A stretch of 64,000 nt of DNA from Callorhinchus milii (GCF_018977255.1 NW_024704755.1:15438001-15502000), one strand, 5' to 3'; positions 1 through 64,000 are shown, numbered from the stretch's first letter. Translations and numbers: made by a program. The notes: generated from the letters alone by a model not told the origin.

Positions 1-2888
1 TATATCATCTGGGTAAAATGCAGCCGTTTTACACACAAGCGTCAGAAATATTTTCGAATCTATTTCAGAATCTCTAGCGAACATCTTCAGCGGGGTAGGG
101 GGGACTGTAGGACAGACAATGCAGCAGAATCATATTATTGGTGATCAGTTGAAATATAAAATTTTATTCCCATTTAAATTGTATATGAATTGTTTCCTTA
201 CAATGTTATAACAAATAAGGTCCACCGAGATGCTGCCCTTCGTGAAAGTTGCTGTTGCAAGTTGTAGTTGTCATAACAAGGAATTGAGATTGGAATGGGA
301 AAAAACTGATCCTATTTGGGTGTTTAATTTGGAACAATGTTTAAGTTACGAAACATTAAAAGATGCCTTGTAGGAGGTCCTGCCTCTCTCCACCATATTA
401 GTAGCTGAATGAAAGTATTAACTATGATGAGAGAATGGGTAAACTTGATTTATATTTGATAGATCTGAGAAAGATGGGAGTTAACTTAACTGAGCTGTGA
501 ATGAACAATAACATATTGCAGGCGCATCCTTCCAGTAGAGGAATAAAAATAGGAGACACAATCAAACATTTTGGCTGAATCTGTTCGACGTGACATGAAA
601 TCTCTCCGTTCACATGTATTACTATACTATTATGGAATCCACTCCCAGAAGTGGCCTTAAATACAGATTGGAGTAGGATATTTAAAAGGGCGAAGGCTAA
701 ACATTTTAAGTGGTTGGAACGTGGTGGAGAAATTGGATTAAAAATTATGCCAACATTCTCGAGCAACGACAAGTGGAGATTTCACCTTTATTAGAGATAT
801 GAGCAAAACTTCCCCGTTAACACCAACATTCATTTTGTTCTGCTGTGTTTCTTCAAATTTAAGTTTCAAACCAACTCACAATAACTAGAATAGGTAATTC
901 AAAATCATTTCATGACCGTTGATGGAACATTGCTGTATGCAAATTGGTGCTAATTGTCCGAGTGCTTTTAAACATCTGCCTTTCATATACATCAGTAAAT
1001 TGTAAAAGTCTGGACCGTAGGTGCAAGAGATTCTGATTATCATCATTATTAATAGTAGCAGTGCTATTAGCATTAATTATTAGTATTATTGTTGTGTTAA
1101 TAATGATAAATCTTGCATTATTCTTATAATAATAATGTGGAGTCCTGTAGCTCAGTGGTTAGAGCACTCGCTTTGCAAGTGAGAGACCTGGGTTCAATTC
1201 CAGGCAGAGGACGAAACCTTGGGCACGTTTCCTTACTCCACACAGAGCCTAATAATAATCCCTCCAAAACAAAAAACAATAATAAATTGTCATTTTCAAT
1301 CTACGACTGTTTGTGGGACATTGCTGTGCGCAATTGGCTGCCGCGTTCACCCACAAATATACAGTCAATTCACTTTACAGTGTGTTCTGTGAAGCGCTTT
1401 GGGAAGTCCTCCCGATGTGAAAAGCGCTATATCAAGTGCAATGATTATTATTATTATTATTAATAATAAGATTGGAGTAGGATATTTAAAAGGGCGAAGG
1501 CTAAACATTTTAAGGGGTTAATAATAAGGATATTAAAATGAGTTTTGCATTCGATATGGATCCATTTGTCGAGATGATGTCTCAAAGCTTTATCATAGGA
1601 TTCACTGTAAGAAGTGGCAATTTTGTAGAAGAACACAGCAGCCAATTTTGCACACAGCTTGTGCCACAAATAGTCATGAAATGAGTAACCAACTTTTTTC
1701 TGGTGGAGTCGTCTGCCGGACAGGGGAGGGAAGGATCTCTCTTCTGGTTTCGAAAAGAACTACGGGATCGTTAACATTTACCTGAACATGCAGGAGGGAC
1801 CTCGCTTTAGCGCCTCATTCACATCAAGTAATAGAGCAATGTAAAGGTCTGGACCATAGTGCAAAAGATTCTGATTAATCATAATAATAATTCAACCTCA
1901 AGACAATGTTCCTAACATTGCTTTTGATTGTGTGCGCAGTGATCTTCATGTATTGACGTGGGACAATCTGAATAAATGTGTTCATCATAGAATAAAATCC
2001 TGGATAAATTAATATTCTACTTGCTGTGGTAGGACGGTTATAACTGTTTGAAAGCGTTACTAAAAACAATTATTAAGCAACTCAAATTCCCACTTTGCCG
2101 TGGGTATAAACCCGCTATCTCCCATTTGTACAATAACAAATGGGCAATACTTTTGATGAATATTGTATTGATCAAAATATTTCAGGTTAAAATAAAATAT
2201 TTCGCTGTGTGCTGTACGATCATAACTGTGGATGGGATTAAAAAAATGAAACAAGCAATTTGCCCATAACGATTTCAAAATGCCGCAATGTTCGTCTTTC
2301 AACATTATTCACATTATCAACTGTATTCACACTTACCATGTACAATTAAACGTGATCCAGTTCCATTTGCTGCTGTTTTCCCCTGACGGCTCACTGCACA
2401 GAGATAGACTCCTGAGTCGTGGAAACTCACATTTAGGAGCTGGAACGTTTTGAAGTTGAATATTTTCCTGTTGTCAGGACTTGTATGTAAATATTCGCGC
2501 TCTCCTCGCTTCCACCAGTAAAAGGTTAAATCTGAAGTGGACTGAATATCGGCAAACTTGCAGCCGAAGGTAATGCTTTCACCTTGATTTGCTATCTGTT
2601 CTACAGGATATTGGATCACTTTCATCGATGCATCCCCAGCAACTGTGAGAAAATAAATCAGAGCTATAATTAGTGATTATAGAGTTGAAGAAAGGTGACA
2701 AAATAACTATAGAGAAAAAGGGAGAGAAGGTGGAAGAATGAGAAAGAGGAAGATTTATGCATCCACTGAAACATTTTGAAACTCTTCATCAATATTGTTT
2801 TGTATGTAAGATCCGCTGAAGTAAAACAATTACCTGCGAAAATAATGCCCATCAGAGAAAGACAGGGGAACACATCACTCGCCACCAT
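1..2888 (-). CDS. Gene A: VJ-C1 Ig-superfamily receptor (NCR3/SIRP-like), 5' part only; continues beyond the left window edge
   Basis: Exons: leader 2834-2888 (MVASDVFPCLSLMGIIFA, donor gtaatt); V 2337-2642 (VAGDASMKVIQYP...C...WWK...DSGVYLC...ANGTGSRLIVH, cag/gtaagt); C1 start 104 to 1 (VPPTPLKMFARDSEIDSKIFLTLVCKTAAFYPDDI). All junctions are phase 1 and in frame. Confidence 0.85.
1142..1463 (+). mobile_element. Full-length tRNA-Ala(TGC)-derived DeuSINE (SacSINE1-like) with L2-type tail
   Basis: A box TAGCTCAGTGG, anticodon loop TTTGCAA, B box GTTCAATTCC, Deu-like core GGGACATTGCTGTGCGCAATTGGCTGCCGCGTT, tail GTGAAAAGCGCTATATCAA..(ATT)n. Near-identical copies at 18301, 21263 and 30562. Confidence 0.85.
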
Positions 2889-3166
2889 CGTGATCAGTTG
2901 CTGAGACTCACCTCAACATGTTATTGGGTGTAACAAACATTTGCTGATTGTCTAATATGAAATAATTCGCAGTGTCATGTGACTTCCCGTCTCCATGGTC
3001 AGAGATGAGTGACATACGATTTGCAAAGAGAATTGTGCCTTTCAATCTCTCATTGTGCCTGAGAAACACTCCTCAGATTAGCAGCAAAGAGAAGGGTTAC
3101 ATACATCTATATTATTCTGTGGTTTTGTTTTCTGCATTCTTGCATTAATTCTTCCTTATCATAGGT

Positions 3167-3690
3167 ACATAAGAACCTAAGAAATGATAGACAAAAATAG
3201 ACCAAGAGCCATCTAGTTCGCCTTCCACCTTCCTGGTGGTTGCATGCCCATAGTCCCAAACTACCTATGTACTATATCCCCTAATGTTATTTCCTAGAAA
3301 AAAACTATCTAATCTGTGTTTGAAAGCATCAACACTTCCTGCTTCAACCATCTCCCTAAGGAGCCTTTTTCCACAGTTTCGCTATTTGCTCAGTGATTAG
3401 TATTTGTGTAGATTTGTTCTGAATTCACATCCCTTGAATCGTAAGCCTTGTTCTTTGGTTTTACTATTCTGGACAAAATGAAACAGCCTGTCATGTATCT
3501 ATATCGTCTAACCACTTCAGAATCTTAAAAACAGCACTCATGTTGCCTCTCAATCTTCTCTTTTCCAGCATGAACATGCCCAACTTACTTAGTTGCTGGT
3601 CATAGTCCAGTAGTTCCATTCCCTCAATCAGTTGGTTGCCCTCCCTCTGTATCATCTCAGTTTCTCAAATATCCCTTTTGTAACCTCCAA
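3167..3690 (-). mobile_element. CR1 LINE 3' fragment
   Basis: Minus strand encodes a degenerate CR1 RT C-terminus (EGMELLDYDQQLSKLGMFMLEKRRLRGNM) followed by a CR1-type 3' end. Boundaries approximate. Confidence 0.6.
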
Positions 3691-4162
3691 ACATTCACAT
3701 TTATAATACGTATATAATAAGGATCTATATGTCTTTAAAGCTGAACTACAGAGCTAAGGATGCTACATTGTCTTCAGTTTAACATCAGCTTTAGGCTACA
3801 CCAAGTGACGGCAATCGAATGGAAAGCGCACGGAGAGCAAAACTGACCTTTGAATCAAATACAAAGATTTGATGTTCTGAGAAAAGGTACACTGTTTCCT
3901 CTGGAACCTGAGCATTGAATGCATTACCATATTGAATGTCTTTCCATATTTTATTTAATGGAAATCAATATAGTAAGTACAAAGTTTATGATTTCATTAT
4001 ACATTATGGTTTGTCAATAGCAGATTTTTTGTAACAATTTAATGGCAGATATTACAGAAATACAAAATAAATGTTTCCATTTTTACAAAGTCAGTTTATC
4101 TTCTTGACAAACACTACAATTATACCTTTATAAAATACTCTTTAGGCTTTGGCTATTCGACT

Positions 4163-4668
4163 GAGTTCAGTCCTGGGCACCAAACTTTAGGAAGAATGTC
4201 AAGGTTTTGGTTTCGCCAGCATGGAACGAGGAATGAGGCTAGAGAAGTTAGGATTATTCTCCTTGGAGCAGAGATGGTTAAGAGGAGACTTAATAGAAGT
4301 TTATCAAAATGATGAGGGGATTTGTTAGGGTGAACACGGCGAAACTATTTCCAGGGTCGGGTGGGTCTGTAACCCAAGGACACCAATTTCAAATAGTTGA
4401 TAAAAGGAACAGAGTGGAGGTGAGGAGAGTTTTTTNCACACAGCAAATTCTTTGGATCGAGAATGATTGCCTGAAAGGGTGGTGGAAGCCAATTCGATAA
4501 GAACTTTTAAGAGAGATGTAGATAATTATTTGGGGAAGCCAAGTTGCAGGGTTATGGGGAGAGCGCGGGGGATTGGCATTGAATTGGATAGCTCATTTCT
4601 TAGAGCCGGCACACACATGGTGAGCTGAATGGTCTCCTTCTATGCTGTATAATTCTATGATGCTATGA
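4163..4668 (+). mobile_element. CR1 LINE 3' fragment
   Basis: Degenerate LEKLGLFSLEQRWLRGDLIEVYQ...GH motif and a CTATGA-type 3' tail. Boundaries approximate. Confidence 0.7.
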
Positions 4669-6279
4669 TACAAAATGTCTCTGAATGAATACAATATCAG
4701 AGGTATAGCTGAATTTTAGAAATATCACTAAATAAATAAAAATTCTTTACATGTGGTTGATTTGTATCTACTTTCTCACAGCAATATCTAATAAACATAT
4801 GAAGGTATGAAGCCAATGACCAATTTTCTCCAGAGAAATGTTAGTCATGATACCCAGAGGATCCACTTCAATTTAGTTGTAATGCAAAACCATCTTCACT
4901 GTACACCTGAACACTCAGCCTGGACCTCGTTCAATGTCTCATCTATAAGGTAATGATAACAAATTATTAACTTAACAGTATACATACATATTACGCCCTT
5001 CACATGGAGAAGCATCTACAAGTATCTCGAACTACACCTACGACAATGCAGAACAAACCCATCATGACATTGGAGCGTCAGCCTAGAACATGAGTTTAAA
5101 GTCTCGACCTTTGGCTTGAAGTCAAACTGACTTTTTCAGGTAGATACATGTTCCCAGATGTCAACTAGCAGGAATTTTGATTGGACAGCATTCTCAGCTG
5201 TGGATAATGTTCATGCAGTGTTTGGCAGCGGTCAGTAGACGCAAAACATCGGTATGTTTGAGAGGATCGTTGAGTTTTCGCACAAAACATTGTTTTACAA
5301 ATTGTGCACAAGCTTGATATTGATATTAGGATTGGGAATTGACAATCATCATTGTAGTGGAGTCTTGGGTTGAGCAATAGGCCACTTACTTGGTATTTAA
5401 AGCTGACCAATGATGAGCGCATGAGAAACCGTAAATGTTCAATTTGAGTCAAGAACAAATTATTTTCTTGGTGTTTTCTGAATCACAAAGTGTATAAATA
5501 AACTGTACTCGAATAATATGTTTAATGAACGAAAGGAATGATGCAGAGGAAGGTGATGTTTGTCTCCCTGCTGGCAATCACGCATTCAAGATTAATGTTA
5601 CTTTGACCGAAAAACCACCAGTACCAACCTATCAGAAAAAATAACAAGGATATATTAGTACATTAAATACCGTTCCCCCCACTATGATTCAGATCAGTTG
5701 TGCCCCTGATGGTCTGTAATAAGCTGATCTGTAACAAGGCTGCACAAATGTTTTGTTGAGAACAACGTTTCTTTGTCATTTGACTTCCTGCCTTTGAGAG
5801 TTCAGGAAATTGAGTTTGTGGTGAACGTGCAATTTGTAAGTTCACGTGATCACTAACACTATGATGAGATTAACCCAATCCATTGGTGCAATTTGTAAGG
5901 ACACGTGATCACTAACGTGATAATGAGATTAATCCCATCCATCTTCACGGATATCTGCTAAATTATTATTATTATTATTATTATTATGCAGAAAACCATG
6001 CTTAAGATTCTGCAAAGAAAATGATGAGTTCCATGCATCCCATCTACATATGGAAATTCCCACGTGTTGAGAATGGAGAGACACATCCTGTTTATCTAAT
6101 CCCAGAGACTATTAAACACAAGCATGCACTCTATTTTGTCATCTGACAGTTGACAAGCACAAGTTTCAGCCCACATTGGGTGGATGGCAGGTAGCAGCAA
6201 CTCCCTGCGAAGCTCTCAGTGGGCATGGAATGTTTAATATCATCGCCTCCATTACTCTGCTCACAGTTTGGATATGCAG

Positions 6280-6720
6280 TTTGTGGGGGTGGGTGGTGGA
6301 GAGGTGGGTTGGCATAGTAATTAACAGAGAGAGATTGAAGGAGTGGGGGAGAACAAGAAACAGAGAAAGTGAGGGAGCAGAGAGAGTGAGAGAGCGATTG
6401 AAGGAGAGTTTGAGAGGGGGGCGGAGAGAAGGTATATATGGGTGAGAGGGCGAGTGAGAGAGAGAAATTGAGAATGTGTGCGTGTGTATGTGACAGATAG
6501 AGAGAGAGATGCAGAGGGGGAGAGAGTCATTGAGAGAGGGAGGAGAGAGATGGTGTGAGAGGAGAGAGCAGGAGTGAGATTGAGAAATGGAGAGAGCGAG
6601 AGAATGGGTGAGAGAGGGAGAGAAAGTATGTGCAAAAGCGTGAGATGGGGGGGTAGACAGAATGTGATTCAAAGGGCGAGAGAGAGCAAGATAGAGACGT
6701 GGAGGCAGAGAAACAAAGAA
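6280..6720. repeat. GA-rich polypurine low-complexity tract
   Basis: Degenerate (GA)n/(GAGT)n tract. Equivalent tracts at 34700-35180 and 59000-59505, each 2.0-2.6 kb downstream of an Arg-TM exon. Confidence 0.8.
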
Positions 6721-6799
6721 AGTGATCATCGTTTCCTCTCCCCAGCTACCTATATTTGTATAACAATAAAAACAGAGAACACTCGCTGGGAACACTCAG

Positions 6800-7345
6800 C
6801 AACTATGGAGAGAGGAAAGTGAATTAACGTTTGAGGCCAATAACCTCAGAATTGGGTAATGTTGGAAGGGAGCAGTTCATAAGGAAGAATAAAGAAGTGG
6901 GCGGAAAAGAAAGACATAGGAACAAATTAGGTGAACGACAGTAGATGATGAGATCAGAAGTTTTGATGGTGCAAGATAAAAGAAGGCAATAGTGGGAGAT
7001 TAGAGAAAGAAAAGATGTGTCTGCCACCCAGATGATGTGTGAGTGGTTATACAAGAGGGAAGGCTGAAAGAAGATGGGAGCTGTGTTTGAGGTCTGAAGC
7101 GGCCAAAATCAAAGTTGAGGCCAGAGATGCCGAGGACGTAGATGAGATACTGTTCATCGAGCTTGCATTGTGTTTCATGGTAACAGTGTAGGAGACCATT
7201 GACAGAGAGGTTAGAGTGGGAGTGGGAAGGAGAATTAAAGTAGCAAGCGACCAGCCGCTCAGTGTTGCAATTGCGTACGGAACGGAAGTGTTCGGCAAAG
7301 CAATCACTCAATCTACATTTGGTGTCCCAAACGGGAGACAATGGA
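6800..7345 (-). mobile_element. Penelope-like element fragment (GIY-YIG endonuclease C-terminus)
   Basis: ORF 7000-7350 contains FAEHFRSVRN...VACYFNSPSHSHSNLSVNGLLHC...KLDEQYLIYVLG...GLNFDF, the typical PLE endonuclease end. Confidence 0.7.
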
Positions 7346-8978
7346 AGCAAAAAGTGTTGTTTGTTTCAAGAAAAAATTAGATCGATTTCTCATATATAAT
7401 AATATCTCAGAATGCAGTATATAGTTTGGACAAGGCATGTGAAGCAACTGCCAGGATGGAGGAATGCGAAGTGATGGACCTTGGTCTTTGTTCACTTAGC
7501 AAATTCATATATTTTTGTGCTCTTAAGTTGTTGTTGTTACCTGCATTACAGGATAAGAAAATAGATCTAAACAATATTTCTCAACTCAAAGATTCAATGC
7601 ATTTGATAGATTTCTGCATGTCCCAGACATTGCTTTCCCCTGGGGCATGGACAAACAAAAACTGACTGGATTACTATATTGAACTTGATTGAACATCTTA
7701 TTTATTGCAATTCAAAATTATGAAATCAAAGCTTTTATGTTCAATAACAATGCACCATACAGAGAATTTCATTAGAGATCTTAGGTGAGTGGTATTACAG
7801 ATATCACACAAAAATACAATAAAACTTTCATTTTTTGCAAAGTCATAACCATCACCATTACTAAAAAAAAAGCTCCATTTTAACACAATAAACTATGTCT
7901 TTTCTGACACTTGGTGATCAAGTCTGGGTAGTTCTTACAAGAAAGTGAATGCAATGTAAAAACACTTGAAACTTGGGGTAGAATTAAAATTTGACTCAGT
8001 TTTCTGGTGCCAAAATTCAAAGGTCTGCCAATCTAGAAACAAATAACATAATAATCCAGGTTGTCTTAGAAACACTAAAACAGACACATGTTATATTTTT
8101 AAAAAGCTGAAGAATATGAAGTGTTTAGGCTATTCCAGTGAAATAATGCAAAAGGAATATAGATAGAAGAGTTGACGCCTTCCAGATCCTTTTGTGGTGA
8201 AGGTCTGTGGTAGATTTACTAAAACCATCAACAACATTTTCAGAAGCGGTCAGAGTAAGCAAAATATGATCTACAATTGATGTACAACTGGACTCCATGA
8301 TGTGTCCAGAAATGATTTAAAAAACACTATACTGGTTGTGTTTGGTGTATTATATATTAGTAATAGTTGATTTATTGGTTCCAAATTGACCAAGCTGATG
8401 TATAATATTTTGACCTGGGTCTGCAAAGAAAATCTGGGAAATTACTGATATTTAATGGGTGAAAAACAAATTAAGCGGTGATATTCTAGATATATTCCAA
8501 CTCCTAAATGGTTTAAATCAAATGCGCTCAAATATATTTGATATAGTATACCAGTCCATAATTTGTAATCTTCTGTTTCTTCTAGTCAGTGTATTTCCAT
8601 CAGCACAATTCAATCACCTTTAATCGTTTCTTCCTTACTTCATCTATAACAAAACAAGCAATGCCTTTGTGAATATAATGCAAACAAATGATATTCTGGA
8701 AAAAATCAGGGACCCGAAATGTTGATCCACTTTCCTTTCTCCTGCTTGACCCGTTGAGTGTTCCCAGTGACTTCTGTTTTTGTTCCAGATTTCCGGCAAC
8801 TACCCTATTTTGCGTTTTATCACATATGACTGCCTGATCTCTAAGACAATATCAGTTTAGTATAACACTGTATATATTTTCAACTTATGTTCAGTAATGT
8901 TCAGCCTCACGTAAACAAAACTGATGAATGATGATATTAATATTAGTATGGTATGAAAATTATTACGGAATATATTGT

Positions 8979-11900
8979 TCAATATTGTTCCAGATCCCTA
9001 GAGTTTTGGAGGAGATATTTATAAATCCATTGATTATTAGAGAATCATCCAATACAACAAAACGTAATTTCCACATTCTATGCCATTATGTCCCAGTTAC
9101 CAACGAACGACATGAATTTGTTTCCTTTTCATTGATAATTTTATGGGCTAACATGTTATGAGACTCTGTCCGGCGTGGAGGGCGCTATATAAATCCAAGT
9201 TGTTGTTGTTGTTGTTGGCTACGATATAAATACAATCATTATAAACAAAACAGTATTATTTTAAAACAAAGGAAGTCTTACCTTTCATGTGATTTGATTC
9301 TAATGTGGTCAACAATGAAGATGATCAACACTATCACTACCAAGAAACATAATATAAACCGAAAAAACATCACATCATCGGACATTCCGCGATAACCTGG
9401 AAAACAAATATCGGACTATAAAATGTTTAGAAGAAATCTACTGAATTTACTGAAATCTACTGTATTGGGAAAATCTGCATGTTAGTTAGTAGTTTATATT
9501 GGAAGTTACAATAAGGTGGACGAATATGAAATTGAAACTGTGCATTCAATTGAATGAAAATAATAGCGAATTTTCGTGATATTCAACGTGCAGGCAGTTT
9601 ATTAGTGGTGTTATAGAGAAACAGTTATGTGGTAGCAGTTCCCCTGAGAATGGGTGCTCAGCTTTAAGTGTTCCCGATATAAAGCCTGTTCCGACCCGAG
9701 CCATGGCGAGGTGGACGCCATCGTAATCAAAACTCATTGCATAGAATATCTACTGTAATATCGAAATATTTATAAAGCATCTCACAAAAGAGTTTTATTT
9801 TAAGTGCAGTGATTGTTGTTATAAAGGAAAAAGCAGCAGAAAATTTGATCCAAAATGGAACGGATTGATGAACGAATATTATTTGTATTTTATTTGTCAG
9901 TATGTATCAGTCCAAAAGTCCAATTTCTGATTTCAAAACCAATTGCAAGTTGAATTCGCAGGACTATTGCACTTTACCAAATGACAAAAACAGGAATTAA
10001 CATTTTGAAGGAGAGATATTTAGAGTCGAATAAAAAAGAACATACCCAATTTGAGATATTCTTGAATTCAAAGACTATAAATTTATAGTTGATTGTATAT
10101 ATAAGGAGTTTTCAGCGAGAAACTTACATGACTATAAATTGTAGCGTAAATTCAATTTCCAGCAACGAGGTGTTTAACAGAAAAAGATAGTAAGACAAGT
10201 AGGTATCCTACCAACCAATTCTGTGTTGGGTTTAGAAACGATGTACCTGGGAAAGGCTGGAATCCGGAGGGTGACCTGAGATACCGGACAGGTATAAACA
10301 GCCCCATTCTGAACAGGCTTAACTTTTGCCCTATGAATAATAACAATCATTATAATAAAAATCCATACATTTAAGGTAGCTCCTTATGATGGTGTTGAGA
10401 CTTCTCAAAGCACTTCATCAGTAAATCTGTAAATTGTAATTGTCTGGACCATAGGTGTGAGAGATTTTGATGAATAATAATCCTAATAATAATTCTTATC
10501 TTTGAGAGAGTTTTTCACATCAAGAGGACAGCTCAAAGCATTTCACATGTTTGGCGATTTTGCAGTTTGTAGAGGAACATATACTTCAACTACAAACAGT
10601 AGAACTACTGTAACAGTAGTTACAGCACATAGATTAGGACACAGCATGTGACTGCCAGGATGGTGGAAGGCGAACTAGACGGACCTTGGTCTTCTTTTGC
10701 CTAACAAATTCTTATATTCTAAAGCTCTTATAGCAGCCAGTTTCCACACAGCAATGGACCACAAATATCCATGAAATGAATAACCAAATTTATCTGGGGA
10801 TTTTGTTGGCCAGGACACTGGGAGGAAAAATCCCTCTTCTCTTTTTGAATAGTACTATGGTAAATTTTATATCCACCTGAACAGGCAGAAGGGACCTCGG
10901 TTTAACTTCTCATCCAAACCATGGGAAGCCAAGGAGCGCTCCCCTGGCACTGCATTGGACTGTCAGCGACGTGGGACAATTTGAATAAATGCATTCAGGA
11001 TGGAATAAAATATTAAATATGGTAAAGTTCTAGTTAGGGTGTATGGAGGGATGTAAGTGTTTGAAAGCATTGCTTAACATAATTATTATGCAACTCAATG
11101 CAAAATTATATTTATATAGGCCTTTCGTGTCAGGAGGATGTCCCAAGACACTGGATGGTCAGGAATTTGCACCCAAGCTGGGGGTCAGGATTGCAGAGAG
11201 TGGAGGGCAAGGAGGGTAGGAGGATGGCCGAAGGCTCTTTTAAAGTGGAATGTTTTGAGACACGCCTTGAAGGAGGCAAGATTATTGACCTGAAACGTTA
11301 ACCCATTTTCCTCTCTCCACAGATGTTGCCCGATATGCCGAGTGTTTCAGTGACTTCTATTTGAATTTCAGATTTCCAGCATTTTGCATTTTGTTTTATT
11401 ATGTCACTCAAATTCCCACTTTTCTGTGTGATATAAAACCTGCCGGCTCACATCAGTACAATAATGAAGGGGCAAAACTAGTTGAATAATATTCTATTGA
11501 TAAAAGTGTTTAATGTTCAAATAAAATCTGTTCCTGTTCCTGTGTATTGTGCAGAAAATTAAACAAATAATTTATCCATATCGGTTCTAAAATGTCGCAA
11601 TGCACCGCCTTTCAACATTCTCCATTACTATTGCATTCACACTTACCCTATACAATTAAACGTGATCCATTTCCATTCCCTGTTATTTTGCCCTGATGGA
11701 CCACTGCACAGAGATAGACTTCTGAATCGTGGATATTCACATTTAGGAGCTGGAACGATTTGGAATCAAATATTTTCCTGTTATCAGGTTTCGTGTGTAA
11801 GTATTCCCCCTCTCCTTGTTTCCACCAATAAAATGTTAGATTTGATCCTTGTTCATTATTGAAAAACACCTTGCAGGCGAATTTAACGTTTTCACCTTGT

Positions 11901-12189
11901 AATGCTTCCGGTTCTATGGGGTATTGAATCACTTTCATTGATGCATCACCAGCAACTGTCAAGAAATGAATTAACCTATATTAGTTGATTATACAAAGTA
12001 AGAAACAGGACATAATAAGCAGAGGGAGGGACTGAAAGATGGGAGAAAGTGAGACGGATATATTCACTGAACACATTTTGAAACTCTTCATCTATATCGA
12101 TTTGTATTCAAATTGATGTAGTAAAATTACATACCTGTGAGAATGATCCCCATTAGAGAAAGATAGGAGATCACATCGCTCACCATCAT
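8979..12189 (-). pseudogene. Activating-type VJ-(C1)-TM(Arg) receptor, disrupted (or a secreted single-V gene)
   Basis: Leader 12135-12189 intact. V 11647-11955 ends ...SRLIV-TAG just before the donor. Only the 3' half of C1 remains (10212-10320, KPVQNGAVYTCPVSQVTLRIP...); its acceptor and 5' half are deleted. TM exon 9282-9396 intact (GYRGMSDDVMFFRFILCFLVVIVLIIFIVDHIRIKSHE). Candidate terminal exon 8979-8997 (RDLEQY*). Confidence 0.75.
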
Positions 12190-13854
12190 TGTGACCAATG
12201 GGTGAGACTCACCCTGAACCAGTGACTGGGTCCAATAAACATTTGCTGAGTGTTCAATGTGAAATATCTTGCAGGGTCATGTGACTTCCTGCGCCTGTGA
12301 TTCAGAGTTGAGTTGGATTTGATTTGCAAAGAGAGCTATGCCTTTCGATTTCAACTCGTATCACTCCTCAAATCAGCAACTAACGGGAATGTTAAATATA
12401 TCCATATTTTAGCCTTTGTGCTTTTCTGCGTTCTCGCATTAATTCCTATTTTTCATCCCATACATTCATGTTTATAATAAATATACAATAAATAACCACA
12501 TGACCGTAAAGCTGAAATACGCAGCTAAGGAAACTACATTCGCTTCAGTTTAACGTCAGGTTTAGACATTGAAAGCACATGGAGAACTGAAAAGATTTTT
12601 GAGCCAAACACAAAGATAGGATTTATTTAATGTTCAAAGGTATAAAGTTTGCTCTGGAACCTGAGCAGTTAATCATTGAATGCCTAACCATACTGACTTG
12701 AACCGGTCTCTACCATGTCCCTCGCACCCTCCGCTCCACCATCATAGGTCGCACTTTCAGCCACAACACCCTGAACCTCTGGAATACTCTCCCTCAATCT
12801 CTCCACCTTGGCCCCTCTCTTCCTTTTTCAAGACCTGCTGAAAACCTTCCTATTGAATCTTGCTTACAGATGCACAAGTCATTTTCACAAAATCAGTTGA
12901 ACTTGTTTATAAGCACGACAATTACAGAGTTTCCCCCTATAAACACAATACAATATGTAGTTTGTGATACCATCTGAATTAAAGTAGTAATTGTAAATAA
13001 GTTTAAATCATTTACACATGGCTGTTGGTGTCAAAGCACGTTGCAGGATTTATTGTGTGTTTTGTAGGCATAGTTGACAGCCTATTTGTGCACAGACTTG
13101 TCCCACCAACAGCTAAGAAATGAATGACCAATTTTACTGGTTGAATAGTTGGTTGTGACATCCAGAGAAACCCCTTCATTTTAGGAGTAATGCTAAGAAT
13201 TATTTAACCTAGATCTGAACGGGCAAAATGGATCTTGATTCAGTGTCTCATCTAAAGACCAAGAACAACAATTTGGAACCGCTCCTCAGATCGGCAGGAA
13301 GAAGGAGAGTTAAATATTGTCATTGTCTGTGTTTTTCTGTGTATTGCATTAATTCTTACTTTTCATAGAAAACAGTCACACTTATAATAAGCAACTATGT
13401 GACAGTAAAGCTGAAACACAGAGCTAAGGAAATGACATTGTCTTCAGTTTAATAATAATCCTTGTATTTGATATTGCGCCTCATCACATCATTGAGATGT
13501 CTCAAAGCGCTTCATAGAATAACTGTAACGTGAATTGACTGTACATTTGGTGGGCAAATCAATTAAAAAAAAAGTTACTTTGTTGTAACCTAAAACTGAT
13601 GATAAAAAAAAGTTTATGTTAGGGGAATTGAAGGAACCAAATGAAAAGACACGGCGTACATGACATGATCTTTAAGCCCTGTTGAATGTCTTTCCGTATT
13701 TTATTTAGTGCGATTCAAAATCATGAACACAAATCTGATGCTTTCAGTAACAAAACATTATGTATCACATTACAAAAATATTTAGTAAACATTTAAGTAC
13801 AGTACAGGTACAGTAAGGGAACCCTCGCTGTCTCTGACTCTGGCTCTGGTGGAC

Positions 13855-14030
13855 TGTGACACGCAAATGTGGATAATTTGATGTAGAGGTTGCTGTGACA
13901 CTGACTTCCTGTTTCCTTGGGTTTGTGAAATGTAGCTGGTGTGGTGAGTGCAACGTGAAACCACACGTCTACAGTAAAACTATGAAGACAGCAACACATC
14001 CTATTAATAGCAGAGAAAAGGCTAAACATA
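13855..14030. promoter_or_regulatory. Candidate distal enhancer module (IRF-Ets composite plus two RUNX sites)
   Basis: GAAAcaGGAA on the minus strand at 13906-13915, then TGTGGT and AACCACA. Homologous blocks lie 1.4-2.2 kb upstream of genes B (27300-27470) and D (52550-52690), and inverted at 32437-32605. Function is inferred from motifs only. Confidence 0.4.
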
Positions 14031-14034
14031 AAAA

Positions 14035-14345
14035 GTCCAGTTAACTCCCCATTGCCCCAAATCCCTTAATATACTGACCTAACAAATGTCTATCTACCTC
14101 TGTCTTGATACAGATACAACCTTTTGGGGGGGAGATTTCCAGATTTCCACTACCCTTTGGGTGAAAAACTGCCTCCTAATTTCACTTGTAAATGGCATAT
14201 CTCTAATTTTAAGATAATGTCCCCTTGTTCTGGAATCCCCTACCACAGCAAATAGTTTCAATGTATCTACCCTATCAAATCCCTTGATTATTTAAAAAAT
14301 GCCAATCAGATCACCCCTCAACCTTCTGAACTCAAGGCATTAGAG
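14035..14345 (-). mobile_element. CR1 LINE 3' fragment
   Basis: Reverse complement resembles the CR1 RT end (LEFRRLRGDLIGIF...GH..KI). Boundaries approximate. Confidence 0.55.
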
Positions 14346-14589
14346 AATAAAGAATAGGGAATAGGGAAGAGAGAATAGAGGAATGGAGTTATTAGTGTCA
14401 GAAGCAAACCAATCCGGTGGAGTATCACCTCTGATACTTGGCCTTTTGGCGAGAGCATGTGTGCAAACTTGTTTCTATATGCTACATATAGTTATTTTTT
14501 TTCCTCTTTTACTCCTTTGTTTTCTCAATGGCACACTATCGAACAAATTAATGTTTGATTCTGCTTTCTGACAGTACAATTGTATGTTG

Positions 14590-15690
14590 CTGGAAGGAAT
14601 CATGGCCTACTCCATGAAAAAAAAGCATCAGCACCCTCCTCTATAAAGCAGAAGGAGGAAAGGGAGCAAATTAAGAACTGGCAATTGATTTCACTGCTGA
14701 ATGTAGATTATGGTATGCTGGCAAGGAGATCTATAAACTGATTAGGCAATACTGCGGGGGCTGATCCACTCTGACCAGACCTGTGTCAAAGCAAACAGCT
14801 TTGGGTGTCTATATCCACAAATCACTAAAAACTAGTTCCCAGGTGCAAAAAGTAATCAAAGAGGCGAATGGACTGTTGCCCTTATCTCAAGGAGCCTGGA
14901 ATACAAAGGGTAAGAAATGATGTATCAGCTGTATAGAGCGTTAGTCAGATTCTGTCTGGAGACTGCATTCAGTTTTGTACACGACACCTTAGGAAAGATA
15001 TATTGGCCCTGGAGGAGATGTAGCACAGGTTCACCAGAATGTTACCAGGCCTAAAAAGGTTAAGGTACGAGGAAAGTCTGCACAAACTTGAATTGTATTC
15101 CCTTGACCTTAGAGGGTTGAACGGTGATTTGATTGAGGTATTTAAGATGATAAAGAGATTTGATAGGATAGATAGAGTGGAGCTATTTCCTCTGGTGGGG
15201 GATTCCCAAATAAGGGGGCATAGTCTTAAAATTATAAACTGGCCATTTAAGAGTGAAATCAGGAAACATTTTTTCACTCAAACGGTGGAAGAAATCAGGA
15301 ATTCTCTCCCCCAAAAACGCCCTGGATGCTGGATCCATTCAAGAGTAAGGTTGATAGATTTTGGTAGGTCAGGGTATCAAGGGATATGGGGAAAAAGCGG
15401 AAAATTGGAATTGACCAGATTAGTTGAGGTAGAGATCAGCCATGATCTAAATAAATGTCGGAACAGGCTCAAAGGGCTGAATGGCCTCCTCCTGTTCCTA
15501 TGTTCAATTCCAGGCTACAAGATCTCTAATCACTTCACCTATGTGCTGGAAAGGCGGTGCGGGGGTGGTTTGAAAATGTGACTGATCGTCTCAATCAGGA
15601 GAAAGCCTTTGACACAGTATCTCAAGACTGCACGTTCGATGTGCTCTCCACAATGAGCTGTGGGGAGGGAATATTCAGTTGGATTCGGCA
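14590..15690 (+). mobile_element. Tx1/L1-clade RT fragment interrupted by a CR1 3' fragment (about 14795-15505)
   Basis: 14590-14790: KNWQLISLLNVDYGMLAR...LIHSDQTC. 15545-15690: QEKAFDTVS..FDVLSTM..GEGIFSWI. The intervening ORF 15039-15581 is the CR1 RT C-terminus (YEESLHKLELYSLDLRGLNGDLIEVFK...RGHSLKI). Confidence 0.7.
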
Positions 15691-15851
15691 ATAATTTTCC
15701 AAAAGACAAGACATGTAACAAACTAATAAATGCAGTTATGGTTGAAACAGATGCAAAGAACATTGCAGCACAAGACTAATTTGGGACATCATTTGGTAAA
15801 TTGGAAAACTACATTTTAATATACACCAATGTCACTTTCTGCTCCTGTTGA

Positions 15852-18800
15852 TTACTTAGATCTTGGTTCCCTGCAGATAGCTGCTGCTGCTCCTCTGTGG
15901 TTTCTCACGTGGAGCTCTGCATACTCTGTATCCTTAACAGAACTTTTAGGTTTTCCTGTTTTTTTGGAGGGATGTAAATCCATAACATCACCTGACAGAC
16001 TGTTCCCGGCTGCCCTTTGCTTGGTCTGAAAAGTCAATATTTGAGAATTCAATTACATTAATTAGTTTCTCTAATTAGTCTTTAGATATCAGCTCGAATA
16101 TTTGCCAATTATTATTTGCAGCACCGCTTGCCACATAGTTCATTTGCTGAAGGCTCTGCTCCTCACAGAACTGACCTAAATAGAATCCAGCGGTCACAAT
16201 TCTGTTCCTTATTGGATTAGTTGCGCATCGAGAACAACCATGGGCTGGTAAAGAAAAGCGATAATCAGCCACGGTAGCAGTTGTTCAAGTGATCTGGGGA
16301 TAAGTATTTTTTATTGCTAAACAGTGGTGGCTTGCTGCCATCAATTCATAGACAAGGTCAGTGACACAGAAAGAAAAGATCAGTGGAGAAAGCAAGATTA
16401 ACCACAGAAATATACAAACTAGTCTATAATAAACAATGAAATGAGATTCACTGTATATAATGTAACAAGGAAAATTCTCAGATATACCTGGGCATACACA
16501 GTCTGCTCGCCTTGTTTTTTAGGTCTGGGAATTTTCTTGCCACAATTTAAATCTACTTCAGCATAGGTAACTGACTCATTCTGTGCTCCCTGTAAAACAG
16601 ATAGTGATAGATTGTTGGCTTCACTGGTCTGGAGATTGCTTGTTTACACATTAATCAAAATGCCCTTGAGAATAAATGTTTTCTCCTAAGTTTAAAATAT
16701 TTAACATTTCGCTTCCAACTATTTTACCAGTGAAAATCAACCAGTGTAGCAGTTGTTCATTGACCAACAGAAATATGGGATGTGCATTTCTGTTTATAAG
16801 TGATGTCCCAGTGCCTCATAGATTGACACACACATGTGGTCTTACACAAGAAAAATTACTATTTGACTATACAGTGACGGATTGTCATCATCATAACATG
16901 TCCCAGCACAGCATCAGAAAGTGAAGATTAGAGGACAAAGAAAGATTAACCACAAAAATGTACAAAGCATTTTACAGTAAACACTCTTTACCGAAGAAAG
17001 AAAATTCAGTTGGATAGAAAAGGTTTCTATTTTGATTTTGTGTTTCTCAGATGTACCTGGGCGTACACAGTCATCTCCTCTTGTCTTTTAGGACTTGGAG
17101 TTTTCTTGGAACTGGTTAAATTCAATGTAACATAAGCCACCGGCTCATTCTCTACTCTGCGCTTCGTCTATAAAAGAGAATGTGATCACAACACGAAAAA
17201 TACATGACATTTCTATTGCGCCATTCAAGCCGGGATGCCGTCCAAAAGCATTGATAGATTGTTGATTTCACTTTTCTGGAAATTTTTGTGGAAGTATTGA
17301 TTAGAAAGCCCTCGAGAATAAATATTTTCATTGAAGTTTACAATATTTAACATACAGCTTCCAAATATTTTGCAAGCAGTGTTACAGTTTTATTGATTAC
17401 TCTGTCATCAAATGCATGAAACTGGGTGCCTAAGGTTTTCAATAATGCATCGAGGCCACGTATTTGCACGTACAGAATATATTTTAAATGTTGTTATATT
17501 TTAATGGTGAACAATATCTTTCCATTACAAAAATTCTGTGTTCAGCTGAAACATCTGCTGAAATGAATTTAATAAATTTACCTGTTCTTCGCAATGGCCT
17601 GATCGGTTCTGGTTTTTGCGTGAGCCTTAGAAAGAAATTTAATAAGTAAAGAATTCACTCAATTTCCACATAAATAATTTCAAGTACATTTTGCTTAGAC
17701 TGAATAAAAAGTGAATCAAAGCCCTCAAACTGCCTGAGTCTGGTTTTAAAAAGGTATTCATCTTCCAGCAGAAAGCTGCCCTTTATTCAATATACACTCA
17801 TTAAAAACTGGATTAGAGTCACATAAGTCACATGATTACAACTTCTTAACACAAATCCAACAATCTCCTAAACTCTTATTCCTTCATACGTATTGCCATC
17901 CACGCTCTTATGCTCTGGAGCTTGCCCTGTTCTCTGGAACACCATCACTGAGTGCCTCCCATTCACTCTTTCCCGCGACTCCTTCAGAGAGTATAGATAA
18001 ATTGTGGTATGGAATATAAAATCGAAGAGGTAATGTTAAGATGAAAATTCATTCGTTAGACCAATTAGGATTGTTTACCCTGCTTCGGTTAGACATCAAG
18101 GAATGAATGGGGTGCCAAAGAGATTTACCAAGATGATACCAGGGGAGGTTGGTTTGCCCTATGAGCAGAGACTGGAGCAACTGGGACTTTTCCACTTGGA
18201 ACAAAGATTTGGGGGCGACCTGAGAGAGGTTTTCAAGATTATGAGGGGACTTGATAGCATCAATGCAGAATTTATTTCCAATGCTTAATATTTCAGTGAA
18301 GTCCTGTAGCTCAGTGGTTAGAGCACTCGCTTTGCAAGCGAGAGACCTGAGTTCAATTCCAGGCAGAGGGCGAAACCTTGGGCAAGTTTCCTTACACCAC
18401 ACGCCTAATAATAATCCCTCCAAAACCCAAAACAATAATAAATTGGTCATTTTCAATCTACGATTGTTTGTGGGACATTGCTGTGCGTAATTGGCTGCCG
18501 CGTTCGCCGACAAATATACAGTCAATTCACTTTACAGTGTGTTCTATGAAGCCCTTTGGGACATCCTCCCGACATGAAAAGCGCTATATCAAATGCAAGG
18601 ATTATTATTATTATTATTCAGTGGCAAGAAGGCAGTGGCTAAGATAGCTATAAAGTGGGAAATAGGGAGTAAGGAGATTTCTTTTCCACACACAGAGTAG
18701 TTAGGATATGGAATATACTGTTGGGTGTGATAGTTGAGGTGAAATGCACATTCACTTTCAAAAGGATACTGGAAGAAATAACTTAAAACGGGTTAACTGG

Positions 18801-21800
18801 AAGGGTAATGGGGAAAATCAGGTAAATTGGGTCTAGAAGCATTGCTCTTAAAAAGAGAATACAGACACAATGGATGGAATGGCACAATATGCATACTCCT
18901 GTGCTGTAGGTCTCTACCCAATTGAACATGTACCTCTTCGTCTTCAGTTTCAGAGGTCTTTCCTGTCCTCACCACTTAATTCCACCACCAGCTGGGGAGC
19001 CCATTCAAGCAGAGAAAATCACTTGGGGTGTTCCACAAGACATGAATAGTGCTATATAAATGTGAACTTACATTGTACCATTAAATGTTTCCCTATTTCC
19101 CTAAGTTAAATATTTCCCTTACTCCGTTGCTTCCCTGTTTAAAAAAGAATATAAACGTCTTTGTCACATTTTCCAGGAACATCTTGAAATTGTCATGAAT
19201 CTATCGCTGAGAAATCGTGTTTTACCATATTGGGAGCAGAATCCTAATTCTGAGTTCTACAGGTGCACTTCTCCTGATACCTGATGCTTTTCTCCAATTA
19301 TATGGACAATCTGGATTTTGCTACATCGGGCACAATTTCTAAGTTTGCTGATGAGACAAAAGTGAGGAAGATTGTAATTTTATTGAAGAGATATCAGACC
19401 CAGCAGATTGCACAGAGACAGAGACATGGCAGGTGAAACGGGTCATTTTGGGATGTGTAACCGGGTGGGTGGTATAATAGTGCGTTGTGAGTGAAAGTGG
19501 CCCAGGCGGAATCTGTATTTTCTAAAATAATAAATTTTCTAAAATAATAAATTTTCTAAAATAATACATTTTCTAAAATAATACATTTTCTAAAATTAAT
19601 TAATTATAGCGGTAAGTGGAAAATACGTTTGAATGAAAAGTGAATTCTTTAAAGAACAGACAGAGACACTATGGGCTGAATGGCCTTCTATGCTGTAAAT
19701 TTCTGTATTTCAATCACAACAGATTTCAGACTTTCTTTGCATGGAAATTTCCGATTAAACGTGCAGCTAATTATATATAGGGTGAGTTTCTGTGAGGACC
19801 TTTGCATTTGTGAATCAATGGCAACACATTAATCATTTGCGCAGCTTTACAGGATGTCAGGCTTTCTCTCATTGTCACCTCCAACCTATTAAATGAATTA
19901 GTCTGTTAAATTAAACATTTACGATTAAGTAAATAAAATAGGAATATATCTTACCTTTCCTTTTGTTTAATTGGCATTGTTTCCCAATGATGATCAAAAG
20001 CAGCAGAAATACCAGCCCTCCGCCAGCTGCACCTCCAGCGATCCATTTATAATCATCATTAGCTGCAAGAACAGCATAAGCTGAATGTGTTAGTGATCCC
20101 AGCAATGAGGTACAGCTTCAGTCACTGTGCAGTGCATCAGATTGGAGATGTTTCTCATCAGCGAGACTGAGAGTGGCAGCCAGTCACTGGGGGGCAAAGG
20201 CTACAGCAAATCAGAGAATCATAGACTCATAGAATGTTATGGCACAGAAGGAGGCCATTCGACCCATCGAGTCTGTGCCGGCTCTTTGACAGAGCAACTG
20301 ACTTTTATTAACCCCACTCACCAGCTTTCTCCCCATAACCCTGTAAACCTGTCTTCTCCAGATACAAATCTGCGCCATATAATATTACTTAGTGGAGATT
20401 ACCAAATGACGAAAATGTAATACCCAATTTGAAGGGACGTATTTACCACAGAATAAGAGCAAAATATTACATTCCGCGATTACAGAAGTACATTTGATGC
20501 CCTCGGTTCTGATTGAGCAGAGCCTAAGGATTTGAAACTTGTTAAATATATATTAACAGAGTGAGAGACGAACGATTAAATTCAAATAATGACATGTGAA
20601 TTTGAATGTTATTTTACAAATATTTGAATGTAGCATTCGGCAAGAAAACTATTGTGATTATCATTTTCTGTGTAAATAAATGTAAATATATTGCTCATGA
20701 CAATACAGCTAACAACAATTTTCTTTTGGAAATTACGTGCGTTGGAATCAGGAACGGTATTTAAATGAATATAAATACAACTTTCATCAATAAGGTGTTT
20801 AACAACAAAAGACAATAAGACAAGTAGGTTTCTTACCATCCAATTCCAATCCTGTGATGGTTTTCGGAACCCAACTGGCAACCGCTGGAGTCTGGAGGCT
20901 GACATGAGATACCAGACAGGTATAAACAGCCCCACTCTGTATAGGCTCTGTCTCTTCCATAGAGCTCGAAACTTCGTAAAGTCCTTTTGAATTATTTTCT
21001 TTAGAGAAATGTATCCCAGTTTTAACTTCACTCCCAGCTTTATTCCAGGTGAGCGTTACATCTCCCGGGTAAAACTCAGCCGTTTCGCACACAAGAGTCA
21101 GAGACTTTGATGAATCTCTTTCAGAATCTCTGGGGAATATCTTCAGTGGGGTTGGGGGGACTGTAGGGCAGACAGTGGGGTAGAATCACGTTACTTGTGA
21201 TCAGTTGGAAGATAAAACTTTATTCTCATTTGAATTGTATAATAACTGTTTCCTTGTAACATTATAATAATAATAATAATAATCCTTGCATTTGATATAC
21301 CGCTTTTCACGTCGGGAGGACGTCCCAAAGTGCTTCACAGAACACACAGTAAGGTGAATTGACTGGATATTTGTGGGCGAACGCGGCAGCCAATTGCGCA
21401 CAGCAATGTCCCACAAACAGTCGTAGATTGAAAATGACCAATTTTTTTTATTATTGTTTTTTGTTTTGGAGGGATTATTATTAGGCTCTGTGTGGAGTAA
21501 GGAAACTTGCCCAAGGTTTCGCCCTCTGCCTGGAATTGAACTCAGGTCTCTCACTTGCAAAGCGAGTGCTCTAACCTCTGAGCTACAGGACTTATATTAT
21601 AGCCAGAAATCTACTGCAAGAAAGCGATCTTGCAGTTTTAAAAAGTATATTTTGCTTGGAATGATGTGTTTAGTTGAGGGCACTACACCTTAAGAGATTT
21701 TCTAGCCTTGGAGGGGCTAAGGAACTGTGGGAGGACATAAATCTTAACACTGTGGCTGAGAGAAGTGATGTGGAAGCTTTCTCATCACATGGAATATTGT

Positions 21801-24800
21801 GAAGTTGTGGAATCGAGTCCAACAAGTGGCATTGGATGCAGATTTAGTCGAATATTTAAAAGCGAGATAGGTAATAGTTTTAAAGGATAGTTTGGAGAGT
21901 TGTGCATCAATTGGAATAAAAAGTACAACCGCTATTCTTGAGCAACAACAAGCTGCATTTATATATGAAGAAAAATGGAGATTCCACCACAAATAGAGAT
22001 ATAAACAAAATCTCCCTATTCACACCAACATTAATTTTGTTCCACAGTTTTCCTTTGAAAAAAATTAAATTTCCAAATAATTTGCAACAATTACAATAGG
22101 TACTTCAAAATAATTTGATGGCTGTTTGTGGGACATTGCTGTGTACAAAATGTTCAGGTTATCTAAAATGTTAACTTCTGCCTTTCGCAATATTATTAAT
22201 AATAATAATCCTTGCATTTGATGCAGCAACTTAGACGTTGTTGAGACGTCTCAAATCGCTGCACATAAAATATTGTGAAGTGGATTGATTGTGTATTTGA
22301 GGGCGAAATTCAGTAGTTTCAGTAAATCAGTAAATAGTGATTGCCTGGAGCATAGGTGCATGAGATTTTGAAGAATAATAATCCCGATAATAATTCTTAT
22401 CTTCCAGGTAGCTTTTCATGGCGAGAGGATTGTCTCAAGGCATTTCACGGGATAAAATGTAAAGTGTGGAGATTTTGGATTTTTGTAGGGAAACACAGCA
22501 GCCAGTTTTCCACACAGCAATGTACCACAAATAGTCATGAAGTGAATAACCAAATTTAACTGGGGGATTCATTAGCCAGAGCAGAGCGAGGAAGAATCTC
22601 TCTTCTCTTTTCAAATAGTACTGTCGAACCCAGTTGCGATGTGCGATTGCTCTTGATGACCTGAAGCTCAACACGGAGTCCGTGCGGTATTTACTTAGCA
22701 AGCTTTATTTCACATATATATATATATGGGGTGCAGGGCAGTAGCAATAACTTTCTTCTAGTGCTGCTCCCTACTCTGCACACCAAATGGGAGCAAGCAC
22801 CTCACCTTTATACAAAATCTTATCGGTATAAGGGGGACCCTCTAAACTGGTTACATTTCAACATAGTCTGCCTCGTGACAGGGTGTCTGCTTTAAGGAGA
22901 CAATCACTCTGTCCTTCATGATTAGATACATATAGAGAAAAACGACATTTAGAGAATGCGAAAATGCCGATGCTGCTAAACGTTATCTGAACCCAGAACC
23001 GATTCCAGACATGATTCCAGAATGCGGTACTTATACCAGACATCTGCTTATCTATCTTAAACAATACCAATCACGAGCATTCGTGACTAACTTCATGACA
23101 ACATATTTTTCACTTAAGGCCAGAGCCCCCTGGCCTCTTGCCCTTTAGTCTTTAATCCTCATGATTTGCTTAATTTGCCAACTTTGCAGAATGTGCTGAA
23201 TTCACCTTCCACAGTACCACGGGATCTTTAACATCTGTAGGATTCTGTAATTAATGCATTAAATAATATCTCAAATTTTATTTATGATGTTTATATAATT
23301 GAAACATATGATCATTCGCATATCAGGGGAATTGGTTGTGACAAGCATCAAAGAAGATCCTTTCTCAATGAGGAGAAACAAAAGACTGTTTATATACAAC
23401 AAACTGTTTTCATTTCTTATCAGTCATTTTGTCATGGAAAAATGGTCTGCAGTTGGAGAGAGCTCTGTTGCATTTGTTTTTACCAAGGAACCATCTTGGA
23501 AAAGACAAATAGATTAAAAGTCACCTAATCAACAGCATAAACGGAGATCAATTCCAAAGAGAAGGAAGAAAATTGGAATTTGGAGTCGAGAAACATATTC
23601 CAGCTTCTAAAGAATGAAGGTCAAGATTACGAGTTAAACATCTCCAAATGTACAATGATACTTGAATACTTTTAGGTGATATTGAACTGAAAGCCATACA
23701 GCAATACTTGGATAATTGTTGATTGAAAAATGTTTGGATTAAAATGGAAATTAAATTGGACATTGCTCCTCTATCTCTCCCGCAGCATTTGGTTTGGTCA
23801 ACTTAAATCGTTATGAACTGCATTATAACTGGATACGTGAGCATAATTGATGTATTTTTTAATTGCTTATATCCATTGTTAATCTGAATTAATAAACATT
23901 GATTAATTGTACAACATTGGTGTCAGTAGTTACTTCACCGCAGGGTCACAAATTTTAAATAACCCTTACATATCCACCTGAACAAGTATAAGGGACCTCG
24001 GTTTAACGTCTCAACCAAATAGCGGGAAGCGACAAATCAATCCTCTCACATTGCATTGAATTATCAATCTCAATACATTCGACCAGGATAGAATAACATA
24101 TCAGATAGAATAAAGTTCTAGTTACAGCGGTATGGAGGGAAATAAATGTTTGAAAGCATTGCTCAACGCAATTATTCAGCAACTCAGCTTCTCATTTTGA
24201 TATGTTCGTCGGCTCAGATCAATAAAATTACAAAGAATTTTTACAATAAAAAAACAATAATAAATTGGTCATTTTCAATCTACGACTGTTTGTGGGACAT
24301 TGCTGTGCGCAATTGGCTGCCACGTTCGCCCACAAATATACGGTCAATTCACTTTACAGTGTGTTCTGTGAAGCGTTTTGGGACGCCCTCCCGACGTGAA
24401 AAGCGCAATATCAAATGCAAGGATTATTATTATTATTATTAAAGGAACAAAACTTTGATTGAATAATATTCTGTTGTTCAATGTGTTCCCTCTCAATCAG
24501 AAGTTTGTCAGTTCAAGTCGAAGCTGTTCCTGTGTGCTTTGGAATCATATTTTTGTCTGAAAGTAGAGAATTTAACATCAATTTCACAATGTGGCAATAC
24601 TCACCTTTCAACATTCTCTGTCACTATTGTACTCACACTTACCGTGTACAGTTAAACGTGATCCAGTTCCATTTCCTACAGCTTTCCCCAGTTGGATTAC
24701 TGCACAGAGATAGACACCTGAGTCGTGGAAAGTCACGTTTAGGACCTGGAATGTTTGGGAATTGAATATTTTCCTGTTGTCAGGTTTTGTGTTTAAGTAT

Positions 24801-25189
24801 TGACTCTCTCCTCGTTTCCACCAGAAAACTGTAATGTCTGAACTTTGTTGAGCATTGACAACCCTGCAGGTGAATTTAACGTTTTCACCTCGCAATGCTG
24901 TCGTTGCTGTAGGATATTGGGTCACTTTCACCGATGCATCACCAGCAACTGTCATGAAATGAATTAAATTATTATTAGTGATTATACATAGGAATAAAAG
25001 TGACAAAAACAAATGGAGAGAGCGAGAGAAAGGTGAGAGAAGGTTAGGGAAGAAAAATGTTTACTGAATTTTTTTTTAAACCTCTTCATCTTTATCATTT
25101 TGCATTTAAACTGTACTGCAGTAAAGTTACATACCTGTGGCAATAATTCCCATAAGAGAAAGATAGGAGATCACATCACTCGCCATCAT
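15852..25189 (-). CDS. Gene B: intact inhibitory-type VJ-C1-TM receptor with ITIM/ITSM-like tail (NCR3/SIRP-like Ig superfamily), 407 aa
   Basis: Exons: L 25135-25189; V 24643-24948; C1 20837-21160; TM 19955-20062 (WIAGGAAGGGLVFLLLLIIIG); cyt1 17582-17625; cyt2 17057-17167 (VAYVTL, TVYAQ); cyt3 16488-16589 (VTYAEV, TVYAQ); cyt4 15852-16025 (TEYAEL). All introns are GT-AG; 1224 nt open frame to the stop. Confidence 0.88.
17990..18905 (+). mobile_element. CR1 3' fragment split by a SINE insertion
   Basis: ORF 18103-18288 (RFTKMIPG..LPYEQRLEQLGLFHLEQRFGGDLREVFKIMRG) precedes the SINE; CR1 3' sequence resumes at about 18630. Confidence 0.65.
18301..18618 (+). mobile_element. Full-length tRNA-Ala DeuSINE
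   Basis: Same head, core and tail as 1142-1463. Perfect CTCGC/GCGAG anticodon stem. Possible TSD ttcagtg on both flanks. Confidence 0.85.
21263..21591 (-). mobile_element. Full-length tRNA-Ala DeuSINE about 100 bp upstream of the gene B C1 acceptor
   Basis: Reverse-complement copy of the SINE. Absent at the equivalent site in genes D (48620-48660) and E (63620-63660). Confidence 0.85.
22622..23213 (-). mobile_element. Solo LTR (592 bp) in the gene B V-C1 intron
   Basis: TG...CA termini and 4-bp TSD gtac (22618-22621, 23214-23217). Minus-strand TATAAA at 22807-22812 and AATAAA at 22704-22709. Empty site in gene D (about 49540, ctagtaccacggg). Confidence 0.75.
24245..24440 (+). mobile_element. 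5'-truncated DeuSINE
   Basis: Deu core and (ATT)n tail without the tRNA head. Similar partial copies at 50128-50330 (+) and 55688-55835 (-). Confidence 0.7.
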
Positions 25190-25280
25190 TGTGATCGGTT
25201 GTTGAGACTCACCCTGAACCAGTTGTTGGTGTAACAAACGTTTGCTGACTGTTTAATAAGAAATATCTCGCAGTGTCGTT

Positions 25281-25301
25281 TGACTTCCTGTGTCTGTGGT
25301 T
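25281..25301. promoter_or_regulatory. Candidate proximal promoter Ets + RUNX composite of gene B
   Basis: tgACTTCCTGtgtcTGTGGTt about 95-110 bp upstream of the ATG. The Ets core is present or varied at the same position in the paralogs (2981, 12284, 40765, 51313). Confidence 0.45.
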
Positions 25302-25755
25302 CAGAGATGAATTGGATTTGATTGGCATAGAAAGTTGTGCTTTTTAATAGTAACTGGAATCACTCCTCAGATCGGCAGGAAAAGGGAGGGTAAAATATTG
25401 TAATGTCTGTGTTTTTTTTTCTGCATATTGTAGTATTTCATAGTAAACATTCACGTTTATAATTATATAAGAAAATTAGGCTGAAATACAGACTGAGAGA
25501 CATGCTCTTCAGTTTAATGATGATAATAATCCTTGCATTTGATTTAGCGTTTTATCATGTAGTGTATACTATAAAGTGAATTGACTGTAAATTTTGTGGG
25601 CAAAACGTGAATAAAGCAAAGGTTAATTTGTTGCATTGTAAAACTAATGCTAAAGCAATTTCCCAAACCAAGAGATACCCAGAGAACCGCTTTCACTTTA
25701 GGAGAAATTCTATGAAATTGTTAACCTGAACAAGCAGCGCGGATCTCGTTTCAAC

Positions 25756-26679
25756 AACAACAACAACAACAAGATTCCATTTATAAAGCGCCTTTCACGT
25801 CAGGAGGACGTCCCAAGGCGCTGCACAGTTGGGTCATGACCTGAGCATGGGGGAAATGGTCAGGGTGAGGGGAGGGAAGGGAGGGAGCGAGGAGGGGGAA
25901 ATGGTCAGGGTGAGGGGAGGGAAGGGAGGGAGCGAGGAGGGGAAGAGAGTCGAGAGGGGAGCTGAAGGCACGGTCAAAGAGAAAGGTTTTGAGACCGGCC
26001 TTGAAGGAGGAAAGGGAGGAAGCAAGGCGAAGGCACTGGGGGATGGAGTTCCAGAGCCTAGGGGCTGAGAGGCTGAAGGCCCGACCACCGATGGTAGGGC
26101 GGTTGGGGCGGGGGACGTGGAGCAGACCAGAGCCAGAGGAACGGAGGGTACGGGCAGGTAGGTAGGGGGATAGTAGGTTGGAGAGGTAGGAGGGAGCAAG
26201 GCCGTGAATGGCCTTGTAGGTGAGGATGAGGATCTTGAAATCAATCCTCTGGGGGATGGGGAGCCAGTGGAGGCGAGCGAGGGTGGGAGTGATGTTGTCC
26301 CGAAGCCTGGTGCAGGACAGTACACGAGCTGCAGAGTTCTGAATGACCTGCAGCTTGTGGAGGGAGGTGGTGGGAAGGCCGGCGAGGAGAGAGTTCCCAT
26401 AGTCCAGCCTTGAGGTGACAAAGGCGTGGACCAGGGTTTCAGCAGCGTGAGGGGTGAGGTAATGCCGTAGTCTGGCGATGTTCCGAAGGTGATGGAAGGC
26501 GGTGCCAGTTGTGGTGTGGATGTGAGGGAGAAAGGACAGCTCAGGGTCGAACAAGACGCCGAGGTTCCTGACTGGCTTTGAGAGGTGGAGAGTGCAGCCT
26601 TGGATGCTGATGGTGTCAGCGCCTGAGGTGCGGAGGCGCTGACGTGAGCCAATCAGGAGGGCCTCGGTTTTTCGCACGT
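25756..26679 (-). mobile_element. Young 5'-truncated L2 LINE
   Basis: Stop-free 298-codon ORF (KTEALLIGS...RNLGVLFD...HAFVTSRLDYGNSLLAG...LHWLPIPQRIDFKIL...KTFLFDRAF), (TTG)n tail, 7-bp TSD tttcaac, 45-bp internal tandem duplication. Absent upstream of gene D. Confidence 0.9.
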
Positions 26680-27589
26680 TTTCAACTTCTCATGTTAAGG
26701 ATATGAATAATTTGAATAAATATATATATATATAGCACCCATCACACGGAGTAGCGGCTCCGAGCGTCTGAAACTACAGCTACGACAATACAGAACTCAG
26801 CCATTACAGCATTGGAGCTTCAGCCTAGAATGTTAGCTCAAAGTCTCGACTTTCGACTTGAACTGACAAACTTCTGATTGAGAGGGAACATCAGACCCGT
26901 GTTGAGAGAACAGAAAGATAGAGCGGAAATAAAGATGACATTTGTCCCTGTGATGACCTTCACACATTAGGGGAATTGAGTCACTTTGTTCGTAGCATTG
27001 CTAGCAACTCAGAAAGTAAGTTCAAGCATTGATTTACGCGTCAAAGCATCCTCTGAAAGGCTGTATATCAATGACATTTGTTGTTGTTGATTTCTTAGAT
27101 TAAGTGCCGTGGAGAAAACGAAAGAGCAAAAGAGGAAAATAAAACATAACTATATTGAATTGAACTTGCAAACATTGATGGATTCTGAGCTATAGGATGA
27201 ACACATACCTTTAAACATCATATGTGTAAGACAGACAGGTACAGAAAGGCAACATTCACTATGTCTGACTCGGATGGTTGTAACATGCGAACGTTGATAA
27301 TATGTTATAGAAGTTGCTGTGACACTGACTTCCTGTTTCTTTTGCTTCGTGAAATGTAGCTGGTGTGGTCGGTGCAATGTGAAACCACAAGTTACAAAAA
27401 CAATGTGAAAATAACAACACATCCTATTAATAGCAGAGAAAAAGCTGAACACGTATCTAAACATAAAAAAAGTATTCAGTGTTACTGTTGAACTTGCAGC
27501 GTTTTCCAAAACAGGACGGTTGTTTTGAGCATCAAGGTATGGAGTTAGTATTTTCAGAAATATACCAATTCGGTGAAGTTTCTTTTCTA

Positions 27590-27800
27590 GAAGAGAGAGA
27601 GAGCAACAGACAGACAGACTGAGAGAGAGAGAGAGACTGAGAGAAAGAATCAGAGAGAGAGAAAGAGATACTGGGGGAGAGATATTGAGAGAGAGAGACA
27701 GAGAGAGAGAGACTGAGAGAGAGAGAAGAGAGACACAGCGAAAGAGAAAGACTGAGATACACTAAGAGAGAAAGAGCGAGAGCGAGACAGAGAGACTGTG
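27590..27800. repeat. (GA)n-rich tract upstream of gene B
   Basis: Direct observation; paralogous tract at 52830-52940 upstream of gene D. Confidence 0.7.
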
Positions 27801-28084
27801 AGTGAAAATATATTAACGGAATGTTCCCACAGAGTCTTCCCAAAAGGAGACCTCCCACAGGACCTCCTTCAATCTGAGTACAGTGTCTAAATAAAATGTG
27901 TGTCTGTCTGTCAATCTACAATCCATATTGGATCCTTTTGGTTGCAAGCGAAGCTGCAATGGGTACAGCTATAATTCTATATATAGTTACGTTATTTTCT
28001 CCTCTTTTATACCTTTGTTTTCTCCATTGGCACAAAATGTAAGAAATCGGTATTTGAATCTGCTTTCTGACAATACAATTGTAT

Positions 28085-28400
28085 GGTGGTGGCAGGGACC
28101 ATGGCCTACTCCATGGGAAAAGGCATCATCCTCTGTAAGCAGAAGGAGGAGAGGGAGGAAAATAAGACCTGGCAACCGATGTCGGTGCTGAATGTAGATG
28201 ATAATACCCTGGCAAGGGAATCTCCGAGTGGATTAGCACAATACTGTGAGAGTGATCTGCTCTGCCCAGACCTGTGTGGTTCCAGGCTGGAGGATCTCTG
28301 ATAGCTTCGCGATACTGAGGGACACCATCGCCCATGTGCAGGAAGGTGGGAGGGCAAAATCTTACTGATCCATGTCAATCAGAGTAAACCTTTGACAGAG
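28085..28400 (+). mobile_element. Tx1/L1-clade RT fragment
   Basis: KTWQPMSVLNVDDNTLAR...AQTCVVPGWRISDSFAILRDTIAHVQ; homologous to 14590-14790. Confidence 0.65.
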
Positions 28401-29904
28401 TGACTGGTCTGCCCTATCATTGCTTGAATAGCGAGGACCACTCTACCCATTACAGTTTTGGCCTCCAGAGTTAGCAGAAGATATCTCGCTCTCAGTGACA
28501 GATCTGCACCGACTCGATTGCAACATTCTTTTGCCAATCAAATATATTGGACCTAACTTAGCCACAAGGAGACCCAGTTTGCTTCCTCCCAACAGGGACA
28601 GTCATTCGTGGGAATTAGATAACTATTCAATCACAGATTATGGTCTGCACTGTATGGATAACAGATTCCTGGAATTCCCTTTGAAGCTCTTTGTGAGCAG
28701 CACAACTAAGCATTGAATGTGTGAGAGGATAGAGCCCCAAACTCATGCTCCTCTCGGCACACATTCGTACCGATTGAGTGGCTGAACCAGTTGATACGGT
28801 GCCATTTCACTGAAGCATTGAGTGAATCAATGAACAATAAACAACCTCAAGATTTTTTTTAAAAAAGGCTTGTGTTAAAACAGGACAAACACAGTAATGC
28901 CCACAACACACACAGCTACAACACTTACAGTATATCCTGCAAAACATTTTCTGATATCGTGACCACGTGATAAGGCACTATATCAAATTCATAGTTATTT
29001 TTAAATATCATTTCGAAGTAAACCCAAAGCACAGCTCTGGCTGCACTTGTGGAGAACCAGCACAAAGGCGTAGATCACCAGAATGATATGTCTCATGTCG
29101 TTAAAATGTACATCTGTCATGCACTGATAATAAAATATTGTACACAATAGGTACAGCTACTTCACCATTCTTTGAGAATCAATTAATGCAAAAGCCGCTA
29201 ATACATGGAAATAGTTAATAAACTGCTCTATTTTTAACTTGAGAGAGCAAATTGTTTGTAATGCAATTATTTATCGACATTTTCAAATACAGTAGAACCA
29301 TTAGGGCTTGAACACTTGGTTGTTTCATGTTTGGTATATTTTTTCAGCGCCTTGGGACGTCCTCCCGACGTGAAAGGCACTCAATAAATGGAATCTTGTT
29401 GTTGTTGTTTTTAGTTGAAACGTGAACAGTTCAACGCCCATGCCACAATTGTTTCACTGCGTTTGACGAATTGTACCAGTTTTGTTGATCCACCTTTAAG
29501 CTAGCCTGTACCAAATGTTGTTTCATTAATGCTGAAGAGCAATTTATGTTTATATTGATTGAAAGGCTGATTAAAAATGTTAAACAATAGTTCTTAAGCT
29601 TCACACTCTGGTTTTAGTTTGTGGCAGTTAAAATGCCATTTTTTAATCAAATAATTCAGTCGTGACCTTTACAAATCTGATCAGATTCATATTAAAAATA
29701 CTTTTTAGCATTTAAATATGGATTATAGATATAGCAAGCAATATTTGCCAAAAAAATTCTGAAGGCAATAATGTAATAATAAATGTAGTTATGGTTGAAC
29801 CAGATGCAAAAAGAGAAAAGCAGCCCAGGACTAAGATGCTAATTATTCGACATAGTGGAAAACTGCATCTTACATACACCATATCAGTTTCTTTGCCTGT
29901 TGCA

Positions 29905-29979
29905 TTACACAGATCTTGGTTCTCTGAAGATAGCTGCTGCTGCTCCTCCATGGTTTCTCACATGTAAATCTGCATACTC
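29905..29979 (-). pseudogene. Orphan 3' fragment of an inhibitory-type terminal exon
   Basis: EYADLHVRNHGGAAAAIFREPRSV*, with downstream sequence homologous to the B and D 3' flanks. No upstream exons found. Confidence 0.7.
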
Positions 29980-30289
29980 TAATGGTGTGTTAATGGTACT
30001 TTTATACATAACTAAATATAAATATAACTTTATATATAAATTTATATATAAATAACTATACCACTTAGCGTTTATTTAATAATGGGAAGTTATATATTTA
30101 TTGATATACTAGTTGTACCCATTGCAGCATTGCTTCCAACCAAAGGATACATTTTCATATTATACCTGACGAATTTCCTCTCAATCACATTGACAGTCAC
30201 CTGCCTTCTCTCCCTGGCTTGGCAGAAAGCTCAACCAACACCAATAACAGCAACTTTCCTTTATATAGCGCACCTCATGACTTGCTTGA

Positions 30290-31140
30290 CAGTGGCAGAG
30301 CATGATACTGAGCAGGGGGGAGAGGGAATGGGACCGTAGACAAAATCGAATAGCAAGATCTTCAAGTGCAGCCTCCAGATAGGGAAGGAAGAGGTAAATC
30401 CAAAGGATAGAGGAAGAATGTTCCAGAGTTTTGGTGCATAATGGCTGAAAGCACAGCCACCTATGTGGAATAGAGGACATGCAGGAGTCCGGAGCCAGTG
30501 GGTTGTGGGTTGGAGGTTAAGCATGTCGGAGAGGTAGGGAGGTGCCATGACTGTAATGGAAAATAATAATAATAATAATAATAATCCTTGCATTTGATAT
30601 AGCGCTTTTCACATCGGGAGGACGTCCCAAAGTGCTTCACAGAATACACTGTAAAGTGAATTGACTGTATATTTATGGGCGAACGCGGCAGCCATTTGCG
30701 CACAGCAAAGTCCCACAAAGAGTCATAGATTGAAAATGACCAATTTATTATTGTTTCTGGTTTTGGAGGGATTATTATTATTATTATTAGGCATGTGGAG
30801 TAAGGAAACTTGCCCAAGGTTTTGCCCTGCCTGGAATTGAACTCAGGTCTCTCGCTTGCAAAGCGAGTGCTCTAACCACTGAGCTACAGGACTCCACGTG
30901 AGTGTGAGGATCTTGAAATTGATCCATTCGTCTATAAGGAGACAGTGGATCCTGGCTATAACTGATGTGATGGGCGTATGGAGTTTAGTATGGCTGAGTA
31001 TATGGGCGACGGGGTTTTGGATCAGCTGATCCTGCACTTCGTGGAGCTGGGGAGAAAGGCAAAGCGGGCCTTTGAAAAGTCGAGTTGGGAGGGGACCAAA
31101 CACTGTTAAACACGCTGAGATGCTTTCCCACATCAACGGT
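30290..31140 (-). mobile_element. L2 fragment with a nested full-length DeuSINE (30562-30892)
   Basis: L2 RT C-terminal motifs (WINFKILTLT, APPYLSDML, FSHYAPKLWN) on both sides of a reverse SINE copy. Confidence 0.75.
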
Positions 31141-31269
31141 GCAATATAAATGCATGTAGTTATTGTGTAAGTGAGATAAATAAGAGGGAGCTCATGTGGA
31201 TTTTACCACCACATTGGCTAGATAGGATGAATGGCCTCTTTCCATGCTATATCACTCTATGTTACTCTT

Positions 31270-32400
31270 TGTAATTCTAACAGGTCACAAACGACATGCT
31301 TTCCATCTGTGACCAGTGCTCCCTCTACCTCCTCGTTCTCCGTGACCTCTCTGCTGCCTTCGATACCATGGACCACTCCATCTTCCTCCACTGCCTCTCT
31401 TCTTACCTGAACCTTGAAGAACCTGTCCTTGAGTAGTTCAGGTCTTATCTCTTACACTGTCTCCAACTTGTCTCTACTAACAGTTTCTCTTCCAGTCCCC
31501 GCACAGCATAGACTTGTGCAGTGTTCTCAGTCCCCTCCTTTTGAAACTCTACATGCTCCCCCTTGATGACACCATCCCTAGATATGGAGTCATGTATGCG
31601 GATGACACCGAACTCTATCTCTCTGCCTCCATCCTTGATTCCATGACAACTGACTTCCTGACAGACTGTCTGTCACACATCAAGTCCTGGATGAGAGCCA
31701 AGTTTCTTGAGCTGAATGTTAGCAAAATCGAGGACCTCGCGCCAGCATCTCCCCATCTCAGGCACTGGCAGAAACAACATCGACGGATGCACACTCCACC
31801 TCAACAAGCCATTCAGGAACCTGGGCATCTTGATCAAACTACAACAATCCTTTCTCCACAGTATTCATGTCATAATCCACTCTGCCTTCCCCCATTTCTG
31901 TAACATTGCCCGACTCCACCAATGCCTCACCCCGCAGGCTGCCGAAACCTTCATACATGCATTCGTCACTTCAAGGCTGAGCTATATGAATAACCTCTTT
32001 GTCAGTGTCCCCAAGTCTTCCCTCCATAGGATGCAGATCATCCAGAACTCTGCAGCTCATAGCCTCTCAAACACCCCAACACCCACCCCCTTGCCTGGCT
32101 CCACTGGCTCCCCATCCCTCAGAGAACAGCATTTAAAATCCTAGTCCTCACTTTCAAGGCCCTCCGTGGCCTTACAAATCACTTCATGCACCTCCTTAAA
32201 TCCCAGACCTGCTGACCAGTATTCTAAATGCCCCTCGTTCCTCCAGTCCAGCATCAGTGGCTGTGATTTCTGCCTCCTCTTTGACCTTGCCTACGATCGC
32301 TTCCCTCCTCTCCCTGGCTCTGCATTAATCTCTATCACTATTAAGTGCTTAGACACAATACTGTCGTGCAGGTGGCTATATAAATGCAAATTGTTGTTGT
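31270..32400 (+). mobile_element. Degenerate L2 RT fragment
   Basis: YMLPL...YADDTELY...CLSHIKSWM...RNLGI...HAFVTSRL across frameshifted ORFs 31514-32144. Confidence 0.75.
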
Positions 32401-32614
32401 ATTTATACTACAAGTCGAATAACTAGTATTAATAAGATGTGTTGTCATTTTCAGAGTGTTACTTTAGAACAGTGGTTTCACATTGTACCCAACACACCAG
32501 CTACATTTTACAAACCCAAAGAAACAGGAAATCAGCGTCATAGCAACGTATTCTGTATCAAATTATCCACATCTGCGTGTTACAGCCTGTCAGAGCCTGA
32601 GTCAACAACAACAA

Positions 32615-34330
32615 CAAGTTGGATTTATATAGCGTCCTCCATGCCGGACGACGTCTCAGAGCACTTTACTGTAACGGATCCCGGGGTTGAGCCAGGGTGA
32701 TGGGGAGGAATGTGACCAAAGGCGCAGTCGAAGGGAAAGGTCTTCAGCAGGGAACTGAAAATGGGAAGGGAGGGAGTGAGGCAAAGGGAGTGAGGAAGGG
32801 AATTCCATACCCTCAGGGCATAGTGGCTGAAGACACGGCCCCCAAGGGTTGAGCGGAGGACTCGGGGGATGAGGAGGAGGTCAGACCCGGAGGAATAAAG
32901 GCAACTGATACTGTTTTGAGGAGACAGGAGGTCAGAGAGGTCGGGGGGTGCAGAGTAGTGCAGGGATTTGAATGCAAGGGTGAGGATCTTGAAGTCGATC
33001 CTCTCTGGGACAGGCAAGCCAGTGCAGTCTGGCAAGGACTGGGGTAATCGGGGAACGAAGTTTGGTGCGGGTGAGAATGTGGGCATCAGAGTTTTGATGA
33101 TCTGGATTTCATGGATGGTAGTGGATGGGAGACCGGCAAGGAGGGCATTAGAATATTCCAGCTGAGAGGTGACAAAGCCACGGACTAGGGTTTCAGCAGC
33201 TTTCGGAGAGAGGTATTGGTGGAGGTGGACAATGCGTCGGAGGTGGAAGAAGGCGGTGCTGGTGAGGGAGTGGATTTGGGGGAGGAAGGATAATTGGTGG
33301 TCGAACCTGATGCCTCGGTTGTGTACGGGTTCGGAAAGTTTTAGGGGGATGTCAGGTAGGTGGAGGAAGTGAGAACTGTGACATTTTAGATGTTAACGAG
33401 AGCCAAAGAGTTCAGCTGAAGTAAATTTGCGCTCATCCAGCCCCTGAGATCTGACGGGCAGGCTGACAGAACATCAGGGACTGAGGGTTGCAAAGAGAGG
33501 TGGAAAAATGGAGTTGGGTGTCGTCCGTGTACATGTGGAAATGTACCCTGTGTCTGTCAATGACATTCCCAAGAGGGAGCACGTAGATCAGAAAGAGTAG
33601 GGGGCGAAGGATGGATACTTGGGGGACCCCGCAGGTGACCAGTGAGAACGGGAGGAGAAGCCATTTGTGCAGATGTACTACTGGCGGTTGGTGAGGTAGG
33701 ACTCGAACCAGACGAGTGCGGTCCCACTGAGGTGGATGACGGAGGAAAGGCGGTGGAGGACGATGGCGTGATCGACTGTGTCAAATGCCGTGGAGAGGTC
33801 CAGGAGGACAAGGAGACAGAGGGAACCCTGGTTACAGATAGAGAGGATGTTGTTTGTGACTTTCACAAGCGTAGTCTCTGTACTGTGGGCAGGGCAGAAA
33901 CCGGACTGGAGGGGTTCAAGGAGGGAGTGGAAGGAGAGGTGTGCACAAAGTTGATTGGCACCAACGCGGTTTAGGACTTTTGCGAGGAAGGGCAGGTTTG
34001 AAATGGGGCGGTAATAGTGGGTGACAAGATGCAGGTGGATGAGGCTGCCTGGCGGATGTTGTGAATTTTAGATGAAAAGAAGTCCATGACCTCTTTGCAC
34101 TTGGCATTTGATATGAAGATTGAGGAGGCCTGAGGGGGGCACGAAGGAGATAGTGCGTGGTGGAATAATGGATTTTAAAGTTGTATTTTGCCTCCAAGAT
34201 GATGTTGGAATAGAAGGCAGCTTTTGCGCGTGTCAAGGAACAGCAATAACTGTGGAAATGCTCGAGCCACAATTGGCAGTGGACTGTCAGGCCAGTTTTC
34301 CACCATCTGTGCTCGAGCAGCCGGGTTTGG
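32615..34330 (-). mobile_element. Degenerate L2 ORF2 fragment
   Basis: [16 protein letters not shown]..., ERIDFKILTLAFK..., and a (TTG)n tail at about 32605-32615. Confidence 0.75.
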
Positions 34331-34699
34331 GCTTTTAGGCGGTGTAGATGGTTGTTGTCATAACGAGTATTTCTGTACCTCTGTACATATGATTTCTAAA
34401 GGTATGAAACTCAGAAACCCAAAAATGTGCTCAAATTCATTTCAATATGGTTATGATTTTTTCCTCTTTCGCTCCTTCATTTTCTCCATGGCACTAACCT
34501 AAGAAATTATAGAATCATAGAATTATACTGAACAGAAGGAGGCCATTTGGCCCATCGTGTTTGTGCCGGCCCTTTAAAAGAGCCATCCAAATCAATTCCA
34601 CGCCCCCTCTCTCCGCTTAGACCTGACCATTGTCCGCCCCAAATAATTAGACTAAATAGTGAGCCACCCGGGGGATTGTTCGAAAGAGAGGGAGGGTGG

Positions 34700-35180
34700 A
34701 GAGGGAGGGTGGAGAGATGAGGGAAAGAGAAATAGTGATTGTATCAATCAATACGTGAGAGAGAGGAGAGAGACAGTGACAGAGGGAAGCGAAAAGTGGA
34801 GAGAGAGACAGTGGGAGCTGAAAGAGCGATAGCAAGACAGTGATTGAAGGATATTTTGTGAGGTAAGGGAGAGTGTTTGTGGGAGAGGGGTTCAATGAGA
34901 GAGAGAAATTGAAAGTGTGTATGAGTTTGTGAGAGAAACAGAGGCAGGGGTGGGAGAGAGTGATTGAGAGAGAGAGGAGAGAGATTGTATGAGAGGGGAA
35001 AAGTGTGGGAGAGCATGTGTGAGAGAGGGAACAAGAGAGTCATGGAGTGATCGAGCGAGTGTGTGAGAGGGAGAGAGAGAGAGAGTGTGTGCAAGAGCGA
35101 GCATGAGAAAGAGTGATTGAGAGAGAGAGAGCGAGAGAGAAAGAGAGAACAGATAGAGAGAGATAGAGAGAGAAGTGAGG
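34700..35180. repeat. GA-rich polypurine tract (cassette 2)
   Basis: Direct observation; paralog of 6280-6720 and 59000-59505. Confidence 0.8.
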
Positions 35181-37469
35181 GCAGAATTTCTTGGTTTACT
35201 ATCATGATAGACAGACAATCGTAGAATTTCTCGGCCGTTGCGAAGAGAATAAGGTCAGACACTGAAAGACATGATGTGCAGTTTTCTCACAGAGAGCTCC
35301 CTCTTTCCCCGAAGTCCTTCAGCCCCTCTCTTTCTCCCCATTCCTCCTCCAGTGACCTCCCAACCTGGTCAAAACTTTGGAACTCCCTCCCTCAACTACT
35401 TTGCCTCGCCTGCTCCTGCCCCATCTCGTCTGAAGACCTTCCTCTTCGACCACTCCTATGGTCAACATTCCCCTCCCGATGGCTTGGCCTCGGGATCCAC
35501 CTTGTTAAGTGCTATGAGACGCTGCATGCCATGGAGGGCACTATATAAATACAAGATATTGTTATTGTTGTTATGTTCAATTACAATGCATGATACACAG
35601 AATTTTGTTGGATATTTTAGGTGATTGGTATTACAGACACCACACAAAATTACAATAAAATCTTTATTCTTTGCAAAGCCATAGACGTCATCTTTAATAA
35701 ACACCAATAGCTCTATCTTAGCACAATAAAATATGTAATTTATGAGACTTGGCGATCAAGTCTTGGAAGCTCACACATGCCAGTGAGGGCAAGCAATGTA
35801 AAAAAAAACTTGAAAGGTTGGGTAGAATGAAAAATTGACTCAGATTTTGGTGACAAATTTGAAAGGTTTGTGAATCTAACAACAAATAACATGGTAGTCC
35901 AGGTTGTTTTGTAAATTACGCTATAACAGACAAATATATTATCTTTTAAAAGCTGAAAAATGTGAAGTGTTTAGGCTGGTCCAGTGAAATAGTACAAAAG
36001 GAATATAGAGAGAAGAGTACACGCCTTCTGGATCTTTTTGTTGAGAAAGCTCTGTGGGTACTGATACATAGATTAAAACCATCAACATCATTTTCGGCAG
36101 CGGGCAGAAAAGGGAAACTTGATCAACATTTGCTGTAGAACTGGACTCCATGATATGTCCCGAAATTATTTATGAAACACTATACTGTTTGCATTTGGTG
36201 TATTATATTATATTAGTAATTGTCAGTTTATTGGAGCCAAATTGACAAAACTGATATATAATATTTTGATCTGGGTCTGCATAGAATTTATGGGATATTG
36301 CTAATATTTAGTGGGTGAAAAACAAATGAGCGATTATATTCTAGATATGCTCCAACTCCTAAATGGTATAAATGAGATGTACTTAAATATGTGAGATATA
36401 GTATACCGGTCCATTATTTATAATCTTCTGTTACTTCCAGTCAGTGTACTTCCACCAGCAAAATTCAATCACCACTAATCATTTCTTCCTTACTTTATCT
36501 ATAACAAAACAAGAAGTGCAACTGTGAATATCACCAATCCTTTGATTTTATGATCATTTGTTCTGATTGCTGCTTGTGACACAAATGTAATTTACAATGA
36601 GGCTGCAAACGTAAAATGTTTAATTTTATTTTAAACGGCAGCTAAACATATTCAGACAAAGCAATTTACATTTATAACGCGCCTTTCAAGTTCGAAGGAC
36701 ATCTGAAAGCACTTGGCTCTGTTGATTGGGCGCACAAGCTGGAGATGGCAGCCAAAGTATTCGATATGACTGGCTGATTTAATTTGTCTCTAATATTATA
36801 TCAATATATTATAACACTGTTTATATTTTAAACTTATCTTCAAGAATGTTCAGCCTCACGGATGCAGAGATTATGAAGGACGATATTAACATTAATATGA
36901 TAACCAAGTGACAGATATGGAAGTTATTACATGAATATATTAATATATTGTTCAATTTTATTCCAGATAGGTGGAGATTCGGATGAGATATTTATATATC
37001 CACTGAATATTAGAGAATCCTCCAACATAAAAAANCCCTAATTTCCACATTCTAAACTGTATTGACCCAGTGACCAGCGAACAATATGAACTTGTATCCT
37101 TTTCATTGATAATTTTATGGGTTTTGACAGCAATGTAATAATTGTAAATGAAAAGGCAATGTCATTTTGAAACAAAGAAAGCCTTACGTTTCAAGTGGTT
37201 TTATTCTAATGTTGTCAACAGTGAAGATGGTCAACACTAACACTACCAAGAAACATAATATAAACCGAAAAATCATCATATTGTCGGACATTCCACCGTA
37301 ACCTGGAAAACAAAAATGGGATTGTAAAATGTTTACATTAAATCTACTGAATCATCAGGCTTTACAGGGGAAATGCACACATTCTTATTTAATTGCTATT
37401 GGAAGCTACAATGAGATGGATGAACATTATAAACTGAATTCAATTAATTGAAAATAATAGCGAATCATC

Positions 37470-37779
37470 GTGGAAATCAACGTACAGGGAGATCCTCAGT
37501 GATGTTATGGAGAAAACTTTATATATTACGTGGTAACTGTTCCTCTGAGACTGTTTACTCAGCTTCAAATGACCAGATAGAAGCGTCTTCCAACCCAAGG
37601 CATCGAGAAGTGGACGCCATCGTAACCAAACTGATCGCATTGGAAATATACTATCATATCCCAGTTTTAACTTCACTGCCATCTTTATTCCAATTGAGCG
37701 TTAAATCTCCCAGATTAAACGCAGCTGCTTTTGATCAATCTCTTTCAGATTTTCTGGGAAATGTTTTCAGCAATGCAGG
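37470..37779 (-). pseudogene. Decayed second C1 exon (relic)
   Basis: Matches the C1 5' half (CTGAAAACATTTCCCAGA..TGGAATAAAGATGGCAGTGAAGTTAAAACTGGGATA) with stops and a deletion. Paralogs at 62300-62543 and 9590-9755. Confidence 0.6.
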
Positions 37780-38169
37780 CTGTAGAATGTTATTTTACAA
37801 ATATTTCAATGGAGTATTCTGCAAGAAACTCACAAACTCACAAACTCGGACCCTAAATAATGGCTTCCAGCAACTGTCATCCCAAATCTCAGTTTCCTTA
37901 TCAGCTATCGGATGACGTATTCCTTCAGCTTGGTGGAAGGACCTTTACAGACAGCTTGCGACACACCAAGCACATCAATGTTCTCAGGATCCAAATCCAA
38001 TTCCATGTAAGTGTGTTATTCAGCACAAGATGCTTTATCCATACACTCGAGTCAGGTCTTAACACCCTTGGGTCATTCTTACATAAATAAAAGCAATGGA
38101 GGACGAAACACACTGAGATGCTACCCTGCATGAGGGGCGTTGTATCAATGCAAGATCATAAGGCAGTAC

Positions 38170-38760
38170 ATTGCTCGTTAACAGTGAGTAAGGCAAACCA
38201 GATGCTGGATTATATTGAAAAGCAATATTGAGCTGAAATAATGGGGTAATTTTGCCACTTTATAAACCACTGGTGAAACCACACTTGGAATACTGTGAGC
38301 AGTTCTGCTCTCTGCCATATAAAAAGGATACAGTTGTGATTGAGAGGACACAGAGGAGGGCGACCAGAATAACTGAGGGGATGGAGGGACTGGACTACGA
38401 GGAGCAACTCGTTAAACTGGGTGTGTTCATGATGGAGAAGAGAAGGTTGAGGGGCCATATGATTAGTGTCTATAAGATTCTGAAGAGATGAGATAATGTA
38501 GACCATGATAAGCTGTTTAATCTTGTACTGAACAATAGAACCAGATGACACAGCCTACGATTGACGGGGGCAAATTCAGAACAAGTCTGAGGGAACACTA
38601 CTTCAGTGAGCGAGTAGTAAAATTATGGAACACGCTCACTAGGTAGTGGTGTAAACAGCGTGTCATTTGTTTCAAAAACAAATGAGATAGATTTCTACTA
38701 GAAAATAATATCTTGGGAAACAGTATGCAGTATACAGGAAACAGCTTGGCACCCAACATA
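38170..38760 (+). mobile_element. CR1 3' fragment
   Basis: ORF 38252-38491: LYKPLVKPHLEYCEQF...IERTQRRATR...LDYEEQLVKLG...EKRRLRGHMI. Confidence 0.75.
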
Positions 38761-41574
38761 TTAAATGACTGCCATGAGTTAACTTATTCTAGTTTAGAAT
38801 AAAATATGTAATTCATGAGACCTGACGATCAAGTCTCGGTAGTTCACACCTGTCAGTGAGTGCAATGTAGGGGGAGCTCTAGGACAGACAATGGAGCAGA
38901 ATCAAGTTTCTGGTGATCAGTAGACAGATTAAACTTTATTCACAATTGAGTGTTTTGATCTTTTATTTGGAATAATGTGTTCAGTTTAGGGCCCTAAACT
39001 TTAAGAGATATACTAACCTGGAGGTTGAGGGGTTGGAGAGTGGGGAGGGGTTGTGGGGGTCTAAAATACTACAGACGTGTCCTTCTGGTAGAGGAATAAA
39101 AAACAAGGAGACAAAATATGAACATTGTAACTAAACCCCTCAGTGAAGTGGAATTTATCTCCAGAATATTGTGAAATTATGGTTTAAACGCACTGCCACC
39201 ATTTTAGAGTAACAACAACCTGCATATATATAGCACCCTTCACACAGGATAATTTCACCATAATTGGAGATATAATAAAAACCTTCCCATTCACACCACC
39301 ATTAATTCGATTTCGCTGTTTTTATTTACATTTTTTATATTTCCAATTAATTTACCACAGTTACAATATTTACTTCGAAATAATTTCATGGCTGTTTGTG
39401 GAACATTGCTGGGCGCAATTTGATCAGAATATCTGAAACTTCTGAGTTTCGTATAAAGAGTAACAATCATTTTAATAATAATCCTTCTATTTAATGTAGC
39501 TCCTAATGGTGCTGTTGAGACATCTCAAAGTGCTTCACAGAATATATATCAGTGCATTCACTGAGTATTTGTGCTCAGAATTCAGTAAATCAGTAAATTT
39601 TAATTGCTTGGTCCATAGGTGCAAGAGATTTGGAAGAATAATTATCCTAAAATTAATTTTTATCTATGAGAGAGCTTTTCACGTCGAGAGGAAATCTCAA
39701 AGCATTTCACAGGATTCACTGTAATGTTTGGCGATTTTGCAGTTTGTGGAGGAACCTATAGTTCCGCTACAAACAGTAGAGCTACTGTAACATGACATGT
39801 GACTGCCAGGATGGTGGAAGGCGAACTAGGTGGATCTTGATCTTCTTTTGCCTTGCAAATTCTTATATTCTAAAGCTCTTATAGCAGCCAGTTTTCCACA
39901 CAGCAATGGACCACAAATATTCATGAAGCAAATAACCAAACTTCTCTGAGTGATTCATTGCACAGACATATCAAAGAAGAATATCTCTTTATTTTCGAAT
40001 AGTAACACGGGAACCTTAATGTCCACCTCAGGAGGCAGAAGGGTCCTTTTTTAATATCTGATCGAAAGACCGGGAAGTCATAGTGTGATCCCTCAGCATC
40101 GCATTGGATTGTCAGTGGGACAATCTGAATAAATGCGTTCAGGATCAACTAACATATCAAACAGAGTAAAAGTTCCACTTACGTTGTTGGGTGGGGTGGG
40201 GGGAGTTGGGGGAGATATAAATGTTTGAAAGCATTGCTTGAAGCAATTATTATGCAAATCAAAACAAATTCAATACAAAATTACATTTGTATAGCACCTT
40301 TCACCTCGGTAGGATGACCCAATCATAAAATCATAGAATTACACAGCACAGAAGGACATGATTCTGCCAATCGTGTCTGTGACAGCTCTTTGAAAAGAGC
40401 TTCCAAATCCCACTCCCCTGCACACTCCTTATAGTCCTGTAAACTTGTCCTCCTCAGATAATTATCTACTCTCTTAAAATTTGTTATCGAATTGGCTTCC
40501 ATCATCCTTTCAGGCAATGCTTTCCAGATCTGAATAACTCGCGACGTGAAAAAATTCACTTTAAATATTTTGAAACTCTTTTCCTTTATTGTTTTGTAGT
40601 TAAACTATGCTATAGTAAAATTACAATGCCACCATTAGAGAAAGATAAGGAAAAGCATCACTCGCTATCATTGTGATCTGTTGTTGAGTGTCTCCCTGAA
40701 CCAGTTGCTGGGTATAACAAATGTTTCCTGATTGATTAATATGAAATATCTTGCAATGACTTATGACTTCTTGGGTCTGTGGTTCAAAAATGAGTTGGAT
40801 GCGATTGGAAACAAAAGTGTTTTTGATTAGTAAGTAGAATCACTCCTCAGATTATCAGGACAAAGGGTGGTTAAATATTGCAATGACTTTTGTTTTCTGC
40901 GTATTGCATTATTTCTTAATTTTCATAGAAATCATTCACATTTATAATAAGTAACCAGATGATACTAAAGCTGAATTGCAGAGCTAAGGAAACAACATTC
41001 TCTTCAGTTTAATAATAATAATCATTGAATTTGATAGAGCGCCTTATCACGTTGTTGAGACTTCTTAAATTTCTTCACAGAATATATTGTCAACTTTAGA
41101 TTTTGTGGGCGAAAAGTGATTATAATAAAGTTTAGTTTGTTGTAGCATAAAATTGATATTAAAACAATATTTACCAACAATTTTAGGCTACACCACGAGA
41201 ATCTGACAAAACAAATGAAAGAAAACGGAGTCCATGGAGTGATCTTTAAGACAATTGCGAAGATTGGATTAAATTAAAGTTATGACCAAATGTATAATAT
41301 TTAATCTGGAACTTTAGCTGTTAATCATTGAATGCATTACCATATTGAATGTCTTTCTATATTGTCTTGAAAGCTATTCAAAATCATGAATACAAACCTG
41401 ATGATTTCAGTAACAATATATTATATATCAAGTTACAAAAATATTTAGTGGAAGTTTGACGATAGATATGACAGATATAAAATGTATTTTTTCCATTGTT
41501 ACAGCAACATTTATGTTCCTTACAACTACTACAATCAGGTGAACAGCTTCTCTCTATAAACACAATTTAATATG

Positions 41575-43020
41575 TAGCTCTGGTAAGGCCTCAGCTAGAG
41601 ACTGTGTTCATTTCTGGGCACCACACTTTAGGAAGGATGTCAAGGCACTGTTGAGGTTGCAAAGGAGATTGATCAGATTGTACTGGGAATGAGGGACGTC
41701 AGTTATCAAGAGAGGCTAGAGAAGCTAGGAGTATTCTCCTCGGAGCAGAGAAGGTTAAGAGGAGAAACTATAACCAATGGCTTGCTCGTCCGGAGATGTA
41801 CCTTTGATGGAGGCAAGGGAGGGAATGTGGGATGGAGTACCAAAGTTTGGGGTAGAGAGGGTGAAGGCCCAACGGCCGATGGTGGGGTATGTGCAGCAGG
41901 CCAGAGCCCACTGAGCGAGAGAGTGGACAAATTGATAAGGGGTTAGCAGTTCACAGAGTAAGGAAGGGGCAAAGCCACGGAGGGCCTCGAAAGCGAGAGT
42001 GAGGGTTTTGAACTCTATCCGCTGTAAGGTTTGCCATAACACCAGTTTACTCAATACAAGTTGACACAATGATTCAAAGAAAAGGTCTTTATTCACACAC
42101 AAGCAGCAGCAGTCTTTGCATTTATTCTGATATATTATCACATCAGTATACATTTTTATCCAACGTAACAATAGAAATGTATATTACATGTGATAACACC
42201 ACACTCCAACTGGAGAAAGCAGTCCTTCCTTACGGAATACACTCCTCCTGGTCTCGAGTGTTTCTGCATACCTCTTCTACTTTGAGCTTTTATTTGTCAT
42301 CCACTATTTTCAGCGCTGAATCTGCATACATTCATCCTTTTAATAATTATGTGTTACTTCTCTAAATCTCTCAGCACTACTACTCTCTTCCTGCCTCACG
42401 GATTTCAAGAAGGCTTTCTGCAGTAGGTGCAACCACATTTATCTAATCCCTTGATCATGCGCCATCCCCTAATAACCCCTCCTGATCTTGTCTCATTCCT
42501 TTGCCCCAAGCTTGATTCGCAAGTCTAACCCTTGGCCCCATTCTGAAACAGCTCTACTATTTGATGTTTCCCCTATCTCTGCACCTCTGAGGGATGGAGA
42601 AACAGTGCAACCGGGCAAGGGAGGTGGTGATTGGGTCACAGAACCAGGTGCAGGAGAGAACACGAGCTGCAGAGTTCTGGGTGATCTGCAGCTCGTGCAG
42701 GGAAGAGATGGGAAGGCCAAGAAGCAGGGAGTTGGTGTCATTGAGTCTAGATGTAATGAAAGTGAGAATGAGGGTTTCAGTGGCCTGAAGGCTGAAGCAT
42801 TGGCAGAGGCAGGTGATATTGTGGACGTGGTTGAAGGCAGATCGGGTCATGGCACGAATGCGGGGGAGAAAGGACTTTTGAGGTTCAAACAAGATGCCAG
42901 GTGCCTGACTGGCTTAGTGAGGTGGAATATACATCCTTAGATGGTGATGCTGCCTTTGCCTAAAGTGTGGAGTCGCTGACAGGAGCCAATCAGGAGGGCC
43001 TCGTTGTTGTTCACGTTCAA
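41575..43020. mobile_element. Cluster of CR1 (+, about 41575-41775) and L2 (-, about 41775-42030 and 42420-43020) fragments
   Basis: MRDVSYQERLEKLGVFSSEQRRLRG; QRIEFKTLTLAF; ITSRLNDTNSLLLG...QNSAARVL. Confidence 0.65.
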
Positions 43021-44514
43021 CCGTAAGAAGCGAACTCTAACCCAGGCCTTGTCCTGCCTTGATTCGATTCCAACATTCATTTGCCATCAAGTCACATTGA
43101 ACCCAACTCAGCCAAAATGAGACAATGTTTGCTTCCTCCCTCCAAGGACAGTCACTGATTGGCAAATAGACATTCATCGAGCACAGGATTTAGTCTGCGC
43201 TGAATGGATAATAGATACCAGCAAAAAGCTGCAAACCTCTTAGTGAGCAGAACAACTAAGCATTAGATGTGTTTCAGCATAGCCTCCGCTCTCCTATGCC
43301 TCATGGGATCTCTTCGTACCTACTGAGCGATGACTGAAGCATTGAGTAAATCAACAAACACCACATTCAAGATGTTTTCTTTTCAAGCTACAAATGCAGC
43401 CATATCAGTTTAAAGTATAGCCTCTGAGGTGCTTTGATATATTGCGATGATTGGTTAAGACACATTTTCAAATTTGTAGATTATAAATAGATAGGAGTGT
43501 GAAGTAAACCAAACCCACTGTGCATTTCAGACTTCACCTGTAGTGAACCAAGACAAAGGCGAAGAGGTGCAGAATGATATACCTCTACGTTTTCACATAA
43601 AATATGCAAAATGTGCACAATATCTACAGCCACTTCACTACTCTTTGAGAAGCAATTCATAGAAACGCCGCTCATAGATGGAATATCAACTGTGCTCTAT
43701 TTTTAATCTGAGTGAGCGAATGTCTTGCAATGGAATCATTTTTGATATTTTCAAATACAGCAGAACAATTAGAGTTTCATCACTTAGTTGTTTCATGTTG
43801 ATTTTTTTTTGCAATTCAAACACATTTCAACAGTTCAACGCCCACGCATTAACTTTTCACAGATTTGTATGAATTGCGCCATATTTTGTTGACCTGCTTT
43901 TACAGTAACCCATACCACCTGTTTTTTTTTACTAATGTTGATGAGGCAGAGTGACCAGAGGAGATGGATTCACGCAATTTATGCTTATTTTTATTGTAAG
44001 GCTGATTCAACATGTTGTACAAAACAGAAGTTCCTATCTTTATTTTCAGGTTCTAGTTTTGTAGCAGTTAAAGGGCATAACAAACCATACAACTAACTGG
44101 TTACATTTAAAAACGTTATCAGACAAACACAAAAAAACTTGTTCTCAATTAAGTATGGTTATAAAGATAACGTAACCAATATTTTCCAAAAATTTTCCTA
44201 AAGACAAATCATGTAACAAACTAATCAATACACTTATGGTTGAAACAGGAGCAAAGAGCATTGCAGCACGAGACCAATGTGGCACATCATTGGGTAAATT
44301 GGAAAAATACATTCAATATACACCAATATCAGTTTCTGCCCCTGTTGCATTACTTGGAACTTGGTTCCCTGCAGATAGCCTCTGCTGCTCCACCGTGGTT
44401 TCTCACATGGAGCTCTGCATACGCTGTATCCTTAAGGTATCTTTTAGGTTTTCCTGGTTTTTTGGGTGAATGTGTATCCAGATCATCACACGTCAGATTG
44501 TTCCTGGCTGCCCT

Positions 44515-47500
44515 TTACTTGGTCTAAAAAGTCAATGTTTGAGAATTTAATTACATTAATTAGTTTTTCCTCAGTTGTCAGAAATCCACTCGAGTTTATT
44601 ATTTGCAGCACCGCTTGCAACATAGTTACATTAGAATACATAGAATACATTAGAATATACAGCACAGGAGCAGGCCATTTGGCCCAACTGGTCTATGCCA
44701 ATGTTTATGTTCCACATGAGCCCCCTCCTGAGAAAAGTGTGCAAGCGTGTTCAGCCTTTCCTCTCAGTTCTGGGATCATCCTCGTGAATCTCATTTGTAC
44801 CCTCTACATCCCTTCTTTAATGTGGGGACCAGAACTGTACACAATATAAGTGTGATCTATCGAAGGTTCTATAGAAGTTTACCATAACTTCCCTGCTTTT
44901 CATTTCTATCCCTCAAGAAATCAAGCCCAATGCCTGGTTTGCCTTTTTTATGGCCTTATTAAACTGCGTGGCTAGTTTTCGTGAATTGTGCATATGTAGC
45001 CCAAGATTCCTTTGCACCTCTAACGCATTTAGGTTTTCATTTTCCAGGATGTATGTGACTTCCTTATTCCTTCTCTCAAAATGTACCACCTCACATTTTT
45101 TTACATTGAAATGCATTTGCCATTTAAATGCCTATTCAGCAAGTTTATTAATGTCAAGCTGTAATCGTTTTGCAGTTCTCCTCTGTATTAACTATTTCCC
45201 CCTATTTGGTGTTGTCTGCGAATTTTGAAATCATTCTTCTGATTCCTGAGTCGAAACAGTGGTCCCAATACCGATCGCTGTGGAAAACCACTGCACATCC
45301 TCTGCCAATCATTTAATAAAGGAACTGATCCTCACAAAACTGAGCTAAACAGAATGCAGTGGCAACAATTCTGTTCCTTATTGGATTCGTTGCGCATCAA
45401 AACCAACCATGGGTTTGGAACGAAAAGTGAAAATCAGCCCAGGTAGCAGTTGTTCAAATGATTGCTAAACAATGGCAGATTGGTTCCATCATTTCATAGA
45501 CAAGTTCAGCGACACAGAGAGAAAAGATCAGTGGAGAAAGCAAGATTAACCACAGAAATATACAAGCTAGTTTATAATAAACAATCAAGTGAGATCCAGC
45601 ATACATAATGCAGTAAATTCTCAGTTATACCTGGGCGTACACAGTTCTCTCGTCTTGTTTGTTATTTCTGGGAGTTTTCTTGCAATGATTCAAATCCACT
45701 TTGGCATAAGTCACCGGCTCATTCTTTGCTCCCTGCAGCGTCTGTAAAACAGAATTGGATAGATCGTTGGCTTCACTACTAGTCTGGAGAGTCTTGTATA
45801 AGTATTAATCAAAAATGCCTGTAAGAATATTAAATATTTAACATATAGCTTCCAAATATTTTACCAGTGAAAATCACCAGTGTAGCAGTTGTTCATTGAA
45901 TTATGGAAATATGGGCTGTGCATTTCCCAGTGCCTCATAGATTGACACAGACAATACATAATCTTACACAAGAAAAATAACTATTTGACTACACAGTAGC
46001 GGATTGTTACCATCATATCACAGCCCAGGATGGCGCCAGAAAGTGAAGATTAGAGGACAAGGAAAGATTAACCACAAAAATGTACAAACTATCTTACAGT
46101 AAACACTGAAGTGAGTCCCACTCTTTACCGAAGCAAGAAAGTTCAATTGGATAGAAAAGGTTTCTGTTTTGATTTACTGTTTTGATATACCTGGGCGTAC
46201 ACAGTCCTCTCCTCTTGTTTTTTAGGTCTTGGAGTTTTCTTGGAATTATTCAAATTCAATGCAACATAAGCCACCGGCTCGTTCTCTACTCCGCGCTTTG
46301 TCTGTAAAACAGAATGTGATCACAACAAGAAAAATACATGACATTTCTATTGTGCCATGCAAGTTGGAATGACATCCTATGGCACTGATAGGTTGTTGAC
46401 TTTACCGTTTTGAAAATTGTTGTGGAAGTACTGATCAGAAAGGCCTCGAGAGTAAATCTTTTCATTGAAGTTGACAATATTTAACATATAGCTTCCATAT
46501 GTTTTACAAGCAGTTATAGTTTTATTAATATTCTGTCATCATTGCATGAAAGTTTGCGCGTAATGTTTCAATAATACATTGAGGCCATGTAAATGCATGT
46601 ATGGAATATATTTAAAATGTTGTTATTTCTTAATCGTGAACAATATCTTTCCATTACAAGTATTCTGTTTTCAGCTGAAACGTCTGCTGAAATGATTTTA
46701 ACACATTTACCTGTTCTTCGCAATAGCCCGATCTGTTCTGGTGACTGCGTGAGCCTTAGAAAGAAATTCAATACATGAAGTATTCACTCAATATCCACGT
46801 AAATAATTTCAAATATATTTTGTTCTGACCAAATGAAAAGCGATTCGAAGCCCACAAATGGCCAAAGTCTGCTTGTAAAAAACGTAGTCGTCTTCCAGAA
46901 AACTGCCATTCTTTATTGACGATTAAGGCTGCCCATCTCAACAGCATCAATCCACGAGACATGAATAGTGCTATAGAAATGTGAATTTATATTGTACCAT
47001 TAAATATTTCCATACATCCCTATGGTAAATATTTCCCTTACTCGCTTGTTTCCCTATTTAAAAAAAATGAACTCTTTTGTCACATTTTCCAGGAATATCT
47101 TGAAAATGGCACGCAATCTACTGTTGAGAAATCGTGTTTTACCACATTGGGAACAGAATCCTGAGTTCTACAATTGCATTTCTGCTGATACCTGATGCTT
47201 TTTTTTTCACCATTATATACACAATCTGGATTTTGGTATTTCGGGAACAATTTCTAAGTTTGCTGATTAGAAAAAAGTGCTAGAGTGAAGAAGATCGAAA
47301 TTTGATTGAAGAGATATAAGAGCCAGCAGATTGCACAGAGACTGAGAGATGGCAGGTGAAACTGGACATTTTGGGATGTGAAAGGCGGAATCTGCATTTT
47401 CTAAAATAATGCATTTTCTAAAATTTATTGATGGTAGCGGTAAGCGGAAAAACAGGTGAATGACACGTGAATTCTTTGAAGAGCGAACAGAGAGACTATG

Positions 47501-50500
47501 GGCTAAATTGCCTTCTGTGCTGTAAATTTCTCTCGTTCAACCACAACAGATTTCATATATTCTTTGTATGGAAATTTCCGATGAAGCATGCAGTTAAATA
47601 TATACAGGGTGAGTTTCTGTGAGGATATTTGCATTTGTCACATCAATCACAACACATTAATCATTGACGCAACTATACAGGATGTCAGGTTTTCGTCACT
47701 GTCACATCTAATTTATTAAATTAATTGTTCTAATAAAAAACATTTACAATTAACTTAAATAAAATAATATATCTCACCTTTCCTTTTGTTTAATTGGCAT
47801 TGTTTCCCAACGATGATCAAAAGCAGCAGAAATACCAGCCCTCCAGCTGTACCTCCAGCGATCCATTTATAATGATCCTTAGCTACAAGAACAGCATAAG
47901 CTGAATGTGTTAGTGATCCCAGGAATGAGGTACAGCTTCAGTCACTGTGCAGTGCATCAGATTGGTGGAAGTTATCAAATGACGAAAATGTAATAACCGA
48001 TTTCAAAGGAATTATTTTCAATGGAGGTTCGGCAAGAAAACGATTATGATGACAATTTTCTGAATAAATAAATGTAAATATATTTTGAAAAACAATTCAG
48101 TTAACAATAAATGTCTTCAGGAAATTACCTGCGTAGGAATTAGAAACTGTGTTTAAATCAATTGACACACAATTTCCAGTAATAAGGTGTTTAACAACAA
48201 AAAGACATTAACGAAAGTAGGCATCTTACCTTCCAGTGCTGTGCTGGGGTTAGAAACGGTGAACTTGACAACCGCTGGAACCCGAAGGCTGATATGTGAT
48301 ACCAGACAGAGATAAACAACTCCGTTCTGTACAGACTGTGTCTCTTCCATAGAACTCGAAACTTTGTAAAGTCCCTTTGAATTCTTTTCTTTGGTGTCAT
48401 TTATCCCAGTTTTAACTTCATTGCCATTTTTATACCAAGTCAGCGTTACATCTCCCGGAAAAAACTCAGCCGTTTCACACACAAGTGTCAGAGACTTTGA
48501 TGAATCTCTTTCAGAAGCTCTGGGGAATATCTTCAGTGGGGTTGGGGGGACTGTAGGGCAGACAGTGGGGCAGAATCACGTTACTGGTGATCAGTTGAAT
48601 TATAAAACTTTATTTCACTTAAATTGTATAATAACTTTTCTTGGAACTTTATAACAAGGAATCTGGATTGTAACGGCAAGAAAGTGCAGTTTTAAAAATT
48701 GTTCGCGTCTTTTGTTTGGAATGATGTGTTCAGTTTAGGAGTTATAGTAGCCTTGGAGGGGCTAAAGAAGTGAAGGAGTTCATAATCTTAATATTGTGGT
48801 CTCAGAAATGAAATGGAACCCTTCTCATCACATGGAATATTGTGATGTTGTGTACTCCAGTCCCAAAATTGGCCTTAGATGCAGAGTTAAGTTGGATATT
48901 TATATTTATAAGGGTCATAGATAATACTTTTAAAGCATTTTGAGAGTGGTGGATAAACTGGACTAAAATCTCTGGCACCATTCTAAAGCAACAACAACCT
49001 GAATATATATAACGTTCTTCACACAGGATAGTGACTTTGGATGCAGATTTAAATGGAGATTTCACAATGAATGGAGACATAAGCAAATCCTCCCCATTCA
49101 CACCAACATTCATTTTGTTCTGCTGTATTTCTTTAAATTCTATAAGTTTCCAACTAATTGATGACAGTAACAGAAGGTAATTCAAAACCGTTTCATGCTA
49201 TTTGTGGAATATTGATGTGCGTAAAATGTTCAGGTTTTAGACATATATGAAAATCAGTAAATTGTAATTGCCTGGCCGCAGGTGCAAGAGGTTCTGATGA
49301 ATAATAATCCTAATAATAATTCTTATATTCGATGGATCTTTTCATGCCGAGAAGATCGTCTCAAAGCATTTCACAGGATTCACTGTAAATTGTGGCGATT
49401 TTGCATTTTTGTGGAGGAATACAGCAGCCAGTTTTCCACACAGCAATGTACCACAGATAGTCATGAAGTACATACCCAAATTTAACTGGTGGATTCATTG
49501 TCCAGAACACAGCGAAGAAGACTAACACTTCTATTTACAACTAGTACCACGGGATCTTTAACATCTGTAGGATTCTGTAATTATTGTGTTAAATAATATC
49601 TCAAATGCTTGGAATTGCGAAACATATTCCTGCTTCTAAAGAAGGAAGATCATGATTACGAGTTAAACAACTCTAAACGTACAAAAATACTTGGATACTT
49701 TTGGGTGATATTGAACTGGAAACTGTACAGAAATACCTTGATACTTTTTGATGGAAAAATACTTGGATTAAAATGGACGTTAAATTGGACATTGCTCCTC
49801 TATCTTTCCCGCAGCATTTGATGTGATCAACTTGAATCATTGTGAACTGCGTTATAACCGGACCCTTAAGCATAATTGGATGTATACTTTTAATTACTTA
49901 TAACCATTATTAATCTGAATGAATAAAGATTGATTAATTGTACAATATTTGTGACAGTACTTACTTCACCGCAGTGTCATGAATTTAAAGTAACCGTTAC
50001 ATATCCACCTCAACAATCACAAGGGACCTCGGTTTAACGTTTCACCCAAATAGTGGGAATCCACAGATCGATTCCCTCGCATTGCATTGAATTATCAATC
50101 TCCATACATGATTTCAGGATAGAACCAATAATAATCCCTCCAAAACCAAAAACAATAATAAATTGGTCATTTTCAATCTACTTTGTGGGACATTGCTGTG
50201 CGCAATTGGCTGCTGCGTTCTCCCACAAATCTACAGTCAATTCACTTTACGGTGTGTTCTGTGAAGCACTTTGGGCGTCCTCCTCACGTGAAGAGCGCTA
50301 TATCAAATGCAAGGATTATTATTTTATTAACCAAATATCAGAGTAAAGTTCTAGTGATTGCGGTATGGAGGGAAATAAATGTTTGCAAGCATTGCTTAAC
50401 GCAATTATTCAGCAATTCAACTTCCCATTTTGCTGGGGTTGATATGCTCGCCGGCTCAGATCAGTACAATAACGAAGGGGGAAAACTTTGGTTGAATAAT

Positions 50501-51218
50501 ATTCTGTTGTTCAATGTGTTTCATATTGAAATTAAACCTGTTCCTGTGTGCTGTGGAATCTTGTTTTTGGATGAGAGTAGAGAATTAAACAAATCATTTA
50601 CCCCATATCGATTTCACAATGTGGCAATACTCACCTTTCAACATTCTCTGTCACTATTGTACTCACACTTACCGCGTACAGTTAAACGTGATCCAGTTCC
50701 ATTTCCTACTGCTTTCCCCAGTTGGATTACTGCACAGAGATAGACACCTGAGTCGCGGAAAGTCACATTTAGGAGCTGGAATGTTTGGGAATTGAATATT
50801 TTCCTGTTGTCAGGTTTTGTGTTCAAGTATTGACTCTCTCCTCGTTTCCACCAGAAAACTGTAATGTCTGAACTTTGTTGATCAGTGACAGCCCAGCAGG
50901 TGAATTTAACGTTGTCACCTCGCAATGCTGTCGTTGCTATAGGATATTGACGCACGTCCATCGATGCATCACCTGGAACTGTCATGAAATGAATTAACCT
51001 ATAATTAGTGATTAAACAGAGGAATAAACGCGACAAAATCAAATGCAGAGAGCGAGAGAAAGATGGGAGAAAGTTCGAGGAAAAAAAGTATTTTCGATAC
51101 AAATTTTAGAACTTTTCATCTATATCATTTTGTATTAAAATGTGCTGCAGTAAAGTTACATACCTGTGGCAATAATCCCTATTAGACAAATATAGGATAT
51201 CACATCACTCGCCATCAT
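44515..51218 (-). CDS. Gene D: inhibitory-type VJ-C1-TM receptor, 353 aa, truncated by a nonsense codon in the last exon
   Basis: Exons: L 51164-51218; V 50673-50978; C1 48230-48550; TM 47778-47882; cyt1 46711-46754; cyt2 46191-46301 (VAYVAL); cyt3 45631-45741 (VTYAKV); cyt4 starts at 44523 with ACC AAG TAA. The ancestral frame stays open to 44350 (TAYAEL). Confidence 0.85.
44628..45305 (-). mobile_element. CR1 3' fragment in the last intron of gene D
   Basis: ORF 44913-45116: NVKKCEVVHF...VQRNLG...ATQFNKAIKKANQALGLIS. Absent from the equivalent intron of gene B. Confidence 0.7.
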
Positions 51219-54200
51219 TGTGATCGGTTGTTAAGACTCACCCTGAACCAGTTGTTAGGTGTAACAAACGTTTGCTGACTGTTTAATATGAAATATCTCG
51301 CAGTGTCGTTTAACTTCCTGTGTCTGTAGTTCAGAGATGAGTTGGATGCGATTGGCAAAGAAAGTTGTGCCTTTCAATAGTAAGTGGAATCACTTCTCAG
51401 ATCGGCAGGAAAAGGGAGGGTTAAATATCGTCATTGTCTGTGGTTATTTTCTGGGTATTGCATTATTTCTTAAGTTTCATAGTAAACATTCACGTTTATA
51501 ATAAGTAACTATAAGAAAATAAAGCTTAAATACAGAGCTAAGGAAACAACATGCTCTTCAGTTCAACAATGATGATAATCCTCACATTTGATTTATTGCC
51601 TTATTAGGTTGTATATACTGTAAAGTGAATTGACTGTACATTTTGTGGATGAAACGTGAATAAAGCAAAGGTTAGTTTGTTGTAGCCTAAAACTGAGATT
51701 AAATAAATTTCCAGAACCCAGAGATACCCAGAGAACCGGTTTCACTTCAGGAGCAATTCTATGAGATCATTAACTTACACCTGAATAGGCAGTGAGGACC
51801 TCGTTTCAAGGTCTCCATAAGATCATAATACGTAGTTGCAGCCATTTGGCCCCTCGAGGCTCTCCCGCAATTTAATAAGATCATGGCTGATCTTCTAACC
51901 TCATTCCATTTATCCGCCCTTTCTCCATATCCCTTAAACCCCCTATCCTTTCGTACTCATCTAAAGGATAAGAACAACTTGGATATATATAGCGCCCATC
52001 ACATGGGATAGTGACTCCGAGGGTCTGCAACAACAGCTACGACAATGCAGAACTCAGCCATTACAGTATTGGTGCTTCAGCCTAGAATTTTAGCTCAATG
52101 TTTCGACTTTCGACTTGAACTGACAAACTTCTGATTGAGAGGGAACATCAGAACCGTGTTGAGAGAAGGGAAAGATAGAGCGGAAATAAAGATGATATTT
52201 GTCCCTGTGATGACCATCACACGTTAGCAGATTTGAGTCACTTTTTTCTAGAATTGTCAAACACCGATTTATGCCTCGAGGCGTCCACCCGATTTGAAAG
52301 GCTGTATACAAATGAAATTTGTTGTTGTTGATTTCTGAGATTAAGTGGTGTGGAGAAAAGAAAGGAGCAAAAGAGGAAAACATTGTAACTGTATCGAAAT
52401 GAACTTGCAAACATTGATGGATCCTGAGTTATAGGATGAACAGATAAGTTTAAACATCATATATGTAAGACAGACAGGTACAGTAAGACAACTTTCATTA
52501 TGTCTGATTTTGATGGATTGGAACACGCGATATGTATTATGATAGAGAGTTGGTTGCTGTGACACTGATTTCCGGTTCCTTTGAGTTTGTGAAATGTAGC
52601 TGGTGAGGTGGGTGCAATGTGAAACCACACGTCTACAAAAACAATGTGAAAATAACAACACATCCTATTTATAGCAGAGAAAAAGCTGCACACCTATCTA
52701 AACATGAAGAAAAAGGTTCAGTGTCAGTATTGAGCTTGCGGTGTTCTCTGCAATGGAAAAGGTTGTTTTGATCATCAAGGCATCGAGTTAGTAGTTTCAG
52801 TAACATACCAATTCAGTGGAGTACCTCTTCTCAGAGAGAGAAACTGAGTCAGAGAAAGAGACAGAGAGATGAAGAGAGTGACTGGGAGAGAAATAGAGTG
52901 ATTGAGAGAGAAAGAGAGAGAGAGAGAGAGAGGGGGGAGAGAATGTGCGAGAAAATATAAAAAGTGTCCTCCCACAGAGTCCTCCCAAAAGGAGTTCTGT
53001 CCGAGGACAGAGCGAGGACCATTCTATCCATTATGGTTTTGGCCTCCAGAGTTAGCAAGAAGATATCTCGCTCTCAGTGATAGATCTGAACAGACTTGAC
53101 TGCAGCATTCTTTCGCCAACCAAAATACATTGGATGTATGTCAGCCACAAGGAGACTCGGTTTGCTTCCTCCCATCAAATCCAGTCTTTCGTGGCAATTA
53201 CATAACCATTCAGTGGCAGTTTACAGTCAGCATTGTATGGATAACAGATACCTGGAATTCCCTTAGAACCTCTTTGTGAGCAGTACAACTAGGCATTGAA
53301 TGTGTGAGAGAATAGAGCCCCAACCTCATGCTCCTCTTGGCACACATTGGTAACAATTGACTGTTGGCTGAACCAGTTGTCCCGGTGCTGTTTCACTGAA
53401 GTATTGAGTGAATCAATGAACAATAAACAATCTCAAGATTTTTTTAAATAAAAGTTTCTGTTAAAGCAGAGCAAACAGACAGTATCGCCCACAACACACA
53501 CAGCTACAAAACTTATATCCTGCAGTATATGCTGCAAAACACTTTCTGACATTGTGACCACGTGATAAGGTACAGTATCAAATTCATAGTTATGATGAGA
53601 TATGACTTTGAAGTAAACTCACAGCACAGCTCTGGCTGCACTTGTGGTGAACCAGGACAAAGGCGTAGATCTCCAGAACGTCTCATGTCGTTAGACCGCA
53701 CATCTGACATTGCACTAATAGTGAAATATTGTGCCCAATAGGTGCAGCTACTTTGAAAAGCAATTAATGCGAAAGCCACTAATAAATAGAAATGTTTAAT
53801 GAAGTACTCTATTTTGAATTTGAGAGAGTGATTCACTTGTAATGCAATTAATTATTGACATTTTCAAAAACAGCAGAACCATTGGGGCTTTATCTCTTAG
53901 TTGTTCATGTCAGCTCTATTCTTAGCAGATATGGTCAACGCCCATACCACAATTTTTCACTGGGTTGGATGATTTGCACCATATGTTGTTGACCAACTTT
54001 TACACTAGCCTAAGTGTTGTTTCACTGATACTGAAGAGACAGAGTGACTGCTTCGAACAATTTCTGTTTTTATTGATTAAAAGGCTGATTGAACGTGTTA
54101 AACAATAGTTCTTAAACTACATACACTGGGTTTAGTTTGTGGCTGTTAAAATGCTATTTTTTAATGAAATTATTCAGTAGTGACTTTTACAAATCTTATC

Positions 54201-54759
54201 TGATTCATATCAAAAATACCTTTGGCAATTAATTATGGATTATAAATATAGCCAGCAATATTTTTCAAGAGATTTCCAAAAGATATATAATTTATTAATA
54301 AATGCAGTTATGGTTGAATCAGATGCTGAAAGAAAATCAGCACAGAACTAAGATGCAAATTACTTGGTATGGTGGAAAACTACATCAAATATATACCAAT
54401 ACCCGTTTCTGCGCCTGTTGCTTTATTTAGAATCCTGCAGTTAGCTGCTGCTGCTCCTCCGTGGTTTCTCAAATGTAGTTCTGCATACTTTTTATTCTAA
54501 AAGGTACATTTAGGTTTTCCTGGTTTCTTGGAAGTTTATAAATCCAGAAAAGCACACGTTAGATTGTTCCCGGCTGACCTTTGCGTGGTCTGAGAAGGCA
54601 ATGTTTGAGTACTTAATTACATTCATTTGTTTTTCTTCAGTTTTCAGAAATCTCCTCAAATATTTGCAAATTTGAATATGTTACAGCCTTGCCACATAGA
54701 TGTCTAGTTACTCAACTATAACTAGTTATGATAAGTTACTCCTCCTTACAGAACTCAGA

Positions 54760-55680
54760 TAAACAGATTGCAGCAGACACAATAAAAAATACAATGCAAA
54801 ATTACATTTGTATAGCGCCTTTCACATCAGGAGGAAGTCCCACTGCAATGGAAAGTCAGGGATTTGGAACCGAGTTATGGGGGTTAGGATCATGGAGGGT
54901 GGAGATCACGGAGGTTAGGAGGGTGACTGAAAACATGGTGGAAGAGGTGGATGTTCAAGGAGGCAAGGGAGAGAATTAGGTGGAGGGACTATGGGATAAA
55001 GTAGGGGCAGAGAGGCTGAAGGTCCATCCGCCAATGATGTGTCGGGAAAGCGGGGGACGTGAAGCTGGCCAGAGCCCACTGAGCAGAAGGAGTGGACATG
55101 TTGGTAGGCATTTAGCAGGTCACAGAAGTGGGGAGAAACAAGACCATGGCGGGCTTTGAAGCTGAGGACCAGGATCTTGAAAGCTATCCTCTGAGTGATG
55201 GGGAGCCAGTGGAGCCAGGCAAGGATTGGAATGATAGGGATGCGGAGTCAAGTGTAGATGAGGACATGAGCTTCAGTGCTCTGGATTATCTGTAGCCTGT
55301 GGAGGATGGAGTTGTGGAGGGCGACAAGCAATGACTTTTTTTTAATCCACCCTGGATGTGATCAATGGTTGATCAGGGCCTCGGCGGCCTGGGGTGAGAG
55401 AAAGTGGCAGAGCTGCAAAATATTGCGGAGGTGGTGAAAGGCAGAGCGAGTTATGGCACAAATGTGGGGGCTGAAGTATAGTTGAGGAGAAAAGTACGCC
55501 AAGGTTCCGAATTGGATCCGTGAGGTATAGAGTCCATCCATGAAGGGTGATGCTGTCAGTGCCAGTGGTATGAATGCGCTTACCATAGCCAAGCAGGAGA
55601 GTCTCCGTCATGTTATATTCGACTGGAGGAAGCTTGCTCTCATCCATGACTTGATGTCCGTCTGTGAGGACAGCAGTGCT
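54760..55680 (-). mobile_element. Degenerate L2 fragments
   Basis: IRNLGVLFSS...ITSRVD; LHWLPITQRIAFKILVL; SINE/L2-type tails at both ends. Confidence 0.6.
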
Positions 55681-56289
55681 CCTATTAATAACAATAATAA
55701 TAATAATAATAATAATCCTTGCATTTGATATAGCGCTTTTCACATCGGGAGGACGTCCCAAAGCGCTTCACAGAACACACAGTAAAGTGAATTGACTGTA
55801 TATTTGTGGGCGAACGCGGCAGCCAATTGCGCATTTGATAGAGCACCTTATCACATCATCGAGTCATCTCAAAGCGCTTCACATGATATACTGCAAAGTG
55901 TAGTGACTCTATATTTTTATTGGTTCAGAATTAGTTGCACGTCGATATCAACCATTGGCTAGGAAATAAAATTGAAAATCAACCAATGTAGCATTTTTTC
56001 ATTGATTTGCAGAGAAGTGGTTTGTTCAGATCTCTGAATGTGATGTCCCAGTGCCTCATAGATTAATACACGCAATAACGAGTCTTACGCAGAAGGCACA
56101 ATTATCTGTCTGAACGGTGGCGGATTGCTGCCACCATATCACAGCTCAGGTCAGCGACAGGGAGAGAAAATATTAGTGAGGAAAGAAAGACTAACCACAG
56201 GAAAAAACAACAGTTGATAATAAACAATGGATTTTTGCTGTATATAATGATAGTAATAATAATCCTTGCATTTGATATCGCGCCCACAA

Positions 56290-57120
56290 TGTAACATTGA
56301 GTTTATTTGAAGTTTTCTATTGAATGATATGCTGGTTGTACCCGTTGCAGGTTTGCTTGCAGCCAAAGGTCGAAAAGGAAGATTTTCAGGCTGGACATGA
56401 AAAAGGGGAGAGAGGGGGCGAAGCAGAGGAATTGTGGGAGAGTTCTCCACTGTTCTGGGGCATAATAGCTTGACCTCCGATCATGGAGGGACAAGTCAGA
56501 GGCCAGTGCCAGTCGAGCAGAGGCACCGGCTGGTAAATTGGGAGTGAGGAGGTCGGAGAGCTATGGAGGTGCCAGGAAGTGAATGGATTTGAATGTGAGA
56601 TTGAGGATCTTGAATTTGATCCATTTGGTGATGGGGAGCCAGTGGAGCCTGGCCAGAACTGGTGAGAATGGGTCCTCGTAAGTATGCTGGCAGCAGGGTT
56701 CTGAATGAGTTGGATTTTTTGAATTGTGGAGCTGGTGAGGAGTGAGTTTGAGTAATCCAGGCGGGTGAAGACAAACGTATGCATGAGGGTTTCGGCTGCA
56801 TTTGGGGAAAAGTACGATCAGAGACGGGCAATGTGGTGAAGGTGGCGGTAGGCGGTCCCGGTCAGGGAGTGGATGTGGGGGAGCAAGGACAGCAAGGGGT
56901 CAAACCGGACTCTTAGATTGTGTAATGGTTCGGTAAATCTGAGGGAGAGTTCAGGGAGGTTGAGGAGTTTATACCCGCAGGAATGAAGACGTTGACGGGA
57001 GCCCAATGTTCTGCCAGACAAGCTGATTAAACATCGGTGGACCTGGAGTCATTGCTGGAGAAGGCAAAGTAGATTTGTTTGTCATACACATACATGTGAA
57101 GTAGAGGGAGAGGTGTGACC
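56290..57120 (-). mobile_element. Degenerate L2 RT fragment
   Basis: HTFVFTRLDYSNSLL...IQLIQNPAASIL; NLRVRFDPLLSLLPHIHSLTGTAYRHLHHIARL. Confidence 0.7.
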
Positions 57121-57600
57121 GACGTTGAGCTGCAGCAATGCGTTCCAGTATTTCCCCTCATGCTCCAAGTTCTTCTCCAACCGCAAAGAGACATCCTTAA
57201 CCGTGGCACCACGAAGGCAAATCGTGACTCCTGGTTGCGGCTGCAGAGAAGAGTATCTGTCCTCCTGACTGTATCGTCCCCTGTCACAACCATATTCCTT
57301 TTGCTCCCCCCACTTGTGTGGCCTCCTGTGCAGGGGCGCTTGGCCAGTTTGCCCATCCTCCCTACAGACTTCCTTACCCGCACATGTTGCAAGTACCTCG
57401 TACCTGATGGACACGTTTAAAGCCCGAGGCTCCTCCACCACTCCCTCTGGGGGCCCCTTACCTGCCTGACTGTCAGTCACGCCATCCTGTCCCTGACCAC
57501 TGACGAGATCTGGACACCTACTGATCCCTTAGTTGCAGACAGTTGCTGCAGATGTAGCTCCCGGGCTCAGGCTTCTCTCCACAAACTGCCCTTTGCTGTA
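57110..57600 (-). mobile_element. CR1 ORF1 (SGNH esterase-like) fragment
   Basis: RYEVLATC...VVTGDDTVRRTDTLLCSRNQESR and GATVKDVSLRLEKNLEHEG across frames. Confidence 0.6.
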
Positions 57601-57688
57601 GCTGCCACACACCTGCCCTGCCATCCTGCCCTCACACTGCCCTCACAGCCATGCCACTTATTGTCCTCGCTCTCTCTCTCTCTATCCT

Positions 57689-58313
57689 NNNNNNNNNNNN
57701 NNNNNNNNNNNNNNNNNNNNNNNNNNNNNNNNNNNNNNNNNNNNNNNNNNNNNNNNNNNNNNNNNNNNNNNNNNNNNNNNNNNNNNNNNNNNNNNNNNNN
57801 NNNNNNNNNNNNNNNNTGTCTCTCTGTCCCTCCCCCCTCCCCCTCTCTCTTTCTCTCTCTCTCTGTCCCTGTCTCTCTCCCCCTCTTTCTCTGTCCCCCT
57901 CTCTCTCTTTGTCGCTCTCTGTCCCTCTCCCCCTCTTCCNNNNNNNNNNNNNNNNNNNNNNNNNNNNNNNNNNNNNNNNNNNNNNNNNNNNNNNNNNNNN
58001 NNNNNNNNNNNNNNNNNNNNNNNNNNNNNNNNNNNNNNNNNNNNNNNNNNNNNNNNNNNNNNNNNNNNNNNNNNNNNNNNNNNNNNNNNNNNNNNNNNNN
58101 NNNNNNNNNNNNNNNNNNNNNNNNNNNNNNNCCTCTCTCCCTNNNNNNNNNNNNNNNNNNNNNNNNNNNNNNNNNNNNNNNNNNNNNNNNNNNNNNNNNN
58201 NNNNNNNNNNNNNNNNNNNNNNNNNNNNNNNNNNNNNNNNNNNNNNNNNNNNNNNNNNNNNNNNNNNNNNNNNNNNNNNNNNNNNNNNNNNNNNNNNNNN
58301 NNNNNNNNNNNNN
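57689..58313. other. Assembly gaps/masked bases inside a CT-rich tract
   Basis: N runs at 57689-57816, 57940-58131 and 58143-58313, flanked by (CT)n. Confidence 0.95.
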
Positions 58314-58999
58314 TCTCCCTCTTACTCCCTCTCTTTCACTTTCTCTCTTTTTTCCAGCGATGTCACCTTGACGTTCCTTGTTGTTTTCCCACTGTTTGTA
58401 TAATCTTCGCTCTCCTCCCGAATCAGTGACTGCGGAGCTGCGCTCGGCTTTCCACCTCCTGCTCTGTCCCCGCTCTCCTCCCCGAATTCTGCTCTTCAAT
58501 GTGTTTCATATTGAAATAAAACTTGATCCTGTGTGCAGTGCCATCATAACTTTGTATCAGGTCGGAAATTAAACAAACAGTTTGCCCATAACGCTTTCAA
58601 AATGCGCCAATGCATCGCCTTTCAACATTCTCTGTTATTACTGTGTTCACACTTACTATATACAGTTAAACTGTGATCCAGTTCCATTTCCTACTGCTAT
58701 TCCCTGAAGGACCACATCACTGTGGGGAGACCTAGAAAAATATAAAATAATTATTTAAATGTAAAAATAATAATTGTTAGATTTGGTTTCACACCTTTCA
58801 ACTTGAGAGGACATCTCAATAATCTTCACAAGATAAATGTGGTTTTGTGAGAGAACATGGCAGACAGTTTGCACACAGCAATGACCCAATAACTGCCATT
58901 ATCTTATTTGGGTGGTGGTTGGCCAGAACACTGGGAGAAAGGACAGCTTCCTCCCAACCACCAGTTTCTACCACTGCCAAGATAGTGAGTCGCCCAAGC

Positions 59000-59467
59000 A
59001 GTGAGCGAAAAAGTGAGAGAGCGACTGAGGAGGGGGTGTATTGGGTTGGGGGGAAAGAGAGATAGTGATTGCATCGGACAGTGTGTGAGAAAAGAGAGTG
59101 GGAGTCAGCATGTGAGAGAGAGGTGCGAGAGAGTCAGTGACAGAGAGGAGCGGATAGCAGAGAGAGAGTGGGAGCAGAGATAGATAGCAAGAGAGCAATT
59201 GTGGGATCGATTGTGCGGCGAGAGAGAGGGTATGTGGGAGTGGGGGCGAGTGAGAAAGACATTGAGAGTTGGATGTGTGTGTGTGAGGGAGATTGAGGCG
59301 GGGATGTGACAGAAGGAGAGAGATTGTATGAGAGGGTTGATAGTGTGGGACAGAATGTTCCGAGAGGGAGTGATTGAGAATAATGCCGAGAGTGAGAGGG
59401 GGAGAGAGTGTATGTGCGGTAGAGAGAGTGAGAGAGATAAGGGGGAGAGAGTGATTGAGAGAAGGAG

Positions 59468-59505
<38 letters not shown>
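59000..59505. repeat. GA-rich polypurine tract (cassette 3)
   Basis: Direct observation; ends in a pure (GA)n run at about 59470-59502. Confidence 0.8.
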
Positions 59506-59507
<2 letters not shown>

Positions 59508-61697
59508 AGTGATGGCTGCGTTTCTTGGTTCACTGTAGGACAGACAGACTATTGTCGCCGCTCTCGGCCATTGTGGAGAGACCGAGGACAGACACCGAGT
59601 GAATTGCTGTGCAGTTTTCTCACAGAAAGCAAAAGCTCAGTTTCCCCGATGTCCTTCAGCTCTTCCCCATCTCCCCATCCTATCACAGTGACCTCCCGAC
59701 ATTGCCCTTCCAGAGCGAATACCAGCTTTGCTTCAGGCCTCTGAACCCCATCTGCCCAACCATCACCATTTGCTCTGTTCTCTGGAGCTCCATTTTCACA
59801 GTCACTCCGAATCGTTCATTTCCCTCTTTCAAATCACATGAAGAAGTAGATGCCCACACTTTCGGTCATCGTAGACACCCCATCCTGCCCCCCCCCCCCC
59901 CCCAACTTGGCTTCCACTCCCATGTATGTTTAAAAGGAATGGCTACATGTCATAATAAATACTCACGGAACGAGTGTCATTCCAATATGGAAAAAAGCTT
60001 AAATGAGGATTAAAGGAGCTGCATTTTACATTCTAAGGTTAGTTTCAGACCATATCACTGAACCAAACTCTAATGAATAAAACCAACAGAGTATTAAGCG
60101 CTCTGGGGCGCTATCCCACGTGATTCTAATATTCTAATGTTCTTATGTTCTTTTGCTCTTTTTGAATTGTTGTTGTTGATGTCGAAATTACAGGCACATC
60201 AGAAAATATATCTAAAAATATATCTCAACGGAAACATTGGATGCAGTTAATATATTTCCGAATGTCCCAGACATTGCTGTCCCCTGGGGCAATGACAAGC
60301 GATCGTTGACTAAACAGCCACATTGAATTTCATTGAACATTTTATTTATTGCAATTAAAAATGATGAAATCAAAGCTGTTACACAGAACTTTGTTGGATA
60401 TTTTCAGCAAATGATATTACAGATGTCACTCAAACATACAAGAATACCTTTATTCTTTGCAAAGTCATAGCCATCATCCTTACTAATCACCAAAAGCTCT
60501 CCGGTAACACAATAAATTATGTAGTTCATGATACCTGGCGATCAAGTTCTCATGTGCCAACGAGTGCAATGTAAAAAAAATGAAACTTGGCGTAGAATGA
60601 AAACTTGACTCAGTTTTCTGGTGCCCAAATGTAAAAGTTTGCCAATCTAGAAACAAATAACATAATAATCCGGGATATGTTTTAAATTACGCTAAAACAG
60701 AAACATGTGTTTTTAAAGGGCTGAAACGTGTGAATTGTTTATGCGGTCCAGTGAAATAACGCAAGAGGAATATAGATCGAAGTGTAGAGCCTTCTCGATC
60801 CTTTTATGGGGAAGATTCTGTGGCTACTGGGACACAGATTTATTAACAATATCAACATCATTTTCGGCAGCGGCAGAGAAAGCAAAACTTGATCACCAAT
60901 TGATCTGCAACTAGACTCCAAGGTATGTCCCGAAGTTATTTTAAAAACACTATACTGGTTGCGTTTGGTGTATTATATTTTATTAGTAATTGTCGGTTTA
61001 TTGGTGCCCAATTGGCCAAACTGATACACAATATATTGACTTGGGTCGACGAAGAAAGTCTGGGAAATTGCTAATATTTAATGGGTTAAAAGAAATAAGA
61101 GGTGATATTCTAGATATATTCCAATTCCTAAATGCTACAAAACAAATGCATTCAAATATGTTTGATATAATATACCAGTCCATCATTTATAATGTTCTGT
61201 TACTTCCAGTCAGTGTATCCCATCGCCATAATTCAATCACCACTAACCGTTTCTTCCTGACTTCTTCTATAACAAAATAAACAGTGCAATTGTGAATATC
61301 ACCAGTCCTTTCATTCTATCATTATTTGTACGCTTTTCACCCAAAAATAATTTACAACGCGACCGTAAACGTAAAATGTTTAACTTTATTTCAAACGGCA
61401 GTTAAACATATTGAGACAACACAAATTTCATTTATATATCGCTTTTCAAGTTGGAAGGACGTCTGAGAGCGCTCGGCTCTGTTGGTTGAGCTTCCGAGCT
61501 GGAGATGGAAGGCAAATATGACATATGCATGATTTCATTTGTCTATAAGACGATATTAATTTATTATAACACGGTATATATTTTCAAATTATGTTCAAGA
61601 ATGTTCAGCCTCACGAAGGCAGAGCTTATGAATGACGATAATAACATTAATGTGATAACCATGTAACAGAGTGGAAGTTATTACACGAATATAACGT

Positions 61698-63549
61698 TCA
61701 ATCGTGTTCCAGATACCTGGAGAATTGTAGGAGATATTTATATAACCACTGATTATTCGAGAATCCTCCAACATAGCAAACAGCAATTTCCACATTCTAA
61801 ATTATATTGTCGCGATTACCAACAACAACATTAACTTGTTTCCTTTTCATTGATAATGTTATGGGTTATAACATAAATGTAATAATTGTAAATGAAAAGA
61901 CACTGTCATTTTGAAACAAAGAAAGCCTTACCTTTCAAGCGGTTTAATTCTAATGTGGTCAACAATGAAGATGGTCAACACTATCACTACCAAAAAACAT
62001 AATATAAACCGAAAAATCATCATAACGTCGGACATTCCACCATAACCTGGAAAACAAATATCGGACTGTAAAACATTTACATGAAATCTACTCAATAATT
62101 AGCTGTATTGGGAAACTGCACATGTTCTTAGTTAATTGCTATTGGAAGCTGCAATGAGGTGGACGGATATTATAAACTGTGAATTCAATTGATCGAAAAT
62201 ATCAAATGCAAGGATTATTATTATTATTGTAACAGCGAATTGTGGTGGAAATCACCGCAGTGGCAGTTTCTCAGATATATATTCTGTTGTAGCAGTTCCC
62301 CTGAGACTGTTTTCTCAGACTCAAATGTACCAGATATAATGTGTGTCCCGACCCGAGCCATCGAGAGGGGACACCGTCGTAACCAAAACTCATTGCATTG
62401 GAAATCTACTGTCATATCCCAGTGTTAACTTCACTGCCGTCTTTATTCCAACTGAGCGTTACATCTCTCACGTAAAACACAGCCGTTTGGATGAATCTTT
62501 TTCCGATTCTCTGGGGAATATCTTCAGTGGTGTTGTGGGGCAATGTGGGGTTGAAAACGGAGCAGAATCACATTACCAGTGATCAGTGGGAAGATTAAAC
62601 TTTATTCCCAGGATTTGAATTGGATATGATTTGTTTCCTTGCAACATATTAACTGGGAAGATCATGTCGCAAGTTGTTGTGACATTACAGGGAATTAGGT
62701 AAGAAATATGAGCTTTTACAGGAAGACAAAATACATTCCATTCCAGACAGAGACATTGGAAATGGAGGCCATCATAGTCAATCATATTATCATTTGATAT
62801 ATCATCGTGCAGAAACGCCTCGAAAATACATCAAAAATGTAGGTTATTTAAAGTGCAGTAAATGTTGATATATAGGCAAAGGCTACAGCTGATCTGCACC
62901 ACACAATGCTACTGAGAGGAGGTTACCAAATGACCAGAATGTAACACCCAATTCAAAGTGAAGTATTTATCACAGAATAAGTACAAAATAGAACATAAAG
63001 CACATTTGATGTCCTCAGTTCTGACTGAGAAGAGTCGAAGGATTTGAAACTTATTAAAATAATTTAGCAGAGTAAGAGACGAAATAGTAAATTGAAATAA
63101 TGACATGTAAAGTTGAACACTATGCAGTATTCCGCAAGTGAACTATATGATTATAATTTTCTGTTTCAATTAATGGAAAAATATTTTGAATAACAATTTA
63201 GTTGACACCGATTGTCTTGAGGTTATTGGCAAATTACCTTTGTTGGATTCAGAAAAAGTGTAGACCGCAATGGCTGGAATCCAGAGGGTGACATGAGATA
63301 CCAGACAGGTATAAACAGCCCCATTCTGTGCAGGCTGTGTCTCTTCCATAGAGCTCGAAGCTTTGTAAAGTTCCTTTGAATTCTTTTCTTCAGTGAAATG
63401 TATCCCAGTTTTAAATTCTTTGCCATCTTTATTCCAGGTGAACGTTACATCTCCCGGGTAGAACTCAGCCGTTTCACACACAAGAGTCAGAGACTTTGAT
63501 GGATCTCTTTCAGAATCTCTGGGGAATATCTTCAGTGGGGTTGGGGGGA
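61698..63549 (-). CDS. Gene E: activating-type (V)-C1-TM(Arg) receptor, 3' part; leader and V expected beyond 64000
   Basis: C1 63238-63549 open (VPPTPLKIFP...CETAEFYPGD...YTCLVSHVTL...SESNK). TM exon 61932-62046 open (GYGGMSDVMMIFRFILCFLVVIVLTIFIVDHIRIKPLE). Terminal exon uncertain: 61698-61716 (RYLEHD*) or from 61266 (RRSQEETVSGD*). Confidence 0.75.
62300..62543 (-). pseudogene. Decayed second C1 exon (relic) between C1 and TM of gene E
   Basis: TPLKIFPRESEKDSS...WNKDGSEVNTGI*...YLVHLSLRKQ. Acceptor mutated (cacat). The upstream intron copy matches the true C1 acceptor flank. Confidence 0.65.
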
Positions 63550-64000
63550 CTGTAGGGCAGACAGTGGGGCAGAATCATGTTACTTGTGATCAGTTGGAAT
63601 ATAACATTTGATTCACATTTAAGTTGTATAATAACTGTTTCCCAGGAAATTATAACAAGGAATCTGGATTGTAATGGCAAGAAAGTGCAGTTTTACAAAT
63701 GTGTTTGTGTCTTTTGTTTTGAATGATGTGTTCAGTTTAGGTGATATAATAGCCTTGGAGGTGCTAAAGAAGTGAAGGAATTCATAATCTTAATATTGTG
63801 GCTCTCAGAAATGATGCGGAACCCTTCTCATCACATGGAATATTGTGAAGTTGCGGAATCCAGTCCCACAAGTGGCCTGAGATTCAGAATCAAGTTTCAC
63901 CATCAATAGAGATATAAGCAAAACCTCCCCATTCACACCAACATTAATTTTGTTCTGCTATATTTCTTTAAATTTTATAAGTTTCCAATTTACAAAAGTT

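What the first reader, a model, noticed from the sequence alone, without database searches (positions are those of the whole stretch)
1..64000. Paired activating/inhibitory family of non-rearranging VJ-C1 antigen-receptor-like genes
Seen in sequence: each locus has a single V exon with the J-like G strand already joined (GNGTGSRLxV, donor directly after, no RSS found), spliced in phase 1 to a C1-set exon (C..FYPG..W..Y.C.V.H). Closely related C1 exons are coupled either to an uncharged TM plus a Tyr-motif tail (B, D) or to an Arg-containing TM plus a tail of about 15 residues (E and two relics). Established knowledge: this is the logic of paired receptors (KIR, LILR, SIRP alpha/beta, teleost NITR), and germline VJ-C1 is the proposed architecture of antigen-receptor precursors (PRARP/VJC1-type genes); the V end resembles NKp30. 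Inference: an expanded, possibly undescribed NK/myeloid paired-receptor system. Automated annotation would probably split it into NCR3-like, NCR3LG1-like or SIRP-like hits.
Basis: partly seen in the sequence, partly recalled or inferred. Interest (0 to 1): 0.92.

Follow-up and report, generated by a model that had tools for sequence, protein, structure and literature searches.

The report
Elephant-shark paired V-C1 immune receptor cluster
This stretch of elephant-shark DNA holds a tandem cluster of cell-surface immune receptor genes built like one chain of an antibody or T-cell receptor but never rearranged, coming in "brake" and "accelerator" versions; the gene family is shared by all sharks, rays and chimaeras and has no clear counterpart in other vertebrates.

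Summary
All genes lie on the minus strand of Callorhinchus milii scaffold MU249845.1. Two genes are complete: G50 (identical to a RefSeq model) and G24 (407 aa, 8 exons, all AG/GT). Each has leader, one V exon with an in-frame J motif (GxGxxLxV), a phase-1 splice to a C1-set exon, an uncharged TM and a tail with two canonical ITIMs. No RSS exists anywhere in the window.

Three copies of an Arg-containing TM exon with an 11-residue tail are present. Only one (E) follows an intact C1 exon in a compatible phase, and its V exon lies off the window. The other two are relics. The assembly gaps sit in a CT-rich repeat between genes and touch no exon.

The family has at least 83 protein clusters, all chondrichthyan, including true pairs (catshark P0205/P0207, near-identical ectodomains by eye, opposite TM and tail).

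V and C1 each form a well-supported clade whose sister group is unresolved, so the NKp30 resemblance is weak. Cell type, MHC linkage and whether the shark NCR3 papers already describe it could not be settled. Verdict: new variant of a known kind.

The parts
51164..51218 (-). G50 leader exon (MMASDVISYICLIGIIAT, phase 1 donor)
   Evidence: exact match to RefSeq model P0001
50673..50978 (-). G50 V exon with in-frame J motif GNGTGSRLTV
48230..48550 (-). G50 C1-set exon
47778..47882 (-). G50 uncharged TM exon (WIAGGTAGGLVFLLLLIIVG)
44515..46754 (-). G50 cytoplasmic exons: cyt1 46711-46754, cyt2 46191-46301 (ITIM VAYVAL), cyt3 45631-45741 (ITIM VTYAKV), cyt4 44515-44523 (early TAA)
25135..25189 (-). 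G24 leader exon
24643..24948 (-). G24 V exon with in-frame J motif; 100% identical to the V part of Ensembl fragment P0013
20837..21160 (-). G24 C1-set exon
19955..20062 (-). G24 uncharged TM exon
15852..17625 (-). G24 cytoplasmic exons: cyt1 17582-17625, cyt2 17057-17167 (ITIM VAYVTL), cyt3 16488-16589 (ITIM VTYAEV), cyt4 15852-16025 (TEYAEL, stop)
63238..63549 (-). Gene E intact C1-set exon (its V exon lies beyond the window)
62415..62551 (-). Decayed first half of a C1 exon (frameshift, stop, acceptor lost) between E's C1 and its R-TM exon
61928..62046 (-). Gene E Arg-containing TM exon, GYGGMSDVMMIFRFILCFLVVIVLTIFIVDHIRIKPLER*, phase 1 acceptor
37184..37785 (-). Dead activating unit: C1 relic 37657-37785 (stop, deletion) and intact-looking R-TM exon 37184-37302; leader relic at 40633-40671
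9278..12189 (-). G11 pseudogene: leader 12135-12189, V 11647-11955 ending in TAG before the donor, C1 relic 10216-10326, R-TM exon 9278-9396
1..2888 (-). G2.6 (LOC103185949, models P0007/P0010), cut by the window edge: leader 2834-2888, V 2337-2642, C1 1-104
58668..58715 (-). V-exon relic (only the F-G strand end, VVLQGIAVGNGTGSQF)
54434..54607 (-). Relic of the last cytoplasmic exon (stops); a second such relic at 29911-30003
57689..58313 (.). Three assembly gaps inside CT-rich simple repeat, intergenic between E and G50

Best explanation
The window is part of a cluster of more than 250 kb on Callorhinchus milii scaffold MU249845.1. The cluster holds tandemly duplicated type I membrane receptors whose ectodomain is one germline-joined VJ domain plus one C1-set domain.

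The duplication unit appears to alternate an inhibitory gene with an activating gene. The inhibitory genes (G50, G24, G2.6) carry an uncharged TM and a tail made of three internally duplicated exons with canonical ITIMs and ITSM-like motifs. On ligand binding and tyrosine phosphorylation these should recruit SHP-1/SHP-2-type phosphatases and dampen the cell (inferred).

The activating form replaces TM and tail with a single exon. That exon encodes a TM with an Arg in its outer third and an 11-residue tail. It should signal through an ITAM adaptor with an Asp-bearing TM, FcR-gamma or CD3-zeta type by the position of the Arg (inferred).

In this window the activating lineage is decaying: two units are dead. 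One (E) looks rescued by recombination that placed an inhibitory-type C1 exon, and presumably its V, upstream of the old R-TM exon.

Shown here: exon structure, phases, open frames, motifs, absence of RSS, family distribution, and paired ectodomains in other species. Inferred: signalling partners, ligand binding through the V domain, and expression in immune cells.
For: - Exon and phase structure and full open frames for G24 and G50; G50 is identical to RefSeq P0001.
- Pfam C1-set E = 2e-18 and V-set E = 4.6e-8.
- AlphaFold model with pLDDT above 90 over most of both domains and a TM helix; the best Foldseek matches are Ig light chains.
- No RSS anywhere in the window.
- ITIMs VAYV(T/A)L and VTYA(E/K)V.
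- Three conserved R-TM exons with phase-1 acceptors. E's C1 joined to its R-TM exon gives an open frame.
- Segmental duplications: 15.7-29.9k resembles 44.2-54.5k, and 7.5-9.8k resembles 35.6-37.8k and 60.2-62.5k.
- E's C1 is closest to G24's C1 (dS 0.11, against 0.22-0.23 for the other pairs).
- The same R-TM module occurs in C. milii P0008, Heptranchias P0031/P0051 and catshark P0205/P0206. Catshark P0205 and P0207 have near-identical ectodomains by eye and opposite TM and tail.
- At least 83 family clusters, all chondrichthyan. A crude census gives 41 models with ITIM or ITSM and about 15 with a charged TM and no motif.
Against: - I have no transcript data. Junctions rest on gene models (RefSeq, Ensembl) and on sequence logic.
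- E's V exon is outside the window, and no database model joins E's C1 to its R-TM exon.
- The nearest E-like RefSeq model elsewhere (P0004) reads through the C1 donor and lacks any TM exon.
- The stop of the R-TM exon overlaps a consensus donor, so the true tail may differ.
- dN/dS of 0.4-1.07 is based on few sites and does not separate relaxed from diversifying selection.
Confidence: 0.8

Rival explanations
1. These genes are simply the shark NCR3 (NKp30) family already described by Flajnik et al. 2012 and Kinlein et al. 2021, so nothing is new.
For: - The G strand GxGTxLxV resembles NKp30. phmmer matches NKp30 at E = 5e-4 over residues 64-98.
- The family V profile gives 30.0 bits to human NKp30.
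- C1-skipping isoforms P0033 and P0247 are named or look NCR3-like.
- An Arg lies near the outer end of the activating TM, as in NKp30 (my knowledge).
Against: - The papers I could read describe NCR3 as a VJ-domain gene and present UrIg as the novel MHC-linked VJ-C1 gene, without mentioning a C1 in NCR3 (PMC12227049; PMC10751288).
- In catshark the curated NCR3 lies at 13.5 Mb of NC_052158.1, between DDAH2 and AIF1. The family member P0020 lies at 81.08 Mb of LR744038.1, where the NC_052158.1 gene list shows a different gene on the other strand.
- PD-L1 V outscores NKp30 and the V tree is unresolved.
- I could not read the two key papers.
Confidence: 0.3
2. The family is the cartilaginous-fish representative of the SIRP family (VJ plus C1-set domains, ITIM alpha forms and charged-TM beta forms).
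For: - The best non-chondrichthyan hits of the full-length family profile are mammalian SIRP-beta-1-like proteins (119, 119 and 110 bits). The next hit is a salmon Ig at 57 bits.
- RefSeq names most members SIRP-alpha- or SIRP-beta-like.
- The tail pattern LTYAxLDL...TEYAEL resembles the SIRP-alpha ITIM pairs (my knowledge).
- SIRP-alpha D1 scores 26.4 bits and D3 scores 45.6 bits against the domain profiles.
Against: - The family has two Ig domains, not three.
- The SIRP score is inflated because two C1 domains both match, and the word prefilter limits which candidates were scored.
- The C1 profile prefers B7-H6 C and Ig lambda C over SIRP D3 and D2.
- The trees do not place the family with SIRP D1, D2 or D3.
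- The activating charge is an outer-third Arg, not a mid-TM Lys.
Confidence: 0.2
3. They are B7H6-like ligands (B7 family V-C molecules) rather than receptors.
For: - The family C1 profile scores human B7-H6 C highest in the panel (54.8 bits, against 50.0 for Ig lambda C).
- PD-L1 V is the top V hit (34.4 bits).
- Several members are named NCR3LG1-like, CD276-like or PD-L1-like.
Against: - Human B7-H6 V scores only 12.4 bits.
- The V has a canonical J motif.
- The ITIM tails and charged-TM forms are receptor hallmarks.
- The C1 tree puts the family among true C1-set domains, with B7-H6 C not resolved as sister.
Confidence: 0.07
4. They are germline-joined immunoglobulin light-chain or TCR genes, which are known in cartilaginous fishes.
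For: - V-C1 architecture with a joined VJ.
- The best Foldseek matches are Ig light chains.
- Ig lambda C scores 50 bits.
- Some models are named Ig-lambda-1-like.
Against: - No RSS remnant.
- TM plus ITIM or Arg-TM exons.
- V scores only about 21 bits to V-lambda or V-kappa, against roughly 140-150 bits for family members.
- The family is a separate, well-supported clade in both the V and C1 trees.
- The joined structure is shared by all orders of cartilaginous fish.
Confidence: 0.03

Closest known systems
SIRP family (SIRP-alpha, -beta, -gamma)
   Same: - Non-rearranging VJ-type N-terminal domain followed by C1-set domain(s).
- Paired inhibitory (ITIM pairs recruiting SHP-1/2) and activating (charged TM, short tail) members with similar ectodomains.
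- Best non-chondrichthyan profile hits.
   Different: - One C1 domain instead of two.
- The activating charge is an Arg near the outer end of the TM rather than a mid-TM Lys for DAP12.
- No resolved phylogenetic sister relation.
- Ligand unknown.
NKp30 / NCR3, including the shark NCR3 family (Kinlein et al. 2021, not readable here)
   Same: - Single-exon VJ domain with GxGTxLxV.
- Arg in the outer TM of the activating form.
- C1-less splice isoforms of family members look like NKp30 and are named NCR3-like.
   Different: - The main isoforms carry a C1 domain.
- Most members are inhibitory.
- V similarity is not specific (PD-L1 V scores higher).
- The catshark family member is not at the curated NCR3 position.
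PRARP genes (Fu et al. 2019; bony fish to birds; from my knowledge of the abstract)
   Same: [quoted passage not shown]
   Different: - PRARPs were reported from bony vertebrates, as a pair of genes rather than a large paired cluster.
B7-H6 (NCR3LG1)
   Same: V-C ectodomain. Its C domain is the best-scoring panel member against the family C1 profile (54.8 bits).
   Different: - B7-H6 V is very different (12.4 bits) and lacks the J motif.
- B7-H6 is a ligand without ITIM or charged-TM pairing.
KIR, LILR, teleost NITR (paired receptor clusters)
   Same: - Tandem clusters evolving by duplication, exon exchange and pseudogenisation.
- Activating members arising from inhibitory ones.
- High dN/dS.
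   Different: Different domain types: C2/I-set in KIR and LILR, V or V-I in NITR. None has a C1-set domain.
UrIg / UrIg2 (Flajnik et al. 2023, 2025)
   Same: Cartilaginous-fish, non-rearranging VJ followed by C1-set domains. UrIg2 C3 is among the top PDB sequence matches of the C1 (E = 3e-16).
   Different: - UrIg has three C1 domains. UrIg is described as secreted only, and both UrIg and UrIg2 as forming homodimers.
- No TM, ITIM or paired forms.

Membership tests
Paired activating/inhibitory IgSF receptors (functional class) | Closely related ectodomains coupled to opposite signalling modules | tested here: met
   E's C1 against the inhibitory G24 C1: dS 0.11, 90% nucleotide identity. Catshark P0205 and P0207 have near-identical ectodomains by eye with R-TM and uncharged TM respectively.
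Paired activating/inhibitory IgSF receptors (functional class) | ITIM ([SIVL]xYxx[IVL]) in the tail of the inhibitory member | tested here: met
   G24: VAYVTL, VTYAEV. G50: VAYVAL, VTYAKV.
Paired activating/inhibitory IgSF receptors (functional class) | Basic residue in the TM and short tail in the activating member | tested here: met
   VMMIFRFILCFLVVIVLTIFIV plus 11 residues, in three copies.
Paired activating/inhibitory IgSF receptors (functional class) | Recruitment of SHP-1/2 and association with an ITAM adaptor | not testable with these tools
   Needs biochemistry.
NCR3 / NKp30 | Single-exon VJ-type V domain (GxGTxLxV) | tested here: met
   G112-x-G114-x-x-L117-x-V119 is invariant or nearly invariant in 30 family members. 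V and J are contiguous in the DNA.
NCR3 / NKp30 | V domain specifically closest to NKp30 | tested here: inconclusive
   30.0 bits to NKp30, but 34.4 to PD-L1 V and 26.4 to SIRP-alpha D1. The tree is a polytomy.
NCR3 / NKp30 | Ectodomain of one V domain plus stalk, no C domain | tested here: not met
   A C1-set exon is present in all main models. Only the alternative isoforms P0033 and P0247 lack it.
NCR3 / NKp30 | Location in the MHC class III region next to AIF1 | tested here: inconclusive
   The C. milii MHC is not assigned to a scaffold in Verissimo 2023. Catshark P0020 is not at the curated NCR3 position.
SIRP | VJ-type D1 followed by C1-set domains | tested here: met
   Pfam V-set plus C1-set.
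SIRP | Three Ig domains (V-C1-C1) | tested here: not met
   There is one C1 exon per gene.
SIRP | Sequence orthology to SIRPs | tested here: inconclusive
   The best outgroup hits are SIRP-beta-1-like (119 bits), but the trees are unresolved.
PRARP | VJ-C1-TM with cytoplasmic ITIM | tested here: met
   Architecture of G24 and G50.
PRARP | Sequence relationship to chicken, fish or frog PRARP | not tested
Rearranging antigen receptors / germline-joined Ig | RSS flanking V and J, or close identity to Ig/TCR V and C | tested here: not met
   No RSS. About 21 bits to V-lambda and V-kappa. The family is a separate clade.
B7 family (B7H6) | B7-type V domain | tested here: not met
   B7-H6 V scores 12.4 bits and a J motif is present.
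B7 family (B7H6) | C domain related to B7-H6 C | tested here: inconclusive
   Top panel score of 54.8 bits, only about 5 bits above Ig lambda C. Not resolved as sister in the tree.

The most novel reading that the evidence does not exclude
This family may be a surviving membrane-bound, non-rearranging VJ-C1 lineage close to the stock from which NKp30 and the SIRP/B7H6-type C1 domains arose. NKp30 would have arisen by loss of the C1 exon, a step already prefigured by the in-frame C1-skipping isoforms in C. milii.

If so, the V exons and C1 exons of single genes could have been counted separately as 'NKp30' and 'B7H6' genes in early fragmented shark assemblies. The family would then be an antigen-receptor-like chain that already used paired ITIM and adaptor signalling before, or beside, RAG-mediated rearrangement.
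Probability: 0.15. Interest if true: 0.8.

Novelty: new variant of a known kind. Interest (0 to 1): 0.55.

Why it matters
Non-rearranging genes that join a VJ domain to a C1 domain are the sought-after relatives of the gene that the RAG transposon split to create antibodies and T-cell receptors. Only a few kinds are known: SIRP, tapasin, PRARP and UrIg.

This one differs in three ways. It is membrane-bound. It is expanded across all cartilaginous fishes. It already runs the inhibitory/activating paired logic of NK and myeloid receptors.

If it proves distinct from the described shark NCR3 genes, it gives comparative immunologists two things. One is a new, tractable receptor system in the oldest jawed vertebrates. 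The other is a concrete test of whether NKp30, SIRP and B7H6 domains share a V-C1 ancestor.

If it is the same as those genes, the finding is a correct but ordinary re-annotation.

Tried and rejected
1. A profile search of 1.84 billion representative proteins with the V-domain alignment was swamped by titin- and hemicentin-like giants with dozens of Ig domains. It said nothing about outgroups.

2. PDB profile and sequence searches with the V and C1 domains were likewise dominated by multi-domain proteins and Fabs. I replaced them with a small panel scored locally. Only NKp30, B7-H6, SIRP-alpha and PD-L1 in that panel were checked against the PDB.

3. Could the activating and inhibitory forms P0008 and P0003, which share a V, be splice variants of one gene? 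No R-TM exon lies within 10 kb of the P0003 gene, so this is unsupported.

4. Is P0004 the database model for gene E? No. It lies about 95 kb away and has no TM exon.

5. RSS-like CACAGTG next to the V relic at 58.7k: there is no nonamer, and heptamer counts in the window equal chance (6 found, about 8 expected).

6. MHC linkage through the supplement of Verissimo et al. 2023: the C. milii MHC scaffold is not assigned, and the catshark comparison was indirect.

7. Literature: Kinlein 2021, Flajnik 2012, Ohta and Flajnik 2015 and Flajnik 2023 were not held. Full-text searches for PRARP, NS344823, shark NKp30 and paired receptors in sharks found nothing relevant.

8. A Pfam scan of seven long non-family ORFs found nothing.

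Full report
**What is there.** The window has 39-40% G+C and five N runs: two single letters and three gaps at 57689-58313. Every family exon lies on the minus strand. A tblastn search with one V and one C1 peptide finds:
- four full V exons (2.6k, 11.9k, 24.9k, 50.9k) and one V stump (58.7k);
- four C1 exons (0.1k, cut by the window edge; 21k; 48.5k; 63.5k);
- three C1 relics (10.3k, 37.7k, 62.5k).

In each V exon the Cys codon is followed by 8-9 codons and then GGA AAT GGA ACT GGA TCA CGT TTA ACT GTA, one more codon, and G|GTAAGT. The J-like strand is therefore part of the V exon and the donor is in phase 1. C1 exons start CAG|TC and end in phase 1. TM exons are phase 1 at both ends. A scan for heptamer, 12/23 spacer and nonamer found nothing on either strand. 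Bare CACAGTG/CACTGTG heptamers occur six times, about the chance number.

**Gene models.** G50 assembles from eight exons into exactly the 353-aa RefSeq protein P0001, named 'tyrosine-protein phosphatase non-receptor type substrate 1-like'. G24 assembles the same way into a 407-aa open frame with AG/GT at every junction. Both have the TM sequence WIAGG(A/T)AGG(G)LVFLLLLII(I/V)G. Their tails are built from three homologous exons carrying VAYV(T/A)L and VTYA(E/K)V, which are canonical ITIMs. They also carry TVYAQ repeats and, in G24, TEYAEL. G50's last exon has a TAA at its third codon. G2.6 (models P0007 and P0010, LOC103185949) runs off the left edge of the window.

**The Arg-TM module.** Three copies of a single exon encode GY(G/R)GMSD..M.FRFILCFLVV.VL.IF.VD.IRIK...*. 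Each has a ttttccag|GT phase-1 acceptor. The stop TAA overlaps a consensus AG|GTAAG donor.
- The 62.0k copy follows the intact C1 at 63.5k. Joining 63238 to 62046 keeps the frame open to the stop. Between them lies half a C1 exon with a frameshift, a stop and no acceptor.
- The 37.2k copy follows only a broken C1.
- The 9.3k copy follows a broken C1 and a V exon whose last codon is TAG.

In this window the activating lineage is therefore mostly dead, and E's V exon cannot be seen.

**Gaps.** The N runs are flanked by, and interrupted with, CT-rich simple sequence. They lie between E's R-TM exon and G50's leader, among relics (a V stump at 58.7k and a tail-exon relic at 54.6k). No intact exon abuts them. 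I did not attempt to fill them.

**Duplication history.** Self-alignment shows 15.7-29.9k resembling 44.2-54.5k at 72-89% identity. It also shows 7.5-9.8k resembling 35.6-37.8k and 60.2-62.5k. This means alternating inhibitory and activating units. G24 and G50 have nearly identical V exons (dS 0.06) but more diverged C1 exons (dS 0.22). E's C1 is closest to G24's (dS 0.11). Homology between E and the inhibitory genes stops near the 3' end of the C1 exon. This mosaic pattern fits exon exchange or unequal crossing-over, as in KIR and LILR clusters. dN/dS is 0.4-1.07 on few sites.

**Identity and distribution.** The V of G24 is 100% identical to the V part of an Ensembl C. milii fragment (P0013). 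G50 maps to MU249845.1:15,482,515-15,489,218 of GCA_018977255.1. Paralogues P0003 and P0004 lie about 125 kb and about 95 kb away on either side. A profile of 30 members retrieved 83 clusters, all from cartilaginous fishes: chimaera, cow shark, bullhead, carpet, ground and cat sharks, sawfish, skate, stingrays and mantas. These were followed by three mammalian SIRP-beta-1-like proteins (119-110 bits) and a salmon Ig (57 bits). RefSeq names for family members include SIRP-alpha-like, SIRP-beta-1-like, Ig lambda-1-like, tapasin-related-like, NCR3LG1-like, CD276 homologue, PD-L1-like, MHC class II-like and TCR-beta-like. The C1-less isoform P0033 is named NCR3-like.

**Pairing outside the window.**
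- The R-TM module recurs in C. milii P0008, Heptranchias P0031 and P0051, and catshark P0205 and P0206.
- Catshark P0205 (R-TM) and P0207 (uncharged TM) have near-identical ectodomains by eye.
- A second activating-like design is seen in P0015, P0020 and P0028: an Arg at the start of the Gly-rich TM with a truncated tail.
- A crude census gave 41 ITIM/ITSM models, about 15 charged-TM models without motifs, and 32 truncated or other models.

**Fold and affinities.** Pfam gives C1-set 2e-18 and V-set 4.6e-8. The AlphaFold model of P0001 has pLDDT above 90 over most of both domains and a TM helix at 223-260. The top 50 Foldseek hits are antibody Fab chains, mostly light chains, at 19-27% identity.

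Domain profiles scored against a panel of human domains:

| Profile | Best | Second | Third | Also |
|---|---|---|---|---|
| V | PD-L1 V 34.4 bits | NKp30 30.0 | SIRP-alpha D1 26.4 | V-lambda 21.6; B7-H6 V 12.4 |
| C1 | B7-H6 C 54.8 bits | Ig lambda C 50.0 | SIRP-alpha D3 45.6 | DR-beta-2 44.0 |

In maximum-likelihood trees the family is one clade (V 94/96, C1 99/99). Its sister group is unresolved. The C1 sits among true C1-set domains, apart from the CD80, CD86, PD-L1 and B7-H3 C domains. I therefore cannot file the family under NKp30, SIRP or B7H6.

**Literature.** The papers I could read treat NCR3 as the MHC-linked VJ gene of sharks. They present UrIg as the novel MHC-linked VJ-C1 gene and UrIg2 as its paralogue beside the Ig/TCR genes (PMC12227049; PMC10751288). 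Their supplement places five white-shark NCR3 genes between AIF1 and DDAH2, and one catshark NCR3 at 13.5 Mb of NC_052158.1. The catshark family member P0020 maps to 81.08 Mb of LR744038.1, which does not match that gene list. This hints, but does not prove, that the V-C1 family is separate from the curated NCR3 genes. The primary NCR3, B7H6 and PRARP papers were not available.

**Verdict.** The paired VJ-C1 reading is well supported at the family level and partly supported in the window. The NKp30 link, cell type, MHC linkage and novelty remain open.

Noticed in passing
window 1137-1461, 18296-18618 (+); 21255-21592, 30557-30893 (-): Four repeat copies begin with a tRNA-like sequence (Rfam tRNA, 38-52 bits). 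They are 90-93% identical in pairs, so they are tRNA-derived SINEs. One sits in the V-C1 intron of G24, just upstream of its C1 exon.
   Followed up: partly
window 9278-9281, 37184-37187, 61928-61931 (-): In all three R-TM exons the stop codon TAA overlaps a consensus splice donor (GAA AG|GTAAG). The short tail could alternatively be spliced to an unseen downstream exon, reminiscent of the alternative tail exons of human NCR3.
   Followed up: no
window 24643-24948 vs 50673-50978, and 20837-21160 vs 48230-48550: G24 and G50 have nearly identical V exons (dS 0.06) but much more diverged C1 exons (dS 0.22). This suggests gene conversion of the V region or a mosaic origin.
   Followed up: partly
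window 58718-58724 (-): A perfect CACAGTG heptamer lies directly 5' of the V-exon stump. It has no nonamer and sits where the Cys-Ala-Val codons would be. Heptamer counts in the window are at chance level.
   Followed up: yes
window 44353-44523 (-): G50's last cytoplasmic exon has a TAA at its third codon. The protein therefore lacks the final TxYAEL motif that G24 and paralogues keep, although the rest of the exon is still recognisable.
   Followed up: yes
proteins P0033 and P0247 (C. milii, same scaffold): RefSeq isoforms skip the C1 exon in frame, giving V-TM-ITIM proteins. One of them is the model named 'NCR3-like'.
   Followed up: partly
L004 10001-20183 (MU249845.1 about 15.59-15.60 Mb): A paralogue has intact leader, V and C1 exons. 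It has no detectable TM exon and decayed tail exons. RefSeq models it as a 229-aa secreted 'Ig lambda-1 light chain-like' protein that reads through the C1 donor.
   Followed up: partly
proteins P0015, P0020, P0028 (Mustelus, Scyliorhinus, Hypanus): A second activating-like design exists in elasmobranchs: an Arg near the start of the same Gly-rich TM used by inhibitory members, plus a truncated tail. Activating forms therefore seem to have arisen more than once.
   Followed up: partly
window about 6.1-6.8k, 27.4-27.8k, 52.8-53.1k, 57.6-59.6k: Long CT-rich simple repeats read as SLSLSL-type ORFs and give strong local GC skew. The assembly gaps are inside one of them.
   Followed up: no
window 4436 and 37035: Two isolated single N letters, both outside any family exon.
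   Followed up: no
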